Shown here piece after piece: positions 1-64,000 of a stretch of DNA of 64,000 nt. The notes under the pieces are model-generated. The model ran no database searches. It saw only the letters and a list, made by a program, of their open reading frames with translations, and was not told where the DNA came from. The stretch covers positions 277-64,276 of IMG/VR virus record IMGVR_UViG_3300044511_000089; one strand, 5' to 3'. Source of the DNA: a virus (lineage: Duplodnaviria; Caudoviricetes). Within the stretch, counting starts at the first letter, position 1. The number at the start of each line of letters is the position of its first letter. The translations under genes were made by a program, and so were the position numbers.

Positions 1-13
1 GCCGGTTCCAATC

Positions 14-86
14 CTCCAGCCTTGTTCGCAGGGCTGGAGTCTGGAGCTTGCTCCACGGTGCAATCGTTCGGTGTCAACGCATTGCA
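14..86 (+). other. Three adjacent RNA hairpins (3' end of a structured RNA or leader)
   Basis: 11-bp stem 14-24/29-39 with a UUCG loop; TGGAG-CTTG-CTCCA at 42-55 (CUUG loop); TGCAAT..ATTGCA stem at 59-86. Confidence 0.5.
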
Positions 87-122
87 GCGCAAACCACAAA
101 ACACCATGTCCAAAGGAAACGT

Positions 123-524
123 ATGCGTAGAACCAACATGGGCCTCGCCATTGCGACGGCCCTATCCAACTCGCAGTTGCGCCCCCGTCAATACGATGGC
201 AACCGCCCACCACCGATGCGGAACTGGCTCGGCGAAGTCGTTGACCGCAGGGTGATTGCCGATGCCTGCGAAGGCGAACGGCAGCGGCAATGGGTCAACG
301 GTTACTGGTGTCGCAAGGGTCGCAAATGGGTCAAGGGCCACGGTTCGCTGGCCGGTTACTTCGCTGCTCAGGCGAAGCGCCGGTCTGAGGACGCCAGCAA
401 GCGTCTGGTTCGGAAGCTCAAGGCGCAGGCGGCGGTTCCTGTCCCTGCGGTCACGGTCGCCGACTTCGTGAAGCACGGCGTCAACGCCGCCTTGCTCACG
501 AAGGACGGGCATCTGCGGAAGTAG
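123..524 (+). CDS. Hypothetical basic protein
   Basis: AAAGGA SD just before ATG 123 (MRRTNMGLA...); GC3-biased codons. Confidence 0.65.
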   Translation: MRRTNMGLAIATALSNSQLRPRQYDGNRPPPMRNWLGEVVDRRVIADACEGERQRQWVNGYWCRKGRKWVKGHGSLAGYFAAQAKRRSEDASKRLVRKLKAQAAVPVPAVTVADFVKHGVNAALLTKDGHLRK

Positions 525-532
525 GCAGTATT

Positions 533-755
533 TGCAACGCACAACGGACAAGGCTTAGGCACGGTGGTTTAAGCGCGGAAATGCGAAAGCAGATTACAAG
601 CGGTAATCCGTGGTGGGTAGCGCGTGGTTGACCAGCGTTGCAGTCGGTGGCGGGGGACAGCCAACCCCGCCCTTCATTCCAGCACCGACGATGTTCGGTG
701 TTGGACTGAGGGGTTCTTATCCAGCAGACCTCTCCTTGCGGTAAACCCCGCTGGC
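533..755 (+). ncRNA. Candidate structured ncRNA or leader
   Basis: Intergenic. Stems 533-540/635-642, TGC-GAAA-GCA 582-591, 592-597/603-608, 649-655/665-671 and 678-688/695-705. Confidence 0.4.
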
Positions 756-771
756 ATAGGAGACACAGAAG

Positions 772-1215
772 ATGCAGACAAGACCCGCAATCTGGTTCAG
801 TCGGCACGACCCAACGGTTGAGCAGGTTGCCGACGTGGAGGCGAATGGCAACACGCTGGTTGCCATCGAAGATGGAAAGAGGCTTGGTGCCATCAGCATC
901 GAGACGGACGAGGACTTGCATCGTGTGATTGGCGACCTCATTGCGTTGGCCAGAACACACGAGGCATACGTCATCTACGGTGTGTTCCCGGTGCCAATGT
1001 CAGAACAGTTGCTCCGGAACGACGCCGCGAGTTACAATGATGACGACCACGACTACGACTACCTGACCTGTAAGGCGTCGTGGAACGTCATGCGCAGCGT
1101 TGAAGGTGGGAAGCCGACATTCAAACACAAGCAGTGGGTGTATGTGGGATGCCTGTCATTCCCATCATTCCTCACTGGCGATGAGGCGGATGAACTCGGA
1201 AAGGAATCCCCATGA
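772..1215 (+). CDS. Hypothetical protein
   Basis: AGGAG SD; ATGA overlap with the next gene. Confidence 0.75.
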   Translation: MQTRPAIWFSRHDPTVEQVADVEANGNTLVAIEDGKRLGAISIETDEDLHRVIGDLIALARTHEAYVIYGVFPVPMSEQLLRNDAASYNDDDHDYDYLTCKASWNVMRSVEGGKPTFKHKQWVYVGCLSFPSFLTGDEADELGKESP

Positions 1216-1490
1216 CCCGACTCGACAACGCAAAGGCCGAGCTTCTGGACGGCATCCTTGAACGGGCTTGCACGTCCGAGCTTCTCGCCTCGGACAAGCT
1301 GCTCACGGAGGACATCCGCGCGCGGTATGACGCCGCTGCGAAGGAATGGAACCGCCTGCTTGAAGTGTGCGAGACGCACGTCACCAGCGCGGACACGTTC
1401 TTCGTGTTCGCCGCCGAGTCAGCCAAGGTTCAGCCGATGCTCGCGCCGATGGCACGGTGCGCGTGGAACAAGGCATGGAGGCAGGCATGA
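1212..1490 (+). CDS. Hypothetical protein
   Basis: GAAAGGA SD; coupled by ATGA overlaps at both ends. Confidence 0.75.
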   Translation: MTRLDNAKAELLDGILERACTSELLASDKLLTEDIRARYDAAAKEWNRLLEVCETHVTSADTFFVFAAESAKVQPMLAPMARCAWNKAWRQA

Positions 1491-1750
1491 GCGCCCACAC
1501 CATAACTTTGAATCCCGGCGACGCCGCGCTCACCTTCACCGACACAGGAACAGGGACGCAGGTGGCCATCATCTGCGAGAAGGATTCGGACACAGGGCTT
1601 GCGAAACAGACCCACCAAGTCGCCGTGAGCATGTATTACGCTTGGCTCGGCAGCACCTATGCGAAACATTCGTGCTACTTCATGGAACATGTGCTGCACA
1701 AGCCGTGCGCCGAATACAGAGAAGCGCACGGGATGGCATGGGAGAACTGA
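1487..1750 (+). CDS. Hypothetical protein
   Basis: GGAGG SD; ATG 1487 overlaps the upstream stop. Confidence 0.7.
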   Translation: MSAHTITLNPGDAALTFTDTGTGTQVAIICEKDSDTGLAKQTHQVAVSMYYAWLGSTYAKHSCYFMEHVLHKPCAEYREAHGMAWEN

Positions 1751-1751
1751 T

Positions 1752-2099
1752 ATGAACAAGGTCAACGTCCACAACGGCTACGAGTTGATTGAGCTTCGGG
1801 ACGGCGACGCGGCGATGGTGTTCAGAATGGAAGGGAAATCAAAGGACGGAACGCCCATCATCGAACCCGAAATCTACGTGTCGCAGGACAAGCGGTCGGG
1901 GTGCACCCTTGCGCTGCTCACGGCCTACTTCGGGGCGCAGCTTCCAGAGGCCACGGTCAAAGCCTGCGAACTGTTCGGTGCGAACCCGAACAAAGTCAAG
2001 ACAATCACCAGCAAGGAAGAACTGGACAAGATTTCCGGTGGCGATGGCCCGTCGTCGTCGGACAACAAACCAAACCACGGGCATAGGAGAACACCATGA
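1752..2099 (+). CDS. Hypothetical protein
   Basis: GGAG SD; ATG 1 nt after the previous stop. Confidence 0.7.
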   Translation: MNKVNVHNGYELIELRDGDAAMVFRMEGKSKDGTPIIEPEIYVSQDKRSGCTLALLTAYFGAQLPEATVKACELFGANPNKVKTITSKEELDKISGGDGPSSSDNKPNHGHRRTP

Positions 2100-2410
2100 A
2101 CAACACACACACGCAGTTGCCCCCGCTCACCACGGGGCGCGTTGAGCGGAAGCTCAACAACCCAAGGAGTCGCGCCGTCATCCTCGACTGGCTGGCGCAC
2201 AACGACACCTGCTTCGCCCAAAACAGGGCGATGGCATTGGTCAAACGGCAGGAAGCCGCCCGCAGCGGAGACGAGACGATGAAGGTCGTCTTGGATTCGA
2301 CGCTGGAGGCCCAAGTCCATCACGCCATCCACCGGCACGTCCGGTCGTTGGACTGGTGGTTCAAGGGCCAGAACCCTCCGTTGAACCCGGTCATGGAGGA
2401 CAAGGTATGA
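2096..2410 (+). CDS. Hypothetical protein
   Basis: AGGAG SD; ATGA coupling. Confidence 0.7.
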   Translation: MNNTHTQLPPLTTGRVERKLNNPRSRAVILDWLAHNDTCFAQNRAMALVKRQEAARSGDETMKVVLDSTLEAQVHHAIHRHVRSLDWWFKGQNPPLNPVMEDKV

Positions 2411-2673
2411 GTCGCGAACTCTACACGACCCCGACCGTGACCATGTTCAAGGGGCAGCCCATCCTGCACCTGCCGGTGGTCAAGGATGGCAAGGTGACGG
2501 ACAACCTGAGCTTCGGCAGACCGAAGGCTCTGGCCATCCTGCGGAACATTCGGTCAATCGTCGAACTGGTGAAGGACACCCCTGCGGTTGTCCCACCCGT
2601 TTCGACAGACTCGATTCTCGACGAGGCCGATGCCGCGCTCGTCGAGTTTGACATGAAGGAGAAGAAGCAATGA
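2407..2673 (+). CDS. Hypothetical protein
   Basis: GGAGG SD; ATGA coupling. Confidence 0.7.
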   Translation: MSRELYTTPTVTMFKGQPILHLPVVKDGKVTDNLSFGRPKALAILRNIRSIVELVKDTPAVVPPVSTDSILDEADAALVEFDMKEKKQ

Positions 2674-3872
2674 GCAAAAGCATTCGCGACCTGCCGCTCG
2701 AAGTGCAGGTCGGGCAATACCGAAACGCCATTGTCAAGCATGCTGCTGACAAGGGACTCACCGAGAGGGTGGAGCAACACTTCACCCGTCTCGGCTATGG
2801 CGGCATAGATGCGTTCGTGACGAACGGCGCACCTGATGCCGAGAAGGTGGAGGAACTCAAGCGCGTGTTCCTCGCCATCTACGACGCAACGAAGGTCGGC
2901 TACCTGCTGGCAGCGGCCCCGGTCGCAGCCCCCGAGCCGGTGGCGCACACGAAGAAGCCCGACGACTCCGGCGAGCCGCTGGCCTCGTTTATTCCAGAGG
3001 TCGACCCGACCTTCGTGCTCGGGAAGGAAATGCAGAACCACTTCACGTTGGCGTGGAACGATTCGGTCAGGCGGCATCAATGCCTGTTGTTCGTCGGCCC
3101 CCGTGGATGCGGAAAGACCGAGGCTGCCAAGCAACTGGCGGCCCACGTCAAGGCTCCGTGCTTCACGAAGGACATGGGCATCGTGGAGCGACCGTCCGAA
3201 ATGTTCGGGGAGAAGGGTTACTCGCCAGAGAAGGGCACCTATTACACGACGGCGCAGTTCATCCGGTGCATCGAGGCCGGTGGCCACGTCATCGTGCTGG
3301 ATGAGGTCAGCCGTTGCCGGTCGCACATCGGCAACTCGCTGTTCCCGATTCTGGACGGGCGCGGGTCGGTGTTCCTCGAACCGTTGAACCGATGGGTGAC
3401 CGTAGGAAAGCAGACCGTGTTCATCGGCACCATCAACATCGGGGCCGAATACACGGGCACGTTCGCAATGGACGCAGCGTTGCGGGACAGGTTCAAGGAC
3501 GGCGTCGTCCTGTGTGAATACCTGAACCCGAAGGACGAAAGCCGGGTGCTCGTTGAACGCGCGGCGCAGTTCGGTCACACGTTGAAGAAGGAGGACGCGG
3601 AGTCGCTCGTGGACTTGGCCAATACGGTTCGTGCGAAGGCCGTTGGTGACGCGGCTGAATACACGCAGTCCATCAGCACCCGCCAACTGGAGGCTGCGGC
3701 CGTCAAGTTCGCCGTCGCAGGGCCGGAAAGCCTGCGGTTCACGCTCGGCAACGCCTTCCCGTGCGACGGCGCAAACCGTGAAGAAACCGAGTTCGGCAAG
3801 GTCATGGCCCTGATTCAGGGCAAGTTCCCGTCAGTCGCCGCGACGGTGACGAAGAAGAAGCGGCTCGCGTAA
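2670..3872 (+). CDS. MoxR/CbbQ/CobS-type AAA+ ATPase
   Basis: Walker A GPRGCGKT, Walker B IVLDE, sensor GTIN, MDAALRDRF Arg finger and ISTRQL sensor 2; vWA gene downstream. Confidence 0.9.
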   Translation: MSKSIRDLPLEVQVGQYRNAIVKHAADKGLTERVEQHFTRLGYGGIDAFVTNGAPDAEKVEELKRVFLAIYDATKVGYLLAAAPVAAPEPVAHTKKPDDSGEPLASFIPEVDPTFVLGKEMQNHFTLAWNDSVRRHQCLLFVGPRGCGKTEAAKQLAAHVKAPCFTKDMGIVERPSEMFGEKGYSPEKGTYYTTAQFIRCIEAGGHVIVLDEVSRCRSHIGNSLFPILDGRGSVFLEPLNRWVTVGKQTVFIGTINIGAEYTGTFAMDAALRDRFKDGVVLCEYLNPKDESRVLVERAAQFGHTLKKEDAESLVDLANTVRAKAVGDAAEYTQSISTRQLEAAAVKFAVAGPESLRFTLGNAFPCDGANREETEFGKVMALIQGKFPSVAATVTKKKRLA

Positions 3873-3908
3873 GCAGCAGAACACACACACAAAAGAGAAA
3901 GGACACGT

Positions 3909-5090
3909 ATGCCTTGGTGGGACAAGCAGGAGAAATGGGACAAGTTGGGCAGGGAGGAATCCCTGTCCGACCATTGGAACAACTGGATGGGTTACGGTGG
4001 GACGCTCACCTACTACTCAACGTTCAGGGCGGGTGACGACAAAAGCTCCGCCGAGAGTCTGGAGAGGGAGAGTCTGGAGAGGAAGAACCTTCTCTACAAC
4101 CTCATCAAGAGGCTGGCGGTCAAGGCCAACCTCATCATCAATGACGAGGAAATCGACAGGCGGCTATACCTTAAGCTGCTACATGATGGCAGTCCATACA
4201 GCGAGCGCGTGTCCAACCCGCGCTCTGACCACATCCCAATCAATCCCGACCCTTACATGGATGCAAAGGAGAATGAGCGCGGGTTTGTTCTCGACGCCAT
4301 GTCGGGTCAGGTGATGACCGAAGTGATGGCCAGAGCCACAATATGCAAGTCGGAATGGCAAAAAGCGTATGGCGCTGGCATCGCGAATGCCTCGCAGTTC
4401 GGCCTGACCATCGATGAAGGGAAGCTCGCGTTCGACCTGTTCACGATTGTCGAGGCTGCGGTCGCTCGGGACAGGCTGGTCAAGGAATGGCCGGGCTTCG
4501 TGCCGTTCCTGCAAAGACACGCCGAACTGGTCGGGCCGAAGGACGAGTTGCAGGCGTGGATAGACACCCTGCCCAAAGACAAGAAGTTCCTGAACGCCGC
4601 CATCCACGCCATCGGGTTCAACCTGACGTCGCTCGACGGCGAGACAGCCACCCTGCCGCCGTCCTACGGTGCAGGGGTCGAGGAAGCGTCCGAAATTCTC
4701 ACAGCCTCGACCAAGACGAAGCGGTTCAGTGCCGTGGTCAATGCCATCCTAGCCATGAAGAAGCACGGGTTCGTGCTGGAGGATGAAAAGGAGGGCGAAC
4801 CGCAGGGCGATGGAAAGCAACCCGGCAACGGAGGCGAAGAAGGAGAGCCACCGCCGGACGGTGAGAAGGAGAAGGAGAAGGAGAAACCGAAGCCGCCGGG
4901 CGGTGTCCGTGTCTGCAACGTCGATGAATCCAAAACCACGGAGACAATAACGGAAGTCAAGCTTGGGAATATGGATGAAGGCGACTTCGGCAAGTCGGAG
5001 TTCGAGAAGATGAAGATTCCTGACATCGAAACAACGGTGGACTACGGCAAGAGCGTCGCTGTCCTTAGAGCGAAGAAAGCTGGCAAATGA
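3909..5090 (+). CDS. CobT-N-like partner of the AAA+/vWA module, with an acidic low-complexity linker
   Basis: Lies between the AAA+ and vWA genes. The 'LFTIVEAAVARDRLVKEWPG' segment and the E/G/P-rich linker resemble the N-terminal half of phage CobT-like proteins. Confidence 0.55.
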   Translation: MPWWDKQEKWDKLGREESLSDHWNNWMGYGGTLTYYSTFRAGDDKSSAESLERESLERKNLLYNLIKRLAVKANLIINDEEIDRRLYLKLLHDGSPYSERVSNPRSDHIPINPDPYMDAKENERGFVLDAMSGQVMTEVMARATICKSEWQKAYGAGIANASQFGLTIDEGKLAFDLFTIVEAAVARDRLVKEWPGFVPFLQRHAELVGPKDELQAWIDTLPKDKKFLNAAIHAIGFNLTSLDGETATLPPSYGAGVEEASEILTASTKTKRFSAVVNAILAMKKHGFVLEDEKEGEPQGDGKQPGNGGEEGEPPPDGEKEKEKEKPKPPGGVRVCNVDESKTTETITEVKLGNMDEGDFGKSEFEKMKIPDIETTVDYGKSVAVLRAKKAGK

Positions 5091-5938
5091 GCGCCTACAA
5101 GCAAACCGTTCTACGGCTGAAGCCGGTCATCAACAGGATACAGGGGTTCCTGCGGTTCCGGGCCACGGTGTCCGAGGATTACATCAGGGAGCTTGAAGCA
5201 GGCGAACTCGACGATGACGCGCTGTGCGAAGTCGCCGTTGAAAAGAAACCGCGCATCTGGCGAAGGATGGAAGCGGAAACCATCAGGCCAATGGCCATCT
5301 GCCTGCTCGTGGACATGAGCGGGTCGATGAGCGGTGGAGTTAAGGTTGGAAACGTTTGCAGCAGCCGCATTGAGCAAGCGCGCGATGTCTGCATCGCCCT
5401 TTACGAGGCGCTCAAGACCGTCAAGGGCATCGACCTGATGGTCATTGGCCATACCGCAGACGCCGACGCCGAGCATGTGGGAACGATTGGATACAAACTC
5501 GTCAAGGTCGGCGGTAGCACCGATGATGGTCTGTCCATGATTGAGTTCATCGTGCCGGAGCAGAACGACCCGCAATCGCTCATGTGTATTCTGCCTATTG
5601 GAAACAACGCCGACTCATTCGCAATGGCGTATTGCATCAAGCGCCTGTCGTCCGCCCACCCGTCAGCACCCGAACGCCTGCTGTTCGTCATCAGCGACGG
5701 GCAGCCGTCATGTCGCGGGTTGTCAGGAACACCCGCCATGCGCCACATGAGGATGGTGTCGGAGTGGGGGCGGCTGAAGCACGGCGTCAAGAGCTACGGT
5801 ATCGGCGTCGCCTCGGCCTACTCGGACGAGGATGGGGACATGATGTATGGACACGGTAACTACACGGTGATTGCCGACGTGATGAATGCGGCCCCCATCA
5901 TCGGCAGGTTCGTCAGGAAGGTCGCATTGAAAGGATGA
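5087..5938 (+). CDS. von Willebrand factor A (MIDAS) domain protein, CobT-C-like
   Basis: GELD motif, LLVDMSGSM (DxSxS), FVISDGQP and YGIGV. Confidence 0.88.
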   Translation: MSAYKQTVLRLKPVINRIQGFLRFRATVSEDYIRELEAGELDDDALCEVAVEKKPRIWRRMEAETIRPMAICLLVDMSGSMSGGVKVGNVCSSRIEQARDVCIALYEALKTVKGIDLMVIGHTADADAEHVGTIGYKLVKVGGSTDDGLSMIEFIVPEQNDPQSLMCILPIGNNADSFAMAYCIKRLSSAHPSAPERLLFVISDGQPSCRGLSGTPAMRHMRMVSEWGRLKHGVKSYGIGVASAYSDEDGDMMYGHGNYTVIADVMNAAPIIGRFVRKVALKG

Positions 5939-6387
5939 CACGAATGAAACCATTCGTTGCATTGGACATCAACGGATACATCGAGACGTTGTGGTGCATC
6001 GACGCCAAGAGCGGGAACGATGGCGTCGCAATGCTGTTCAAGGAATCGAAGGATGGCCCTTGGAAGTTCATGTTCAGGCTCAGGCTGAGGAAGGACGACG
6101 ACATGAACCCGCTCACCAGCGGTGATGAGAAGATTGGAAACACCTACACGTTCGCCAAGGATTACGGGCCGGGCCTGCCGGGGTTGGTGCACAACGCCAT
6201 GCTGGAACTGCGCAATTCGTTCTTCAACAAGGATGATGCGCTGCATGTCGTCTTGGTGCAGGGCAACCCTGAGAAGCTGGCCAAGGTCATGGAAAAGGGC
6301 GGCCTGCCGTTCATACAGGCACTCAGGATGGACAAGGGCAAGGCGTCGCCGATTGACCCGAAAGACCTGCCGGGACTCATGCGATGA
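5935..6387 (+). CDS. Hypothetical protein
   Basis: Coupled ORF with GC3 bias. Confidence 0.7.
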   Translation: MTRMKPFVALDINGYIETLWCIDAKSGNDGVAMLFKESKDGPWKFMFRLRLRKDDDMNPLTSGDEKIGNTYTFAKDYGPGLPGLVHNAMLELRNSFFNKDDALHVVLVQGNPEKLAKVMEKGGLPFIQALRMDKGKASPIDPKDLPGLMR

Positions 6388-6668
6388 CCACAACCCGCGC
6401 ACATTATGAGAAGTATCGGCGGATGCAGGACTATCTGCCCGTCGAGTTGCAGGAGCTTCTCTGCCCGATACAGGCGTTGAGACGCCTGTTCATGGCAGAC
6501 CCGCTCCTGAACAACATCCCGCTGGCACGGTTCGACGCGCTGTATCCTGCCGTGCGTCATGCGTTGCAGGAGGCGGGCGTCAGGGTGACGATGGCGGAAT
6601 CAGTGTGCGCGTTGAAGCACATGCTGGTCTACCGCTGTCTTGGAGAGAAACCACGGTTCATCGAATGA
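6384..6668 (+). CDS. Hypothetical protein
   Basis: ATGA coupling. Confidence 0.65.
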   Translation: MTTTRAHYEKYRRMQDYLPVELQELLCPIQALRRLFMADPLLNNIPLARFDALYPAVRHALQEAGVRVTMAESVCALKHMLVYRCLGEKPRFIE

Positions 6669-6680
6669 AAGGACAAACCC

Positions 6681-7052
6681 ATGAATAACGACGACAAAGA
6701 CATGCTGCGACGCAACTACGAGCGATTCGCGAAAGAATGCGCCAAGCAGGTGGCCGGTGCTGTGATGGATTTAGCGGTGTCCAAGGAGGCCAAGGAATCG
6801 CGCAACCCGCGAGAGATTGCCGAACTCATGGTCAAGGCCGCGCACGACGCCTTCTTGAAGGCCGTGCACGACCAGATTGGGACGATTCCAGAAAAGGAGA
6901 AGGACAGGCTCCTTGAACTCGTCTTAATTCAGGAAGTTGGCCCGTCCATCCGGCAGTCAACACGCAGGCTGGTGGCTCAAATCCTGTTCGATGGCAAGGT
7001 GTCAATGTGCTTCGAGGATGCAGGGCTGGTCATCATTCCTGATGCGCCATGA
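6681..7052 (+). CDS. Hypothetical protein
   Basis: GAAAGGAC SD at 6667. Confidence 0.75.
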   Translation: MNNDDKDMLRRNYERFAKECAKQVAGAVMDLAVSKEAKESRNPREIAELMVKAAHDAFLKAVHDQIGTIPEKEKDRLLELVLIQEVGPSIRQSTRRLVAQILFDGKVSMCFEDAGLVIIPDAP

Positions 7053-7504
7053 GAAACAAGGACATGCTCAGGGTCGGCGACGTGGTGCTGCTCACGCAAG
7101 GCGGCGAGTGCGTCGTCGAAATGGTCAACGATTGCAGGGCAAGGGTAAGACCGCTTGCCAAGAGAACTCGGGAGGTCAGGGACATGGATGGAAACGTCAC
7201 GGCCAAGTTTGAAGTGAACGTCGGCTCGTTCAATATCTCCCCCCATTCGGACGTGGAAATCATCAGGAGAGACACGCTGCCCGTCGAGTTCGCCGTCGTC
7301 GGGACGGAGGACGGCCCTGTGCTGGTGGACAGGACGGGCAGGTCGTGGCTGATGAAGAAACACGCGCTGCTTGTGGACCGCACGGTCGTCAAGGTTCCGG
7401 TCAAGGACTACGAACCTGACTTCAAGGCGGCTGGCCTGTCGCCTGTGAAACAGGAGGACACCTGCCCTCAGGCGTTGCTCAGGAAGATTTGGGACGCGAA
7501 GTGA
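7049..7504 (+). CDS. Hypothetical protein
   Basis: ATGA coupling; GC3 bias. Confidence 0.7.
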   Translation: MRNKDMLRVGDVVLLTQGGECVVEMVNDCRARVRPLAKRTREVRDMDGNVTAKFEVNVGSFNISPHSDVEIIRRDTLPVEFAVVGTEDGPVLVDRTGRSWLMKKHALLVDRTVVKVPVKDYEPDFKAAGLSPVKQEDTCPQALLRKIWDAK

Positions 7505-7529
7505 ACAACCAACGAAAGGACAGAACAAC

Positions 7530-7829
7530 ATGAAGAACGGACGATACGTGCTGGACAGTGAATGGAAACCCGTGCTCGAACCCGACCTGTTCAAGTGGGC
7601 GGAATGGTTTGAGACGACAGACCGGATGGTCAAGGTGGAGAAGGTCGGAGACTGCGAAGTGTCCACCGTGTTCCTCGGACTAGACCATGCCTTTGGTGAC
7701 GGCCCCGCCGTGCTGCGGGAAACGATGGTGTTCGGTGGGGCGCTCGACCAAGAGCAGGAGCGTTGCTCGGGCCTGCGCGCAGACGCAGAGGCCATGCACA
7801 AGCGGATGGTGGAACGGGTCACAAGGTAG
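7530..7829 (+). CDS. Conserved phage hypothetical protein
   Basis: SD at 7514. The VSTVFLGLDH...ETMVFGG motif recurs in small phage proteins. Confidence 0.8.
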   Translation: MKNGRYVLDSEWKPVLEPDLFKWAEWFETTDRMVKVEKVGDCEVSTVFLGLDHAFGDGPAVLRETMVFGGALDQEQERCSGLRADAEAMHKRMVERVTR

Positions 7830-7839
7830 GGGTGAACCA

Positions 7840-8082
7840 ATGAACCACGCCAGATGGGAAATCGTGGAGGACACCGCCGATTGCCTTTGCATCCGAGACA
7901 TTGGCCCGTGGAACGTGTATCTCACCGTGACCAACGACGCCGAGTGGGTGGTCGAGAGGCTGGCAGCAAGGCTCGCGGGAAGGCGGCTCGAATACTACGA
8001 CAGCCAAGGGAATCGTGACAGGCTGCTCGTGGAGAACGGAAGGTTCGCCGGATACGCTCCGGTGAGGAAAGGACACGCATGA
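7840..8082 (+). CDS. Hypothetical protein
   Basis: AGGGG SD; ATG 7840 (MNHARWEIVED...). Confidence 0.7.
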   Translation: MNHARWEIVEDTADCLCIRDIGPWNVYLTVTNDAEWVVERLAARLAGRRLEYYDSQGNRDRLLVENGRFAGYAPVRKGHA

Positions 8083-8348
8083 CAGCAGACAAGGACAGGA
8101 CAGAATTGTTGGACGCATTGGAGGAAATGGCAAGGCAGCATTGCCACACCGGAACCGCTGCGAAGGACCATAACGGACAAGTGGCGGGAACACTGGTGAC
8201 AGATAGCGGTGCGATTTCGACCAACGCCGACGCCCTGCGCACCCTTGCGAAGCACGGTCGGTTCCGCATCGTGGCGCAAATGTATCGTATGGTCGTCGGC
8301 TACTGGCCGGAGAACGACCCTGAGAAGAAGCCTGCGAAAACGAAGTAA
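8079..8348 (+). CDS. Hypothetical protein
   Basis: GAAAGGAC SD at 8067. Confidence 0.7.
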   Translation: MTADKDRTELLDALEEMARQHCHTGTAAKDHNGQVAGTLVTDSGAISTNADALRTLAKHGRFRIVAQMYRMVVGYWPENDPEKKPAKTK

Positions 8349-8368
8349 CAAAGAAAGGACAACCCATC

Positions 8369-9115
8369 ATGGGTATCTACATCGAGAGAACAGCAAAAGA
8401 GGAAATGCTTCCCCTGTTCGGGAAGCTCAACAAACTGATTGGGGCCGGGGATGCCGTCGCATTGGACAAACCTCCAGCCTCGTTCGACGACGTGCCGCTT
8501 GGAAAGACGGTGGTGGTCGAGGTCGACAACCAGCACTTCAGCGCGCTTGGCGTCGCCCACGACGAGAATGAGTTCAAGCGCATGGTCATCAGGCCGGACC
8601 ATCGCCCGAGGAAGTTCGGCCTTGTCGAACTGACCGAGGCGAACGCGCTGGCCATGTGCGCCTGCAACTACGCTGACAAGGAGCAGTTCTTGGACGTGCT
8701 GCTCGGGCGCAAGAAGATGGAACGCAGGAAACAGGAGGAAACCACGCCAGACCTCAATGCTCCCAAGGACTTGAACCTGCTTCTACGGGCATCGTTCGGT
8801 GTGTTCTACCACCAGATGATGGCGTCGATGAAAGACGAGAAGTCCGAGAATCCCGAGCTTCCATTGTGCATGTTCAAGCTGGCCGCTATCGCGTTCGCAG
8901 CGGGGGCGATGGCGGTCAAGACGGCGCACGACCAGATTGGGTGCGACGGTGTCGAAACCCTTAGCAAAGGGTTCTCGGACATGAAGGACAACATCTACGA
9001 CTCGGACGTGACCGACAAGTGCGAGTGCGGCGGGCATCGGCTCGGCAGCATTGACATGAAGGATTACAGCGTCAGCTACGAGTGCGAGTCCTGCGGGAAG
9101 AAAGGTTCCCTATGA
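8369..9115 (+). CDS. Hypothetical protein with a C-terminal Zn-ribbon
   Basis: SD at 8353; CECG...CESC at the C-terminus. Confidence 0.75.
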   Translation: MGIYIERTAKEEMLPLFGKLNKLIGAGDAVALDKPPASFDDVPLGKTVVVEVDNQHFSALGVAHDENEFKRMVIRPDHRPRKFGLVELTEANALAMCACNYADKEQFLDVLLGRKKMERRKQEETTPDLNAPKDLNLLLRASFGVFYHQMMASMKDEKSENPELPLCMFKLAAIAFAAGAMAVKTAHDQIGCDGVETLSKGFSDMKDNIYDSDVTDKCECGGHRLGSIDMKDYSVSYECESCGKKGSL

Positions 9116-9405
9116 CCGAAAGGAAGATTGCGGACGGGCCGTGCTTCAACCTCGGGAAGGTGGTCATCACCCCCGGCGCGGAAGCCCTGCTCAAGAAGCT
9201 CGACAAGAACGGGGACGAGTTCGTCCATCGCCACGTCAGGGGTGATTGGGGCGACCTGTGCGACGAGGATTGGAAGCACAACGACGACGCCATGCTCGGC
9301 GGCGACAGGCTGCTGTCGAGCTACGGGGAGGGAGACGACAAGCTGTGGATTATCACCGAATGGGACAGGTCGGTGACGACATTGCTCACACCGGAGGAAT
9401 ACTAG
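9112..9405 (+). CDS. Conserved plasmid/ICE-associated small protein (RHxxGDWG...WIITExDRSxTT family)
   Basis: Motifs LGKVVITPGA, RHVRGDWGD, RLLSSY and WIITEWDRSVTTLLTPEEY. Confidence 0.8.
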   Translation: MTERKIADGPCFNLGKVVITPGAEALLKKLDKNGDEFVHRHVRGDWGDLCDEDWKHNDDAMLGGDRLLSSYGEGDDKLWIITEWDRSVTTLLTPEEY

Positions 9406-9406
9406 G

Positions 9407-9715
9407 ATGAAGGTCTACGTTTGCAGTTACAGCTACGCCATGCCTTGCTCCATCCAGTTCAAGGTGGCGGCTCGCTCGAAGAAGGATGCGAGGAAGAAAC
9501 TCAAGGACATGCTTGCGAAAGGCAAGTTCGACGACGTGAAGGGAACAACGGGATGGAGCGCGCCCAAGCAAAACAATAGGGTCACGGTGATTGGGGCGCT
9601 TCGCATCGGGTTCGGTGACACCATCAAGACCGTGGACAAGGTGACGGCGAAGTATTGCGCCACCTGCGGGAACGAGCGACTGCTCTGCACCTGCACCCCA
9701 ATCGAAAGGTATTAG
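9407..9715 (+). CDS. Hypothetical protein
   Basis: Follows the previous stop by 1 nt; C-terminal CxxC...CxC. Confidence 0.65.
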   Translation: MKVYVCSYSYAMPCSIQFKVAARSKKDARKKLKDMLAKGKFDDVKGTTGWSAPKQNNRVTVIGALRIGFGDTIKTVDKVTAKYCATCGNERLLCTCTPIERY

Positions 9716-9717
9716 CC

Positions 9718-10194
9718 ATGACGAAACGAAAGTTCTACCAGACGGTGTTCGAGGTTGAAGTGCTGCACGAGGAACCCATCCCTAGCCATCTGACATTGCC
9801 CGAAGTGCTGGCAGAGTGCGAGGAAGGGGCGTGGAGTGGAGGAATCAAGGGCATCGATGAGGTCGAGCACCTGTGCGTGCGTAAGAAGCATGACCGATGC
9901 TGGCAAACCTGCCATGCGCCGTCAACCGGATTTGCGAGTGTCGCAAATCGTGGCGGCCGCGCGCCGGAGAGTCAGGATTTTGGCGGCATCCTGCACGACG
10001 TCCGGAGGAACGGGCTGTTCGAGGCAGTCAACGCCCTGTCGGTGCTGGCACAACAGTTCGACTCCATCGCTGATTACAGGTGGCAGCAGGACATTGGCGA
10101 GAAGGAGTTGAAGGCGGAGAAGAATGCTTTGAAAGAAGCCGAGCGTGTGCTGGCGTCGCATGGGTTGAAGCCCGGCGACAAGCTGCGCACGTAG
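9718..10194 (+). CDS. Hypothetical protein
   Basis: GAAAGG SD; ATG 9718. Confidence 0.65.
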   Translation: MTKRKFYQTVFEVEVLHEEPIPSHLTLPEVLAECEEGAWSGGIKGIDEVEHLCVRKKHDRCWQTCHAPSTGFASVANRGGRAPESQDFGGILHDVRRNGLFEAVNALSVLAQQFDSIADYRWQQDIGEKELKAEKNALKEAERVLASHGLKPGDKLRT

Positions 10195-10209
10195 TAGAAA
10201 GGACAAACC

Positions 10210-10413
10210 ATGAAACGCAGAATCATCACCGTGAAGAACGTCACGTTGCAATTCGATGTGCTTGGACGGGTGCCTGTCGGACTTGGGAAAGTCCCTGTCA
10301 TTGTCTCGGCGGAAGTGGCTATCATCAACGGTGCGCTGATGCCGATGCCGAGCCAGCCGCACCTGTTCCTGCACAAGCGGTTGAAGGCCACACTGAGGAC
10401 GGTGGACGAATGA
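10210..10413 (+). CDS. Hypothetical protein
   Basis: GAAAGGAC SD at 10197. Confidence 0.7.
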   Translation: MKRRIITVKNVTLQFDVLGRVPVGLGKVPVIVSAEVAIINGALMPMPSQPHLFLHKRLKATLRTVDE

Positions 10414-10595
10414 AACTTTGCGATAAGTGCGGCTCCGACGACATCGAACTCTCGCGTTCTTGTGGTGCATGGGTGTGCAACAAGTGCGACCATCACAACG
10501 GTCTGGCCCGCTGCTTCTGCGGATGGGCAGCGAGCGGTGGAGACGGATACAAGGAACTGGTCGAACTAGGTGAAACAATCGAGCCTGAACCATGA
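10410..10595 (+). CDS. Small Zn-ribbon protein
   Basis: CDKC...CNKC...CFC; ATGA coupling at both ends. Confidence 0.75.
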   Translation: MKLCDKCGSDDIELSRSCGAWVCNKCDHHNGLARCFCGWAASGGDGYKELVELGETIEPEP

Positions 10596-11395
10596 AACAT
10601 CCACCACTCATCCTATCGATTGATTGGGACTTCTTCATCAAGGAAGACCCGAAGCTCGACATGGGACATCGGGAAATACCGATTTTCCTCGAAACGATGT
10701 GGGCCATCAGGCTCGCAGGCTGGATGGCCACTCGGGAGGCTGAGTCCATCGAGGACGTGACGCCGTTCACCGGGCCGTCACCGGAGCGGTTTGTGATGAA
10801 GCTCGGCACGACGTTCGGTTACAAACACCTGCTGTTCGGCAACGCACTGGTCGGGTGCGCCGAGTCCCATGCCGCCCTGCCGCAGTTGCTCGACAAGCTT
10901 GGATTGAAGGACGGCGACAAGTGCGATGTCGTGAACATCGACGCGCACCACGACTGCGGTTACGGCGACAATCTGGACAACGCCGAGTTCAAGGACAAGT
11001 TCGATTGCGGGTCGTGGGTGCCGCACCTTCATGCGAGGGGGATGCTCAACTCCATGACGCAATGCTACCCTGACTGGCGGTTCAAGCATCCTGAGTGCAG
11101 CAGGGAAACGCACAAAAACATCAAGGAGCGGCTCCCCGTCACGTTCCAGTTCCTGAGCAGGATGAAGCCGAGGGCGTTCAACAGGCCCATCGCCGCCATC
11201 TTCCTGTGCCGGTCTGGATGTTGGAGTCCGCCGTGCTACGATGACAAGTTCAACGTGCTCTGCGGGATGTTTGGCAACACCGGCATCCCCGCACGGAACC
11301 TCGACATGGATGAAGTGAACAAGTTAGCGAAGATGGAGGCCGAGCAGATGAAGGAAATCAAGGAACACAACGCGAAACTACAGGCACAGCCATGA
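10592..11395 (+). CDS. UPF0489-like metallohydrolase (arginase/deacetylase fold)
   Basis: Motifs LSIDWDFF, ESH, VNIDAHHD, DCGSWV and IFLCRSGCWSPP. Confidence 0.7.
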   Translation: MKHPPLILSIDWDFFIKEDPKLDMGHREIPIFLETMWAIRLAGWMATREAESIEDVTPFTGPSPERFVMKLGTTFGYKHLLFGNALVGCAESHAALPQLLDKLGLKDGDKCDVVNIDAHHDCGYGDNLDNAEFKDKFDCGSWVPHLHARGMLNSMTQCYPDWRFKHPECSRETHKNIKERLPVTFQFLSRMKPRAFNRPIAAIFLCRSGCWSPPCYDDKFNVLCGMFGNTGIPARNLDMDEVNKLAKMEAEQMKEIKEHNAKLQAQP

Positions 11396-11958
11396 GCATT
11401 TTCGGAAGCTACTACCCACCGGGCGCGGCGAACCACCCGCACGCCCCTTACAACGAGCAAATCCCGCCCGATTCATTCTTCACGGCGCAGAACAACACAC
11501 GCCGAATCTTCTGCCGCTATGGGGCGAAGAATTGGGGCGACGTTGACCGGATGCTCTACAAGCATTCCGTGTGCGGGTTGAGCATCGGAGTCCAGTGCGA
11601 TGATGGCGAACGCCCGCACTACGGCCACAATCTATACAAACTCACCGCCGAGTCCCCCGCCGTGCTGGTGCTTGTCAGTAGCATCGTGGAGGGCGTGGAG
11701 CAAACCACCGACACGGTGGAGGTTGACCTGACCAAGCGCGGAACGCGCAAGACCGGCACCATCCTTGCGCGGTTGGATGCCGCTGTTGCCATAGTGGAGC
11801 AGCAGGCCCGCCGAATCTGGATGAACACACACGGGTGCGAATCCTGCAAGCGGCATTGGTGTAAGGTGGGCAAGACATTTTTGGATTCCTGCCCTGACGG
11901 ACTTACCCCCGTGTGGCTCAAGTGCCGCAAGTGCAACGGACGAGGCATTGTGATATGA
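11392..11958 (+). CDS. Hypothetical protein with a C-terminal Cys cluster
   Basis: ATGA coupling; CESC...CRKCNGRG. Confidence 0.7.
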   Translation: MSIFGSYYPPGAANHPHAPYNEQIPPDSFFTAQNNTRRIFCRYGAKNWGDVDRMLYKHSVCGLSIGVQCDDGERPHYGHNLYKLTAESPAVLVLVSSIVEGVEQTTDTVEVDLTKRGTRKTGTILARLDAAVAIVEQQARRIWMNTHGCESCKRHWCKVGKTFLDSCPDGLTPVWLKCRKCNGRGIVI

Positions 11959-12137
11959 ACGCCCGCGCCACCACGAAGTCCCACCCGCGCGCGGACCTCA
12001 AGGAGCAGCACGCGGAACTGCTCGCAGCGTTGGAAAGGGTTGTGCTTTACAGCCGCCCCAAAGCCAAGCAGGTCAACCTGAACTTGGCCATCGACCGAGC
12101 AAGGCAAGTCATCAGAAAGGCGACGGGCACACCATGA
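11955..12137 (+). CDS. Hypothetical protein
   Basis: ATGA coupling; amphipathic ELLAALE...ARQVIRKA. Confidence 0.65.
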   Translation: MNARATTKSHPRADLKEQHAELLAALERVVLYSRPKAKQVNLNLAIDRARQVIRKATGTP

Positions 12138-12334
12138 CAGCCAAGCAAGCCCGGCGCATCGTCTCCAAGGCCATCCTGCACCTTCGGCTGATTGAGAAGG
12201 ATTGCGACATGGCCATTGATGGAACGTGGAACGTGCGAGACATTGGCTCCATCGGTGGCTTTGAAGCCATGCGCGACAACGCCCTCGAAAGCCGCAAGGA
12301 GTTGAAAGCCCTGCTCAAGACAATGCCCAAATGA
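12134..12334 (+). CDS. Hypothetical protein
   Basis: ATGA coupling at both ends. Confidence 0.65.
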   Translation: MTAKQARRIVSKAILHLRLIEKDCDMAIDGTWNVRDIGSIGGFEAMRDNALESRKELKALLKTMPK

Positions 12335-12606
12335 ACACCGATACCGAAACACTGGTGCAGGTCGCCGCCGTGTCCCTCATGTGCGGCATGGTCATGGGTG
12401 GATGCCTTGTCGTCCTGTGGAGGATGATTGCTGACTCGATGTGGGAACGCATCGAGAAGCTTGAACGCGCAAGGCGGGAGCGGTTCAAGCAGGTCGAAGG
12501 TAAGTATGTCAGCGGTTCGTCACCCCGACAGCCTTCTCAGACAGCCTGTCGAGAATCTCCTTCATCCGTGCGTCAGGCACGAAGTAGCCCGGCATCGCAG
12601 GGGTGA
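12331..12606 (+). CDS. Small single-TM membrane protein
   Basis: Hydrophobic VAAVSLMCGMVMGGCLVVLW; its 3' end overlaps the convergent o-spanin. Confidence 0.55.
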   Translation: MNTDTETLVQVAAVSLMCGMVMGGCLVVLWRMIADSMWERIEKLERARRERFKQVEGKYVSGSSPRQPSQTACRESPSSVRQARSSPASQG

Positions 12607-12751
12607 ACGGCCTGCCCGCCTCAAGCCTTGTCACCGTCTTGTCCGCCGGTATCACCACCACCCTTGTTCGGAGGCACGCTGTTGATGCCGTCGTCAAGAA
12701 GGCGGTTGACAGTAGAAGCGTCAGCAGCGGCGATGGCTTTGGCATTTTCAT
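12509..12751 (-). CDS. Putative o-spanin (Rz1-like lipoprotein)
   Basis: Signal peptide MKMPKPSPLLTLLLSTAFLTTASTA-C; starts inside the upstream i-spanin ORF in another frame. Confidence 0.65.
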   Translation of the reverse strand: MKMPKPSPLLTLLLSTAFLTTASTACLRTRVVVIPADKTVTRLEAGRPFTPAMPGYFVPDARMKEILDRLSEKAVGVTNR

Positions 12752-12866
12752 CCTTGGCCCTTTGCAGTTGCACCACCGGGTCGTCGTCCCTCTGCCATTT
12801 CCTGTAAAGGACTCTGGCTAGGACGGCCACCACGGTTGCGACAATCCCGAGGATGGCGGCGGTCAT
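12621..12866 (-). CDS. Putative i-spanin (Rz-like)
   Basis: Single N-terminal TM, a basic RK patch, then a helical segment; lies between the holin and the lipoprotein. Confidence 0.62.
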   Translation of the reverse strand: MTAAILGIVATVVAVLARVLYRKWQRDDDPVVQLQRAKDENAKAIAAADASTVNRLLDDGINSVPPNKGGGDTGGQDGDKA

Positions 12867-12868
12867 GG

Positions 12869-13072
12869 TTACTTGGCCCCGACATCCTCGCTCGACTTGT
12901 CGCTGTCACGGGCGAACAGCCCTGTAAGGAACGTCCCCACCGCAATGAGAACGTCGCCGACGATGGCCATGTCAGTCTGCGACTTGAAGTAAACCCCAAG
13001 GGCAGCCACGGCACCGGCCACAGTCGTTTTCCACGACTTGACCCCCGACTTGATTACTGAGGTTGGATTCAT
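12869..13072 (-). CDS. Putative holin (2 TM)
   Basis: 67 aa with KSWKTTVAG, two hydrophobic helices and a charged C-tail ARDSDKSSEDVGAK. Confidence 0.7.
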   Translation of the reverse strand: MNPTSVIKSGVKSWKTTVAGAVAALGVYFKSQTDMAIVGDVLIAVGTFLTGLFARDSDKSSEDVGAK

Positions 13073-13079
13073 CAAGGCC

Positions 13080-13108
13080 AACCTAGCGAAGAACCAGCAG
13101 AAAGGCAA
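13080..13108 (-). promoter_or_regulatory. Sigma70-like promoter for a leaderless holin mRNA
   Basis: TTGCCT-N17-TAGGTT-N7-ATG(13072); no SD. Confidence 0.45.
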
Positions 13109-13109
13109 C

Positions 13110-13391
13110 ATGCAAAACGACAGCGCAGAGAAACCACCAATGGAACCCTACAAACCAACACCGCACGACCTGCAATGGAGCAGGAACCTGCTCGCCATGC
13201 TGAAGGACGGCGGAACTTGGGCCATACCGAAAACCGGCTCCATCTACACCGTGGACAAGAACGCAAAGACGCTGACCTGCACTCACGGATACGATGCAAC
13301 CATGCACAACATGGTCACAGGCGTATTCAATCAGCTAGGATACGCACTTGTTGTGTTGTGTCCAGTTGACGGCAGGACAAAGATGGCATAG
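13110..13391 (+). CDS. Hypothetical protein
   Basis: GAAAGG SD; ATG 13110. Confidence 0.7.
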   Translation: MQNDSAEKPPMEPYKPTPHDLQWSRNLLAMLKDGGTWAIPKTGSIYTVDKNAKTLTCTHGYDATMHNMVTGVFNQLGYALVVLCPVDGRTKMA

Positions 13392-13427
13392 CAGTAGCTA
13401 CGCAGACAGTAGGACACAACACGCACT

Positions 13428-14198
13428 ATGAATGACACCACAATCGATACCGTAAATGGAACACCACCACCACCAATCACCACGAGAGAGGAACAGCGCG
13501 CCGAGCGGCGGCGCAGGATAAAGGCGATTCTGGAGTTGCCTGACGGCCTTACCTTGAGGGAGGTCGCAAAGCGCATCGGTTTGCCGCGCGTCACCACGGC
13601 GTTCCTGCTGTGCAGGGATGCGGGTTATCAGACCAGACCGACTGGTCGTCCGCTTGGAACTGGCCACGGGCCTGTGCCTCTCACGACCGAACGCCTGTCA
13701 ATCCTTGAGCATGGGGCCAAGGAGAACTGGACACTTAAACAGGTCGGGGACGCCCTCGGAACCACACGCCAATACGCCAGACATCTTTACAAGCTGCATG
13801 GCATCGCACGAACGAACAGGCGTGGCGGCGGGAGAGGCCGTCCTTTGTCTGCCAAGTCATTGGCTCTCATCGAGGATGTCACCAAGAACGGGCTGAACGG
13901 CAGGACGGGGCCGCAACTGGCGAAGCAACACGGTGTGAGCGTGGTGAGAATCTATTCACTTCTGCGACCGCGCGGGTTCTTTGGTCGCACTGTGGGCAGG
14001 CGCGCCGAGTTCATGGCGTCCATCGTTGATGGTCGGGGCCGGTGCCTGTTTTGCAACACCATGCAGCCTCTGAATGACTTCCGAGGGTTCAAGTGCGGCC
14101 CGTGCTGGCGCGCAGTCATCTACCGGCTCGCACGTCAAGGTGCCAAGGAGCGGCGCGAGTTCTGGAACCTGCACCATCCGAAGGTGCCCAAGGTCTGA
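13428..14198 (+). CDS. Multi-HTH DNA-binding protein with a C-terminal Cys4 finger
   Basis: Three HTH-like repeats (LTLREVAKRIGL, WTLKQVGDALGTTRQ, TGPQLAKQHGVS); CLFC...CGPC. Confidence 0.7.
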   Translation: MNDTTIDTVNGTPPPPITTREEQRAERRRRIKAILELPDGLTLREVAKRIGLPRVTTAFLLCRDAGYQTRPTGRPLGTGHGPVPLTTERLSILEHGAKENWTLKQVGDALGTTRQYARHLYKLHGIARTNRRGGGRGRPLSAKSLALIEDVTKNGLNGRTGPQLAKQHGVSVVRIYSLLRPRGFFGRTVGRRAEFMASIVDGRGRCLFCNTMQPLNDFRGFKCGPCWRAVIYRLARQGAKERREFWNLHHPKVPKV

Positions 14199-14201
14199 CC
14201 T

Positions 14202-14420
14202 ATGGCAAAATCTACCGACACCATCAACTGCTGCGCCATCGAGCAGTTCATTCATTGCAGGATGTGCATGGCCGAGATACCAGCGGGCGTGTCACCGAAG
14301 GAATGGTCGCAGCTTGAGGCAGGGTTCACCAAGGACAACACGATGCAAGTCTGGTGCAGACGGCATGACGCCAAGGTTCTCGAACTGGTCGTGACCGACG
14401 TGGTGGAGGATTGCAAATGA
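14202..14420 (+). CDS. Small Cys/His-rich hypothetical protein
   Basis: HCRMC...WCRRH; coupled. Confidence 0.7.
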   Translation: MAKSTDTINCCAIEQFIHCRMCMAEIPAGVSPKEWSQLEAGFTKDNTMQVWCRRHDAKVLELVVTDVVEDCK

Positions 14421-14782
14421 GCAAGATGACGTTTTGGGAAAGGGCGGACAAACTGCCCCCGATACTGGTTAGGCTTCTGGCCAGACAGGGAGGAAGGCCG
14501 ATGTCCATGAGCGGGATAGCGCAGGCATCCGGCCTTGAAATGCACACGGTCGATGCGTTGTCGTGGTCGCTGGACTGGAACACGGTTCCACTTGGAACCA
14601 TGAGGCGGTTCCTGACCGGGTGCGGGGTGGACTTTGCGAAGTTCAGTGAATGGAAACGGGCGGTCAACTACCTTGAGTCGCCGGGGTGCAACTTCCGATA
14701 CCTGCGGCGGCACAAGGATTGGAAATCCACCTACGAGCCTATGCTCGCGAAGTGGTTGAAATCGGTGAGTCCAACAACATGA
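14417..14782 (+). CDS. Putative HTH DNA-binding protein
   Basis: MSGIAQASGLEMHTVDAL HTH-like segment; GGAGG SD; coupled to the recombinase. Confidence 0.55.
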   Translation: MSKMTFWERADKLPPILVRLLARQGGRPMSMSGIAQASGLEMHTVDALSWSLDWNTVPLGTMRRFLTGCGVDFAKFSEWKRAVNYLESPGCNFRYLRRHKDWKSTYEPMLAKWLKSVSPTT

Positions 14783-15765
14783 GCGGACATGACGGCAAAA
14801 CGAACAACGAGGTATTCCCAGAGTTCCATGCGTTCCTGAGCATGACGCTGTCGGTCAGGACGTGCGACGATTACAGGCGCATCGTAACGAACTGGATGGC
14901 GTCGAAGGATGCAAACGGGACGGTGATTGGAACCAAGCTGCCCATCGACCTGACGCTGGAGGATTACTACAACTTCGTCAATGACGGGCAGATTTCGGTC
15001 AGGGGCAAGGATGGCAAGCCAACCAAGAGCGGGACGCGCAGCGTCGTTCTGGCTGCGTTGCGGAGTTACGGGAAGTTCTGCTTCGGCAAGTATGGCATCC
15101 CGAACCTTGCCTCACTGGTGAAGGTGAACATCAGGCTGATGACGCACGAGCAGCGCGAGACGGTCGAACGCCTGCCACTGTCTGACGAGGCCATGCACAA
15201 GCTGCTGAAACTGCCAGACCTGCCAGCCTTTTGGGACGCTGCCATTCGCATTGGCATCGAGACAGGACTGAGGCTGAGCGACATCTGCCAGCTTGAGGCG
15301 GCCTGCCTTGGAAAGAGCGAGTCGGGCTGTGATGTGCTGAACGTGTGGACGGACAAGCGTGACAAGCGCGTCTCGGTCCCAATCTGCGCCACCACAGCGA
15401 ACCTGATTCGCAGCATGGCCTCGACCGGGTTCCTGTTCCCGGAACAGCGTGAACAGGTTCTCGATGTCAGGCGCAGGGCGGGATTGTCGACCGCGTTCAC
15501 CCACCTGTTGAAGAAGGCGCACGTCTGGAAGCCTCATGTCAGCTTCCATTCCATCCGCCATGCCTACGTCACCAAGCTGGTCTTGGACGGGATGGCGATG
15601 GAACTGGTTGCGGAACGGGTGGGTCACTCAAGCACCAAGACCACCGATGGCTACAACCACGCGCCAAGAAAAAGGCACGAGCCGTTGACCCGTGTTACGC
15701 GCGAGGAAATGCTGAAGTCGGGAATGCACCCCGCCGTTTTTGACGTTCTCTACGGGAAGGAGTAG
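14779..15765 (+). CDS. int: Tyrosine recombinase/integrase
   Basis: Catalytic set TGLRLSD (R), K, FHSIRH (HxxR), VGHSS (H) and TTDGY (Y). Confidence 0.93.
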   Translation: MSGHDGKTNNEVFPEFHAFLSMTLSVRTCDDYRRIVTNWMASKDANGTVIGTKLPIDLTLEDYYNFVNDGQISVRGKDGKPTKSGTRSVVLAALRSYGKFCFGKYGIPNLASLVKVNIRLMTHEQRETVERLPLSDEAMHKLLKLPDLPAFWDAAIRIGIETGLRLSDICQLEAACLGKSESGCDVLNVWTDKRDKRVSVPICATTANLIRSMASTGFLFPEQREQVLDVRRRAGLSTAFTHLLKKAHVWKPHVSFHSIRHAYVTKLVLDGMAMELVAERVGHSSTKTTDGYNHAPRKRHEPLTRVTREEMLKSGMHPAVFDVLYGKE

Positions 15766-15775
15766 GATGATTTGC

Positions 15776-15801
15776 TGGCGCGGTTTAACTACGCCGCGCC
15801 A
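15776..15801. terminator. Hairpin between convergent operons (terminator or att-region element)
   Basis: TGGCGCGG-N10-CCGCGCCA; more hairpins follow up to about 15920; no clear U tract. Confidence 0.35.
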
Positions 15802-15937
15802 AGCCCCGTAAGCCGTGAGAGCGGGTTAGGGAATCCAGCAGGTTTCGTCATTCCTCTGGATGCGTTCTCGACATAGGGACGCCACTCCTTGGCTGCGTCG
15901 GTGGTCGCAGTTTTACCACATCCACGGCACCACCATG

Positions 15938-18148
15938 CTAACCGTAACGATACGCCCCGCCCTTATCTACGATGCCACACGCCAGAGTGATGCTCCATGA
16001 GCCTGTCGTTGTGGTGTCCTTAACCGTCGGGCATGGCCCCTCGAACGCCACGTTGAACTTGTTTCCGAACTTCTGGCTGGTGAAATCCGACGCTGTGTTG
16101 CCAGCCCCGATGTAATGCCAGTGGTCGGACCCGCTCTCCTGCGGCCCGAACGGTGCACCGGCCTGCTTGATGAACCCGGCAGGAGAAGCCTGCCCGACGA
16201 CGTTCATAAACAGCTTCACCGGCAGGCTCAACCTTGCAGGGAGAACATCGGTATCACCACCCGCCATGTCAGCCTGCGTCAGCCAAGGTGCGAACTTGTA
16301 GTTGTTCGGCTTCGCAATTCCAGCAGCCACCGAAGCGGCAATCCCACCCGACACAGTCGCACCGACGTTCAGGAAGTAACCCGACCCATTGTTTGTCGTG
16401 TTGACGCTGGCGATTGACTTTCCCCCGCTGCCATCGGCAGCCGACATGACCAGTGAAGCAGCCGCCGGAACCCCAGCCGGTGGTGGGGCAATGCTGATGG
16501 TAGGTGTGCCCTCGTAGCCTTCCCCTCCATCGACGAGGATGGCGTTGATGCCGTAGGTCAGGTTAAGGTCGATGTCACCACCAACGGTCACCACCCCCGG
16601 CAACCCGCCTACCGTGTAAGCCCCCTCGCTCAGTATCGAAATCGCAGTCACCACCCCTCCAGCCACCGCGTCCACCCTGAACCTCGCCTTGGTGGAAAGC
16701 GGCCCGCCATTATCCTCCAAGTCGTATTCCTGCCCGACGCTGTGGCCTGCGCCACCCGCAGCCACTGTAGCCTGAACAACCACAATCCTTGTCCACACCA
16801 CCGCGACCCTGCCGTAGAACTGGAAGTTCGGTGCCCACGCAGCCCTCAATACTCCCTCCGTGGCTCCGTAGATGGCGTAGAATTGCAATGGGTCGTCAAA
16901 GGCTCCTGTCTCCTCGGAAGCTGCCGCAAGCCCGTCTGGAGTCGGTTCACCAGCGAACACGACACCCCTTGCCTCACCGCATGATGTTCCACTGGCTCCG
17001 TAGTTCCTGCCTGATGTCTCAGTGGTAAGCGAAAAACCGCCACCATCAATGGCCCACATCGAAGGCGTTGGAGCCTGAACCAATGTCGGGGAGTGCCTCA
17101 ACCTGCACAGGTAGTCTTTGCATTGCCGGACGAACTTCCTGAATATCCCTGTCAGGATGCGGAACCTCATGCGCTTTGTGTCCGGCTGGTCAACCCAGCC
17201 CCCCATCGTGTATCTGCGGGTGATGCCAACCGTGACATTGGTAAGCGGGTCGTCCTTGGTGCCGCATTTCAGGTCGAAGTCCGTGCTCGCCCGTTCAACA
17301 ACAAGCCAATACTTCTTCTCAGGAACCAATGAGACAGGAGTGGAAGCGAACGCCAGCAGCCTGTAGTAACCACCAGTCAAGACCGGGTTCTGGTATCCTC
17401 CGGGGATGACGTCACGAATGCACCCCACCGTAAGCTCGGTCACCAGCGTTCCTATCTGGTCGTTGCTGTCCTCGTAGATGAACACCCGCTCCTGAAAGGT
17501 CGGCCACTTCACGTCCTCTCCCCATTCGGCGTTGGGCCTCAAAGTAAGCGCGCCGATTCCACCCACCGAATACTCAAGCTCAACTGCCGTCGTGAAGTAA
17601 CCAACCCCGCTGAATTGCTGGGCATATTTGGTGACTGTGGCATCCAGAGTTACAGGAGCCACCGGGTTGACCGCCAGCTTGTAGGCTTCGTCGTAGTTGT
17701 CCTGCAACGGAGAGGCGGTCGGAATCTGGCCCAAAGGCGGAAGGGTGATGTCAGTGAACAGCGAGTCCCCATCAAGCAGCCCGAGTCCGCCCTGAACCTC
17801 AACAAGAAGACCATCCAGTGAACCCAATCGCGCGAAGTCGTTCTTGTAGCCGTCGATGTAATTGGCCAAGGAGTTCAGCAGGGGCGTGTTGTAGTAGCCG
17901 TCCGGCACCTTCCTCGCCGTGTTGACTCCTGCGATTGCGTAGAACCCATCCTGCGGGGCGATGCCGGGGCCAGCGCCGTCATGGAACCGGGCGGCCCAGC
18001 CGATGGAGGGTGGCCCCGCCCAAGGGAACGCCGTCGTGCCAACGAACGCATTGCGCTCGGCTGTCCTGCGCATGAGTTCCTCCGTGCCAACAGGGTCGAC
18101 GCACGGCCCTGCCTGCGAACGGATGGAGACTGGAATGAGTCCGGCCAT
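15938..18148 (-). CDS. Putative virion structural / receptor-binding protein
   Basis: Last gene of the virion operon; G/V/T-rich beta repeats (VTAISILSEGAY, DGGEGYEGTPTISI, NNGSGY) typical of phage baseplate and fibre proteins. Confidence 0.6.
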   Translation of the reverse strand: MAGLIPVSIRSQAGPCVDPVGTEELMRRTAERNAFVGTTAFPWAGPPSIGWAARFHDGAGPGIAPQDGFYAIAGVNTARKVPDGYYNTPLLNSLANYIDGYKNDFARLGSLDGLLVEVQGGLGLLDGDSLFTDITLPPLGQIPTASPLQDNYDEAYKLAVNPVAPVTLDATVTKYAQQFSGVGYFTTAVELEYSVGGIGALTLRPNAEWGEDVKWPTFQERVFIYEDSNDQIGTLVTELTVGCIRDVIPGGYQNPVLTGGYYRLLAFASTPVSLVPEKKYWLVVERASTDFDLKCGTKDDPLTNVTVGITRRYTMGGWVDQPDTKRMRFRILTGIFRKFVRQCKDYLCRLRHSPTLVQAPTPSMWAIDGGGFSLTTETSGRNYGASGTSCGEARGVVFAGEPTPDGLAAASEETGAFDDPLQFYAIYGATEGVLRAAWAPNFQFYGRVAVVWTRIVVVQATVAAGGAGHSVGQEYDLEDNGGPLSTKARFRVDAVAGGVVTAISILSEGAYTVGGLPGVVTVGGDIDLNLTYGINAILVDGGEGYEGTPTISIAPPPAGVPAAASLVMSAADGSGGKSIASVNTTNNGSGYFLNVGATVSGGIAASVAAGIAKPNNYKFAPWLTQADMAGGDTDVLPARLSLPVKLFMNVVGQASPAGFIKQAGAPFGPQESGSDHWHYIGAGNTASDFTSQKFGNKFNVAFEGPCPTVKDTTTTGSWSITLACGIVDKGGAYRYG

Positions 18149-18151
18149 AGG

Positions 18152-19171
18152 TCAGAACTGAACCATGTTCAGCTTGGTAGTTGTCCTCGGCGAGGTCACC
18201 GAGCTTTCGATGTAAAGGGTCACGTTCAACCCGTTCAGCCCTCCCCCGATTGGGTTCGGTGGGATGGCGGAGAACCGGACGTAGATGTCCCCCGGCGCAT
18301 CGCTCATGTCAACCTCGGCCAAGTTCATCCCGTCACCTACCGAAGCAATCCTTGCATCGAGTTCAACGAGGCTACGACCCCAAACCCCGGAAGCGCCGAC
18401 ACCGAACATCCACTTGAACACGGTCATCTTGTCGACAGGGATGTTGGTCGTCACCGAAAAGAGCAGGGTTCCATCGCACCGGACAATGGCGACGCCGAAG
18501 TCCACCGTGTAGATGACCGGCTGCGTCGGAACCGAGTTCCCGATGTAGATGCAGAACGGCACAAGGGTTCCGCCTATCTCGCCAAGCACGTTCACGATGG
18601 TCTGGTGGACGAACCCAACCGGATTGATGGTGCTCAGGCCATGAACGGCGATGCTGCTTGGAACCCGCGTTCCATTCCTGACCAGCTTGAACCCACGGAA
18701 ATAGAACCGGCTGGGCAATGGAGCAGCCACAAACTCGAACACAAGGGATACCTTCGAGTATCCGAATGAGGACAGGTTCGGGAACGCAGCCGACACGTCT
18801 ACCTCGACCCCGTTCTTCACTTCCTGCGGCGGGTCGGTCATGGTGATGGGCTTTACATTCCCGCCTGTTGCGAAGGTGTTCGCAGCACCAGCAGAACATG
18901 GTGACGATGGGGCCGGAGGTTCATCTGGCGGAACGACCGTGATGATGACAGGGCCGGGCGGCGGTTTATCCGATGTGACCTCCGTGACGACCCTTGACTC
19001 ATCATCGGACTGGACATCGACGATGAGCAGGTCGTTGTCCACCCTGAAGTCATCATTCTTCTCTCCGTTGACGACCACACCATTGGTGTAAGCCGAAGCC
19101 CCGGTCAGCCTGTAGGGAGGCTCGTTCACCGCCCGGTGATAGGGTGGATACGGTGAAGGCGGGTAGGTCAT
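18152..19171 (-). CDS. Putative virion structural protein
   Basis: In the virion operon; Pro-rich N-terminus; beta-rich body. Confidence 0.55.
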   Translation of the reverse strand: MTYPPSPYPPYHRAVNEPPYRLTGASAYTNGVVVNGEKNDDFRVDNDLLIVDVQSDDESRVVTEVTSDKPPPGPVIITVVPPDEPPAPSSPCSAGAANTFATGGNVKPITMTDPPQEVKNGVEVDVSAAFPNLSSFGYSKVSLVFEFVAAPLPSRFYFRGFKLVRNGTRVPSSIAVHGLSTINPVGFVHQTIVNVLGEIGGTLVPFCIYIGNSVPTQPVIYTVDFGVAIVRCDGTLLFSVTTNIPVDKMTVFKWMFGVGASGVWGRSLVELDARIASVGDGMNLAEVDMSDAPGDIYVRFSAIPPNPIGGGLNGLNVTLYIESSVTSPRTTTKLNMVQF

Positions 19172-22100
19172 CAGAACGCGAACGCCCTGTCGGATGTCCT
19201 GCCCATCCCGACGGCGGCGTCAATGAGGTTCCGTGAGTTGAGCGGTGGAGCCATTCCGGTAGACCTGCTCTTGCTGGTGCCTGTGAACGGCTTGATGCCG
19301 ATGGACAGCCCGAAGTGATTGAACACCCTGACAGCATCACTTACGGTGTCGGCCCCGTCAGTGGACATGGCCGAGAGCAGCCGTCGGTATTCACCCTCGC
19401 TCGGGGCCGTCCTGAACACCGTCCGCAACGGGTGCCTTGCGCTGAACGCCCTCTGGACGTAATCGCGCGGGTCGTCGTGACCGGCTTCTCGGGCGGCTTC
19501 GATGGCCCCTTGGTAGGCGTCCGAGAACTCGCCGGGGTCATTGCCATAGGTGGCAAGCTCCATCCTACCAAGCCACGGCGTCACCTTGGTCGGCACCGAA
19601 TAACCACCCGTTGACTGGCGCACGTCCATCTTCAAGTCACGGCCTGTGATTCTCAGCCAGTTCCGCGCGTTCAACCGCTGGATGAACCGGGACTCGGCAT
19701 TGTCCAAGTCCGCCAAGTTGTTCACCATCTGGATGTATTGCAGGGCACCACCGCCACCCGCAGCTTGGGCCAGAGGCCGGATGACCCCTGCATAGTCGGC
19801 GTCACCTTGGATGAAGAACGATTGCCCGGCCTTGAACAGGCTCAGCAGCGAGTTCACGCCGATGATGCGGCTGTCCACGGACACCCCACGATTGTCGCCG
19901 CCCTGTCCCGTGTTCACCACCGTATTGATGGCGTCACCGAACAACCCGAATGTGCCGATGCGGTTGACGTTCTCGAACGCGGCAGCCACCGGGTTCTCAC
20001 CGCCAAGCAAGCGCACGTTCCTGCGCCTCCTGAGCAGCTTCTCGTAATACGAATCCACCGCCGCAGACAGGAACAAGCCGCCGAAGAAGGTGATTCCAAG
20101 CCCCGCTATGCCCCCTAGCGCGGCCTTCATGCTGTTTCGACCCTCGGTGTTGAGCCGGAGGCCCGGTATTGCAACCATGCGCCTCCACGACCAGCCAAGG
20201 AGCGGGCTGGAGAACCGGATGATGGAGTTGTTGAACGCCGCCAGCGGCATCGTGCTGATGTTGTTCTCGGACGATACCTCGCTCATCATCATGGCGTGAA
20301 TGGCGATGGCCGTCTTGTTGGTCAGTTGGTTGGTGTCGCCCCGCTCCCGCCGTTCGATGGCGTCCTTTGCAATCGTCTTGAGGTCCAGCCCCCAATTCTT
20401 CATGTCAGCGTCGAACCGCATGAAGGAATCCTTCCTCAGGCCGGTGTAGCCCATCGTCTCGCCGGTTATCTCGGCGTCAGGGTCGCCGTCAAGAACCTCC
20501 ATCGCCCTGTTGATGTAGACCTTGGCCAGCTTCCATGTCCTGAACGTGAGCACCTTGTTCGCCACAATCGCCGAGAAGCTGAACGGGGCAAAGGGTCTGA
20601 TGAGGGTGTGCTTGGCCTCCCCGCCAGCCTTGCCCACAGCGAACCCGAGCACGTCCTGAATCCCACGGAACACCTGAGCCGAACGCTGCTCCCCTTCAAG
20701 CGGGTAACGCACGTCGGTCAGCTTCTTGACGGCAGCCGGGTCGGTCAGCTTGAGTTCCTCCCAAAGCTTTTGTTCCTCGGACTCGTTCTGCCATTGCAAC
20801 CCGATGGCTTGAACCAGCGAATGGGCTATCTCTACCCCGGCTTCGGGCACCGTGCCGCCCACAGCCTTCAACACATCACTTCCTGCCCCCCAACGGAACG
20901 ACAGGTCAACCAGCGCACCCAACTGAGCGATGGCTGACCCAATCTGGTTCACCATCATGCCCGCCAAGGTGCTGGAGAACATGAACAAGCCCCGTGTCAG
21001 GTGTTCAGGGTGATTGTCACGCCGGAAGTAGTCAGACAGGCTGTGCTTGGACTCATCAAGGATACCGAACCGTTTCTCCCACTTCACAAGGGTCTTGTAA
21101 CGCACGTCTCCAAGCTTAGCGCGAACACGCGCTTCGTGTTCTGAGGCGGAAAGGACTTCACCGGCAGCCTCCTTGTCTACCTCACGTCGGGCGTTGTCCA
21201 GCGCGTCGATGCCGGACTGCACTTCTTCGGTGAGGTCGCGCCAAGCGTTGGCCAGCGTCCTTTGCCCACGACCGAACGCCGTCTGCGCCGCAATCCTTCT
21301 CGCCACCTGCGCGGCCACCCTTTGGTCGAAGTTGTAGTAGCTGAACCATTCACCGGGCAGGTCTTCGATGACCCTCGGGTTGATGAAGGCGTCAGGGGAC
21401 ATATTCTCAATCCCTGTGACATCATTCGCCGCGTCCCCTTCCGCCTCTTTCAGGATGTGGTCGGCATGCTTGTAGTAGTAGCCGAGCCGGTTCAGGACGT
21501 AGGCCACGTATTCGGCCCTGCTCTTGCCGCTCCCCGTCAACTCGTGGAGGTTCTCCGCAAAGGCGATGACGTTCCCGCCAGACTCGTCGAACGCCTTGCG
21601 AACAAGGTAAGGGTCCGCCCTATAGCTCAACGTGTCCTTGTCACGCTTCGATTGAAGGAGCCTTCGGTATTTGACACGGTCACCACCCGATTCCTCCATC
21701 GCCTCGGCCTCCCTCAGCGCCGGGTCGCCACCCACCTTGAATACCTCGAACGCGCTTTCCCGTGGCATTTCCATCAACGGCCTGAGGAACAACGTCAGCA
21801 CCGTGTCCTTGTAGGTGCCGCCGTAGAACTTGTTCACCAAGGCTTCAAGGGCGGCCCTGTCATTTTCGTAAAGCTGGTCAGCATCGTCGAAGTTCATGTC
21901 CGACCAGCCGATGTCGCGCAGCGTCCTGACCATCATCTTGAACCTTCGGTGCAGCGTTTGCGGGAAGGTGTAGGAACCCTTCGGTATATGCCTGCGGATG
22001 GCCGTCTCGTATTTGCCGGTCGCAGGGTTGAACACTTTCAGGGATTCATCCTCAACCCCTATCCCGCTGCGCTCAACCTTGTCCATCGCCCAATCCATGA

Positions 22101-25100
22101 ACTCGGACTGCATGTCAACGAGGTCTTTGAGCGCCGAACGCCATGCCTCGGGGTCGGCTGACACGATGTGCTTCGTGCCCTCGTTGTCCATCAGCATCTT
22201 CATCACCCTGTTCCAGATGGCCGAGGTCAACGCAGAAGGGTTGTCGGCATACTTTTCCTCAAGGTCGTAGTTGTATTGCAGCGCGTTCCTGACCGGGTCG
22301 AGCATGTGCTCCCGCAGGAAGGCCCGCTTGTCGCTCACCCATTCCGGCATCAAGGCCAAGACATGGTTCTCCAAGTCGAATATCCTGCGACCGTAACGCT
22401 CGTGAGTGTTCCTGAACTCGTAGTCCAGCGTCTGGAACTTGTGCCCCATCACCATGATGGCCCGCGCGATTCCTGTCCCGAACGCATCGGCAATCTTCTT
22501 CCAGACCGGGGCGAACCCAAGCTCCATCATCAGCTTCTCCGACGCCGCCACGTTCACCCTGATATGGTGGTTGTCGGCCAGAATCCTGAACTGACGCTTG
22601 ATGTATTCGTAGTCCGAGTCCAGTGCGCCCTCGTCCCCTGATGCAGCCCGTTCCTCCCTTGCCAGCATGAACTCCTTCATCGACAGGAGCCACCCTTCGA
22701 CCTCGTCCGGGTTGGTCACGGTGCCCTTGTTGCTGAGCCGCAGCGTCTTCCTGCTGCCCTCGGACACAAGCTGTTCACGGGTCGCATCAGGCGAAGGCGG
22801 AACAACGACGGTCGCCTTGTCCAAGAACTCGAAGTCGGCGCTCAACGACAGGCCAGCGTTCAACCTGCTGACGTGCGTGTTGAGAACCTTCAGTGCCGCC
22901 TGCCCCATCTTCAGCCTGCTCTGGAGCCGTTCGTGCGCGCGACGTGCGTTCCGCAGGTCAACCTTGGCCTTCAGATGGGCGTTACGGTAGCGTTCAGCGA
23001 TGGTTGCAGTCCTCTTGAGGTCGCCCACCGACGACACCAGCGCCCGCTTGTCACCCCTGTAAACGTCCCTGTCAGCGTCAGCGACGGACTTCGCGATGTC
23101 CACACGAGCCGCCCCGTCCTGATGTTTGCGCAACTCAATCGCCGCCATCGTCCGCATGTGCGTCTTGGCGAAGGCGATGATGGAGGCGGTCATGGCGACC
23201 GAACGCAGGCTGCCATCCACCAGTTCGGCATAGGCAGGGTCCGCCTTGAGCGCCGCGATGATGTCTGCCGGTGAAGCCGTGAAGTCGATGGTCGGGTCGA
23301 GCGCCAGTTGCTCAAGAACCTCGAACAGGCCGTCCGGGTTCAGCCCGCTGTCCTTGCCGAACAGGTCATGGAAGGTGTCACCGTATTTCTTGAGTGTGGC
23401 CGACGGGTCGAGCACCTTCATCACCTGCATCACCAGCGACTCGCGCTTCGTCCTCCCTTCAAGCTGGCTGAACATCCTGCGAATCTCGCGCTTCATGGCG
23501 CTGACAGCGTTCGCAGCCGCATACAGCCAGTCGGCGTAATGGGCTTGCTCGGCTGCAAACTCATCCTCGGCCTTCACCAACACCTTTCCTGTCCTGATGA
23601 TGTCCGACATGGTTTCAGTCATCAGGCCAGCCAGTTTGCCAGCCGTCTTCTGCATGGCCCTCGCCGCCTCACCGATGGTCTTGTCACGGGCAGCCTTCGA
23701 CCTGAACCCGTCCAGACGCTTCTCAGGGTCGAACTTCACAGGGTCGCCGGTGGACTCCCGCTGCTCGGCCAGAGCCTTGTTCATCTCGCGCGGGTCGTCC
23801 ATGTTGAGCAGGCTCAGCACATGGTCGAGTGGGGTCGCCTTCTTCTTGCGCTTGGCCATGTCGCCGTTGTAGACCGCCAAGACCTCGGGGTCGGTGGACA
23901 CGGCGGTCACGGCGTCGAGCAGCGTGTTGTTCTGCGCGGCAATCATCTCGACCGCCGTGGTCCTGCTTACGGTCGGTGTCCTTGGAGCCGCTGGCATTGC
24001 ATGAGTCTGCGACCCAAGCCTTGACAGCACAGGCATCGTTTCCACCATGAACTTCTCTTTCTTAGCGTCGACCACCTGCAACACATCCGATGCCGTCGCC
24101 ATGATGTAGCGCGTGGCTTCTGCTACCTCATTGGCTGACGGGAGAACCCGCTTGAGGTCGGGCCTGTCTTTTAGCTCAGCCTTATAGCTGGCCTCCATCA
24201 ACCCCACCAAAGCCTCAATAACCCTTTGAAGGAAGCCGTTGATATTCTGAAGGATGGTCGCCAGCGCAGACCGCCTCTCTGCAACAGTCGCTCCCTTGTC
24301 CTTCAGTATCTTGCGCGCAGCATCCAATGTTGCGCCTGTCGATGTGTTGGATGTCGGGTCGCTCACACTGAACCTGCGCGGGTCGAAAAGGAATGCCACG
24401 AACTCGTGAAGGTTGGTGAGTTCGTAAGGAAGAACGACGTCCTCCTGTGCAAGCTCACCAAGAACACCCTGCCTGAACGATAAAAGCGCCTCGTCGTAGA
24501 GTTGTTGTAACCGTTCCATTGCAGACCGCTCATCGGCGCTCAGTGTCTCTGGAGCGACGTTGTATCTGTGAATCAGCCTCGATGAGACGGCGTGGATGCA
24601 CTCGTGTATCAGTGTCTGAATGGTGTAGACATCCAGCAGGTCGTCCGGGTCTAGGTTCGTTACAGCACGAGCTAGACGGAATGACTGGAGGTAGAGGGTG
24701 ATTCCGCTGGTGGAATTGTTGTAAGTCCCCATCCAAACCGGGTCCATGTGTGTATTGAGGGTTATAGGGACGTCGTCGTGTTTCAACAGCCTGACAAGCG
24801 CCCGAGCGACGACAGCCTCAGCGCGTCGTGTCTCGGTTTCCTTGGCTGCCCCCCTTTCCATGTCAGCGTTGAGAATGGTAACCAATCGCTCCATCACAGC
24901 ATGCGCACTTAGTGTGCCGTCCTTATTGGTTGCGTTCGGGAACACTTCCTTTCTCAGCTTGGTGGCGATGCCATCCACGGCCTTGGCTGACACCTGTTCG
25001 TGAATAGCGATTCTGGCCGTGTCCATCGCTTGCATGGCAGACATGCGACTTGGCCGCGCGCCGTGCTGCTCAAACTCACCTGCACTTACGCTCCACCGGA

Positions 25101-28100
25101 ACGACCATTCGCCTTCCTGCACTAGCTCGAATTGCATGGTTATTGGATAGCCACCGATGCGCACGTCCTGATTCCACCGCCGCGATTGGGGTTCGACGGA
25201 AGCGTGCCGAGTAGAACCGTAGACGTCCTCTCCAGTTCTCTCTGCCCGGTATGGTGTCTGCTTACGTCTTATATCCTCAAAGAACGATTCCTCGCGTTTG
25301 GCGTTGTAGACGTTCAACACGCGCATCGAGGTGCCTAGAAGGTATTCAAGTGCATCTCCGAGTTCACGTTCACTCACATGATGGCGGTCTATCAGGTCAT
25401 GCGCAACATCCCGCCTGACCTGCGACAGGATGAGGTTCTTCACAGCCTCGATGACACGGTGCATGAAGCCTGTGATGGACTGCATCAGCCGACCAAGCAG
25501 AATGAACCGCTCCGGCCCTCTATACCCGAGCTTGTTTGCGGCAGATTCGATAGCCTCATGGTAGCCCGAGTTGCCAAATGCGTATTCGGCTTGGCTTGGG
25601 TCAAGGACAAGGGCAAGGAACTCGTGAAGGTTGGTAAGTCCGTAAGGCAGTTTCGCTTTGGTCCCTGCTTCCTCCCGGAACTTGTATACTGCTTCCTCCC
25701 AAAGCTCCTCTAACTTGTGCATGGCCGCCAACTCCGCACGCGACAGTGTCTCGCGCATCGAATTGTATCGGTAGATGAGCCTAGAACTGGCAGCATGCAC
25801 AGCCTCGTGGATAAGGATGTCCGCTACCTCATCCAGTGGCACCGACAGCATCGTATTTCTGTTTCGTGAGTCGGTGACAATGACGCGAGTAAAGAGAGCG
25901 ATGTCGCCCGTGATGAGGTCGTAGTCGCCGTGAGAGGCACCAAACCCTTCAACCATCTTCACTCTCGCGTCATCCAGCACAACCCTAAGCCCTTCAGGTA
26001 GCACACGCTCCAGCAAGATGGCCACGACGCGTTGCGCCTGCCTGATGCGCTTTTGTCTGGCTGTCTCGTTTCGCCTCGGCTTCGTCAGGTGCCTCGCCAG
26101 CACCCCCATCGTAGCCTTGGTGTCAATGGTTCCATCCTTGGCAACGGCCTCACCGAACGCCGTGACGAGCGCGGCCTTGAAATCCGTTGCAGCCGAGGCG
26201 TTGTCAGCCTCCGCCTTCATCACCTGCGCCGCGTAAGCCTTGGCTTCCTCGTAGGTCACGTCCCGCAACGTCTCGAACCGCACACCACCGCGCGTCATCG
26301 TGGTTGTGAACTTACCGCTTCTGACGTCCTGAGTGATGGCGTAGGTCGTCATCAGCCCGTTGATGAGCGCCCCGCCCTGTTCGGCAATCCGGGTGGCCTT
26401 TGTGCTGTTGAACACCGTGGCCAAGACAGAATCGTTCGGTGCCGATGCCATCTCCACGCGCATCCCGTCCTCGGACAACATCGCAGAAGGCGCAGCCGCG
26501 TCTTGGTTCAGTTCGCGGCCAAGCTGCTCGTGTTCCTGCTGCGGTGTGAGCCTGCGCGGAGCAACCGGGGTCGCAACCGAGGGTATCCTTGTGCCGGTGT
26601 CGTCCTCCTGCTCGAACAACGGGGCCAGCTTGTCCTTCAGGTAATCCAGCGCGGGCTGGTTGACCACCCATCCAAGCTCGGGTTCGGTCACAACCTCGAA
26701 GTCAAACGCCCCACCGTAATGCCTGCGCAACCGCTCATCACCGCGCGACCCCTCGATGATGCCCTCGGCAGCATCCGTGTTCCCTTCAATCGTTCCCGCA
26801 ACCGCGTCGGTCAGCAGGAACTTGCCATTCGGCAGGGCTGTTACGGTCACGCCTTCCGGTATCGAGGCAACCTCGTCTATTGTTCCAGACTGCCCGGCTT
26901 CCTCGGACGCTGTAAGGTCTGTGGCATCAAGTTCGGTGCCGTGCTGCATGGCGTTCAGCGTCCTGAACTTCCTGTTCAACACCCCTTCGTGATGCCTGTC
27001 TGCTACGGCGTCGTTCGAGAAGATGAGCCTGATGTCCACGGGCGACTTCGTCATCATGCGGCTGACCCGCCCAAGCACTTGGTCGAACACGTCACCGGCG
27101 TAGTCCGCCGTCACGATATAGACCATGCGCGGCGCATGACCAATCTGGTCGTCTAGGTCGATTCCAACGCCACCCGACCTTGCCGTGGCAATCACGATGT
27201 CAGCGTCCCCGTTCTGGAACGCATCCATGCTCTTTTCCTTGTTGTGCCTGCCGAAGATGCCCACCCACTTCGGCTTCCTGCGAACACCCTTTGCATCCGT
27301 GACCATGACGTCATCGAGCATCCCGGTCAGGGTGTTGATGAAACCCTTGAACTTCCTGCCACGCAGCCCCTTGATTCGCGTGTCATTGATGCCATCCGCG
27401 AAGATGACCACCTTCTTGCCCTGCCTGATGTCGTTCAGCGCCAGCTTGATAACCTCACCAGCCTTGGTCGGTTCCACCCACCGGGCAAGCTCACCAAGCA
27501 TCATGGCCTTCAACCGCCCACGGTATGGCCCTTTGGCCTCGGCCATCCTTGCCTCCCAATACTCCATGATGGCTTCCTGTTCCTTTTGAAGTCGGTCGCT
27601 CAACCCAATCATCTGCTTGCGAATGGGCTGGTCGGGGTTGACCGAAAACACCGGGAAGAACCTGCGGATGAAGCCGCTGTTCCTTGCGACACCATCCCGC
27701 TTCACGGCGATGATGGAATCGATGCGGTCTTGGTCGTAGCCAGCACTGGTGTCCGGCCTGTGCTTGATGGTGATTTTCCCCTCCGCGTCCTCCTCCTCCT
27801 CGCGAATCATGCCAAGCTCGCCTTCCATCTGTTCGATGGTCTTTTCTTCCAGCTTGGCAAGGATGACAACCGCCCCTCCCGGTTTGTCGAACGGGGTAGC
27901 CGAGGCCAGCAACTCGTGGTCAGCCTTGACGTCCAAAGCGGCAAGTGTTTTGCCGCTGCCGAGGTTCTTCATGTTGTGAACCTCGTCGAATACCACGACA
28001 CCGTAGTCACCGTCGCCAATCGAGGCGTTCGGAATACTACTGGACGATGATTCCGGTAGTGCTCCCGTCTCAGCCCCTCTACGAACCCAATCGTAGGTGC

Positions 28101-31100
28101 TGAACTCGAAGTTCGTCAGGTCGATGCCGAGCCGCTTCATGTCGACGAGGAACCGGCTCCTGATGATGGGCGGAGACGGGGTGACAATGAGAACCTTCTT
28201 GCCCGTCCTCTTGGCAATCTCGTTCGCCACGACCAGTTCGGTCATGGTCTTTCCAACCCCTGTCCCGTCAGCCAGCATGAACGCCCTCAGCCTCAATGTC
28301 AGGAACCTGTGCAGCGCGTAGTTGACCGCCACCCTTTGGTGCGGGGTCAGGATGGGATAATCCGTTGACCGCAGGAAGGACGGGATGCCGGTCGGAAGGA
28401 GCTTCTCACCGGGCCAAATCAATGGCGGGCGCTTCCCGTATTTCTTCTCCGCCTCGATGGTGCGCGGGTCTACGCCTTTACGAACAGGGGGCTTAGTGGG
28501 TTCTTTCGGCTTTGTTCCTCCAGAAACGCTTCCGCCCCCGGATGTCCCGCCAGTGCCAGCCGTTCCAGAAACTCCAGTTTGCTTACCTCCGCCGGTATCG
28601 GTGGTATCGGTGCTCCCGGCGGCCAGTCCTCCCGAAGCTCCTCCATCAGAGACTTGCGTGGCCCATTGGGTCGACGCGATGACCGCTTGCGTGACTCTTT
28701 TGACGTCGGCTTCATGGCTTATCCCGCTGATGTTGACCTGTTGCGGCGCTTGCTTGTGAACGTGTCTAAGAATGGCCGCCGCCGTATTGTAAACCTGTTC
28801 GAGCGCATGCACAAGAGCCGTGAACACCTGCTGGCCCAGTGTGGCGGCGTGCTCAAACAATGCCTTCCCGACCGTCTTGATGTCTTGCGCCCCTTTCCGC
28901 ATCAGGTTGATGGCCAGATTGGTGAACGCCTTGAACTGCTCCGGTGTCAGCGCCGGGAATGACAGCAAAGCACCGCTTGCTGCGTAAAGTTCCTTTGAGA
29001 ACCGTCGAAGGATGGCAGAGTATGTCGACGGATGCGGCAGCGTCTGGCGTGTCATTCCAGCCACGCGCACTAGGTCGGCGATGCTCGGCTGTAGCAGTTC
29101 GATGTCCTTGCCGAGTTGTCGCAATACGGAATCGTAGGTCGCCGTCGCCATCACCCTGCGGCTCAGCCCACGCACGAAGTCGGTCTTGCCCTGCCCGTCG
29201 TAAGCCTTGGCCACGTCGTAGACAAACCGTTTCAGGAACAACTGGAGGAACGCCTTGTGGTCCTGAGGGATGCTGGAGATGGGCATGCCGCTCTTGACCA
29301 GCCAGTCCGACATCTCGTGCCTGCCCATGACCCGATGTTCCGCAGCCACGGTCTTTAGCAGGGCCGCGTAATCGTTCACAAACCTGTTCAGCAACCTCTC
29401 CCTCGTCGCGTTCCTTTCCTTCTTGGTCTGTCTCAATGCTTGGACCTTGCGCTCGAAGGTGTCCTCCCATGCCGCGTCGAATATCTTCCACGTCAGTTCG
29501 CCCTTCTCGGCCCACCATTGCACGGTGTCCCACAGGGTTGAACCGATTTCCTCAACCCTTCTTCGGGCGTTGTCGTGCGCGTCCTCAACCAAGTCCTCCC
29601 TTGGGGCGGTCTTGGCCTCGATGATGAGCGACTCGGGAGTGCTCCCCGGTTCCTCGGCTTGGGCTTCTTCCTCAGCCGTCGCTTCGATGGATACCGCTTC
29701 TTCCTCCCCCATCTGCTCCTGCCGCTGTTCCATCATCAATGCGCGCTGCGCTTCCTCAAGAACGGAGTAGCGCGACCGCGTGGTTGCCTGCATGTCACGG
29801 GCCGGTTCAGCGAACTCCTTCTCGAACTGTTCGACCGAGTCGTAAATGCTGTAATACTTCCTGATTCGGTATTTGAACCGGGCCGATGCAATCGGCACGT
29901 AGCGCAACTCGCCGTTCTCCATCCTCTCCGCAAGAATCTCAGGCAGTCTCCTGTTCCACTTTGATTTCCTGTTCTTGGCGTTCTCAGGCCAAATCATCCA
30001 GTCCTCGAACGCCCCTCCCTTGGTGAACCGTCTCAGGAACGACCCGCCAATGACCTTGCCAGTCTGCTTGTCGAGCAGGTAGACGACCTTCTTTGACTCG
30101 TGCTCAAGGTGGATGTCGCCCTCCGTGCCAGCCGACGTCCTGCCTTCGCTGGCGAAGGTGTCCATCAACCTTGGGACGTTGGCGAGTTCGTCCGGGCTGA
30201 TTTCGTAGAAGGCCGGGACGATGTGCTTGTCAACCTCGTTCGCCAAGTCTTGGTTCAGGTCCGCTTCCTGCGCCTTCAAGTAATTTCGGGCGACGGCGAT
30301 GCGTTCGCTCAGGGTGGGCAGGTTCGGGCCGGGACGTTCATCCGAACCCTTGGTCCTGAGTTCGTCCTCAAGTTCCTTGATGAGCTTCAGCGTTTCCTCG
30401 ATGCCAGCCACTCGCTTTTCGAGGACCGCCTTCGCCCCTTCAAAGATACCGTATTCCTTGATGATGGAATCCACCCTGTGCTTGACCTCATCCGGCGTCA
30501 CCAAGCGTTCGACGGCACCCTTGGTCAGCTTGATGCCCGGCTTCACCTTCTCGGCAATCAGCACCGTGTTGTCGAAGTCGATGTCCTCGGGTGTCAGGAG
30601 TTCGTGCCCGGTCTTGTGCGCCTCGACCACCTTGCGCACCCTGCGCCCAATCTTCTCGCGCATCGCCGACCACGCTTGGAAGAACTTGTCGTAGGAGTTC
30701 GGGTAGTTCTCCTTGAGATACTGAAGTATCTCGTCCCTGATGTAACCGAAGGCGGCTTGGTCGCGGTTGAGCGCGCCGAAGAAGTTCTCATTCACTTCGG
30801 TTCTCAGGAAGTAAGGTTTGCCCTCCGGTGCGAACAGCCGGTGCTTCTTGAGCAACTCGACCAGTTCAGCCCCGTTCAACGAGAACATCCAGTTTTCAAA
30901 GGCTGCGAAGTAGGCCGGGGCCACTTCATCCGGTTGCACATCCTTGATTTGCTTCCTGATGGTCTTGAAGATGTTCACGAACTCGCGCTGCCTGCCGCCT
31001 TGAGCGAACTCTGAGAACACCGCCTGTTGAATCCGCAGCTTCCTCGTCCCCGATTGCTCAATCTCTTTCACGGCTTCGAGTGCCATCCAGTCCACGACAT

Positions 31101-34100
31101 CACCTGCGCTTGCCAGTTCGTCATTGTCGAGGTCGGCTTTCCCAAGCCATTCCAGCATCACCTTGCGATAGGTCGTGACGAAATCCTTGATGGCGTTCGC
31201 GGTTCCCTTGGCAGCCTGATACGCAACGATTCCGGCCCTTATAGCGTGCGGCATCGCGTCCTCGACCGCTCTTATCATCGCCCACGTCACCACACCGGAA
31301 ATGGGTTCAATGAAGCTGAACAGCCTTGCCCTGTTCGCCTTCGACCTTGCCTCTGCGTTGGCAAGCATCCGCTTCAACGCGGCTTCAATCGGGTCGTCAC
31401 CAGCAGCCTTGGCAGCGGCTTCTTGCTCTGCTTCTTGCTTTGCAGCTTCCTCGAACAACTTGCGGACACGCTCGCCTGCCGCATCAATCATCGCCTCGTC
31501 CGCCTTGGCTTCGAGAGCCTCAACGTCGGTGGCATCCACCATCCCCACCACCACGGTTCCGTGTTCCGTCTTGATGACCTTGTCCACAACTCGGCCTGCG
31601 TCTTCCTTCTTGGCGGGTTCAGCCTGAGGGACGGCGTCAGCGGGTTTCGCAGGAGATGGGGCAGGCTTGGGTTGCTGCTCCACCACTTGAGTCACAGGGA
31701 TGGCGTCGTCTGGAACAACCGAAAGAGCGACAACAGCCTCGGTCTTGCCTTCACGCGCCTTGGCGTCCTCTGCGACCACCTGTTCGGTGGCCTTTGCAAA
31801 CAGAGCGTCGAGTTCGGGCGTTGATGCCGTCGGGGTTACCGGAGCAACTGGTTCGGTCGGTGTCAGCACCGCCATCACCGCGCCCATGTCTATCACCGCT
31901 TCTTCCTTGACGGGCTTTTCCTTCGTCTCCTTTGGCTTTGGAGCAGCTTCCTGCTTCGGCTCGACAAGCTTCCTGTGGGCCGCTGTCGCCTTTGCCATTG
32001 CGTCCACCGCCGAGAGCAGCTTCTTGCGGTTGGTTTCGGTCGGGTTCTTCTTCCACTCCGCCCTGAGTTCCTCGACCTTCTTGAGGGCGGAGGCGAGTTC
32101 CGCCTTGGATTCCTTGATGCGCGCCGCCTGTTTCTTCGTGGCGTCCTCGACCTTCGTGTTCTTGAGCGCCTGAGTCTCGGCGGCCAAAGCCCTTAGCTCG
32201 GCGTCCAACTCCTTGTTGGCCTCCTTGATGCGTTCTGTGTCCTTCGACTTCTTGGCTTCGTCACTCTTTTCCTTCGCGCGACTCACCCTTGTCAACCTGT
32301 CGGCGACCTTCTTCTTGCCTGCCTTCACTTCCTCGGCTTCTTCCTCGGGTGCGGCTTTCTTCGCTTCAGTGGCTGGCTCTAGCTTCTTGGTCGGGGCAGG
32401 AGCCAGTCCGCGCGTCACCAGCTTCGCCATCACAGCCCTGACCTCGGGCGTAATCTCAATGTCAATGGCGCTGCCTGAAATGGTCTTGTAGATGTCGTTC
32501 ATCCACTTCTTGATGGCCGCGAAGACCTTCTTCAACGTGGCGTTCTCAGCCCCGCCGTCATAGAGGAACCGCTCGAACCCACGGGCGAACTTCTCCTCGG
32601 CAGCCTCGCTCCACACGCCATCCTTGGCACCGGCCCAATCCTCCACGGTCTTGATGTCCCCGTCCGTGATGCCGCTGCGGTGCTCGGCGGGGACATTACG
32701 GTTTAGCAGGTTCAATCGTGCGACGTGCGCCATCTCGTGCACGAACGAACTGAAGTCCGCGTTCTTGAAACCCCAGATAATGGCACGACCATCTGCGGCG
32801 ATAGCCACCATCGCCTTCGCCCCGAGACGGGAGCCTTGGAAGAACGTGCTTGCGGTCGGCTCCTGACCCGCTATTCCGCCCGACTCGTAGTGAAGAACCT
32901 CGACAGGGGACAGGTCGCGGCCATTCACCCCTACGATGTGGATGAGCTTATCGTCGAAGATGACGTAGTTGTAAGTCGCATCCTTTTTAATCCGGTCATA
33001 GTGCGCTTGTGCTTCGTCGCGCGTAGCAAACAGTTGCAAGCCAAGTGACCCCCCTGATACGCGCCATAAGCCGCCGTCCTCCTGATGCTGTTCTGGAGGT
33101 GTGACGCGGCTGAACTGGTCCTTGTAGCGGATACCCTTGACACCGTGTGCACGCAACGCTTTGGACGCCACGCGCTTGTTGTAGTGCGTTTCGGGGCCGT
33201 ATCCGACCAGATAGTTGTATGCGAACCCCCCATTCGCATTCAACTCTTTAGACACGTCATCGTCCGGTGCCACCCCTAACGCATCGATGGCCTTCTTTAC
33301 GACATCGGGTTGTTCACCAAGCGGTGCATCCCAATCGAGCAACTCATCCACGTTGGCGTCCACTGACACCTTGTAGATTGGGGTCTTCTGCCATTTCCAC
33401 TGTATGCCGCGCTCCTTTAGTGCCTCAGGGTTTCGCTCTAGTTCATACAGAATATCCCGCACCTGAGCCAGCGCGTCTTCTAACTCTGTGTCTACGGGTG
33501 ATGATGGAAACCCGGCTGCTTCCCTGTGTTTTTTGACGTCTATGGCTATATCCAGTCCCTTACGAGCAAAGATGACGTCCTCAAGCGTTACGGGTCCATC
33601 CTCGCTAACATCTCTGCGCTGCTGAATCGCACTCCATAGCCGATTGGCCACATGGTGATTTAGTAGCACATCCTCCGTTAGAGGCCGGTTGTTCTTGTCC
33701 ACCACGCTTGCGCCAGACAGTGGCAGTCTGTCTGACATCTCGTCCTGATATTGCTTTGCGACGGCGGGTGATTGGGCAATGTAGATGCCCCAGCCGAATG
33801 ACGCAGTGCCCTGACCGTTGCCAATGAACTTAACCAGAAGCCTTCGCTCCTGAGGATTCTTCTGGTTTAGAATGTCGGCATAGGATGCGTGCAACCCTTC
33901 AAGCTGAAGCAGGATTCCGCCGCCATCGAAGTCCTTCGGTATCTCCGCGCTTGGCGCTGCGATGGCCAGCCTGTTGAGCGGTATGCCCATCGCCTTGGCC
34001 AGTGCGACAGCCGCCTCCGCTTGGTCGTCGTCCAGATGGAACGCCTTCTTCAGGATGCCGCGTGACACCGCATGGATGTCCTTCGATTCCTCCCATGCCT

Positions 34101-37100
34101 TCTGCTCGGCGTCCTTCTTGCGCTTCTTGGCCTCGGCCAGCAACGCTTCGTTCTCCTTGATGAGCGGCCAATACTTCGCCGTGAGGTCGGGATACTCAAG
34201 GATGCCAGAGCCGACTTCCTTGTCCTTCTCAGCCAGTTCAATGACCCGTTCCCTGTGAAACGCCTCGATTTGCGGAAGATGCGCCTGTATCCATTGAGAG
34301 GAAGCCGTGGCAGACAGGAGACTAATCAACCCGTCCAGCGTGGTGTGGGGAAGGATGATGTAACGCGACAGGATGCTCCTGAGTTCCGGGTCGATGGCCA
34401 CCGGCGGTGGGGCCGTGGCGGGTGCTGGCTGTGCGGCGGCCTCCTTGTCGGCATCCGCCTTGACCCGTTCCCAAATCCTCTGCGCCCGTTTCTCCGAGAT
34501 GCGTCCACGATACTTCCCGTGGATGCCCTCGGCTGACAGCATCCCGGTTCCCTTGCTGGCGAAGTATTTGTTCGTCGCCTTGACCTGCGCAACGAGGTCG
34601 TCGTCCAGCTTGTCCGATTCAGCCTTCAACAGTTCGTAGGCGGCCCGCTTCTTTTCCTCGACTTGAATGGCGTGCAAGTCGCCTTCACCGGCTGATTCTT
34701 CCTCGACGAGGGTGGCAAGGCTTCCAAGCTGCCGTTCGGTAAGGCCGAGCTTGGTCTTTACTTCGGACGTGATGCGGCTCACCAGCTTGGCGTTGCTCGC
34801 CTCGGAAGGCTTCTTCTTCGGTTGCGCCACCTTCTTGGCAGGCTCCTTCACAGCCTCCTTTGCAGGTGCCGTCACCTTTTCTGTCTTCTGCGCGACCTTC
34901 GGTGCAGGTGCAGGAGTAGGAGTAGGAGCCACAGCCTTGGGCTTCGGTGGGGCCGCTACGGTTTCCTCTTTCTCCGAAACCTTCAGGCCACCCACACCAA
35001 GGTCGGACGGATGGTATTGGTACGCGCTCTTTGACCCTTCGGGGACTGCCTCGACAAGCTCCGGGCTGATGATGTCCGTGACGGTGACGTTTTCGCGCAC
35101 CATCTCGTTGTTCAGCTTCCTGCGTCCCGTGGTCTGCTGGCCAATCGTGATGGCGACACCCTTGTCGTCGACCAGTGTTGGAACCTTCCGCGTGATGGCC
35201 GGTGCTGGCTCAGGCTCAGCCGGTTCTTCGGCTGGCTTCGCAGCCTCGGGGACAGGCTGGATTTTATTCAGCAAACCGATTGCGCCTTCCTTGACCTTCT
35301 TCTGTTCCTCAGGCTTCAGGTCGGCGAATGGCCGGTGGATGTCGGGCGCGTCCCCAATCAACTGCTTCCGCTCGTCCACGTCGGACCCGTTCCAGATGTG
35401 CGCCGCAGCCTCGTCCTCGGTGAACTTGCCGAACACCTTCTTGACCTTCCAACGACCGTTCGCGTCCAGTGACTGTGTTCCATCCTCGTTGAACTGGACC
35501 GCAAGGACAGGCTGGTCGCTGCGCTTGCCCGCCTCGTCCACGGTGTAAATCAGCCCGCCAAGAATGGCCGCCTTGCCTCCATAGTATTGCTCGAAATTGT
35601 CCTGTGTCAGAACCGTGTCCCCATCAAGGACAAGCTCGCCGTTGAACCGAATCCCGGTATCAGCCTCCGGTGTCGGTGTAGGTGTCACCGCTCCGCTGGC
35701 AGCAGGTGTTCCGGCAGGCGGCGTTGCGGTTCCAGCAGGAGCGCCAGCAGGTGGGGTCGCGGGGCCAGCAGGAGCGCCAGCAGGTGGCGGTTCCTCGGTC
35801 GCCGGTGGTTCGGTTCCAGTGTCCTCCGTTTTGGGCGCTTTCCGTGTGGGCGGTGGCTTCCTGTGAACCAAGGCCGAGAACGGGGAACTGATGCCGACAC
35901 CCGCAGCGCCACCAATCGCGCTGTTGATGACCCTGTCCACGTTGTCGCGCGTCCACACGATTTCCTTCTTCGCAGCGTGCGCCTCGGCAGCGATGTTGAT
36001 GACCTCCTGCAACCCTTCCGTGATTGCCTCCGAAGGGATGCTATCCGCCGCGTCTTGAATGACGCGAACAAGATAATGCTTCGCTTGTTTCTGGCCCAAC
36101 CCCGGAAACTTCAGGGCAAGCGCCTTGGCTGATACAAGGTTCTGGACGTTGTTTGGCAGCATGTCCAGAGAGCCGACGGCCAGACCGTAGGTCAGGGCGT
36201 AGAACAACCTGTCCGATTCCGGGATGTCCGGGTTGGCCATGAGGTTCTGGTAGACCTCGCCCTGCCCAAGCGCCGCCGAGTTCGCCATCACCACGCCTCG
36301 GGAAGCCCACAAGCCCTTTGTCGCGTTTATCTCCTGAGTCAGCAGGCTCCTGCTTATGGGTGACAGGGCCGCCGCTCCAATCCGCCCCTCAAGTGCGTCG
36401 GTCAGTTCTTTCTTAACCACGGCTTGAGCAGCGTCGGTCAGCCCGTGTCCAATCTCCTTGGCGACTGCCTTCTTCAAGAGGCTCTTGACCGCCGACTTGC
36501 CAAGGAAGCCACCGATAAACCCTACCGGCGCAGCTTCCGGCCCTGCTGCGCCTGTACTTATCAACGCCCCTGCTACGCCCGTGGCTGTGGACTCAACAAT
36601 GGACGGGAACACTTGGCCCGCTTGTGAAGCGAGATACTTGGCAAGCGAGGAAGCTGAATCAACGTCCCTGTAGCTTGGAACGGCTGGCCGCAGGTCTTCC
36701 CTCGTCGCCTGTGCCTCGGCCTTGTGCGCCAGCTCACCGAAGAACTTCTGCCCACCCTCGAAGTCAGCGACCGCACTCGCCAACTGACCGAAAGAGGCGA
36801 TGGTCGACCCGAGACTGTAGGTGCCAGCCTTGATGCCCTTGACACCCTCGGCGATGACACCGCTGCTCGGGACGAATGATTCAGCAAGCTCTCTGGCTCG
36901 CTTCACAGCAGGCGACTCGCCCGTCTTCAGGGCGTTGTAACGCGTCAAGAATGACGGTTCCGCAGTCCTAAGCTCGTCAGGAGAGGCGGCGTCTCCCATC
37001 GCCTGAATGATGTCGTTGTCAGTGCGGGTGTCATTCGGGTAACGGGCGCGATGCTGTCGCAGGAGGATGTCGATGGGACTCTCCCCAGTCGCAGCGGCAC

Positions 37101-37125
37101 CGGGCATCTGAAGCGTGTCGGGCAC
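19171..37125 (-). CDS. Giant (5984 aa) polyvalent ejection/internal virion protein: ART-like, 3 zincin metallopeptidases, Strawberry-notch SF2 helicase
   Basis: Third ejection-gene position with Gly-rich hydrophobic ends. ART-like motifs FGWGIY, GVKGIRY, NYVIFDD. Zincins HEMAH..EEKFARGFERF, HEAVH and HECIH. Helicase motifs LADGTGVGKT, FDEVH, SAT, SGGVGIDL, QVLGRVSR. Confidence 0.88.
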   Translation of the reverse strand: MPDTLQMPGAAATGESPIDILLRQHRARYPNDTRTDNDIIQAMGDAASPDELRTAEPSFLTRYNALKTGESPAVKRARELAESFVPSSGVIAEGVKGIKAGTYSLGSTIASFGQLASAVADFEGGQKFFGELAHKAEAQATREDLRPAVPSYRDVDSASSLAKYLASQAGQVFPSIVESTATGVAGALISTGAAGPEAAPVGFIGGFLGKSAVKSLLKKAVAKEIGHGLTDAAQAVVKKELTDALEGRIGAAALSPISRSLLTQEINATKGLWASRGVVMANSAALGQGEVYQNLMANPDIPESDRLFYALTYGLAVGSLDMLPNNVQNLVSAKALALKFPGLGQKQAKHYLVRVIQDAADSIPSEAITEGLQEVINIAAEAHAAKKEIVWTRDNVDRVINSAIGGAAGVGISSPFSALVHRKPPPTRKAPKTEDTGTEPPATEEPPPAGAPAGPATPPAGAPAGTATPPAGTPAASGAVTPTPTPEADTGIRFNGELVLDGDTVLTQDNFEQYYGGKAAILGGLIYTVDEAGKRSDQPVLAVQFNEDGTQSLDANGRWKVKKVFGKFTEDEAAAHIWNGSDVDERKQLIGDAPDIHRPFADLKPEEQKKVKEGAIGLLNKIQPVPEAAKPAEEPAEPEPAPAITRKVPTLVDDKGVAITIGQQTTGRRKLNNEMVRENVTVTDIISPELVEAVPEGSKSAYQYHPSDLGVGGLKVSEKEETVAAPPKPKAVAPTPTPAPAPKVAQKTEKVTAPAKEAVKEPAKKVAQPKKKPSEASNAKLVSRITSEVKTKLGLTERQLGSLATLVEEESAGEGDLHAIQVEEKKRAAYELLKAESDKLDDDLVAQVKATNKYFASKGTGMLSAEGIHGKYRGRISEKRAQRIWERVKADADKEAAAQPAPATAPPPVAIDPELRSILSRYIILPHTTLDGLISLLSATASSQWIQAHLPQIEAFHRERVIELAEKDKEVGSGILEYPDLTAKYWPLIKENEALLAEAKKRKKDAEQKAWEESKDIHAVSRGILKKAFHLDDDQAEAAVALAKAMGIPLNRLAIAAPSAEIPKDFDGGGILLQLEGLHASYADILNQKNPQERRLLVKFIGNGQGTASFGWGIYIAQSPAVAKQYQDEMSDRLPLSGASVVDKNNRPLTEDVLLNHHVANRLWSAIQQRRDVSEDGPVTLEDVIFARKGLDIAIDVKKHREAAGFPSSPVDTELEDALAQVRDILYELERNPEALKERGIQWKWQKTPIYKVSVDANVDELLDWDAPLGEQPDVVKKAIDALGVAPDDDVSKELNANGGFAYNYLVGYGPETHYNKRVASKALRAHGVKGIRYKDQFSRVTPPEQHQEDGGLWRVSGGSLGLQLFATRDEAQAHYDRIKKDATYNYVIFDDKLIHIVGVNGRDLSPVEVLHYESGGIAGQEPTASTFFQGSRLGAKAMVAIAADGRAIIWGFKNADFSSFVHEMAHVARLNLLNRNVPAEHRSGITDGDIKTVEDWAGAKDGVWSEAAEEKFARGFERFLYDGGAENATLKKVFAAIKKWMNDIYKTISGSAIDIEITPEVRAVMAKLVTRGLAPAPTKKLEPATEAKKAAPEEEAEEVKAGKKKVADRLTRVSRAKEKSDEAKKSKDTERIKEANKELDAELRALAAETQALKNTKVEDATKKQAARIKESKAELASALKKVEELRAEWKKNPTETNRKKLLSAVDAMAKATAAHRKLVEPKQEAAPKPKETKEKPVKEEAVIDMGAVMAVLTPTEPVAPVTPTASTPELDALFAKATEQVVAEDAKAREGKTEAVVALSVVPDDAIPVTQVVEQQPKPAPSPAKPADAVPQAEPAKKEDAGRVVDKVIKTEHGTVVVGMVDATDVEALEAKADEAMIDAAGERVRKLFEEAAKQEAEQEAAAKAAGDDPIEAALKRMLANAEARSKANRARLFSFIEPISGVVTWAMIRAVEDAMPHAIRAGIVAYQAAKGTANAIKDFVTTYRKVMLEWLGKADLDNDELASAGDVVDWMALEAVKEIEQSGTRKLRIQQAVFSEFAQGGRQREFVNIFKTIRKQIKDVQPDEVAPAYFAAFENWMFSLNGAELVELLKKHRLFAPEGKPYFLRTEVNENFFGALNRDQAAFGYIRDEILQYLKENYPNSYDKFFQAWSAMREKIGRRVRKVVEAHKTGHELLTPEDIDFDNTVLIAEKVKPGIKLTKGAVERLVTPDEVKHRVDSIIKEYGIFEGAKAVLEKRVAGIEETLKLIKELEDELRTKGSDERPGPNLPTLSERIAVARNYLKAQEADLNQDLANEVDKHIVPAFYEISPDELANVPRLMDTFASEGRTSAGTEGDIHLEHESKKVVYLLDKQTGKVIGGSFLRRFTKGGAFEDWMIWPENAKNRKSKWNRRLPEILAERMENGELRYVPIASARFKYRIRKYYSIYDSVEQFEKEFAEPARDMQATTRSRYSVLEEAQRALMMEQRQEQMGEEEAVSIEATAEEEAQAEEPGSTPESLIIEAKTAPREDLVEDAHDNARRRVEEIGSTLWDTVQWWAEKGELTWKIFDAAWEDTFERKVQALRQTKKERNATRERLLNRFVNDYAALLKTVAAEHRVMGRHEMSDWLVKSGMPISSIPQDHKAFLQLFLKRFVYDVAKAYDGQGKTDFVRGLSRRVMATATYDSVLRQLGKDIELLQPSIADLVRVAGMTRQTLPHPSTYSAILRRFSKELYAASGALLSFPALTPEQFKAFTNLAINLMRKGAQDIKTVGKALFEHAATLGQQVFTALVHALEQVYNTAAAILRHVHKQAPQQVNISGISHEADVKRVTQAVIASTQWATQVSDGGASGGLAAGSTDTTDTGGGKQTGVSGTAGTGGTSGGGSVSGGTKPKEPTKPPVRKGVDPRTIEAEKKYGKRPPLIWPGEKLLPTGIPSFLRSTDYPILTPHQRVAVNYALHRFLTLRLRAFMLADGTGVGKTMTELVVANEIAKRTGKKVLIVTPSPPIIRSRFLVDMKRLGIDLTNFEFSTYDWVRRGAETGALPESSSSSIPNASIGDGDYGVVVFDEVHNMKNLGSGKTLAALDVKADHELLASATPFDKPGGAVVILAKLEEKTIEQMEGELGMIREEEEDAEGKITIKHRPDTSAGYDQDRIDSIIAVKRDGVARNSGFIRRFFPVFSVNPDQPIRKQMIGLSDRLQKEQEAIMEYWEARMAEAKGPYRGRLKAMMLGELARWVEPTKAGEVIKLALNDIRQGKKVVIFADGINDTRIKGLRGRKFKGFINTLTGMLDDVMVTDAKGVRRKPKWVGIFGRHNKEKSMDAFQNGDADIVIATARSGGVGIDLDDQIGHAPRMVYIVTADYAGDVFDQVLGRVSRMMTKSPVDIRLIFSNDAVADRHHEGVLNRKFRTLNAMQHGTELDATDLTASEEAGQSGTIDEVASIPEGVTVTALPNGKFLLTDAVAGTIEGNTDAAEGIIEGSRGDERLRRHYGGAFDFEVVTEPELGWVVNQPALDYLKDKLAPLFEQEDDTGTRIPSVATPVAPRRLTPQQEHEQLGRELNQDAAAPSAMLSEDGMRVEMASAPNDSVLATVFNSTKATRIAEQGGALINGLMTTYAITQDVRSGKFTTTMTRGGVRFETLRDVTYEEAKAYAAQVMKAEADNASAATDFKAALVTAFGEAVAKDGTIDTKATMGVLARHLTKPRRNETARQKRIRQAQRVVAILLERVLPEGLRVVLDDARVKMVEGFGASHGDYDLITGDIALFTRVIVTDSRNRNTMLSVPLDEVADILIHEAVHAASSRLIYRYNSMRETLSRAELAAMHKLEELWEEAVYKFREEAGTKAKLPYGLTNLHEFLALVLDPSQAEYAFGNSGYHEAIESAANKLGYRGPERFILLGRLMQSITGFMHRVIEAVKNLILSQVRRDVAHDLIDRHHVSERELGDALEYLLGTSMRVLNVYNAKREESFFEDIRRKQTPYRAERTGEDVYGSTRHASVEPQSRRWNQDVRIGGYPITMQFELVQEGEWSFRWSVSAGEFEQHGARPSRMSAMQAMDTARIAIHEQVSAKAVDGIATKLRKEVFPNATNKDGTLSAHAVMERLVTILNADMERGAAKETETRRAEAVVARALVRLLKHDDVPITLNTHMDPVWMGTYNNSTSGITLYLQSFRLARAVTNLDPDDLLDVYTIQTLIHECIHAVSSRLIHRYNVAPETLSADERSAMERLQQLYDEALLSFRQGVLGELAQEDVVLPYELTNLHEFVAFLFDPRRFSVSDPTSNTSTGATLDAARKILKDKGATVAERRSALATILQNINGFLQRVIEALVGLMEASYKAELKDRPDLKRVLPSANEVAEATRYIMATASDVLQVVDAKKEKFMVETMPVLSRLGSQTHAMPAAPRTPTVSRTTAVEMIAAQNNTLLDAVTAVSTDPEVLAVYNGDMAKRKKKATPLDHVLSLLNMDDPREMNKALAEQRESTGDPVKFDPEKRLDGFRSKAARDKTIGEAARAMQKTAGKLAGLMTETMSDIIRTGKVLVKAEDEFAAEQAHYADWLYAAANAVSAMKREIRRMFSQLEGRTKRESLVMQVMKVLDPSATLKKYGDTFHDLFGKDSGLNPDGLFEVLEQLALDPTIDFTASPADIIAALKADPAYAELVDGSLRSVAMTASIIAFAKTHMRTMAAIELRKHQDGAARVDIAKSVADADRDVYRGDKRALVSSVGDLKRTATIAERYRNAHLKAKVDLRNARRAHERLQSRLKMGQAALKVLNTHVSRLNAGLSLSADFEFLDKATVVVPPSPDATREQLVSEGSRKTLRLSNKGTVTNPDEVEGWLLSMKEFMLAREERAASGDEGALDSDYEYIKRQFRILADNHHIRVNVAASEKLMMELGFAPVWKKIADAFGTGIARAIMVMGHKFQTLDYEFRNTHERYGRRIFDLENHVLALMPEWVSDKRAFLREHMLDPVRNALQYNYDLEEKYADNPSALTSAIWNRVMKMLMDNEGTKHIVSADPEAWRSALKDLVDMQSEFMDWAMDKVERSGIGVEDESLKVFNPATGKYETAIRRHIPKGSYTFPQTLHRRFKMMVRTLRDIGWSDMNFDDADQLYENDRAALEALVNKFYGGTYKDTVLTLFLRPLMEMPRESAFEVFKVGGDPALREAEAMEESGGDRVKYRRLLQSKRDKDTLSYRADPYLVRKAFDESGGNVIAFAENLHELTGSGKSRAEYVAYVLNRLGYYYKHADHILKEAEGDAANDVTGIENMSPDAFINPRVIEDLPGEWFSYYNFDQRVAAQVARRIAAQTAFGRGQRTLANAWRDLTEEVQSGIDALDNARREVDKEAAGEVLSASEHEARVRAKLGDVRYKTLVKWEKRFGILDESKHSLSDYFRRDNHPEHLTRGLFMFSSTLAGMMVNQIGSAIAQLGALVDLSFRWGAGSDVLKAVGGTVPEAGVEIAHSLVQAIGLQWQNESEEQKLWEELKLTDPAAVKKLTDVRYPLEGEQRSAQVFRGIQDVLGFAVGKAGGEAKHTLIRPFAPFSFSAIVANKVLTFRTWKLAKVYINRAMEVLDGDPDAEITGETMGYTGLRKDSFMRFDADMKNWGLDLKTIAKDAIERRERGDTNQLTNKTAIAIHAMMMSEVSSENNISTMPLAAFNNSIIRFSSPLLGWSWRRMVAIPGLRLNTEGRNSMKAALGGIAGLGITFFGGLFLSAAVDSYYEKLLRRRRNVRLLGGENPVAAAFENVNRIGTFGLFGDAINTVVNTGQGGDNRGVSVDSRIIGVNSLLSLFKAGQSFFIQGDADYAGVIRPLAQAAGGGGALQYIQMVNNLADLDNAESRFIQRLNARNWLRITGRDLKMDVRQSTGGYSVPTKVTPWLGRMELATYGNDPGEFSDAYQGAIEAAREAGHDDPRDYVQRAFSARHPLRTVFRTAPSEGEYRRLLSAMSTDGADTVSDAVRVFNHFGLSIGIKPFTGTSKSRSTGMAPPLNSRNLIDAAVGMGRTSDRAFAF

Positions 37126-37131
37126 GGCGTG

Positions 37132-38937
37132 TTAAATGTTGTGCAGGAAGAACTGTCCACCCCTCACCTTGTCTCGATACGTGTAAATCATCCTGAGCGC
37201 ATCAACATCACCTTGGCTGGCGGCGTCAATCGTCTGCTGGATGAGCAACGGACTCATGCCGTCGCGCGTGGCGAGTTCCCTCATCTTCTGGCCTTCTTCG
37301 GGTGAGAAGTTGAAGTCAACGGTGCCGAACGACTGCATGGCGCGTTGTGCCGATTCAGGGTTCAGTCCGTTGACAGGCGAACCGGCGTCACTACGAGGGC
37401 CGCCTTCAAACTTGAGCGGGATAGCTGGTGTTACAACATCACCCGACGCGCCGCTTCTCTGAGCTTCATTTTGTATGAAGCTTTTTAATGTGCGCTCCCA
37501 GAGTTCCATCTCCTGCTTGTGTGTCAAAGGCTCATCAGTCCGCTGTCTGAATGGATGCTGAAACCTTGGCTTGCTGGCGTCAAAATATGCCCACCTCCAA
37601 TCCCGTGGCCCGATGCTCGAGATGCCAGCCATCGGCCCGAGTTGATTCTTTACCACCTCATCTACAACTCCAAGACCTTCACCCCTCATCTTACGGAGCG
37701 GTAGAATTTGCCAGTCAAACTCACCCGCTGGAAACCCCATTGCCTTTATAATCTCCCCCTGTGTTAAATCAGGCTGTGTCGTTGTGACTGGCGGCGGCTC
37801 GGTGCCCGGAGGTTTGGTGCCGCCTTCGCCTTTCTGCGGGACTTGCGGGACTTGCGGGACTTGCGGTATCGGGAACAGGGTGGGGTCGACCCGGCCCGCG
37901 CCATCGCCCGCCGCGCCACCTCCTGCGCCACCACTCTTGCGATTCATGTATTCAAGAGCGATGATGCGAGCCTCGTTGCTCATTGTGTTGAACTGCTTCT
38001 CACCAACCTCCCTATACCACCGGAGCCTGCTTTGGGTCCGGTCGAAGTATTCCCTGAAGTAAGCCTTCTGCACCAGTGACGCCGATGAGCCGCCCTTCTC
38101 GGTCGCTGCGCGGTTGTTGAACTCATCGAGAACAGCCGTCAATCCCTGTAGAATCGTGTTCGACTTCTTCTCATCGAGACGCCCGGTGATTCCGGTCGGA
38201 CTCTTGATGGCGGAAGAAACGAACTGATTGAGAATCGTCGCAAGGGAATCTGTCGTTGCCTTCGGGCTTACCGATTCTTCGAGCAACGCCTTTCTGATGC
38301 CCTCCAATGCTGTGTGGTCGCGCCCAAGCTGCATTGCGGCGCTGCTGTTGGCAAAGTCCTTGACGCGCTCCCTTGCTTGGGTCAACTGCATCGACCCGAC
38401 CATGCGGTTGATTTGCTGTTCAGCCGCCCGCTCGTCCTTCTCCTGCATCTCCACGAAGTTGATGTAGGAATTGGCCTGCGCCCGGTTGATTTGTGAGAGC
38501 AGTTGTGCGTGCAGCGCCGGACTCTTGACTATATCCACGAAGTTGACCACGCCGTTCTCACGCATGAAGAATGAGACATCAACCCCGTGCTCCAGTGCCT
38601 TGTCGCGCAACTTGGAGGCTTGGTCCAGCCACTCAGATTCTGTCTTTGCTTCTTTTTCACGCCGAAATGCGAGTGCAGCCTCATTCTCCTTCGCCGTCTG
38701 CATTTTAACCTCATGCATAAACCTCGCGTTCTGCATGGCGTAGTCGTGCTGCTGAGCGGCATCCGTCTGCTCTCTCGCGAACATCCTGCGGCTGGCTTCC
38801 TTCATCGCCTCCATCTCGCCAGCAGACCGTTGCTGAGCCAGAGCAAGCCGCATCTGCGCCTCCTGACCGGCACGCCTTCGGATGTCCTCGGACACCTCAA
38901 GGATGGGTCTGAACGCGGCGTCAAAAGGGTTGGGCAT
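37132..38937 (-). CDS. Putative ejection protein (P22 gp20 position)
   Basis: Helical, Q/A/E-rich; lies between the gp7-like gene and the giant protein. Confidence 0.6.
   Translation of the reverse strand: MPNPFDAAFRPILEVSEDIRRRAGQEAQMRLALAQQRSAGEMEAMKEASRRMFAREQTDAAQQHDYAMQNARFMHEVKMQTAKENEAALAFRREKEAKTESEWLDQASKLRDKALEHGVDVSFFMRENGVVNFVDIVKSPALHAQLLSQINRAQANSYINFVEMQEKDERAAEQQINRMVGSMQLTQARERVKDFANSSAAMQLGRDHTALEGIRKALLEESVSPKATTDSLATILNQFVSSAIKSPTGITGRLDEKKSNTILQGLTAVLDEFNNRAATEKGGSSASLVQKAYFREYFDRTQSRLRWYREVGEKQFNTMSNEARIIALEYMNRKSGGAGGGAAGDGAGRVDPTLFPIPQVPQVPQVPQKGEGGTKPPGTEPPPVTTTQPDLTQGEIIKAMGFPAGEFDWQILPLRKMRGEGLGVVDEVVKNQLGPMAGISSIGPRDWRWAYFDASKPRFQHPFRQRTDEPLTHKQEMELWERTLKSFIQNEAQRSGASGDVVTPAIPLKFEGGPRSDAGSPVNGLNPESAQRAMQSFGTVDFNFSPEEGQKMRELATRDGMSPLLIQQTIDAASQGDVDALRMIYTYRDKVRGGQFFLHNI
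37846..37866. repeat. 9-bp tandem coding repeat (PQV)n
   Basis: GCGGGACTT repeats encoding PQVPQVPQ. Confidence 0.7.
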
Positions 38938-38942
38938 AGAGT

Positions 38943-40037
38943 CTAATCCGTTGGACCGTTGTAGTAGCTGGGGCCAAGAATCCCGCCACCATCACCACGC
39001 ACATGCTGCCACCATGACCGTTGCAGCGCCATGTCGTTGTTGTGCTGTAGCTTCATCAGACGTTCGGTCTGTAATCCCTGCTGCTGTGCAGCGTATTTCG
39101 CCGCACCGAAACTGCCCAAGGCCGACCCTGCGCTCGACATCGCGTTTCCGAGTATCTCACCTGTTCCCGTGATTGGGCCGACTGGCGGCATCGGGGTGAA
39201 GCCGGGTTGTGACGGCCCCATCCTGAACCAGTTCAGGTTCTGGTTCCTGCGGTTGATGTCCTCCTGTGCGAGCATGTTCGGCAGGGTTACGAAGCCTGCC
39301 GCGCTTCGCGCCACGTTCATCGGCAGGTTCAGGTTGGCGACTCGAAGGTCGTGCGCCCGGTTCCTGACATCGGCCCGGTTCTTCTCGATGTTCAGCCTCG
39401 TCAGCGAACGCTCCATCCCAGCTTCACGAAGCATTTGTAGCAGCGCGTCTCCCCTCACACGGCTGTCGGCAAGGCTGTCACCGGAGAATCCTTTCCGCAT
39501 CTGGTTGGCCTTGATGATGCCAAGGTTCCGCTCAATCGCCTCCTGAGCGGCGGACACGCGGCTTTCGGTCACGTCCTCCATCGCCTTCTCGACCGGCGCA
39601 AGGAACCGCAGCTTCTCGCCCTCGTAGCCCGGCCCGAGGATGGACAATGCAGCCGCCTCCGCATCGGCCTGAAATGGGGATAGCCTGTCGCGGATGGCAA
39701 AGTATTTCGCGGCCTGCGCTTCCGGTGTTTCCTCGATGCCGATGTTGCGGGCAATGAGCGCCTCACGCATCAACTCAGGCTCAATCATCCTGCCTTCAGC
39801 GTCTCGAGCGTAGAACGGCAGCATGACGTTTGAGAACCTGTCCTTGTCGGTTCCAAGCTTCGTCACGTCCTCACCACGACTCAAACGCCACAACCTCTCC
39901 TGCGCCGCCTGATTCTCGGCGGCGATGGCGCGGTTCGCGGCATTCGCCCTCCTTTGGGCGCTGGCCTGCGACACGCCGGAAAGCACACCCCCGCCTACTC
40001 CAAGCGCAGCCCCACCTATAATGGCACCGACTGGCAT
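38943..40037 (-). CDS. Putative ejection/DNA pilot protein (P22 gp7-like)
   Basis: N-terminal GAIIGGAALGVGGGVLSG followed by an A/Q-rich helix, typical of the first ejection protein. Confidence 0.7.
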   Translation of the reverse strand: MPVGAIIGGAALGVGGGVLSGVSQASAQRRANAANRAIAAENQAAQERLWRLSRGEDVTKLGTDKDRFSNVMLPFYARDAEGRMIEPELMREALIARNIGIEETPEAQAAKYFAIRDRLSPFQADAEAAALSILGPGYEGEKLRFLAPVEKAMEDVTESRVSAAQEAIERNLGIIKANQMRKGFSGDSLADSRVRGDALLQMLREAGMERSLTRLNIEKNRADVRNRAHDLRVANLNLPMNVARSAAGFVTLPNMLAQEDINRRNQNLNWFRMGPSQPGFTPMPPVGPITGTGEILGNAMSSAGSALGSFGAAKYAAQQQGLQTERLMKLQHNNDMALQRSWWQHVRGDGGGILGPSYYNGPTD

Positions 40038-40837
40038 GGCTCCCTCCTTTCCGGTTGTGCGAGGACGTGCACCTGCCCGTCCTGTGTCAGACCAATCAGC
40101 ATCGACCTGATGTTCACCACCTTTATCGACCCTATCTCGCCCATGACTTCAATCGGTTGGTAACCCGCCATTGAAGCCCATTCGTTGTAAAGCCTCTGTC
40201 CCTTGTCGGCGTGGCCGCTCATCGCCATCAAAAGAACCACTCCCACCATTCCGTCATGGGTCGCATCGTCCTCGTGCTTGTCCTGCGGGGCGGCCTGAAA
40301 CAGGGCGTCGTGAAAACTCTTGCCACCGGGCCGGAATCGTTGCTCGGCAAGGCGCACCCATTCAGACACCGTGAAGGAAACCATCGTCGAGGGTATCCAT
40401 GCTCCGTTCCTGAGCATCCCCTTCGCGACAATCCAATCCTCCTTGAACCCGACTGCGTTGGCGAACAGCTTGGACGGCATGTTGTCGTGCGGGCACAGGC
40501 TGACGAGCCGCACACAATCCGTTCTTGTGAACATGAAATCGCACCCGGCCCCGCCAGCGATGATGGCTTCCTTTCCACGGCATGGTTTCTCAAGGCAGGT
40601 GTGAACCTCGTAGACACCGAAACCACGATTCACGAAAAGGAAGAAACCGACGGGTTGCTCGCTCATGTAAACACGCAATCCCACGTTCGCGCTGGAGGCA
40701 AGGAAAGACCGAAGCGATGGCTTGGTGATGTCGGCCCTGTCATCGGCGACCTTGGAAAACATCTCCGGCTTCTTGAACACCGAATCGAAGTATTCCCAAT
40801 CGGTTGAGCGTTCGACCTTGATGAGTGGTTGTTCCAT
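40016..40837 (-). CDS. GNAT-fold virion assembly protein (P22 gp14/DUF2824-like)
   Basis: YEVHT..CRGK..N.PSKLFANAVGF GNAT motifs; immediately upstream of the ejection genes. Confidence 0.7.
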   Translation of the reverse strand: MEQPLIKVERSTDWEYFDSVFKKPEMFSKVADDRADITKPSLRSFLASSANVGLRVYMSEQPVGFFLFVNRGFGVYEVHTCLEKPCRGKEAIIAGGAGCDFMFTRTDCVRLVSLCPHDNMPSKLFANAVGFKEDWIVAKGMLRNGAWIPSTMVSFTVSEWVRLAEQRFRPGGKSFHDALFQAAPQDKHEDDATHDGMVGVVLLMAMSGHADKGQRLYNEWASMAGYQPIEVMGEIGSIKVVNIRSMLIGLTQDGQVHVLAQPERREPCQSVPL

Positions 40838-40842
40838 GTTCG

Positions 40843-42498
40843 TTAGAACAGTTCAATGTAACACCGGCCCCTCGCGCCTGCTGACCCACCGCCCTCCGTG
40901 CGCGCGGCACCGCCACCACCGGAACCGTAAGGCAGTCCAGCCGTGGAAGCTGGGCCGAATACGTCGTTACCACCGGCTCCGCCTGCTTCTCCATCCATCG
41001 AGTCTGCACCACGGCCACCGCGCCCGTTTTGACCGTTGCCCGTGTCGCCGGGAGAACCGGCAAGGCCGTCATTCAGGATGTCGCCCGTCCCGCCCGTCCC
41101 GCCCGTGCCTCCGGCACCTACTCCACCGACCACACCTCTACGGCCCCCGCCACCACCTTTCGCCCTGCGTTCGAGCGCACCACCGGCATCAAATGTTGAA
41201 TCAGCGCCGGGATTGCCGTCAGTGCCTCCGTCACTGACAGCACCACCCGCCCCCACGACAATCGTATAGGTCGTTCCCACAGTGACAGGGACGTAAGAGT
41301 CTGACATCTCACCACCGCCACCACCGCCCGCGCCGCCGTTCGGGTTTTCTGCACCGCTCCCGCCACCGCCTCCTCCTCCTCCTCCAATCAAGACGACACG
41401 GGCCATCGCAGCACCAGCAGGGCATTTCCAAGTGTGCGTCGCCGCCGTGTTGAACTCGACCCTGCGCCGCATGACATGTGTTGGAACCACCCGAATATCA
41501 TCGAAGTAAGCCGTGCCCTCAGCGCCGTTCAACACGCCGCCCGTTATCTTGATTTTGAAGAACTTCGCCGTCGCAGGTGCCCTCGCCCCTGCCTGATACG
41601 GTGTCCAAGTGTTCGTGATGTTGCCCGCGTTGACATCGAAGATGGTCTTTGTCCCGGATGCGACCTTGTCCTTGTCGAACCAGAGCAGTTCAACCCTGTT
41701 GTGCATCGTCGCCGTCGAAATCCGCATCCACCACGAAAGCAGGATGACTTCCAAGGCGTCGCATGGCAGGAAATCGTTGCACTGAAGCTCGCATCCACCC
41801 ACACCTGCACCGCCGAGCGAGACGCACTTCCAGCTTTGCGCACCCTCAGCCGATTGCGCGGTGTCAGTCGCCCCCGTGCCACCACCGGCTAGGGTCGTCC
41901 TTGTCCAACGGTCAGGAATGCCGCCTGCCGAATACTCGAACCCGCCGTTGAACACCCTGAAGCTCGGGATGTTGGCTTGCACGCCGACCAAGTTCACGGC
42001 AGCGAGCAGCTTGAACTTGTCGAGGACCGAATCGTAGATGACGCAGCACGCTTGGTTCGCCTTGATGTCGCCGGGGTCGAGCGGCGCGTTGTTCAGCTTG
42101 ACGATGCTTTTCGCTGCAAGGAAATCACCCACCGCAGCCGACTTCTTCAGCTTGAACGTGCTCGCCCCGGTGTTGTCGTTCGCCGCAATGAAATAGAACA
42201 CCATCCCCATCGCATACGCGGCAGGGTAGGGCTGCACGTCGAGAGCGTAGTTGTTGGCAGAGCCGCCGACATCCGGCCCGACCATGTTGAACCCGAACGC
42301 GAGTTTCGGTTGCGTCACCGAACGGTCGGTGATGGCCCCCGGCTTCAGTGTTCCATCCGGGTTCAACGACGTATCCAGCACCGCCGCCAGCGCGTTGCAG
42401 AAGTCCCTGAGGATGCCAAGGTTGGCGTCGCCCTCGTCAAAGGTGAGCGGCGAACCTTTTACCAGTCGGTAGGTCAGCGGTGGAACCGTAAGCGGCAT
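40843..42498 (-). CDS. Tail fibre with a CBM-like domain and a Gly-rich C-terminal domain
   Basis: RLVKGSPLTFDEGDANL anchor; ANDNTGAST..GDIKA fibre domain; NGGFE carbohydrate-binding-like domain; IGGGGGGG C-terminal domain. Confidence 0.8.
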   Translation of the reverse strand: MPLTVPPLTYRLVKGSPLTFDEGDANLGILRDFCNALAAVLDTSLNPDGTLKPGAITDRSVTQPKLAFGFNMVGPDVGGSANNYALDVQPYPAAYAMGMVFYFIAANDNTGASTFKLKKSAAVGDFLAAKSIVKLNNAPLDPGDIKANQACCVIYDSVLDKFKLLAAVNLVGVQANIPSFRVFNGGFEYSAGGIPDRWTRTTLAGGGTGATDTAQSAEGAQSWKCVSLGGAGVGGCELQCNDFLPCDALEVILLSWWMRISTATMHNRVELLWFDKDKVASGTKTIFDVNAGNITNTWTPYQAGARAPATAKFFKIKITGGVLNGAEGTAYFDDIRVVPTHVMRRRVEFNTAATHTWKCPAGAAMARVVLIGGGGGGGGGSGAENPNGGAGGGGGGEMSDSYVPVTVGTTYTIVVGAGGAVSDGGTDGNPGADSTFDAGGALERRAKGGGGGRRGVVGGVGAGGTGGTGGTGDILNDGLAGSPGDTGNGQNGRGGRGADSMDGEAGGAGGNDVFGPASTAGLPYGSGGGGAARTEGGGSAGARGRCYIELF

Positions 42499-42503
42499 GG
42501 CGT

Positions 42504-42532
42504 TGTTTACATTCGATTCGGTTGCAGGTCAA
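42504..42532 (-). promoter_or_regulatory. Possible internal promoter for the tail fibre
   Basis: TTGACC-N17-TAAACA, 5 nt before ATG 42498. Confidence 0.3.
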
Positions 42533-42730
42533 TCACGGGTTCTCAAGCTTCTTGATGCGCTCGTCGAGTTCCTTGAACCTGTTGTTCAACTGTTGCTGCA
42601 CGTCGAACCACCACGCGGCCAGCTTCGCCTGCTGCCCTTCCTTGAACGCGAACCCGACAAGCAGGTCGCTCGGAAGCTCGGGCCATTCCTCGGCGACAAT
42701 CGGCGTGGTCTTGACGGGCTTTTCAATCAT
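42533..42730 (-). CDS. Small tail protein with a coiled-coil C-terminus
   Basis: Coupled to the nozzle gene; QQLNNRFKELDERIKKLE heptads. Confidence 0.6.
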   Translation of the reverse strand: MIEKPVKTTPIVAEEWPELPSDLLVGFAFKEGQQAKLAAWWFDVQQQLNNRFKELDERIKKLENP

Positions 42731-45045
42731 GTTCGGCTGAGGCTGTCGTCATCGTATCCGATGACCGAAAAGATTCTGCCCGTGATTTCGCACGGGTTGT
42801 TCTTCCCCGAAACCCTGATTCTATCAGCCAGATAATTCCTCAGAAAACTGGTGGCGACCATGTTCGATGTCTGCGGGTTCGTCCATGTTCTGGTCCCAAG
42901 CACCGTCGGCGTGTCGGTGGGGTTCACGCTGCCAAGCAGGTCCACCGTTACGGTCGGTTTCTGCGGCCTGCTTGAAAGAAGGACCACGTAGCGTTCCAGC
43001 TTCTTCTCGTCGAAGGCGTTCCCGAATCCTTCGAGGCATGATTGAAGCGTCGAATCGTAATCCTGCCCGTCCCTGCTCCACACCGAAGGGATTATGACTG
43101 CGGACGATGACGCCCTTGTCTCGTTCGTGTCAACGACGACCACGTTCGCCGACGTGAACCCGGTTATCTTCGCAACCGTTCCGTCCGGCCACAGGATGCT
43201 TCGCCCGACATGCTCCTGAAGGAACACCGCCGCAATGCTGCTCACGTTCGTTCCTGATTGGGAGACGACCACCGGCAGTTCCTCAGCCGCAGACAATCCA
43301 TACCGAAGAACCCTCCCGTCCTCCGTCCCCATCAGGAACCATTCCTCCGGGTTCTCGGGAACCAAGGTTGCAGAAGGCCGCTCCACCATCGCGGCAGCGG
43401 TCATTCCCTGCGAGGTGGTCGAGGTGGTTCCGAACCTGTAATCGTAACGAATGGCGCGGTCGATGGAGGACGACTTGAACGCGAGGAAGATTTCGCGCGT
43501 CACGGCGTTGTCGGCTGCGAACAACAGCTTCTCCGTCGATGGCTTGATGTTCTTGTAGAACAACCGTTCGCTTTCAGTGCCGATGTCGAGTTCCCTTGGT
43601 TGCCGGTTCACGAGGTCGAACCTGAAGAACGCCCGCTCGCCCGGATAAACGTGGTAGATGCCATCGACAAGAATCACCGCGTTCGCATACTGCGGCGTGT
43701 ATTCCCCTTGGTAAACCTGCTCGAACAGGAACGGCGCATCGACCGAACCCGTGAACTGCCCAAGCAGGATGCTCCTCTCCTTGTAAACCACGAGCACGTT
43801 CCGAATCGGAAGCGACTTGTTGATGGGATAACCGTCGTCTCCGAGGTCTGCGAACCCTGACACCGACCCTGATGCTCCGATGAGTCTCACCGGCTGGGCG
43901 GTCACGGTGTTGTTCGCAAACGCCCTGATGAGCACCTTCGTCCCGTTGCCGTAAACAAGGTCGACCAAGGTGACCAAGTTGCCACCATTCAATCCTGCGC
44001 CCGCAATGACGATGGTGTCCCCGGCCTTTATCCACTTCGCAGGGTAGGCCAGTGTCAGGTCGTGCGTCCCTGCAACCGTGTTGCCGTTGACCGATGGCGC
44101 GAAGTCCTCGGGGTCGTTCACCCCGCTCCACACCATGCGATACGAAATGATGTCGAGGTTCTTCAAGTCGACGTAGGGACGGTAGGCGTCCGAATACTGG
44201 AGGAGCGCCCCTGTTGCCGGGGTCGCAGGGTTGTTGTAGACCGCGTAGGTGAACGTCGTTGACGATGTCACCGTAATCGGTCGGGTGACGTTGTAGGCCA
44301 ACTGGTCGGCCCCGCTCACCGTCAGCCTGTCGCCTGTGGCCAGCCCGTGGGCCGCTGGAGTCGTCACCGTCGCCACGTTCCCAGCCCGCGTGATTCCCGT
44401 GATGCCCTTGAGCGCGAGCAACGTGGGCAGGTTCGCTGGCTTCACCTGAGCCACATTCGAGCAGAGCAAGACGCCGTTGATGGTCGAGATGCCACGGACG
44501 TAGGCGATTCCGCTGTCACGCAACTGGTAGAGCGGCTTCACGTAGCCGTCGTCGATGCGATAGGCCACGGGCAGGTCGTAGCCGTTGTTCAACACCAGCG
44601 TCCCGTTGACATCCACGACCTCCCATCGTCTGCCCAATGTCGAGAAGCCGGAGCCTATCTCCGTCCAATCCGCGCCCGCTGCGGCGATGTAGCCGACATC
44701 GAAGTAGGTGTCAGGCGTGTAATAGGGGCTGTCGTAAAACGAGAATCGGAACAGCTTGTCCTCGCTCCCCACGATGACTGCGGAACGCCCGTCCGCGCGC
44801 TTCATCATGGCGATGGCGATGATGGCCTTCCCGTTTACTGGCGGGGCTGATTGGGTTCCGGGGACGGCAAGACCGCGAGGATTGAACTGGTCGGTGCCCT
44901 CGGAGCGCATCTCACGGTCGAGGTATCTGCGCCAGTCGCGCTTGACCGTATAGTTCGCAAGACCTCCCAACTCCGACGACGCGCTCGTCAGGAGCTTGCC
45001 ACCATTCCTCGGGTGAACCTCGATGGCTTTGCTTCGGGTGCCCAC
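42727..45045 (-). CDS. Tail nozzle/hub (P22 gp10 or T7 gp12-like)
   Basis: 772 aa, beta-propeller-like. Inserted ATVTTPAAHGLATGDRLTVSG (FCCH-like) domain; WSGVNDPEDF; synteny. Confidence 0.75.
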   Translation of the reverse strand: MGTRSKAIEVHPRNGGKLLTSASSELGGLANYTVKRDWRRYLDREMRSEGTDQFNPRGLAVPGTQSAPPVNGKAIIAIAMMKRADGRSAVIVGSEDKLFRFSFYDSPYYTPDTYFDVGYIAAAGADWTEIGSGFSTLGRRWEVVDVNGTLVLNNGYDLPVAYRIDDGYVKPLYQLRDSGIAYVRGISTINGVLLCSNVAQVKPANLPTLLALKGITGITRAGNVATVTTPAAHGLATGDRLTVSGADQLAYNVTRPITVTSSTTFTYAVYNNPATPATGALLQYSDAYRPYVDLKNLDIISYRMVWSGVNDPEDFAPSVNGNTVAGTHDLTLAYPAKWIKAGDTIVIAGAGLNGGNLVTLVDLVYGNGTKVLIRAFANNTVTAQPVRLIGASGSVSGFADLGDDGYPINKSLPIRNVLVVYKERSILLGQFTGSVDAPFLFEQVYQGEYTPQYANAVILVDGIYHVYPGERAFFRFDLVNRQPRELDIGTESERLFYKNIKPSTEKLLFAADNAVTREIFLAFKSSSIDRAIRYDYRFGTTSTTSQGMTAAAMVERPSATLVPENPEEWFLMGTEDGRVLRYGLSAAEELPVVVSQSGTNVSSIAAVFLQEHVGRSILWPDGTVAKITGFTSANVVVVDTNETRASSSAVIIPSVWSRDGQDYDSTLQSCLEGFGNAFDEKKLERYVVLLSSRPQKPTVTVDLLGSVNPTDTPTVLGTRTWTNPQTSNMVATSFLRNYLADRIRVSGKNNPCEITGRIFSVIGYDDDSLSRT

Positions 45046-45047
45046 AT

Positions 45048-46004
45048 TTAAGGCGCAGGTTCAATGATGAACCATGCAATCGTTGACGTGTCCAGCGCGT
45101 CGCTGGATGTAATCGTAAAGCTGGTTCCGGCCACGCGCCCCGAGACGCGCACCCATCCGGGCGTCCCGCCATCCACGTTGGAGGTGAGATGAATCCTTGA
45201 TGTCGCCGTGACCTTCGTGGTGTTTACGGTGACGGTTCCAGCGACAAGCACCGCAGCGCCCGAGGTCGCGTTGGCACCCTCCTTCACCATTAGTCCGCTG
45301 CCTGCCTGCGAAAGAATGGCCCGACCGGGAATGATGACGTCGGCGTAACTGCCTGTGCCACCCGGCTGACCTCCGAGCATAACTTGGTTCGTCCCTGTCG
45401 TCCGTGCGTAGTAGCCGACTGCCGTGCTGTCGGTGTTCGTTGACCATGCAGCGATGCCGATAGCGGTCGCGTTGGAAATCATCGGCGAGTTGTTAAGCCC
45501 AGCCGCCGCACTCGCACCGAACGCCGCACTGAAGTTTCCCATCGCCACAGACCCAATGCCGACCGCCGTTGCGTATTGATTCGTGTAGGTGAATGAACCA
45601 TAGCCTACCACCGTGTTGCCGGGACCACCGGCCCTCGATTGGCTTCCCACCGCTGTCAGCCCTACTTGATAAAGGAAGCTTTCGATGAAGTTCGTGGCGT
45701 GGGTGTTGTATCCAATCGCCACAGCGTTCGACTTTGCCGCTTTGCTTGACAGCCCGATGGAGATGGATGAAGGATGCGCCTCTGGGTTGTAGGTCACAAA
45801 CTGGCCGACGTTCGAGATGCCATAGAACGCCTGATTGGTTCCACCCACCCCCAAGAACGTGCGCAGTTCAGAAACCGAATTGTTCGTCAGCAGGTTGCGC
45901 GTCGTGGTCGTGGTGGTCACCGGCCCGCGCAGGGTCTGGGCAACCACAAACGGAATCAGGATGACCGCGAACAGCGTTGCGATGAGCGAGGTTCGTGTGT
46001 TCAT
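45048..46004 (-). CDS. YadA-head-repeat (Hep_Hag) fibre-like protein with an N-terminal signal peptide
   Basis: MNTRTSLIATLFAVILIPFVVA-QT; repeats SISIG, AVAIG, LTAVG, NTVVG, ATAVG, ATAIG, STAVG; C-terminal beta-sandwich ending IAWFII. Confidence 0.75.
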   Translation of the reverse strand: MNTRTSLIATLFAVILIPFVVAQTLRGPVTTTTTTRNLLTNNSVSELRTFLGVGGTNQAFYGISNVGQFVTYNPEAHPSSISIGLSSKAAKSNAVAIGYNTHATNFIESFLYQVGLTAVGSQSRAGGPGNTVVGYGSFTYTNQYATAVGIGSVAMGNFSAAFGASAAAGLNNSPMISNATAIGIAAWSTNTDSTAVGYYARTTGTNQVMLGGQPGGTGSYADVIIPGRAILSQAGSGLMVKEGANATSGAAVLVAGTVTVNTTKVTATSRIHLTSNVDGGTPGWVRVSGRVAGTSFTITSSDALDTSTIAWFIIEPAP

Positions 46005-46005
46005 G

Positions 46006-46365
46006 TTAAGGAATGGTGTCGGCGTTACCCCCGATGGACTGCCACTTTGCGCCGTCCCATTCAAGGACAGCAGACGTCGCGATGGTGGTGAACTGGAGTG
46101 AAGTGAACCCGACAAACAGGCCGGTCACGTTGAACGTGGCCGTCGTCGGCTGTGAACCGCCCGGCACGTAGATGCGCTTGATTTGCCGCCTGTGGTTCCC
46201 GTTCGGAAGGACAACGGTGTATGGCCCTCCAGCCGTCTTGTCGAGGTAGGTGGTGTCGACGTTCAGGTTGATGGTGCCGTCGCCCGAGATGGTTTCGGTC
46301 AAGGGCGACTGGATGGGCCGCGTGTAAGGCGGAATCGGCGAGGGTGGCCACGTTGGGGTGCTCAT
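46006..46365 (-). CDS. Small structural protein
   Basis: YTVVLP..QIKRIY..SAVLEWDGAKW beta-sandwich typical of fibre/head proteins. Confidence 0.6.
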   Translation of the reverse strand: MSTPTWPPSPIPPYTRPIQSPLTETISGDGTINLNVDTTYLDKTAGGPYTVVLPNGNHRRQIKRIYVPGGSQPTTATFNVTGLFVGFTSLQFTTIATSAVLEWDGAKWQSIGGNADTIP

Positions 46366-47000
46366 ACTTGTGCGGCTTGTTGCGCGTTCAGCAGCAGTTC
46401 ACGGCGTTGAATCAGGAAGGTCGTCCAGTAGGAGTTGTGCATGTTCACGTCGTTCTGAAACTCGCGGGCGCACTTCGCCTTCACAAACTCAGCCACCGCC
46501 ATCACCGCGCCCTCGTCAAACGGAACCTCCTCGTCGTCACGGTAGTCCACCTTGATGCCGTTCCAATTCAAGGCCAGCATCATGCCGTCCTCCAAGGCCG
46601 GGTAGATGTAGAACGTGTATCCCTCCGGGTCGATGGCATAACGCGGGTTGCCGTCGTTCAACGGCGTGTAACCGAACGTCAACTCGTGCCTCAGCTTCCA
46701 GTCGTGCTTGACGCAGTCGTAGCGGTTGAAGGAACCGTCGTCGTTCAGCTTGATAAGACTGATGCCCGTCAGTACCGCGTCCTCGGGAAGCACGGCGCGG
46801 GCGGCCTTCCCTTCTTGAATGAAATCACCGGGCAGCAAAAGGCTCTCGTTGCTGAGGCGGTATTTCTGGATGTGCGACTGGAGGTTGATGCACCCCTGCC
46901 TGACCATGAGCGAAACGAAATCACCGCCACCCAGCCGGTTTGAATCCACGGTGAGCAACGCACCAACCTCGGCCCTGAATTGTTCCCACTTGTAGGGCAT
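46362..47000 (-). CDS. Putative head-tail adaptor (tail tubular A-like)
   Basis: Size and position; GNPRYAID..YIYP motif; helical ends. Confidence 0.6.
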   Translation of the reverse strand: MPYKWEQFRAEVGALLTVDSNRLGGGDFVSLMVRQGCINLQSHIQKYRLSNESLLLPGDFIQEGKAARAVLPEDAVLTGISLIKLNDDGSFNRYDCVKHDWKLRHELTFGYTPLNDGNPRYAIDPEGYTFYIYPALEDGMMLALNWNGIKVDYRDDEEVPFDEGAVMAVAEFVKAKCAREFQNDVNMHNSYWTTFLIQRRELLLNAQQAAQV

Positions 47001-47013
47001 CGCACGTCGTCAG

Positions 47014-47397
47014 TTAGGTTGACTTCTTCCTCCCACGACCCGTCTTGACCGGCTCGACCTTCGTGGCGTCGGCCACGCTCAGCACGGGAGCCTGCTCAAC
47101 TGGCGGCGGGGACTGGCCCCCTTCCACAACTTGGGCACCCGTTCCCGTTATTGATTGGGGCGGTGACGGTGGAAAGCTTGCCGTGCCTTGCGCCCTCGGC
47201 TTTTTTTTTGCGTATTCCTCCTCCTCAATCTCCCACACAGCCGATGCCGGGTTCTTCGCCAATTCTCCGAGGGTTGCTCCAAGGACAGGGTCGTCCGTGG
47301 CGTAGATGCCTGTCAATGTGCCGCCAATGGCACCCGCAGGCTCGAACAGGACTCCCGCGATGTAACGCGAGATGTTGTGCGCGCAGAAGTATCGCAT
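47014..47397 (-). CDS. Head-region hypothetical protein with a slippery A9G site
   Basis: 127 aa; GCA AAA AAA AAG at 47200-47211; GRGRKK C-terminus. Confidence 0.7.
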   Translation of the reverse strand: MRYFCAHNISRYIAGVLFEPAGAIGGTLTGIYATDDPVLGATLGELAKNPASAVWEIEEEEYAKKKPRAQGTASFPPSPPQSITGTGAQVVEGGQSPPPVEQAPVLSVADATKVEPVKTGRGRKKST

Positions 47398-47408
47398 GAC
47401 TGCCTCTT

Positions 47409-47448
47409 ACAACAAACAAGGGGCGGGCGCAAGCTGCACCCGGCCCCT
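47409..47448 (-). terminator. Rho-independent terminator after the capsid and decoration genes
   Basis: GC-rich stem AGGGGC..GCCCCT followed on the minus strand by TTGTTTGTTGT. Confidence 0.6.
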
Positions 47449-47476
47449 CGCCACACACTTCACCCCACTGAAAACC

Positions 47477-47902
47477 TTACAGCACCCGAGCGGTGCTCGG
47501 CAGGCGCACGAGATTCACGGAGAGCGCCACGGACGAGCCAGCGTCCTGAGCCGTCTTCGAGTAGGCCACGTAGAGGTAGCGGGCTTCCTTCCTGAGCGTG
47601 CCGCTGAGCTTGAAGAAATCCACCGCGTTCGCCGCGTCCGTCAGTGCTTTCGCACCGGAGTTCGCCGCACGGTCTGCCAAGCGCGTGGCAACATCGCCAA
47701 CCGCCACTGGCTCGTCGCTGAACCACCACACGCCGGTCACGGTTCGCGCCGCACCAACCGAGGTCGCGTTGCCAGCCGCCTTCGCCGTCAGGATGAACTC
47801 CTCCGGGTATGTCACCGAGGACAGGTCGACTTCGGTGACACCCGCGTTCGTTTCGGCACCGACAGCACTGAGCGTGAACGGCAGTGTTTTGAGGATTTTC
47901 AT
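47477..47902 (-). CDS. Putative capsid decoration/cement protein
   Basis: 141 aa, beta-rich, directly after the MCP; ARYLYVAY motif. Confidence 0.6.
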   Translation of the reverse strand: MKILKTLPFTLSAVGAETNAGVTEVDLSSVTYPEEFILTAKAAGNATSVGAARTVTGVWWFSDEPVAVGDVATRLADRAANSGAKALTDAANAVDFFKLSGTLRKEARYLYVAYSKTAQDAGSSVALSVNLVRLPSTARVL

Positions 47903-47935
47903 GGTGTTCTGGTTGTTGTGTCGTCAGCCCGTGGG

Positions 47936-49600
47936 TTACACCGTGCATCCCGGCACCGTCAGGCTCGGGCACGCCGAACTGAAGTTGTCGATGATGAAGT
48001 GGCGGTTCGGGTCTTCGATGATGGCCGTCCATGTCTGCGATTGCAACTCGTAGTGGTGGATGTTCGGCTTGATGACACAGTTGTAGAGGTTGTCGTAGAT
48101 GTTCGTCTGCCTCTGCGCCGAGGATGTCCCGGCGATGCCGAGCAGCACGTCCGTCCAGTCGATGCCCCACATCGTGCGCCCACGGTTCGCCTGTCCCGAT
48201 TGGAACGCCGACAGCTTGTCGTCGAAGTAGGGGTGATGGAAGATGGCGAGGTTGAACCCGCCGAGGTCCGGCGGCAACTGGTAGAGGTTGTAGGGCATCG
48301 CCACTTGGTCGCCGAACTTGAGCGCGCCCTGCTCGCTGTAGTAGCGAACCGTGTCCACCCCATACTTCGCCTTGTAGAAGCTGGTGAACAACTGGAGGAT
48401 TTTGCCCGCCGTGTCGCGGTCGGTCATAAAGTCGATGGTGTCGACCGTGCCGCCGTCCGCCTCACGCGCCCGCTTCATCAGGTAGGCGACCGCAGCGAGG
48501 TTGTCCACGCTGAGCGGGTTGCCTTGGTGGTCCAGATACCGCCCGCAGTCCTGCAACATGGTCTTGAAACCAAGCGCGCGGGCCTTGTATTCGAGCGTGC
48601 AACCGCCCGCGTTCGGGTCAATCACCGTCGGGAGCGACGTGTAGGTTTCGACCGTCTGGTTCTCGTTAATGCGCTGCCCGTAGAACACCGAGTTCACCCA
48701 GTCGCGCATGAACTTCGCGTATTTGATGCGCTTCTGCTCGGCCAGAGGCAGTTGCGCGAACTCCTTGAAGTAACCCGAGGTGAGCGCCGCGTTGAGCGCC
48801 TTCAGGTATTCGTCGGAGTATTCGTGCGTGTAGCGCGAGGTCTGGAGCCAGAACGTCAGCAGCTTGTTCGTGTTCTCGGCCACCTCGTTGAAGCACCACG
48901 CCTCGTAATCGCTGATGCTGTTCGTCAGGTTGATGACCGTGCCCGCCTTCTGCGTGAGGAGTCCCTGCCACGGCTTGCGGCCAGCGGCGCCGAGCGCCCC
49001 CCATCCGCCCGAGGAGTAGTTCGGCTCGCCAACCACATCAGCCTTGGTCGGGTCGCCGGGGTTCACGACCGAACTGATGATGGTGAACTGCGCGGCGTAG
49101 GCCACGTTCGTCGTGGTGTCCACCCATTCGACCTGCAACACCTTGCCGACGAGGAAGTAGTTCTGGACGTTCGGCAGCGCCGTCGCGAGCGTTCCGCCGT
49201 GGTTGCCAATCGTCAGCGTGAGGCGATACGCCTGACCGCCGACCGCCGATTGCTGCGCCGCGTCCGTCAGCACGAAGTAGTTGCTGTTGATGTTCCGCTT
49301 CTGCCGACGGTAGATGTAGGGCAGGATGACCGAATCATTCGGTGGAATCCGCACCTTGCTCACCGCGTTCTTCACCGGGGCGAGGCGGCTGAACAGCAGC
49401 ATCTCAAGCGTGTTCTCGATGTAACCCGCCGCCTTCGCCTCCTGCGCGTTGGTGATGAGCTTGTCCATGCCCACCTCCTTGTTGCCTTGGTCCTCGAACG
49501 CCTGAGGTGTCATGCCGATGATGTTCGCCCGCGTTAGCGAACAGCCAGCCGATGACGGGATGTTGACGACGCGCGGATTGCAGTTGTTGGGGAAGGCCAT
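47936..49600 (-). CDS. Major capsid protein
   Basis: Follows the scaffold; very strong GC3 codon bias; VNSVFYGQ..RALGFKTML pattern of HK97-fold coats; terminator downstream. Confidence 0.75.
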   Translation of the reverse strand: MAFPNNCNPRVVNIPSSAGCSLTRANIIGMTPQAFEDQGNKEVGMDKLITNAQEAKAAGYIENTLEMLLFSRLAPVKNAVSKVRIPPNDSVILPYIYRRQKRNINSNYFVLTDAAQQSAVGGQAYRLTLTIGNHGGTLATALPNVQNYFLVGKVLQVEWVDTTTNVAYAAQFTIISSVVNPGDPTKADVVGEPNYSSGGWGALGAAGRKPWQGLLTQKAGTVINLTNSISDYEAWCFNEVAENTNKLLTFWLQTSRYTHEYSDEYLKALNAALTSGYFKEFAQLPLAEQKRIKYAKFMRDWVNSVFYGQRINENQTVETYTSLPTVIDPNAGGCTLEYKARALGFKTMLQDCGRYLDHQGNPLSVDNLAAVAYLMKRAREADGGTVDTIDFMTDRDTAGKILQLFTSFYKAKYGVDTVRYYSEQGALKFGDQVAMPYNLYQLPPDLGGFNLAIFHHPYFDDKLSAFQSGQANRGRTMWGIDWTDVLLGIAGTSSAQRQTNIYDNLYNCVIKPNIHHYELQSQTWTAIIEDPNRHFIIDNFSSACPSLTVPGCTV

Positions 49601-49710
49601 GTTGAGTATGGGTTGTCGTTGGAGCCAAGATTACCGGCACCTTACGAACCAGACCACCTTCACCGCGCAGATTGTTGAAGATTTTTTCCCGAAGACCGAC
49701 TTATATCGAA

Positions 49711-51042
49711 TCAGCCTGTGGCGAACTTCTCAGCACCCGGATACAGGCGTTTGAAGAATTGTTGGATTTCCCCGTCTGGCTGGCCAGAAGCTGTCGGCCC
49801 CGGCGCTGGCTGAATGCCTGCGTGCGGGGATGTCCCTTTCGGCGGATTCGGTGAAGCAGGAGCGGGTTGGTGGCCTTGCGCCCGCACATAGCCGCCCTTT
49901 TCGAGCGTCCGAATCTTGTGTTCGGCCTCTTTTTGGGCGTTCACTTGAATCATGGCGAGCACCTGTGCGTCGCTGAACGTCCAGTGCGCCGCGCGTTCCT
50001 GTTCGGTCATCGAGGCAATCGCCTCGCGTGTCGCGAATGTCCTTCCGTTCACAACCTTGCTGGCCCCGCCATCGCGCATGAACAAACGCTCCTGTTCCTT
50101 CAGGAACTGAAAAAGCCATACATGGTCGCTGTTCCGCGCGTCGAACTCGGCCACGCCGTTCACGAGGTTCACGTAGTTCGTTGCCGCCTGATGCGCCGCA
50201 AACAGAATGGGTGCCTCGACGGGATACTTGTCGAGCAGTTCCTGCGTGAACCCTCCAGATTGCACCGCATCAACAAGGGCTTTCGGGATGAAGCCGTTCT
50301 GCTGAGCGCCGACGTTGCCCATGAACCCGCTGATTTGAGCGTCCCTTGATGCCTGTGTCCTGACGGCACGCAGTTCAGCCTGCTGCTTCTCCATCGTCGC
50401 CCGCATGTCATTGGCGGCCTGCTGCTTCGCCTCGTCGATGAGTTGCGCTCGTTCAAGCTTGCGACGGTCGCCCTCCTGATACTTCGGTCGGTTTGTGTTC
50501 ACAAACTCCTCGAAGTCGGCGTCTTCCGGTGTCAGGTGCGGATGCTCGGAGACGAACGTGTTCAGTTTCTTGAAGTAGTCGCGCATCTTCGCCTCGTGAC
50601 CGGGATACTTCGCCGGGTTGTGCGTCTCGGCGAACCTTGCGAGGCTGAGTTCCTCAAGCTGGCTTTCCGTCAACCCCTCATTCGGGTCGTTTGGGGGCGG
50701 CGTGGCCGCAGGCGAAGGTGATGGTGTCGGGGCAGGGGCCGGTGCCTGCTTGATGGACAACTGCGGTGTTGCAGGCGCGAGCTTCACCGCTTTCTGTGCT
50801 TGAGGAACAGCGGGTGTGGGTGCTGGTGCAGCCGGAGCAGGAGGTGGGGCAGACTCGTTCTTCTTTCGCGCCTCCTCGATTTCAGCCTGTCTCGCCATCT
50901 GGTCTGCGAGTGGGACTGCAAGTTGGTTCGCGACGCCATCCTCGGGTGCCGGTGTGACCTTCGGACGTGACGACGGGTCGCCGATGACGAGTCCTACTTT
51001 CTCGGCGAGCTTTGAAACGAATGGGTCGATTGGGTCGGGCAT
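49711..51042 (-). CDS. Putative scaffold protein
   Basis: Pro/Ala-rich N-terminus and helical core; between portal and MCP. Confidence 0.65.
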   Translation of the reverse strand: MPDPIDPFVSKLAEKVGLVIGDPSSRPKVTPAPEDGVANQLAVPLADQMARQAEIEEARKKNESAPPPAPAAPAPTPAVPQAQKAVKLAPATPQLSIKQAPAPAPTPSPSPAATPPPNDPNEGLTESQLEELSLARFAETHNPAKYPGHEAKMRDYFKKLNTFVSEHPHLTPEDADFEEFVNTNRPKYQEGDRRKLERAQLIDEAKQQAANDMRATMEKQQAELRAVRTQASRDAQISGFMGNVGAQQNGFIPKALVDAVQSGGFTQELLDKYPVEAPILFAAHQAATNYVNLVNGVAEFDARNSDHVWLFQFLKEQERLFMRDGGASKVVNGRTFATREAIASMTEQERAAHWTFSDAQVLAMIQVNAQKEAEHKIRTLEKGGYVRAQGHQPAPASPNPPKGTSPHAGIQPAPGPTASGQPDGEIQQFFKRLYPGAEKFATG

Positions 51043-51075
51043 GGTGTGGTGTGTGGTGTTGGTTCTTGAGGGTGC

Positions 51076-51375
51076 TTATTCGCTGATGATTTGCCAGTCC
51101 TCGGCCAGCATATCTGTCTGGCTTGCCAGCCATCCTGTGAGGACTTTCTTGTCGGCGGTCATCATTCGGATGCTGCCAAGGGCTTCAACCTCGCCGCCGT
51201 TCGCTTCGGCCAAGGCTTTAAGATGAGGCTCGCGACACCATTCAGCCTTTACCTTTGCGGCTGGGAGAAGCCACAGATACATTCCGCGCCCATTCCAGCC
51301 GGGGCGGGTCACTCGCCGCCCGCGTTTCAACGCCTCGATTGCTTCTCCGAATTTAAGGTCTGAAGTCTTTTCCAT
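51076..51375 (-). CDS. tad2: DUF2829 / Tad2-family (Thoeris anti-defence 2) sponge protein
   Basis: Signature FGEAIEALKRG.RV.R.GWNG.GM...W.ASQTDMLAEDW. Confidence 0.85.
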   Translation of the reverse strand: MEKTSDLKFGEAIEALKRGRRVTRPGWNGRGMYLWLLPAAKVKAEWCREPHLKALAEANGGEVEALGSIRMMTADKKVLTGWLASQTDMLAEDWQIISE

Positions 51376-51399
51376 AATCTTAGTCTTCTGGTTGTGGCC

Positions 51400-53784
51400 T
51401 TACGCTGCTGCTTCTACGGGCTTGATGTCAGGAGGCATTTCCGATGGCGTCAGTCCATTCGCCTGCTCAATCTGGCGCTGGACGTCGGGCGGGGCTGAAC
51501 CATAGGCGACGGTCGGCGGTTTCGGTGCCTGCGCAAGCTGCTCGATGCGCTTCTGCATCTGCATCAAGACCTGCTGCATCTGCGCCGTGTCTTCCGTCTC
51601 CTTCGCCAACGCCTCGGAAACCTGCTGCATAAACATCTGCATCTTCTCGTTCTCGTCAGGGCCGAACTTCGTGTTCTCGCCGGGGGCGAGTTCGAGCTTC
51701 ACGTCAACGGCAGCGCCAGAGGACCGGAGGATTTCATTGATGACGGCGTATAGCTGCTCCTTGCCCATTGCCTCGATGACACCGGGCATCGCCGACAGGA
51801 ACTGCATAAGCTGCGTGAGCACGGTGGCCCCCTGCTGGTTGGAACCGCGCTCGGAGCCGTCCTTCGACGAGAAGTAGACCGAATGCACCAGCGCGCTCGG
51901 AAGCCCGATGATGGTGCGCTTCTTCCTGAGCGGGTCTGAGAAGGTTTCGTTCTCGTCAACTGCCACGGTGAACCCGGCCTTCTTGATGACCGACTCTGGA
52001 TACCGCGCAATCACAGGGACACGAAGCTCCGAGCCGCACGCCACGAGCGATTCGTAGATGATGCGCTTCTTCGCCTCCCTGCCCGCGTCAATGCCGTCCG
52101 AGATGAACGAGAAAACCGAGGTCGTCGTCTGCGCAATCTGGTTCGCCTCGGTCGCGCTGATTTCCCGAGGCGCGGGTTGACCCTGCTCGTTCGGTGACAT
52201 CGCCTCCATGCGCTCCACCAAGGAGATTAGCTGCGCCATTGCTTGAACGCTTGCCGTGATGGATTGCGCCGCGCGTGTCTCGTGCAGCACGACCGCCTTG
52301 GAAATGTCGATGCCGTTGTCCTTCGCCCGTGACCCTGACAACTCGACGATGATGGGTTCAGCCGACCAGCTTTTGCCCTTCAACTGCGACTGAATCTTCT
52401 CGCGCTGCTGCTTGTCAGGGATGACGTCGATGTCGATGGTGACAACCTTCATCAGGTCGGCCTCGGCGGTCTTCAGCATCTGTGTCACGAGGTTCGTCAT
52501 CTGGTCCTGATACGGCATCAACTGGTGCGCGAACGAGATGTTCACCTGCCGGTTCTCGTTCTCGTTGTAGGCGTAGAAACAGCACGGGGAGGACGGCATG
52601 AACTCGGCGAAGATGACCGCGTTCTCCGACGCGAACGTGCACCGCATCCAGACAGGATGCGGGTAGTCGCCGATGCCGTAGTTTTTCGGGATGATTTTCT
52701 CGAAGTATTCGGTCTTGAAGACTGACGTGTCGTCCATGAGGCTGCCGTAGAACCCCACGTTGTTCACGCGGTCGTTCATCGCCGGTTCGTCAATCTCCGT
52801 CTTCGAGGGCGGCGGCTTCAAAGCCGAATAGTAGTTCGTGAAGTAGGGGCGGTAGGCCGAATACTGGCCCCACAACGTCATCCCGTAACCAATCACGTCC
52901 TTGTTGAAGTAGAGCGGGTTGTTCCTGATGTCGCCGAACCGAGCCACGTCCCAAAACCCGACGTAGCTCGACCCAGTGTCCGTGTTCAGCGTGGAAATGG
53001 GATAGGCGTTGTCCCAAAAGACACGCGACGGATGCGGGTTCACGAAGCAAATGCCCTCCTTCTCGATGGACGAGGCAAGATTGCCGTTCTCGTCGACGTG
53101 GATGGACTCCAGCTTCTCCCAGCTTGACCGCACGAAATCGAGACAGTGACCGTAGAGAAGAACGTCCCTGATGACCTGCACCTCATGCGCACGCAGGCCA
53201 AACTGGTCGACCATGATGTCGGCGCGTTGCGACAGTGCATCGGAGCGAAGCAGGTCGACCTCGGAGGTTCCCCGTGGCTCGTATTTGAAGTAGGGCCAGA
53301 GGTTCGTGTATTTGTTGCTCTGCGCCGAGAGCCTTCTCGTCACCATGCTGCGGATGAGGTTCACCTCGGTTTCAACGAAGGTCGGAAGCTCGATGCCCGT
53401 CACCTTGCCGGTCCCGTCTTTCCTGATGTATTTGTCCGCGTTCGAGATGTTCGCCAAGTCGGTCACCGCCTGCTCGAACTGAAGCTTGCCCTGTGCATAG
53501 AGCAGCAACGGTATCTTCGTCCGGTTCACAGGCGGTGAATCCCAAGCGAGGTCCACGGCGGTCCAGATGTGATGGTTCTTCAGGCTGAACGCCATGTGCT
53601 CGTTGAGGCGCGAACGAATCTTCTCCTCGAAATGCTGCCGTGTTTTTACGTCCTGCTGCCTCTGTTCCACCTGCTCCTTCGTCATCTTCGACTTCTCGGC
53701 CTCGGTCGGGGCGACGGCGGTGAACACTTCGGCCAACCGATTGTCGGTCGTGCCCATTCTGCGCATGGCGTCGAAACAAATCAT
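51400..53784 (-). CDS. Portal protein
   Basis: 794 aa, downstream of TerL. Podovirus portal motifs LMPYQDQM and SATEA; start at the ATGA overlap at 53784. Confidence 0.8.
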   Translation of the reverse strand: MICFDAMRRMGTTDNRLAEVFTAVAPTEAEKSKMTKEQVEQRQQDVKTRQHFEEKIRSRLNEHMAFSLKNHHIWTAVDLAWDSPPVNRTKIPLLLYAQGKLQFEQAVTDLANISNADKYIRKDGTGKVTGIELPTFVETEVNLIRSMVTRRLSAQSNKYTNLWPYFKYEPRGTSEVDLLRSDALSQRADIMVDQFGLRAHEVQVIRDVLLYGHCLDFVRSSWEKLESIHVDENGNLASSIEKEGICFVNPHPSRVFWDNAYPISTLNTDTGSSYVGFWDVARFGDIRNNPLYFNKDVIGYGMTLWGQYSAYRPYFTNYYSALKPPPSKTEIDEPAMNDRVNNVGFYGSLMDDTSVFKTEYFEKIIPKNYGIGDYPHPVWMRCTFASENAVIFAEFMPSSPCCFYAYNENENRQVNISFAHQLMPYQDQMTNLVTQMLKTAEADLMKVVTIDIDVIPDKQQREKIQSQLKGKSWSAEPIIVELSGSRAKDNGIDISKAVVLHETRAAQSITASVQAMAQLISLVERMEAMSPNEQGQPAPREISATEANQIAQTTTSVFSFISDGIDAGREAKKRIIYESLVACGSELRVPVIARYPESVIKKAGFTVAVDENETFSDPLRKKRTIIGLPSALVHSVYFSSKDGSERGSNQQGATVLTQLMQFLSAMPGVIEAMGKEQLYAVINEILRSSGAAVDVKLELAPGENTKFGPDENEKMQMFMQQVSEALAKETEDTAQMQQVLMQMQKRIEQLAQAPKPPTVAYGSAPPDVQRQIEQANGLTPSEMPPDIKPVEAAA

Positions 53785-54164
53785 GTGATGGTCGCGCCTT
53801 TGCGCGTCTGGATGATGAGGTTGTAAGGGACAATCGGCTTCTTCGACATGGTGCGCCTCAACAGGAACTGCGAGAACAGGTGCAGGTGCAGCGCGACGGA
53901 ACCCTTCAGAAAACCGGACTGCGTCCACGCTTCCTTCTCCACCGGAACCGCCGCCACACCGAACAGCAACTCGGCTGGCGTGCATTCGCACCGCAACGCC
54001 AGTTCAGCGACGTGCTCCTTCGTCCAGCCGTTGAGCACGCCCATCTTCACCCAATGGTCGTAGAGGAGCAACTGCCTTACCGAACGCCCCGTGTCGTTCC
54101 AGACCGACTTCAGCGACTCGATGTCCTCGGCTGCGGCCCCGGCGGTGGTTTCTGCTGGGTTCAT
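53781..54164 (-). CDS. Hypothetical protein
   Basis: Coupled to the portal gene. Confidence 0.65.
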   Translation of the reverse strand: MNPAETTAGAAAEDIESLKSVWNDTGRSVRQLLLYDHWVKMGVLNGWTKEHVAELALRCECTPAELLFGVAAVPVEKEAWTQSGFLKGSVALHLHLFSQFLLRRTMSKKPIVPYNLIIQTRKGATIT

Positions 54165-54166
54165 CG

Positions 54167-54457
54167 TCAGTAGGTCGCCCCGCCGACCACAATCATCGCT
54201 GGCGACTTCTCCTCCTTTTCGTCGCCGCCTTCGAGCTTGACCGCGCCCACATCATCCGACGGGGGAGGCGTGTGTTCGCCATTGTGCAGCGGGCCAGCCT
54301 CCTCGATGGAACCGGAGATTCCATTGCTGTCGATGGAGGTGACGAGGAACGCCACCTTAGCGGAACAACGACCGCCCACCTTGTAGGATTGGAACGCCTC
54401 GAACAACTCGGGCGCACCGTCGAAACTGATGTGGATGATGTTTGCTTTGTCGTGCAT
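54167..54457 (-). CDS. Hypothetical protein
   Basis: Tightly packed between TerL and the next gene. Confidence 0.65.
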   Translation of the reverse strand: MHDKANIIHISFDGAPELFEAFQSYKVGGRCSAKVAFLVTSIDSNGISGSIEEAGPLHNGEHTPPPSDDVGAVKLEGGDEKEEKSPAMIVVGGATY

Positions 54458-54466
54458 GGGTTATCT

Positions 54467-55993
54467 TTAGGTCGCGAAGCGCGGAGTTGCAAACGCTTTC
54501 GGTGTCATCCATCCGGCTCCGCACAGGTAGACCTCCGGCTTGTAGCTGTCGCCGCTCATGGACGCCCGTGTCGCGATTCTTGACGGATGCACGCTGTAGA
54601 GAAACGGCGGATAGCTGCATGAGTCGAACGGGTGGATGTGCGGCGAGCGCGCGGGCTTGAACCCGGCCATCGGGTCGTAGTCGGACTTCGACCTCTCCGA
54701 TTCGAGGTGCATGAACATCTCGATGTGCCCGTCGCACAGCGCGGAGACGACCAAGCACTCCTGCTGCAACAGTGAAATCATCAGCCTCACCCGGTCGGCC
54801 CTTGAGTTCTTCCCCTTCGGACACGGCATCAGCCGTATGCTGCCCTTCGACAACTCCTCGATTTCACGGGCGTCGAAGCTCCCGTCCGACCGCTGATGGC
54901 TGAACGCGGCCTCGTCCGAGATGTGCACGAACTTGAGCTTTCCGCCAGACCGCTCGTTCCAATACTTCATCCGTTCGAGTATCATCGGCACCACGGCGAA
55001 GTAGGGCATGTATTCCCCGACAAGGTTCACCTCGTCGAACACCGTCCACAACGAGCGTTCAGTGGTCGGAACCATCTGCATGAAGCTGACCGAAAAGTTC
55101 ACGGGGCCGGGGTCGTAACCAATGATGACCGGGCTGGTCGGTATCACCGAAAGGCCGGTGTTCTTCGCCGAGTCGCCCTTCACATGGATTTCAGGGATGA
55201 ACCACGCCTTGAAGATTGCCGTTCCCGACGGGCGGTCCACCCACTCGCCACGAACCATCCGCGCCTCCTCGACAGGGTCGCCGCGCACCGCCTCTACCAC
55301 GGAGTTCCAATAATCGTCTGGAATGTTGTGCCGGTTCTCCGCGATGGGGACGTGGAACCGCGCGTATTCCGGCTTCGGTTTCCCATCCTCGCCAATGCTG
55401 CGTTCCCAAAACCGCTTGTAGAGCCAGTGCCGTTTCCCCTCCGGGTTGCAGCAGTAGATGATTTGCTGGAGCTTGATTCCCTCCCGACGCCCAATCTGCT
55501 GCACAATGGACGTGAAGTAGGTGTCGGACTCAAGGGTCTGCGCCTCGTCCACCATCACGAACGACGGCTCCATGCCTTTCACGCGGTCACTGACAAACCC
55601 CTCGACAGGCATCGACAGAAGAACGATGCGGCTCCAGCCGTTCTTCCAGTTGCGCACCCAAAGGAACGTGTCCTTCGCGATGTTGGTTTTCGGGTCGCTG
55701 AAGAACTGGTTCTCAGGATTCGCTTGGTCGAAGCCAAGTCCTATCGCCCAATCAGGAAGGATTTTACGGATGAGCTTGTCCCATGCGCCTCCTTCCTCGG
55801 CCTGACGCTTGACGCCGGTGATGATGATGCACAGCGCGTTCTCGTTCTCGTAGGCGTGCCGCACCATCTTGTGCAACGCCCCGATGGTCTTGCCCGACGC
55901 GCGCTCACCGTAGCTCAGGATGAACTTGCAGGTGGAATCGAAGATGGCCTGCTGCGTCGGGTTCAACGATGGCTTCCAGCCACTCGCACTCAT
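54467..55993 (-). CDS. terL: Terminase large subunit
   Basis: LNPTQ Q-motif, GERASGKT, MVDEAQ, CCNPEG coupling motif, GYDPG nuclease motif and HPFDSCSY. Confidence 0.93.
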   Translation of the reverse strand: MSASGWKPSLNPTQQAIFDSTCKFILSYGERASGKTIGALHKMVRHAYENENALCIIITGVKRQAEEGGAWDKLIRKILPDWAIGLGFDQANPENQFFSDPKTNIAKDTFLWVRNWKNGWSRIVLLSMPVEGFVSDRVKGMEPSFVMVDEAQTLESDTYFTSIVQQIGRREGIKLQQIIYCCNPEGKRHWLYKRFWERSIGEDGKPKPEYARFHVPIAENRHNIPDDYWNSVVEAVRGDPVEEARMVRGEWVDRPSGTAIFKAWFIPEIHVKGDSAKNTGLSVIPTSPVIIGYDPGPVNFSVSFMQMVPTTERSLWTVFDEVNLVGEYMPYFAVVPMILERMKYWNERSGGKLKFVHISDEAAFSHQRSDGSFDAREIEELSKGSIRLMPCPKGKNSRADRVRLMISLLQQECLVVSALCDGHIEMFMHLESERSKSDYDPMAGFKPARSPHIHPFDSCSYPPFLYSVHPSRIATRASMSGDSYKPEVYLCGAGWMTPKAFATPRFAT

Positions 55994-56646
55994 ACCCCCA
56001 ACTCCTTCTTCGCCTCGGTTTGAACGGCTGCGTCGATGATGCCGATTTCAGCGCCCAACGTCTCCTCGACATGCGCGGCGTCGTGATTCACTCCGTTCAC
56101 TCCGTTCGGAACAGTCTCCACCGCCTTGTTTGTCGTGGCATCGATGACGGGGGCGTCGCACCGACCGAACCCCGGCTTCTGCCTGCGCCCGTTCATCTTC
56201 AGTATCTCACTCTGCCTTTGGAGCAGGGCTGCCTTCATTAGCGTGTTCTTGCTCACGTCGGAACCGAACCTGCGCAGGAGTTCGGTGCCGCGAATGAAGG
56301 CGTCGTTCGCCTCCGCAATCAACACCGCCTTCACCTCGTCCGGTTTCCCCGATTTCTCGAACTTCTCAATCATCTCAAGTTGCTTGTCGCAAAACTTCTT
56401 CAGCTTCACCACCTGCAACCCGACAACACCGCAGATGAGGTCGTGCATCTGGACGTAATGCTTCTGGTGGAACGCATGGTAGGCGACCGCCAGCGCCCCC
56501 TCATCCGCGCTCAGCTTCAGGTCTGGATTCACCAGCGCCGTCTTGAAGTCGCCGCTGGACCGCGCCCCCTCCTCGACGACCATTCGCTCCGCTTTCCGCT
56601 TCTCGGCGTCGGTCGGCCCTGTTCGTAATGACTTCAGCTTCGCCAT
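55990..56646 (-). CDS. Putative terminase small subunit
   Basis: First gene of the late operon, coupled to TerL; helical. Confidence 0.5.
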   Translation of the reverse strand: MAKLKSLRTGPTDAEKRKAERMVVEEGARSSGDFKTALVNPDLKLSADEGALAVAYHAFHQKHYVQMHDLICGVVGLQVVKLKKFCDKQLEMIEKFEKSGKPDEVKAVLIAEANDAFIRGTELLRRFGSDVSKNTLMKAALLQRQSEILKMNGRRQKPGFGRCDAPVIDATTNKAVETVPNGVNGVNHDAAHVEETLGAEIGIIDAAVQTEAKKELGV

Positions 56647-56653
56647 CTCAGAC

Positions 56654-56681
56654 ACTTTGCAATAGTTCCACCATCGCGCAA
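56654..56681 (-). promoter_or_regulatory. Candidate leaderless late promoter
   Basis: TTGCGC-N16-CAAAGT-N7-ATG(56646). Confidence 0.3.
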
Positions 56682-56745
56682 GTTCATTGGCACCGCCGCT
56701 GCTCAATAGGAGACGAACGGTGTTTGGTTGTAACCGAATACACCA

Positions 56746-56773
56746 TTGACACCGACCGAACTGTAGTTACACT
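56746..56773 (+). promoter_or_regulatory. Sigma70 promoter giving a leaderless mRNA
   Basis: TTGACA-N16-TACACT-N7-ATG(56781). Confidence 0.65.
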
Positions 56774-56780
56774 TTTGGAC

Positions 56781-56945
56781 ATGGGCAAGGGAAAAACGAA
56801 GTGGGTGAAGATACGCCTCCCCATGATGACCCACGCGAAGGCGAAGGCGAAGGCCGCCATGTCGCTGATGTCGTTCGAGGAGTGGCTCGTGTCGCTCGTC
56901 GACGAGGCCGTTGAAGAACCGAAGGACAAACCAGACAAACCATGA
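56781..56945 (+). CDS. Ribbon-helix-helix (Arc/CopG-like) regulator
   Basis: WVKIRLP strand plus THAKAKAKAA and SFEEWLVSLV helices. Confidence 0.65.
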   Translation: MGKGKTKWVKIRLPMMTHAKAKAKAAMSLMSFEEWLVSLVDEAVEEPKDKPDKP

Positions 56946-57958
56946 AGAAGAAACCCGATGAACCACCCGCCGTGCAAGCGGAGGTGGTTGTTGAACCAAT
57001 GGCGCTGAGCCACGTCGAGGCGATTGAGCGCGCTCAGATTGAGGTGCTCGTTGCCACGGCGAAGAAGTTCCCAAGGAATCTGCACGCTTGCCGTCAATCC
57101 GCCCTTGAGCTTGCGACCATGACCAAGGAGATGGCTGCGGATTGCTTCTACAAAATCCCAAGAGGGGGGAAAATCATCGAAGGCAAGTCCGTGCGCCTCG
57201 CTGAAATCATCGCCTCGACATGGCAGAACATCAGGGCCGGTGCGCGCCCGGTGAGCAACGACGGCAAGCACGTTGTCGCTCAGGCGTTTTGTCACGACCT
57301 CCAAACCCATGTGCTAATCGTGCGCGAGGTGAAGCGGCGCATCACGGACAAGGATGGAAGGGTGTTCAATGAGGACATGCAAACCCTGACCGAGAACGCG
57401 GCGTGCGCGGTGGCCCTGCGCAACGCCATCTTCTCCGTCATCCCCGGTGCCTACGTGCAGACTATCTACGACAAATGCAAGCAGGTGGCCGTCGGGGACG
57501 CGACCACGCTTGAGGAACGGCGAACGAAAGCCGTCGATTACTTCAAGAAGATGGGCGTGGACGAGAGACGAATCTACCTCGCGCTCGGCGTGAAGGGCAT
57601 CGAGGACGTCGGGCTTGAACAACTCGAAACCCTGACCGGCATGAGAACCGCCATCACCACGGGGGAAGGAAAGCTGGACGACCTGTTCCCGCCCGTTCCC
57701 GCCAAGACTTCTGCTCCAACCACTGGAAAGCCCCTCCCCTCAGGCACACCGGAGGAACTGCTCAACCAACTGGCGACCCTCTGCAAGATGGCCTCCATCA
57801 CCGAGGAAAAGCTTCTCGCGTTCTGTCTCAAGGAAAAATACTTCCCCGCCGATGCCGGTGTCGCGTCCGTGGCGGACCTCGCTCAGGTCTGCCCGTCGCG
57901 CCTTCCGATGCTGGTGGGTAACTTCGGAACACTCCAACATGCCATCAAATCCTCCTGA
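56942..57958 (+). CDS. Putative ssDNA-annealing/recombination protein
   Basis: AKKFPRN..YKIPRGGKIIEGKSVRLAEIIASTWQN family, usually found next to an exonuclease; function inferred from synteny. Confidence 0.55.
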   Translation: MKKKPDEPPAVQAEVVVEPMALSHVEAIERAQIEVLVATAKKFPRNLHACRQSALELATMTKEMAADCFYKIPRGGKIIEGKSVRLAEIIASTWQNIRAGARPVSNDGKHVVAQAFCHDLQTHVLIVREVKRRITDKDGRVFNEDMQTLTENAACAVALRNAIFSVIPGAYVQTIYDKCKQVAVGDATTLEERRTKAVDYFKKMGVDERRIYLALGVKGIEDVGLEQLETLTGMRTAITTGEGKLDDLFPPVPAKTSAPTTGKPLPSGTPEELLNQLATLCKMASITEEKLLAFCLKEKYFPADAGVASVADLAQVCPSRLPMLVGNFGTLQHAIKSS

Positions 57959-59045
57959 TGTCCGGGCCGGACTCCCATCAGCATCCGGTTTCGAGCGCGT
58001 CGCAAACTGTCCCGGCTCCCATCAAGCCGTGGAGGGGCTACCTTCGGAATCATCCAAGGAGGCACAGGAGGGAACCGAGGTTGCCGAAGCCCTTGCCGGT
58101 GGTTACGAACCCGACGACAAGGAACTCGCCGAAATAGCGAAGCGGCTGACTGCCCTGACCAGCGAGGCGCGCAGTCAGTGGTATGACTCGTCAGGTCTTG
58201 TCGGTTCCGTCCACGAATCGCGGGAGAGACGGTTCTGGATACATGACTCCAAGACCGGCAAGGCAATCGGCAGCGCCCAATGCGACGTCGTGTTCCAAAG
58301 CGACAACAAGGGGCTGGTGGTCGACCACAAGACCGGGTTCCTCGCCGTCACCAAGGCCGAATACAACTGGCAGTTGAAGGTGCAGGCGGTGGCCGTTGCC
58401 GAGGAGTTCAACCTCTCCCATATCCGTGTTGCTGTTGCCCATCATCGGCTCACGTCGAAGCTGGACGTCGCCGACTTTGACGCCGACGCGCTCTCCAAGG
58501 CCCGGTGGGAAATCGAATACGCCGTCGAACGCTCGCAAGACCCGGAGGCTCCACGGTTTGCTGGCAAGTGGTGCCGTTACTGCCCCGCCAAGTCGTATTG
58601 CAGGGAGGCGATGGCTTGGGCAATCGTCGATGTCGCCGACATTGCCGTCGAGGAGGCCGTCATCATGGCCGATGTCGTTTCCGTCGAAGCCCTTCGCAGG
58701 GTCTACGAGAAGCATCAGGTCGCCGAGAAGGTCTTTGAAGCCGTCAAGAAACGGCTGCTGGCCCTCAGTGACGACACCCTGCTCTCCGTCGGGATGAAAC
58801 GCGGCAAAGGGTCAACACTCAGGAACATCAAGAACAACCCGGCGGCCATCCGACTCGCGGTCGAGGCGTTCGGTGACCCCGTGGTGGATGCCAGTTGCAA
58901 GCTGATGCTCGGTGAACTGGAGGCTGCCTTGGCCGAAGCCGGGGGTCACACCGAGCACGAGGCGAAGGTAATGGTGAACACCGCACTGGCTGACGTCATC
59001 GAGTTCAAGGAAGGCGCTCCCAAACTCGTCGTCCTGCCTTCGTAG
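57939..59045 (+). CDS. Cas4/DUF2800-like PD-(D/E)XK exonuclease
   Basis: SAS..ANCPGS, EGT, D..VVDHKTG, QLKVQA and WCRYCPAKSYC (Fe-S Cys pattern). Confidence 0.85.
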   Translation: MPSNPPDVRAGLPSASGFERVANCPGSHQAVEGLPSESSKEAQEGTEVAEALAGGYEPDDKELAEIAKRLTALTSEARSQWYDSSGLVGSVHESRERRFWIHDSKTGKAIGSAQCDVVFQSDNKGLVVDHKTGFLAVTKAEYNWQLKVQAVAVAEEFNLSHIRVAVAHHRLTSKLDVADFDADALSKARWEIEYAVERSQDPEAPRFAGKWCRYCPAKSYCREAMAWAIVDVADIAVEEAVIMADVVSVEALRRVYEKHQVAEKVFEAVKKRLLALSDDTLLSVGMKRGKGSTLRNIKNNPAAIRLAVEAFGDPVVDASCKLMLGELEAALAEAGGHTEHEAKVMVNTALADVIEFKEGAPKLVVLPS

Positions 59046-59074
59046 TTGACTCGCACTCCATGAATCATTAACGT
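59046..59074 (+). promoter_or_regulatory. Sigma70 promoter of the replication operon
   Basis: TTGACT-N17-TAACGT. Confidence 0.65.
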
Positions 59075-59080
59075 CCACTC

Positions 59081-59255
59081 GTTCACCGAAAGGCGAACCG
59101 GCGATTGGAAAACCGCCGTCTCTTAACACCGACATGACAACCTCAGAAATCGCAAAGCAGTCCTCGGTGCCAATGGGCTTCTACTCGCGCAAGCGGGCGG
59201 TGTTACCCGTTTTCCACCGCCGAGGATTGCTTTGCGGATTCTCAGGTGTCATGTG
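59081..59255 (+). ncRNA. Structured leader / antisense RNA switch (C4/CI-like)
   Basis: GAAA hairpin 59081-59098; hairpin 59099-59118; long stem 59133-59169/59218-59253; 59099-59113 is complementary to 59209-59222. Confidence 0.6.
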
Positions 59256-59256
59256 A
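59134..59256 (+). CDS. 40-aa leader peptide coupled to the initiator
   Basis: MTTSEIAKQ...FSGVM; its TGA overlaps the GTG start of the next gene. Confidence 0.45.
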   Translation: MTTSEIAKQSSVPMGFYSRKRAVLPVFHRRGLLCGFSGVM

Positions 59257-60068
59257 AAGCCCCATCCTTCCAGTTCTACGCTGACGACTTCATTGGCGGA
59301 ACGGCATCCTTCTCTCAGGCCGAAACCGGCGCTTACGTCCGCCTGCTTTGCTACCAATGGGGTAATGGCTTCATCCCGTCCGCGCTTGAGAAGATGAAGA
59401 ACGTCGCGGGTGGAGAAGTGACTGAGGATGTGCTTGCCAAGTTCCCGGTGTGGCCAGACGGCAAGCGGAGGAATGAACGGCTCGAAAACGTCCGGCATGA
59501 ACGGGCTGACTTCATCGAAAGCCAGAGGGAAAAAGGCCGCAAGGGGGCCAAGAAGCGATGGGCCAAGGATAGCCGGGGCCATCCTCCGGACATCAATGGG
59601 CCAATAGCCGGGCCAATGGCCCACGATAGCTCTCCAGTCTCCAGTCTCCAGTCTCCTAATAATAATAAGCCAAATGGTGAATTGCTTCTGGATGATTATG
59701 CCCTGAACGGCGAACGACCATGCACCAAGAAACCGAACAGCCTGCCTCCATCACTCGACAACCCAACCTTCAGGAAGGTTTGGTCCGACTTCATCATGTT
59801 CAGGAAGCAGGCAAGGAAGCCCCTTACACCTATCTCAGAGCAGCGAATGTGGGAAAAGCTGTCCAGACACCCGCTCAGCACCGTAATCGCGACCGTTGAA
59901 CTATCCATTGAGCGCGGCTGGTTGGGTGTTTTCCCCGAAGCTGTTATTAATAAACAACCTGCAACCGTCACGCCTTCAAAACCAGTGATTGAGGAATCCG
60001 ACGAGGCGTTCTTCGAGCGGACAGGGATGACGAAGGCGGAGGCGGCTCAAATCGTGAAATGCCTATGA
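59253..60068 (+). CDS. Replication initiator (DUF1376/YdaU-type N-terminus, lambda O-like)
   Basis: KAPSFQFYADDF..GAYVRLLCYQW; C-terminal W..F..RK...SIERGW.G; followed by DnaB. Confidence 0.85.
   Translation: MKAPSFQFYADDFIGGTASFSQAETGAYVRLLCYQWGNGFIPSALEKMKNVAGGEVTEDVLAKFPVWPDGKRRNERLENVRHERADFIESQREKGRKGAKKRWAKDSRGHPPDINGPIAGPMAHDSSPVSSLQSPNNNKPNGELLLDDYALNGERPCTKKPNSLPPSLDNPTFRKVWSDFIMFRKQARKPLTPISEQRMWEKLSRHPLSTVIATVELSIERGWLGVFPEAVINKQPATVTPSKPVIEESDEAFFERTGMTKAEAAQIVKCL
59545..59668. repeat. Putative origin (iterons plus AT tract) inside the initiator gene
   Basis: GGGCCA x5, ATAGCCGGG x2, (TCTCCAG)x3 at 59631-59656 and TAATAATAATAA at 59657-59668. Confidence 0.6.
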
Positions 60069-61354
60069 GCTACGGATTAGACCCTGAGCAGGGCATCCTG
60101 TCGTGTATCTTCTCGGACCAGAAGGTGATGGCCGAAGTGGTGGCGAGCGGACTGACTGAGAAGTGGTTCTACGACCCACGGCATCAGGTCGTCTTTCTCG
60201 TAATGCAACGGCTTTACAACAGAGCCTCAAACCCTTCCATGCCAGCAGTTTGGGGCAACGCGACCAATGACGAGAAACAAGCGATGGGTGGAATGGCTTA
60301 CTACCAAGAGGTTGTGGATGCGGCTTCAAGCCCCTCTCATTGGCCCGAGTTCCTTAGGCAGCTTAGAGAAGCTGCGAAGAAAAGGTTCCTTGCCGAGGTG
60401 TGCGTGAGGGCGTCTCAACAAGCTCTTGGCGAAGGCATGGTTGACATCGAGGGGCTTAGGAAAGCCCTGACGGACATCGACAAGGACGACTCGACGGGCG
60501 GCAGGGGTGGGAAACAACTGGCCCAAGACTTCATCCAACGGGTCGAGGAACGGATGAAGCTGAACGGTGCGCTACCCGGAATACCAACGGGGTTTCCACG
60601 GCTGGACTACCTCACGGGCGGGTTGTTGAACGAGCAGTTCGTGATTGCTGCGCGAACGAGTCATGGCAAAACGTCGATGGGGCTTTGCCTCGTGCACAAG
60701 GCATGTCTCGTTGAGCGGATACCCACGCTGATTCTCAGCGCAGAGATGACGGCCACGGCACTTGTCACAAGGCTGTGCGCGATGCACACCAGCATACCGG
60801 CACGGGACTTCAAGCACGGCACGCTGCACGAGGACGACTTGAAACGCATTGTGCTGTTCAACGCGCTCATTGCCAACGCACCGCTCTACATCGTCGAGGA
60901 CTTGGCCATGACAGCGGCCAAAGCCTGCGCACAAATCCGAAGACACGCGGCAATGGGTGTCAGGATGGTGCTGGTGGATTACCTTCAGAAGCTCAAGCCA
61001 TTTGAGAAGAACGAGAAACGCACCTACGAGGTTGGCGGTGTCAGCGAGGCGTTACGGTCGGCAGCCATCGAGAGCAATGTGGCGCTCGTGACCCTTGCGC
61101 AGTTGAACAGGGAACCAGAGAAAGACAAGGGCAGACCGCCAAGGCTTTCCGACATCAAGGACTGCGGAGGGATTGAGCAGGACGCCGACACCGTTGGATT
61201 GTTGACCCGCTCGTTCAGCACCTCGGACCCGTCGGGTGAACAGGCGTCGCTGTATATTGCAAAGCAAAGGGACGGCGGCCTTGGAACCATCCCGCTGTTC
61301 TTCAATGCGAAGTTCACGCGGTTTGAAACACCACCCGACCCGATGGCCCCATGA
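60065..61354 (+). CDS. dnaB: DnaB-like replicative helicase
   Basis: GIPTGF, ARTSHGKT, SAEM, LVDYLQ, LAQLNR, IEQDAD and KQRDG. Confidence 0.95.
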   Translation: MSYGLDPEQGILSCIFSDQKVMAEVVASGLTEKWFYDPRHQVVFLVMQRLYNRASNPSMPAVWGNATNDEKQAMGGMAYYQEVVDAASSPSHWPEFLRQLREAAKKRFLAEVCVRASQQALGEGMVDIEGLRKALTDIDKDDSTGGRGGKQLAQDFIQRVEERMKLNGALPGIPTGFPRLDYLTGGLLNEQFVIAARTSHGKTSMGLCLVHKACLVERIPTLILSAEMTATALVTRLCAMHTSIPARDFKHGTLHEDDLKRIVLFNALIANAPLYIVEDLAMTAAKACAQIRRHAAMGVRMVLVDYLQKLKPFEKNEKRTYEVGGVSEALRSAAIESNVALVTLAQLNREPEKDKGRPPRLSDIKDCGGIEQDADTVGLLTRSFSTSDPSGEQASLYIAKQRDGGLGTIPLFFNAKFTRFETPPDPMAP

Positions 61355-61599
61355 AGGTCACCCCCATCGGGAGGCTGATGTTCCTTGTGCGAAGCTCGAA
61401 GGGCCGTGGTCAATACGTCGTTGATTTGGCGTTTCACCACGGGCGGGGAAGATGCGATTGTCCAGACTATGAATACCGCAAAGAGAAAAGCAGGCGGACG
61501 TGCAAGCACATCAGGGTGGCGCAGGAGTTCCTCCTACGCTGGGTCATCATTGAAATCTGCAAGACGTTTCGCGAGTTTGACTCGCAGAAAGCGCCCTAA
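61351..61599 (+). CDS. SWIM zinc-finger protein
   Basis: CDCPD...TCKHI. Confidence 0.8.
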   Translation: MKVTPIGRLMFLVRSSKGRGQYVVDLAFHHGRGRCDCPDYEYRKEKSRRTCKHIRVAQEFLLRWVIIEICKTFREFDSQKAP

Positions 61600-61867
61600 C
61601 CCGAGGTCGCTCAAGCGGCTGACAGAAATCCGGGCCTACTACAAGATGAGAACCAAGTTCCTCAAACAACACCCGACCTGCCCCGTGACCAGAGGCAGGA
61701 CGACCGACATTCATCACACCAGAGGGCGGTCGGGTCGGCTTCTCAATGACCGGCGATTCTGGCTGGCCGTTTCTCGCGAAGGGCACAAGCAGATTCATCT
61801 GAACCCGAAATGGGCGCGTGAAAAAGGGTTCCTGTGTCCCATCGGACAATGGGGGGTGTGCCCGTGA
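61577..61867 (+). CDS. HNH-like endonuclease
   Basis: CPV..TDIHHTRGR..WLAVSREGHKQIH; start uncertain. Confidence 0.7.
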   Translation: MTRRKRPNPRSLKRLTEIRAYYKMRTKFLKQHPTCPVTRGRTTDIHHTRGRSGRLLNDRRFWLAVSREGHKQIHLNPKWAREKGFLCPIGQWGVCP

Positions 61868-62277
61868 ACTGGACCGCGCAAATGGTGGCGGCGCACAACG
61901 CCAAGGTAGCTGGCACGGCGTTAGCTCCAAAGGTATTGGACAGTGCAAAGTTGAACCTGAAGCTGAGGTCATGCACCGAATTGACAAAGCTGAACAAGAC
62001 CGAAACCGAGTTCCTGCGGACCATTCTGGAGCCGTGGCGACCGGACTGGATTGGCGTTCAAGCCATTACGCTGAAGCTGGCCGATGACATGCGCTACACG
62101 CCGGATTTTTGGAAGCTGTCGGATGGGCTGCTCACGGCCTACGAGGTCAAGGGCGGCTTCATGCGCGAGGATTCGTTCCTCAAGCTCAAGATGGCGGCGC
62201 GGCTCTTTCCGTTCTTTCAGTTCGTCTTGGCTCAGAAGAAGAAAGGCAGTTGGAGCCTGAACCACATCAAACCATGA
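61864..62277 (+). CDS. DUF1064-like PD-(D/E)XK endonuclease
   Basis: YTPDF..YEVKG..LKLKMAA. Confidence 0.8.
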   Translation: MNWTAQMVAAHNAKVAGTALAPKVLDSAKLNLKLRSCTELTKLNKTETEFLRTILEPWRPDWIGVQAITLKLADDMRYTPDFWKLSDGLLTAYEVKGGFMREDSFLKLKMAARLFPFFQFVLAQKKKGSWSLNHIKP

Positions 62278-62642
62278 ACATCATCACGACGAGAGACGGG
62301 AGGACTGCGGGGCGGGTGGACGGAACGGTGTTCTCAAAGCAAGTCTCGGGCAGGATTCATTTCCTTCGCAAGCCCTTAGGCATCGCGTTCGATGTCACTG
62401 TCATCGAGGATGCCAAACGCCTTGGGGCTGACAGGCTGAGGGTCACGGACACCGACACCGGCCAGCACTACCACGCCACGATGAAGGCTGTCGAGCAGAA
62501 GGGCATCAGCATCGACCGGGGGCACGGCAGACAGGTCGTTCTCCCAATGCGCTACTGGAGCGCGTCATTCGAGCAGGCGCTCGTGGTCGAGATGGAGGAT
62601 GATGTCGAGGCGGCGAAACAACTGTCGATGGAAGGGCTATGA
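62274..62642 (+). CDS. Conserved phage hypothetical protein
   Basis: ATGA coupling; HFLRKP.GIAFD..DRGHGRQVVLP..YW. Confidence 0.75.
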   Translation: MNIITTRDGRTAGRVDGTVFSKQVSGRIHFLRKPLGIAFDVTVIEDAKRLGADRLRVTDTDTGQHYHATMKAVEQKGISIDRGHGRQVVLPMRYWSASFEQALVVEMEDDVEAAKQLSMEGL

Positions 62643-62971
62643 CTGCCTTCGGATTCAAGCCGGTGCGGTTCGCACAGTGGCTGAGGATAATCAAGATGGA
62701 AGCACGGACACTGACATTGAAGGACGCGCTCTTGGCGATGTGGAAGATGATTTGTCATCGTGGCGGCGCTGCAAGAAGGACGTGGTTCATCAGGATGCGC
62801 ACCTGCCATCGCTGCCCGATACACGACAACGAACTGAAACGATGCAGACCGTTCACAGGCTCACCTTTCGGTTGCGGATGCTACACTCCATTCCTTGCAA
62901 CCGGACAGACAGGGAGCCTGTGCTACGCCACACGACATTTCCCTGAGAAGAAGTGGGGATGGACGCCATGA
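62639..62971 (+). CDS. Cys-rich hypothetical protein
   Basis: RMRTCHRCP..C..GCGC. Confidence 0.65.
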   Translation: MTAFGFKPVRFAQWLRIIKMEARTLTLKDALLAMWKMICHRGGAARRTWFIRMRTCHRCPIHDNELKRCRPFTGSPFGCGCYTPFLATGQTGSLCYATRHFPEKKWGWTP

Positions 62972-63135
62972 TTGACCGAACACAAACCATGTCGCGCTTC
63001 GACGACAGCGAGGATGAGTCCGACGCCGAGCGCGACAGCCGTGAGGAACGGGAATACGAACGCGCCGACCGAGAGCATGACGAGCGGCGGGACAGGGCTT
63101 GCGAGGAGCGGGCTGAAAGGGAGAACCACCCATGA
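62968..63135 (+). CDS. Small acidic hypothetical protein
   Basis: ATGA coupling at both ends; E/D/R-rich. Confidence 0.55.
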   Translation: MIDRTQTMSRFDDSEDESDAERDSREEREYERADREHDERRDRACEERAERENHP

Positions 63136-63437
63136 CCTGCACCACCTGCTACGTGGCCTTCGAGCCGCACGCGCCCGCGCCAAGCGACCTGTGCCTGCCG
63201 TGCTTCGTTATCCTGTCTGTCGCCGAGTGCGCGGACGCCAAGCGTTCAGCCATTGAGCATTGCCGCCGCGCAGACGATGCCGAGGCTGCTGTCGGCGAGA
63301 ACTGCAAGACCATCGCCCGCCTCACCGCCGAGCGCGACGCGGCGCTTGCGGCCAATGCGCAGATGAGGGAGGCGGCGGAGAAGTTGCGGGCGCAGGTCAC
63401 GGCCCTCGCCGCATACCGGAGGCGTCATGCCCGTTGA
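63132..63437 (+). CDS. Hypothetical protein (CxxC plus coiled coil)
   Basis: GGGAG SD; coupled. Confidence 0.65.
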   Translation: MTCTTCYVAFEPHAPAPSDLCLPCFVILSVAECADAKRSAIEHCRRADDAEAAVGENCKTIARLTAERDAALAANAQMREAAEKLRAQVTALAAYRRRHAR

Positions 63438-63819
63438 CCGCAAACGCTACCCGGCCAACTGGAAGGCCATCAGCGCAGCCATCCGCGAGCGCAGCGGCGG
63501 ACGATGCGAGTGCTCAGGCGAGTGCGGATTGCACAAGACAACGCCCGGCCCGCGCCGATGCACCGAATGTCACGGTGAACCGGCGAAGTGGGCGAAGGGC
63601 AAGGTGATTCTCACGGTCGCGCATCTCGGTGTCCCGAAGCCGGACGGCTCGCTCGGCTCGAAGCACGACAAGATGGACTGCCGACCGGAGAATTTACGGG
63701 CGTATTGTCAGCGGTGTCATTTGCGGTTCGACATGGATGAACACGTTCAGAACGCCAAGCGAACACGCGCAAGGAAACAGTGGGCTAACCAGCTACCGTT
63801 ACCGGGACACAGCGCATGA
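63427..63819 (+). CDS. HNH endonuclease
   Basis: YPANW..RCEC..LTVAHL..ENLRAYCQRCHLRFD. Confidence 0.85.
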   Translation: MPVDRKRYPANWKAISAAIRERSGGRCECSGECGLHKTTPGPRRCTECHGEPAKWAKGKVILTVAHLGVPKPDGSLGSKHDKMDCRPENLRAYCQRCHLRFDMDEHVQNAKRTRARKQWANQLPLPGHSA

Positions 63820-63950
63820 ATCCGCTGCTGCAATCGAAAGGCAATAGGCCGCGCACCGGGAGGGTTATTAAGTGCGCACCGCAACGGCGCGGCGGCGGGG
63901 ACGGACGGCGCGAGCTTGTCGAACTCGGAGAAACCATTGACCCGGAATAA
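63816..63950 (+). CDS. 44-aa ORF sharing a C-terminal motif with the 10410-10595 protein
   Basis: MNPLLQ...GGGDGRRELVELGETIDPE; ATGA-coupled; below the ORF-track length cut-off. Confidence 0.5.
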   Translation: MNPLLQSKGNRPRTGRVIKCAPQRRGGGDGRRELVELGETIDPE

Positions 63951-64000
63951 CCATGCCCACCAAACCGTCATTCACCCCGCAGCCCTTCACGCCGGAGCAC

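Follow-up and report, generated by a model that had tools for sequence, protein, structure and literature searches.

The window analysed is a stretch of 64,000 nucleotides from the genome record (64276 bp) of an uncultured lake-water phage. More than a quarter of this genome is taken up by one open reading frame of 17955 nt (28% of the window), which encodes a protein of approximately 658 kDa with a single cysteine. Starting from an alternative ATG at 37107, six codons downstream of the GTG, the protein has 5978 residues, which is the form found in the public database. The extent of the frame was as given in a preliminary description of the DNA, and the domain positions listed there agree with the present ones to about 30 nt. 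The features of the giant gene and of the two genes preceding it are the following:

19171–37125, minus strand: giant gene, a single open frame of 5984 residues from the GTG at 37125
35776–37068, minus strand: N-module (residues ~20–450), with Gly/Ala-rich, moderately hydrophobic segments, conserved N-terminally in the family according to phmmer and HMM searches
32926–33918, minus strand: ART-PolyVal-like domain (residues ~1070–1400), split by a helical insert of ~200 residues
32416–32838, minus strand: zincin 1 (residues ~1430–1570), with HEMAH at 1463 and a conserved EEKFARGFE at 1510
31636–32418, minus strand: K/E/A-rich linker (residues ~1570–1830), by composition
28666–31638, minus strand: helical region (residues ~1830–2820), with no assigned function
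28498–28650, minus strand: Gly/Ser/Thr linker (residues 2826–2876), by composition
26899–28431, minus strand: SF2 (SNF2-like) helicase (residues ~2899–3409), with motifs I, II and VI
25270–26157, minus strand: zincin repeat 2 (residues 3657–3952), with HEAVH at 3773
24034–24942, minus strand: zincin repeat 3 (residues 4062–4364), with HECIH at 4174
19174–23988, minus strand: C-module (residues ~4380–5984), which defines the family and is C-terminal in every long relative
20068–20124, minus strand: conserved, strongly hydrophobic helix (residues 5668–5686), with a basic patch behind it (LGKKRNLRP in the family consensus)
37132–38937, minus strand: gene of 601 codons directly upstream of the giant gene, without cysteine, candidate second ejection protein
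38943–40037, minus strand: gene of 364 codons, without cysteine, candidate first ejection protein

The order GC3 > GC1 > GC2 was found in 15 of 15 bins of 400 codons, indicating that the giant frame is coding over its entire length. As the genome is derived from a metagenome and the length of the protein is extreme (the maximum is 4733 residues for relatives among the 149 matches listed), the frame could be suspected to be a chimeric fusion of several genes, a caution already attached to the preliminary description. The frame was however found intact. Positions 18900–37400 are spanned, with zero or one difference and no indel, by one Logan contig of 51.5 kb in run X1 and one of 38 kb in run X3, and two overlapping contigs cover the frame in run X2. 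These three runs are not independent, as they are possibly source samples; run X4, for which no such flag is set, gives coverage in all 30 bins of the frame. In the lake samples, the depth of the phage is ~100x. The two forms of the protein in the public database differ at one residue, the coding periodicity is uniform, and the two ends match the N- and C-modules of the family in the correct order. An assembly artefact is therefore extremely improbable.

The giant protein consists of three parts: a conserved N-module, a payload of approximately 3930 residues on low-complexity linkers, and a conserved C-module. The payload comprises the ART-PolyVal-like domain, three HExxH zincin-like domains (motifs at residues 1463, 3773 and 4174), the SF2/SNF2-like helicase (DEVH at 3047), and unnamed helical domains. 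The fraction of K, E and A reaches 0.49 in residues 1601–1800 and that of G, S and T reaches 0.32 in residues 2801–3000, in line with the linkers that had been reported; a further linker lies at residues ~420–490. Hydrophobic, Gly/Ala-rich segments had also been reported near both ends. They were located at residues 172–217 and 399–420 on the N-terminal side and at residues 5381–5408, 5668–5686 (Kyte-Doolittle 1.84) and 5754–5772 on the C-terminal side; the helix at 5668–5686 is a candidate membrane-inserting segment. In the long helical region, a sub-domain at residues ~2295–2498 is common to six family members, and a search of the ESM Atlas with residues 1950–2820 gave no usable named match. 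Pfam returned nothing at E ≤ 0.1 for residues 1–2600 and only sub-threshold or generic helicase matches elsewhere, while NCBIfam gave only weak matches to helicase motif I. Sequence and profile searches of the PDB with both halves of the protein, two neighbours, and profiles A1 and A5 yielded nothing at E ≤ 0.001. The domain assignments, which mostly hold, are thus based on homology and motifs and not on fold.

The last 1200 residues matched 495 cluster representatives at E ≤ 1e-3 (clusters defined at 50% identity), including 340 at E ≤ 1e-30. Nearly all are proteins of ~2400–4700 residues that match at their C-terminus. The C-module ends at most 60 residues from the terminus in 128 of 128 relatives of at least 2000 residues, with a median span of 1552 residues, and the N-module begins within the first 100 residues in 100 of these 128. 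The region in between has a median length of 1080 residues (range 481–2440) in the relatives, compared with ~3930 in the giant protein. When 13 relatives were scanned for payload domains, InPase was found in six, ResIII in two, and ART-PolyVal, LPD37, AAA_34 and Helicase_C_4 in one each. The matches define a new family with a conserved N-module of ~400 residues, a conserved C-module of ~1550 residues, and a variable middle. Judged by sequence matches, the giant protein is an unusually large member of this large, unnamed and metagenome-only family.

Neither module has a Pfam or PHROG family; the supplementary domain lists of Iyer 2017 lie outside this comparison. No match was found among 50,697 phage records by megablast of the frame and tblastn of residues 2985–5984. 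A search for proteins of similar length returned only the giant protein itself and P0003, a polyvalent protein. No related locus was found in viral contigs with a single C-terminal protein as query, and a pattern-based scan of genome contigs with a narrow alignment gave no relative; with a scan of this kind, absence from cultured genomes is not proven. Word searches of the literature, which have a limited reach, found no paper on the family or on cysteine-free ejection proteins.

An AF2 model of the last 835 residues is entirely α-helical (pLDDT 79.5), so that the helical C-terminus of ~1600 residues in the preliminary description stands for the part that was modelled. Foldseek found nothing in the PDB at E ≤ 0.001 with the C-module model. 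In BFVD, the sole significant structural neighbours of the C-module are phage proteins, one of them with an LPD label; below significance are an “internal virion protein D” (E 0.11) and an entry labelled tape measure (E 0.32). The ESM Atlas gave only unnamed viral clusters for the C-terminus, plus one cluster with LPD39 in 55% of its members.

With residues 1060–1580 as query, 234 homologs were found, and PF18760 is present in 29 of 120 among the matches listed, where it falls on the aligned N-terminal half of the query. Other homologs carry LPD3 (PF18798) and further polyvalent-protein families of the PF187xx and PF188xx series. The candidate catalytic residues H1079, Y1115 and D1391 align with conserved H, Y and D columns in alignment A1. 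The H-Y-D triad is the ART signature of polyvalent proteins, with H in strand 1, Y in strand 2 and D in strand 5 (Iyer 2017, PMC5512222). The giant protein itself does not reach the PF18760 gathering threshold (no Pfam match at E ≤ 0.1 in residues 1–2600), and a local ART-PolyVal profile matches only residues 1099–1133, with 17.5 bits. By homology and by these three residues, rather than by fold, the designation of residues ~1070–1400 as ART-PolyVal-like appears broadly right.

Zincin 1, which follows, matches phrog_9880 (E 3.6e-24), and tblastn with this domain retrieved 38 phage records including BPP-1 Bbp10. The region is aligned by about 70 of the 121 retrieved proteins, and both the HExxH and the downstream Glu (EEKFARGFE) are conserved in the motif columns. 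A model of the ART-like domain and zincin 1 together has strands at the ART motif positions; the stretch preceding HEMAH is modelled with low confidence as a helix and not as a sheet. Foldseek found nothing in the PDB at E ≤ 0.001 with this two-domain model, which was not cut into single domains, and neither the ART nor the zincin fold is therefore confirmed. The earlier ART, zincin and SF2 designations are nonetheless broadly sustained by homology and motifs.

The helicase has motif I as DGTGVGKT, motif II as DEVH at 3047, and motif VI as QVLGRVSR. Among Pfam families, ResIII scores above its cut-off (24.6 versus 22.5 bits), whereas DEAD, SNF2 and AAA_34 are each below theirs. The domain also matches phrog_62 (E 8.6e-20) and the helicases of P0003 (29% identity, E 4e-52), which bears LPD38, as well as P0177 and P0222. 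The three motifs and the curated family match indicate that the assignment to SF2/SNF2-like helicases is broadly right. The more specific Strawberry notch label was not borne out. AAA_34 reaches 21.1 bits, below its cut-off of 27, and matches the motif I region only. Neither Helicase_C_4 nor the SnoC winged helix was hit in the giant protein or in P0003 and P0177, which have the helicases closest to its own. Helicase_C_4 occurs in one other family member, the helicase of which does not match that of the giant protein at E ≤ 1e-3.

Zincin repeats 2 and 3 share 33% identity (E 1e-37), the HExxH, and a conserved NLHEF. The sole cysteine of the giant protein is in repeat 3. Two stretches of the repeats match phrog_2206, annotated “virion RNA polymerase” (E 7e-7). 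The only Pfam peptidase match is SprT-like on repeat 3 (E 0.021). Repeat 3 also matches weakly the virion RNA polymerase (vRNAP) of phage N4, at the only HExxH of that protein. The tandem repeats thus weakly resemble the peptidase region of N4 vRNAP, and the matches to phrog_2206 and N4 favour the zincin assignment. A homolog search with residues 3650–4400, restricted to shorter proteins, found none.

Unrelated effector-type domains (ART-like, three HExxH, SF2 helicase) are thus present in one polypeptide, which is linked to the domain network of polyvalent proteins by its PF18760-bearing homologs, by the helicase of P0003, and by the InPase, ART-PolyVal and LPD37 domains of its relatives. In the sense of Iyer 2017, the giant protein is highly probably a polyvalent protein. 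The proteins described there likewise combine an ART with H-Y-D, one to several zincin metallopeptidases (MPTases), an SNF2-like ATPase, and large unnamed domains, and are likewise encoded amid the virion genes of phages with portal and terminase. The giant protein departs from that set in that no Pfam model originating there scores on it directly, its N- and C-modules are unmatched in Pfam and PHROG, and its payload extends to ~3930 residues.

The giant gene is on the same strand as TerL and the fibre and virion genes, and is part of the structural operon, in which it is translationally coupled. After the fibre genes come those of 364, 601 and 5984 residues, an order that is conserved in relatives. 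In three of seven related viral contigs, the 364-residue gene likewise stands two places ahead of the giant gene (BLASTP matches to ORFs of L003, L004 and L008, E 3e-9 to 2e-13). An integrase gene adjoins the giant gene in the window and comes next after it in four of the seven contigs. The ~64-kb phage, with this integrase, is temperate, and it is probably short-tailed. In podoviruses, according to a review, the gene of the gp16-class ejection protein is the largest in a small operon downstream of the tail genes, where it stands third, and homologs of the protein are usually recognised by size and synteny. The late operon contains no other candidate of gp16 size.

The placement of the giant gene as third in an ejection-like block, proposed in the preliminary description, was upheld by the synteny in relatives, the homology of zincin 1 to gp16-position proteins of BPP-1-like phages, and the cysteine-free composition. 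The GNAT, gp7-like and gp20-like labels that had been given to the upstream genes were supported by no family match. The 601- and 364-residue proteins match no known ejection protein in the family libraries or the PDB, and tblastn of the 863- and 601-residue neighbours against named phage records gave no match. Pfam and PHROGs returned nothing for the putative portal, the capsid and most neighbouring genes. No tRNA gene was found, a scan of positions 15600–19400 for promoters and terminators was at chance level, and no RNA data are listed among the sequencing runs.

The giant protein has one cysteine in 5984 residues, and its 601- and 364-residue neighbours have none, while 15 of 21 other genes examined in the window have 0.9–4.8% Cys. 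The median in the 128 relatives is 0%. Proven ejected proteins are also wholly or nearly without cysteine: T7 gp15 (0/747), T7 gp16 (0/1318), N4 vRNAP (0/3500), BPP-1 Bbp12 and Bbp11 (none) and BPP-1 Bbp10 (1/2052). The signature is not specific, as some non-ejected virion genes of the window are also devoid of cysteine (those of 443 and 355 residues). Together, synteny and the near-absence of cysteine support a packaged and ejected polyvalent protein; packaging and ejection of the giant protein are considered probable.

A very long, helical and linker-rich protein with coiled-coil-like K/E/A stretches could also be a structural ruler or fibre, that is, a tape-measure-like or fibrous tail protein in which the enzyme motifs are incidental, and the BFVD match labelled tape measure could be taken in the same sense. 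This is highly improbable: searches of family libraries returned no tape-measure family and no tube or sheath gene, the motifs of the helicase and the peptidases are intact as well as conserved, and the homologs are polyvalent proteins.

Further known systems were compared with the giant protein. N4 vRNAP (gp50) is the third ejection protein of Schitoviridae, with 3500 residues (PMC13434306). Both proteins are giant and nearly or entirely devoid of cysteine; N4 vRNAP is ejected, and the weak match of the zincin repeats is to its HExxH region. Beyond that region the sequences are unrelated, the giant protein lacks an RNA polymerase domain, and its phage, unlike N4, is temperate with an integrase. 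In BPP-1, Bbp10 (2052 residues) and other phrog_9880 proteins share the zincin with HExxH and EEKFARGFE (E 2e-11 and 3.6e-24, respectively). Bbp10 and vir555_00054 are each encoded by a large gene that comes behind those for “internal virion proteins” and ahead of the tail fibre. This is the gp16 position, in which the giant gene is likewise placed, and the BPP-1-like proteins are also nearly cysteine-free. They are however a third of the size of the giant protein (about 2000 residues) and have only zincin 1 in common with it. T7 gp16 is the product of the largest and third gene of the ejection operon and is α-helical, with predicted membrane helices and an enzyme domain. Neither T7 gp16 nor P22 gp16 has sequence or significant structural similarity to the giant protein, which lacks the transglycosylase domain of the former.

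Another system is gp47 of phi24B, a polyvalent protein of 2811 residues that was found in virions by proteomics and is proposed to be an ejection protein (2026 preprint, 10.64898/2026.04.10.717836). Its great size, its polyvalent build and its origin from a temperate phage of ~60 kb are in common with the giant protein. It carries LPD5, LPD1, LPD38 and MuF-C, and the giant protein has none of these. A related frame of 2808 residues in an Stx2 phage lies at the genome end, has two cysteines, and is preceded by a cysteine-free frame of 421 residues. P0068 forms a bridge, as it combines an N-module (E 4.8e-39) and zincin 1 with ~880 C-terminal residues like those of the Stx2-phage frame (tblastn E 4e-63). 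No direct sequence or profile match was found between the N- and C-modules of the giant protein and gp47-type proteins, including the Stx-phage frame. The giant protein has no Pfam LPD38, and hhalign of the C-module with P0068, which bears LPD38, gave a probability of 0.2. The link to gp47 is therefore indirect.

The gene could instead encode a late cytoplasmic multi-enzyme or a moron that acts in the lysogen or the producing cell, with superinfection exclusion or defence as possible functions. The distal end of a late operon by an integrase, where the gene lies in the window and in four of seven relatives, is a usual site for accessory genes. The translational coupling inside the structural operon, the conservation of both protein ends over hundreds of clusters, the composition like that of proven ejected proteins, domains typical of delivered polyvalent proteins, and the bridge through P0068 to a relative of the virion-detected gp47 make such a non-virion role very unlikely.

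The reading that is preferred, with a probability of roughly 0.65, is that the product of the giant gene is a polyvalent protein of phage type and would also serve as the large third ejection protein, in the position of T7 gp16 and N4 vRNAP. Alternatively, the protein may be a mere passenger with no structural function in the DNA conduit, an injected effector load like P1 DarB or T4 Alt, the N- and C-modules being packaging or targeting signals. Polyvalent proteins are described as head-packaged effectors and are given no conduit role in Iyer 2017 (PMC5512222). The giant protein has no structural similarity to T7 gp16, and only one of its helices is strongly hydrophobic. DarB is packaged in the P1 virion, contains an SF2 helicase and is delivered against restriction (Iyer 2017, PMC5512222); it is a methylase-helicase dyad and not an ejectosome component, and no methylase was detected in the giant protein with Pfam. 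A role as passenger alone is nevertheless improbable: the giant gene is the largest and comes third, behind two cysteine-free genes, as in T7, BPP-1 and N4, no other candidate of gp16 size exists in the late operon, and the conservation of the 1550-residue C-module is far above the needs of a mere signal.

For a polyvalent protein that is also the third ejection protein, the following course can be proposed. Copies of the giant protein would be packed in the head together with the products of the two cysteine-free upstream genes. They would pass out along the tail like a string of beads, loosely linked or in part unfolded. The envelope and the inner membrane would be where the N- and C-modules are anchored, within them or at them, and ahead of phage transcription the payload enzymes would target proteins and nucleic acids of the host. 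That the C-module belongs to a trans-envelope or inner-membrane assembly is conceivable, at somewhat less than even odds. It is rather doubtful that the zincins would cut the chain into separate enzymes on entry, as put forward in the preliminary description. N4 vRNAP, the closest case that has been studied, is packaged without processing (Iyer 2017, PMC5512222), which weakens this step.

The preliminary description saw in this gene the strongest candidate for an undescribed system. Delivery with the DNA and processing into units by MPTases, both also envisaged in that description, had already been proposed (Iyer 2017, PMC5512222), and gp47 of phi24B has been found in virions. With the concept published for polyvalent proteins, N4 vRNAP and gp47, the giant protein is not an undescribed system.

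More tentatively, the family may form a group of “cargo-bay” ejection proteins, in which fixed N- and C-modules would make up the ejectosome's end at the membrane, the middle would be a freely exchangeable payload bay, and the near-absence of cysteine would be a general signature of threading. If so, the giant protein would be an extreme member, with a bay of ~3930 residues and at least five enzymes, and the family would be the phage counterpart of polymorphic toxins. The cysteine-free signature, seen in T7 gp15 and gp16, N4 vRNAP, BPP-1 Bbp10–12 and the present family, would, if general, be a cheap, sequence-only flag for ejected proteins in uncultured phages. As injected proteins act before phage gene expression, they decide the outcome against host defences. 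The giant gene shows how far this strategy may reach, with 28% of a genome devoted to a single 658-kDa polypeptide that bears a helicase, three peptidase-like domains and one like an ADP-ribosyltransferase (ART). The family, with 495 clusters seen only in metagenomes and present in no curated library, would constitute a catalogue of candidate early effectors, and a test bed for the packing and tail threading of very large proteins.

The virus record measures 64,276 bp, nearly all of which is covered by the window. It contains the following features.

19171-37125, (-): giant ORF, a single open frame encoding 5984 aa from a GTG
14686-15765, (+): integrase
54467-55993, (-): large terminase
45048-46115, (-): fibre or spike gene with YadA-head repeats and a K1-lyase_C intramolecular chaperone; 0 Cys
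40843-42498, (-): Gly_rich_2 fibre

The single frame of about 18 kb noted in the preliminary description, which takes up 28% of the window, was recovered. The giant ORF is coding over its full length, as the order GC3 > GC1 > GC2 holds in 15/15 bins of 400 codons. In its database form the protein has 5978 aa, with an ATG start six codons downstream of the GTG. The stretch 18900-37400 is spanned by a 51.5-kb contig from sequencing run X1 and a 38-kb contig from run X3, with 0-1 differences and 0 indels. Run X2 covers the ORF with two overlapping contigs, and run X4, which lacks a possible-source flag, covers 30/30 bins; X1-X3 are possibly the source samples of the record. All ten listed runs are lake-water metagenomes. 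The two database forms of the protein differ by one residue, near residue 2462, which corresponds to a single G>T variant at 29741 in runs X2-X4; no second variant was present over 18.5 kb. The giant ORF is genuine and not a misassembled fusion, an artefact that had been considered.

When the last 1200 residues served as query in an exhaustive HMMER search, 495 cluster representatives matched at E ≤ 1e-3 (340 at E ≤ 1e-30), nearly all of 2400-4700 aa and with the match at their C-terminus. The ten that were checked all stem from collections of metagenomes (JGI/IMG, ENA, Logan) and are named 'hypothetical protein' at most. Among the 149 relatives listed, 128 have at least 2000 aa, and the longest has 4733. 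In all 128 listed long relatives, the C-module (residues ~4380-5984 of the giant protein) spans a median of 1552 aa and ends no more than 60 residues from the terminus, and in 100 of them the N-module (residues ~20-450) begins inside the first 100 residues. Between the modules, the listed long relatives have a median of 1080 aa (range 481-2440) and the giant protein about 3930 aa. Outside the modules, phmmer found almost nothing in common. Pfam assigned no family to either module in 13 long relatives; in their middles it recognized InPase (6/13), ResIII (2/13), and ART-PolyVal, LPD37, AAA_34, Helicase_C_4 and DUF6302 (1/13 each). Fixed ends with variable, unshared middles point to an architecture with exchangeable payload.

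The AlphaFold2 model of the last 835 residues is all-helical (pLDDT 79.5). Foldseek found no neighbour in the PDB (best E 0.067) and two matches in BFVD at E ≤ 0.001: an unnamed phage protein fragment (E 3.9e-23, TMq 0.43) and a 'Large polyvalent protein associated domain-containing protein' (E 4.1e-4). An Erwinia phage 'Internal virion protein D' appeared at E 0.11 only. The helix formed by residues 5668-5686 is strongly hydrophobic and is followed in the family consensus by LGKKRNLRP.

Pfam returned nothing at E ≤ 0.1 for residues 1-2600 of the giant protein. A search among shorter proteins with residues 1060-1580 gave 234 matches; ART-PolyVal (PF18760) is present in 29 of the 120 listed, and others bear LPD3 (PF18798) and further PF187xx/PF188xx families. 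The related protein P0010 carries a full PF18760 copy at 430-583, and the giant-protein region aligns to the next stretch, 605-967. In three other homologs (P0084, P0004, P0038), partial PF18760 matches fall over the segment aligned with residues ~1100-1135. A profile iterated from the P0010 copy matches residues 1099-1133 (17.5 bits), and it matches the same N-terminal half in insert-bearing homologs (E 1e-13 to 1e-22). In alignment A1, which covers the ART-like domain and zincin 1, H1079, Y1115 and D1391 occupy conserved H, Y and D columns; polyvalent-protein ARTs have H-Y-D as their active site (Iyer 2017, PMC5512222). Because of PF18760 in homologs, the profile match and these columns, residues ~1070-1400 are taken as a divergent ART-PolyVal-like domain, apparently split by a helical insert of about 200 aa. 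The AlphaFold2 model of this region (pLDDT 73.8) places strands at the motifs. The ART-like assignment of the preliminary description thus stands on homology and motif, but the fold is unconfirmed, since Foldseek of the model including zincin 1 found nothing in the PDB at E ≤ 0.001.

Zincin 1 (residues ~1430-1570) retains HEMAH and a downstream EEKFARGFE throughout the alignment, in agreement with the metallopeptidase predicted earlier. The region is aligned by about 70 of 121 fetched proteins and overlaps phrog_9880, of unknown function (residues 1427-1570, E 3.6e-24). With tblastn, zincin 1 was the one domain that found matches, in 38 phage records, including Bordetella phage BPP-1 (Bbp10), Xanthomonas CP2-like phages and Pseudomonas phage AF. 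The two further HExxH zincins also appear to hold: residues 3657-3952 and 4062-4364 are repeats with 33% identity (E 1e-37), each with HExxH and a conserved NLHEF. No close relatives of the repeats were found among shorter proteins. They match phrog_2206, 'virion RNA polymerase', in two stretches (E 7e-7), and the two-repeat profile aligns weakly with residues 2222-2264 of N4 vRNAP, which hold its only HExxH (E 0.0025 in a three-sequence search).

The helicase (residues ~2899-3409) has intact motifs I, II and VI. ResIII alone exceeds the Pfam cut-off (24.6 versus 22.5 bits); DEAD, SNF2-rel_dom and AAA_34 remain under theirs. The region matches phrog_62 helicase (E 8.6e-20) and the helicase of P0003 (29% identity, E 4e-52), a 4097-aa protein with LPD38, RadC, SNF2 and AAA_34. 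The SF2 assignment is retained, but the 'Strawberry notch' label is not: AAA_34 is under cut-off, and Helicase_C_4 is absent from the giant protein, P0003 and a second protein with a related helicase, P0177. The sole family member with both AAA_34 and Helicase_C_4 does not match the giant-protein helicase at E ≤ 1e-3. The 4733-aa relative P0222 has Hint and LAGLIDADG domains (inteins) inside its helicase (residues ~1650-2390), whose match is therefore in three pieces.

The record is that of a temperate phage, with DnaB, primosomal and exonuclease genes in addition to those listed. The late operon (-) runs from the terminase through unrecognised head genes, the YadA-head/K1-lyase_C fibre, a 772-aa virion protein, the Gly_rich_2 fibre, and genes of 273, 364 and 601 aa, to the giant gene and two coupled genes. 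No tape measure, tube or sheath gene was found in the record. Four queries from the giant gene and its neighbours matched nothing in 50,697 phage records except one domain, zincin 1; judged by sequence, the phage is distant from cultured phages.

At 49711-53991(-) lie a 443-aa gene, probably for the capsid, and an 863-aa gene, probably for the portal, neither with a Pfam or PHROG match, and tblastn of the 863-aa gene against the 50,697 records gave none; the head module is very divergent. At 47372-49600, long candidate ORFs of 721 aa (+) and 554 aa (-) overlap, both without a Pfam or PHROG match. A MoxR-type AAA+ ATPase (AAA_5) and a CobT-like VWA protein, with one gene between, are encoded at 2670-5938(+); the group is kept in a related contig, L006 (18447-21257).

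According to a review of ejection proteins, their genes make up a small operon whose last ORF is the largest, and homologs are as a rule recognized by size and synteny. The gene for the zincin 1-bearing protein of BPP-1 and vir555 is a large one that follows the 'internal virion protein' genes and precedes the tail fibre, which is the position of T7 gp16. In 3/7 related viral contigs, a homolog of the 364-aa gene sits two positions upstream of the giant gene, and in 4/7 an integrase comes after the giant gene.

Translational coupling joins the end of the giant gene to the 339-aa and 736-aa genes at 15938-19171(-), which contain about 1% Cys. These two genes have no family match and might encode fibres, by analogy with T7 and BPP-1. 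They lie between giant gene and integrase; in contigs L004, L005, L006 and L008 the integrase directly follows the giant gene.

Cysteine is scarce: 1/5984 in the giant protein and 0 in the 601-aa and 364-aa products, as also in the 443-aa and 355-aa virion genes, versus 0.9-4.8% in 15 of 21 other window genes examined. The median is 0% in the 128 listed long relatives. Proven ejected proteins are similar: T7 gp14 (1/196), gp15 (0/747) and gp16 (0/1318), N4 vRNAP (0/3500) and, in BPP-1, Bbp12 (0), Bbp11 (0) and Bbp10 (1/2052). Cysteine is not mentioned in the review, the N4 paper (PMC13434306) or Iyer 2017 (PMC5512222).

An indirect link leads to Stx2 phages. The protein P0068 bears the N-module (E 4.8e-39) and zincin 1, and its C-terminal ~880 aa resemble a 2808-aa ORF of Stx2 phages (E 4e-63). 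Proteomics detected the counterpart of this ORF, phi24B gp47 (2811 aa, with LPD5, LPD1, LPD38 and MuF-C), in virions, and a role in ejection was proposed for it (10.64898/2026.04.10.717836). The C-module does not match P0068, and the 2808-aa ORF matches neither the N nor the C profile. In a Stx2a-converting phage (L012, 2033-11739), this ORF, with 2 Cys, lies at the genome end after a 421-aa ORF with 0 Cys, the same pattern as in the window.

The proposed mechanism starts from the observed build, intact motifs, family and synteny of the giant gene. Several copies of the protein would be packed alongside the 364-aa and 601-aa gene products. The chain would exit as loosely joined domains on Pro/Ala/Thr, Lys/Glu/Ala and Gly/Ser/Thr linkers, on the model of N4 vRNAP, described as leaving as loosely connected domains on linkers (PMC13434306). 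Cysteine scarcity would prevent disulfide trapping, and the N- and C-modules would contact the envelope. The ART-like domain, peptidases and helicase would hit host targets ahead of transcription. Self-cleavage may occur; self-processing by MPTases (zincin metallopeptidases) is a hypothesis of Iyer 2017, but the same work gives N4 vRNAP as packaged unprocessed (PMC5512222).

The giant gene is not the undescribed system suggested initially, because the idea of a polyvalent protein that is delivered and undergoes MPTase-driven processing was already published in 2017 (PMC5512222), and giant third ejection proteins are established in N4 and proposed in phi24B. The novelty lies in a large uncatalogued family defined by N- and C-modules of its own, modules that may already stand in the full domain lists of Iyer 2017, together with the cargo-bay build, the extreme payload of the giant protein and the cysteine-free signature.

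Follow-up and report, generated by a model that had tools for sequence, protein, structure and literature searches.

A covarying leader RNA family that precedes replication genes of lake phages and most likely sets the amount of replication protein made

What is encoded in the 207-nt gap that separates an exonuclease gene from the GTG start codon (position 59253) of a replication gene in an uncultured lake phage, and could it act as RNA? The window, i.e. the whole stretch of 64,000 nucleotides that was analyzed, is nearly the entire 64,276-bp IMG/VR virus record, which is classed as linear and ~82% complete. The search of sequencing runs for this stretch found near-identical DNA in 12 lake-water metagenome DNA runs, with no RNA run among the matches, and the contigs from 4 lake metagenome runs that were compared with 58800-59600 are identical to the window wherever they cover it (no micro-variation). 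The record encodes a tyrosine integrase, adjoined by a weak HTH_3 match, and the phage is therefore probably temperate. The gap is located inside a recombination and replication module, in which all genes are on the + strand:

56942-57958, + strand: ORF with a match to phrog_3657, function unassigned
57852-59045, + strand: DUF2800/PD-(D/E)XK exonuclease gene
between this gene and GTG 59253: gap of 207 nt, in which the leader RNA is encoded
59253-60068, + strand: the controlled gene (271 aa), with a DUF1376-like N-terminal domain and an O-like replication-initiation C-terminal part
60059-61354, + strand: DnaB helicase gene (DnaB_C, 2.5e-61), overlapping the controlled gene

The match of the controlled gene to PF07120 (DUF1376) is weak (24 bits, below the cut-off of 30.1), and its PHROG matches are to phrog_9327 (primosomal protein, 3.9e-16) and phrog_678 (replication initiation O-like, 1.3e-9). 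The GTG start at 59253 is backed by the N-termini of the relatives, as VKAPSFQFYADDF in the window matches MKAPAFQFYADDF in the relatives. Tandem repeats and an AT-rich dip are found inside the controlled gene (59598-59699), and they make a better candidate for an origin than the leader does.

An earlier note on this DNA had proposed that the gap holds a promoter, two small hairpins, a 40-codon ORF that folds on itself and a second fold competing with the first. All the strings that it quoted are present in the sequence at their places. Folding of the RNA 59075-59270 gives an MFE of -85 kcal/mol, compared with a shuffle mean of -57.5 (z -6.26; 0/200 shuffles are as stable), and the MFE structure consists of the two small hairpins, as had been proposed, and one long hairpin of ~120 nt. 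The features of the leader are the following:

59046-59074, + strand: promoter-like sequence TTGACT-N17-TAACGT
59081-59098, + strand: HP0, the 5'-terminal hairpin, with a GAAA tetraloop and 6 pairs plus one A-C mismatch (-5.9 kcal/mol)
59099-59118, + strand: SL-I, with a CGGCG stem and a 10-nt loop
59132-59253, + strand: long hairpin, composed of a basal interrupted helix, a 20-bp stem and an apical domain (-67.5 kcal/mol)
59132-59149 with 59238-59253, + strand: basal interrupted helix of the long hairpin
59150-59169 with 59218-59237, + strand: uninterrupted 20-bp stem of the long hairpin
59170-59217, + strand: apical domain of the long hairpin
59134-59256, + strand: leader ORF of 40 codons (MTTSEIAK...GVM), whose TGA overlaps GTG 59253 as GTGA
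59209-59222, + strand: target of the SL-I loop, whose core (59209-59216) is part of the internal loop on the 3' side, directly above the long stem
59244-59248 and 59253-59255, + strand: Shine-Dalgarno-like motif AGGTG and GTG start codon, both within the basal helix

The pairing of 59152-59169 with 59218-59235, noticed before, is indeed an 18-bp helix including 2 G-U pairs, and it is part of the uninterrupted helix, which is actually 20 bp long. One strand of the basal helix carries the leader ATG, and the other carries AGGTG together with the first base of the GTG start. The extension of the hairpin to the initiator codon holds as to its reach, the last paired base being the G of the GTG start, and as to its extent the pairing of CATGACAACC (59133-59142) with AGGTGTCATG (59244-59253) is limited to 8 of 10 positions, 7 of them contiguous. 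The predicted pairing probability is 0.89 for positions -14 to -5 and 0.76 for the start codon of the replication gene, i.e. both the Shine-Dalgarno-like motif and the start are sequestered in a stable predicted stem-loop.

The promoter-like sequence is present as the earlier note described it, but it is below the threshold of the consensus scan and is not listed by it; the site in the window gains support only because TTGACA is conserved at the same place in the relatives. Of the 22 family members, 10 have the exact TTGACA, followed by TAnnnn at 16-17 nt, at the equivalent place immediately before the first hairpin. The position of the promoter-like site predicts a transcript start at the foot of HP0, and the conserved TTGACA upstream of the first hairpin makes this the likely 5' end. 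Several relatives have a GNRA-capped hairpin at the position of HP0. In SL-I, the loop (59106-59113, with an unpaired probability of 0.73 for its core) is the 5' partner of the long-range contact described below. On the opposite strand, no promoter for a countertranscript is conserved in the 22 members (the best sites have 6-9/12 at scattered positions), where the scan used a sigma-70-like pattern and the hosts' own promoter types may differ. An intrinsic terminator or attenuator was also considered and rejected, as no U-run follows SL-I or the long hairpin.

The exact 18-mer scan of IMG/VR found 0 direct relatives of the window leader, and searches with the leader and its peptide (blastn, nhmmer, tblastn) in 84, then 164 related loci (those encoding relatives of the downstream replication protein) gave nothing significant. 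The covariation was therefore drawn from distant members found by structure. When the 150 nt before the start were folded, z was below -3 in 32 of 103 dereplicated relatives, and 19 of ~100 loci have an uninterrupted stem of 15-22 bp whose distance from the start is fixed, with the 5' arm starting at -79 to -103 and the 3' arm ending at -12 to -19. In 12 loci the uninterrupted stem has 20-22 bp, which corresponds to two helical turns. The relatives share the anatomy of the window leader, which comprises one or more small hairpins, an A/C-rich linker that carries an ATG, the long hairpin, and an ORF overlapping the next gene.

The covariance model R1, built from 7 relatives with the window left out, matches 59091-59256 of the window on the + strand over its full length (1-151) with 40.3 bits (E 1.9e-6 in 507 kb, or 2.3e-7 when the window alone is searched), compared with 17 bits on the minus strand. 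The R2 model, whose training set includes the window, gives 84.5 bits. In Rfam 15, cmscan of 58000-60500 with permissive filters found no C4 or other related family at E<=10, and no family was found at the gathering score in 20 relatives. The sole cmscan match in 58000-60500 is to the unrelated Streptomyces-metK (59862-59989, 16 bits). In bacterial genomes, the family model matched only the genome already known to hold one of the related loci, L003 (1 of 4 searched), and in the family of that genome the match is again limited to the L003 genome (1 of 151 sampled genomes).

The base pairs of this structure covary. In the alignment A3 (18 related rows, aligned by fitting to the nested structure, so that the shuffle controls are inflated and the percentages lean towards the structure), 93.4% of the cells of the nested helices are paired, compared with 73.7% for shuffled and 31-51% for slid partners, and 26 of 40 pairs changed on both sides. 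For the alignment A4 (24 rows, 18 distinct), IMG/VR was scanned independently with a DNA pattern, and 24/24 hits were confirmed by the model; the alignment is subject to the same inflation and lean as A3, its long-stem arms were in addition fixed beforehand by the search pattern, and it shows 94.4% paired cells compared with 82.6% for shuffled ones, with 20 of 40 pairs changed on both sides. The conservation of G-U pairs (e.g. 16/18 at one pair in A3) indicates that the folded species is the + strand RNA. The leader is a distinct, covarying RNA family absent from Rfam 15. The genes that follow it encode DUF1376 proteins and the PHROG 'replication initiation protein' families phrog_9474 and phrog_16167, or are an HNH gene or short ORFs (12 or 70 codons, themselves coupled to the next gene). 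As the gene types are different, the leader cassette appears to travel with replication operons and not with one protein family.

The 40-codon ORF of the earlier note exists, and its frame is kept in the family. The overlap frame is open over at least 33 codons in 27/27 members, compared with 11/27 and 14/27 for the other two frames, and has an ATG at -92 to -125 in 21/27, where some of the 27 rows are close relatives (L091/L133, L003/L036, L157/L164, L016/L119). As for the remaining six members, an in-frame GTG is present in two, a different frame that ends a few to ~40 nt beyond the start is used by two, and the last two are unexplained. The 15 further loci have ATGA in 15/15 and the leader ATG in 14/15, and across 165 loci 157 ATGA/GTGA starts are listed. 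The leader ORFs of the relatives comprise 31-42 codons and end with ATGA on the next gene. A frameshift fusion of the leader and main frames was rejected, as the main frame is open upstream in only 11/27 members.

The leader peptides are poorly conserved between the members, except for the M-(K)-T-T start, while the base pairing is kept. The window peptide has no Pfam or PHROG match, and tblastn in the 164 loci gave no relative (the best hit has E 0.027 across 16 residues and is at an unrelated position). These observations fit a leader whose translation matters, and not its product. Many family members have no Shine-Dalgarno motif before the main gene, which fits termination-reinitiation. The leader ATG is not preceded by a Shine-Dalgarno motif either, and in the window it is itself paired (predicted probability 1.00); for this reason, initiation on the leader is assumed to need a kinetic, co-transcriptional window.

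The complementarity of 59099-59113 (the 5' arm and loop of SL-I) to 59209-59222 was confirmed, with 8 bp and 5 bp around a small internal mismatch and a duplex energy of -17.1 kcal/mol. The target is located ~75 nt inside the leader ORF (~codons 26-28), 31-44 nt upstream of the main start. Its core has an unpaired probability of 0.65 in the window, and its 59218-59222 part overlaps the top of the 3' arm of the long stem. In 22/22 members, the predicted fold leaves loop and target single-stranded (mean unpaired probabilities of 0.79 and 0.87, respectively, compared with 0.33 for the whole hairpin), and the target stops 27-37 nt short of the start and immediately precedes the 3' arm of the long stem. 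All 18 rows of A3 have a loop-target complementarity of 5-8 bp (the core in the window is 8 bp long), which continues into the stem only in some members, the window included.

For the six loop-target pairs, 82.2% (A3) and 94.4% (A4) of the cells are paired and 5/6 pairs changed on both sides in each alignment, with the loop and target columns aligned by position only, as a covariance model cannot encode a pseudoknot. The summed own-pair complementarity of 12 loop classes is 80, whereas the permuted mean is 41.9 (sd 4.8) and 0/200,000 permutations are as high. These model-defined loop and target columns replaced a naive comparison of the 77-nt upstream regions with the apical 3' halves, which was too noisy (own mean 7.3, others 5.4). 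Compensated single changes are observed between close relatives, namely G-C to C-G (L040 and L147) and G-C to A-U (L172 and L179). At least 12 sequence versions of the loop/target pair are present, with a nearly invariant SL-I stem; the family-average identity of the loop is 0.59, compared with 0.44-0.51 for the linker and apical parts, i.e. the loop is not more variable than these. In the search for a second copy of the target in the window, 11 matches at <=3 mismatches were found and 9.5 were expected, none beyond chance. Covariation in relatives, the check that the earlier note had named, is thus found for the nested helices and for the loop-target contact. Its view of the locus as an RNA-level control element heading replication genes is supported, since the hairpin, the leader ORF and the loop/target complementarity are conserved and the pairings covary.

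The idea of two competing folds fared less well. In the window, the nested alternative fold, which is mutually exclusive with the long hairpin, is 31 kcal/mol less stable (-53.9 compared with -84.7 kcal/mol), and in the relatives the core of the target is found in an unpaired internal loop beside the stem. On these grounds the contact is taken to be an H-type pseudoknot able to coexist with the long stem and to stack on it, and not as a mutually exclusive fold.

In general, the conserved folded leader RNA most likely sets the amount of replication protein made. It is reasonably probable that this occurs by cis-acting translational control, in which translation of the leader ORF would open the hairpin, the ribosome would reinitiate, and the pseudoknot would modulate the process. 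The closed hairpin would block direct initiation at the replication gene. A ribosome would load on the leader AUG, probably during transcription and before the 3' strand exists, unwind the hairpin while translating, terminate at UGA, and reinitiate at the overlapping GUG/AUG, so that the output of replication protein would track the translation of the leader. The pairing of the SL-I loop with the target would form the H-type pseudoknot stacked on the long stem, which may favor an open state that can be translated, in that it would hold the 3' strand and/or prevent the pairing of the basal helix, which includes the start codons, and the pseudoknot would be the site where regulation could act. 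The direction of its effect is the least certain step: we lean only slightly towards activation over repression, by analogy with the IncI/IncB (ColIb-P9/IncB) plasmid rep leaders. There is also an argument from geometry, namely that a 25-31-nt linker that has to run along the two-turn stem for SL-I to get to the internal loop seems hard to combine with a closed basal helix, which would explain the fixed length of the stem. The target is exposed, off the long stem, in most members, and an 'anti-hairpin' role is not evident for it.

Judged by analogy, the closest counterpart of the leader is the repY-repZ control of the IncI/IncB plasmids, and not P1 C4 or P4 CI. In ColIb-P9, according to PMC4705826, the GUG start of rep is masked by a stable structure, and the leader peptide and a loop-to-downstream pseudoknot induce translation. 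PMC4705826 and PMC8053102 describe, for ColIb-P9 and IncB, that the pairing of the upstream stem-loop with a downstream segment keeps the start open and that an antisense RNA competes for the loop. The I-complex plasmids (IncI-alpha ColIb-P9 repY/repZ with Inc RNA; IncB pMU720 repB/repA) control the initiator gene at the level of translation, as is proposed here. The start (GUG both in ColIb-P9 and in the window) and a weak Shine-Dalgarno sequence are masked by a stable stem-loop, predicted in the case of the phage, and a short leader ORF ends at or next to the rep start and is followed by reinitiation, a coupling that the anatomy suggests for the phage. A pseudoknot is formed between the loop of an upstream stem-loop and a segment ~100 nt further downstream (PMC4705826 and PMC8053102). 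The phage leader differs in that it has no sequence or Rfam relationship to those of the plasmids and precedes other protein families (DUF1376/O-like). Its target is located 27-37 nt upstream of the start, from which it is separated by the 3' arm of the 20-22-bp stem, and is exposed in an internal loop, whereas the plasmid target of ColIb-P9 is buried next to the Shine-Dalgarno sequence. The loop motif is fixed in the I-complex plasmids, whereas the phage loop sequence varies between lineages. The phage leader also precedes several unrelated initiator genes, and no countertranscript promoter was found in the 22 members.

Other systems share fewer of these elements. In IncFII R1 (tap/repA) and IncI2 (repR/repA), a leader peptide ORF overlaps the rep start and the translation of rep is coupled to it and dependent on it, as described in PMC8053102. 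These plasmids have an antisense RNA and no pseudoknot, whereas in the phage leader the pseudoknot is supported and an antisense RNA is not. A different precedent is the 'Min Jou' interaction of MS2 coat/replicase, where the translating ribosome opens a long-range pairing that hides the downstream start. Upstream translation uncovers a masked start there, as would be the case here, but the MS2 interaction is one between coding regions of an RNA phage, with neither a dedicated leader ORF nor a loop-loop contact.

As the main alternative, the loop-target contact could also be read as part of a sense-strand riboregulator of the C4/CI or IsrK type, which we consider unlikely. HP0 and SL-I would be excised as a small stable RNA, the loop of which would pair with the target in cis and also in trans, with leader transcripts from this phage or from relatives that enter the cell; the replication operon would be shut off (or turned on, as by IsrK of Gifsy-1), resulting in RNA-based immunity or incompatibility with lineage-specific key-lock pairs. 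The likeness of the locus to P1 C4 and P4 CI, noted before, stands as to the order of promoter, hairpin, target and small ORF coupled to the next gene, but the leader of the I-complex plasmids is the closer analogue. P1/P7 C4 (immI: c4-icd-ant) and P4 CI comprise a promoter-proximal structured RNA with a complementary loop and a target on the same strand (PMC8198154 and PMC4825925), and a small ORF, coupled to the next gene, after the target. As for precedents, PMC4825925 describes that the leader-derived CI RNA of P4 pairs with seqA and seqC and blocks the phage's own replication genes, and that the long isoform of IsrK is the target of IsrK itself; the P1 system c4-icd-ant is covered by PMC8198154. 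At least 12 loop/target versions around a near-invariant SL-I stem, with compensated changes, are what is expected of a specificity determinant, both partners are exposed in the predicted fold, so that a kissing contact in trans would be possible, and the integrase makes the phage probably temperate. However, membership in the C4 family is not supported, with no Rfam match either in the window (E<=10) or, at the gathering score, in the 20 relatives, and with a single target, not two, located inside the leader ORF (~codons 26-28) and off the ribosome-binding site. At such a place, a contact of 6-8 bp would not halt an elongating ribosome. Moreover, no terminator-like U-run follows SL-I, the phage leader (known from sequence alone) shows no sign of processing or premature termination, the window has no second copy of the target beyond chance, and the family-average loop is not more variable than the linker and apical parts.

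Three further explanations were considered. A duplex of two turns (20-22 bp) is the minimal length of an RNase III substrate, and in the lambda N and T7 early leaders cutting by RNase III frees the downstream start. The constant length of the uninterrupted stem in 12 loci would suit an element for processing or stability, in which the duplex is cut, freeing the start or destroying untranslated mRNA, and the ORF and the loop contact are secondary; this is improbable as the main function, since the conserved open frame with its ATGA overlap and the covarying loop-target contact are left unexplained, and it is compatible with translational control as an extra layer and not as its replacement. The long imperfect inverted repeat adjoining a replication gene might instead act as DNA, whether as an origin of replication or cruciform, a palindromic operator or a miniature inverted-repeat insertion. 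We regard this as very improbable, as the conserved G-U pairs would turn into A-C mismatches if the opposite strand were the one that folds, the minus strand has the far lower model score (17 bits compared with 40.3), the element is single-copy in the phage record, the arms carry a conserved reading frame and a start codon, and the better origin candidate is inside the gene (59598-59699). The lowest probability of all is given to the 40-codon ORF encoding a functional small protein with an incidental RNA structure: the frame is open in all members and the N-terminal M-(K)-T-T recurs, but neither Pfam, PHROG nor tblastn among the 164 loci gave a relative, and the peptides differ widely while the base pairing stays. 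Cis-acting translational control by the leader is the reading that we prefer.

That a replication initiator is controlled by a leader peptide together with a masking hairpin and a long-range pseudoknot is textbook knowledge for a few groups of enterobacterial plasmids. In the open-access literature that was searched, such a leader was not found described for the replication module of a dsDNA phage, and a description may be in print elsewhere. The present leader-RNA family is found in dozens of uncultured lake-phage contigs, where it heads at least 3 unrelated initiator families; this suggests a portable regulatory cassette, and a convergent or shared logic behind the control of copy number in plasmids and of replication in phages. 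Because its two-turn stem and the length of its linker are fixed, the leader is a tractable object for structural work on RNA, and the variable loop-target pair offers a testable handle on RNA specificity determinants of phages for immunity or incompatibility. If the SL-I loop and its target were indeed a lineage-specific key and lock of an immunity or incompatibility made of RNA only, with a leader-derived RNA acting in trans on the leaders of replication operons in co-resident or superinfecting relatives, which is a tentative idea that we hold to be rather doubtful, lake phages would have diversified pairs of 6-8 nt (at least 12-19 versions in the loci seen) and so escape mutual control. In phages, such a system would be the equivalent of plasmid incompatibility groups and could be carried from one initiator gene to an unrelated one.

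The first hairpin of the leader, the RNA element 5' of the replication gene, frequently carries a GNRA tetraloop (GAAA, GAGA or GCAA), as seen when window positions 59081-59098 are compared with the equivalent segments of L123, L016, L119, L091, L147 and L040, all of them loci that encode relatives of the replication protein. This hints at a role of the tetraloop in tertiary docking or as a stabilizer of the 5' end. Two further arrangements are found among the related loci:

L018, L019, L053, L042, L009 and L027, ~150 nt before a DUF1376 start of the MNEDKKTRK type: second leader type
L041, 3001-3246 and 3278-4106: truncated copy of the DUF1376 N-terminus, leader element, full-length DUF1376 gene

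The second leader type folds strongly (z of -3.4 to -6.1 relative to shuffled sequences) with shorter stems of 8-11 bp, and in these six loci it is not detected by R1 or R2, the covariance models of the leader family. In L018 the loop of an upstream hairpin is complementary to a downstream segment, as in the main family, and the second type may share its design with that family and have diverged from it. In L041 the truncated N-terminus, a 95-aa frame, comes first, followed by the leader element (30.2 bits with R2, z of -4.24) and the full-length gene; this layout resembles the outcome of an incomplete duplication, or a scar left at the leader by recombination.

Over the 165 related loci, the 157 starts listed read ATGA or GTGA, so that a stop codon in the +1 frame shares bases with the start. 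Where codon 2 is a serine, it is written AGC or AGT among the starts displayed. From these sequences, this class of replication gene appears to be routinely coupled in translation to whatever lies before it.

Within the replication gene of the window, two repeats are present:

59598-59621: 12-mer repeat, two copies
59631-59656: 7-mer repeat, 3.7 copies

A (TAA)n run lies 3' of the 7-mers, with the GC content falling to 0.37, and the whole segment (59598-59699) separates the DUF1376-like and O-like parts. The lambda origin consists of iterons and an AT-rich region inside gene O. By analogy with this intragenic combination of iteron-like repeats and AT-rich sequence, the segment is a candidate origin of replication.

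Elsewhere in the window are:

~13518-13595: weak HTH_3 match in a 261-aa frame (14.3 bits, below the cut-off)
~15232-15663 (15508-15939 in the phage record, G000:C1): tyrosine integrase (PF00589, 62.9 bits)

The HTH_3 match is located ~1.6 kb upstream of the integrase, and its frame is a possible repressor candidate. Together, the two matches suggest that the phage is temperate.
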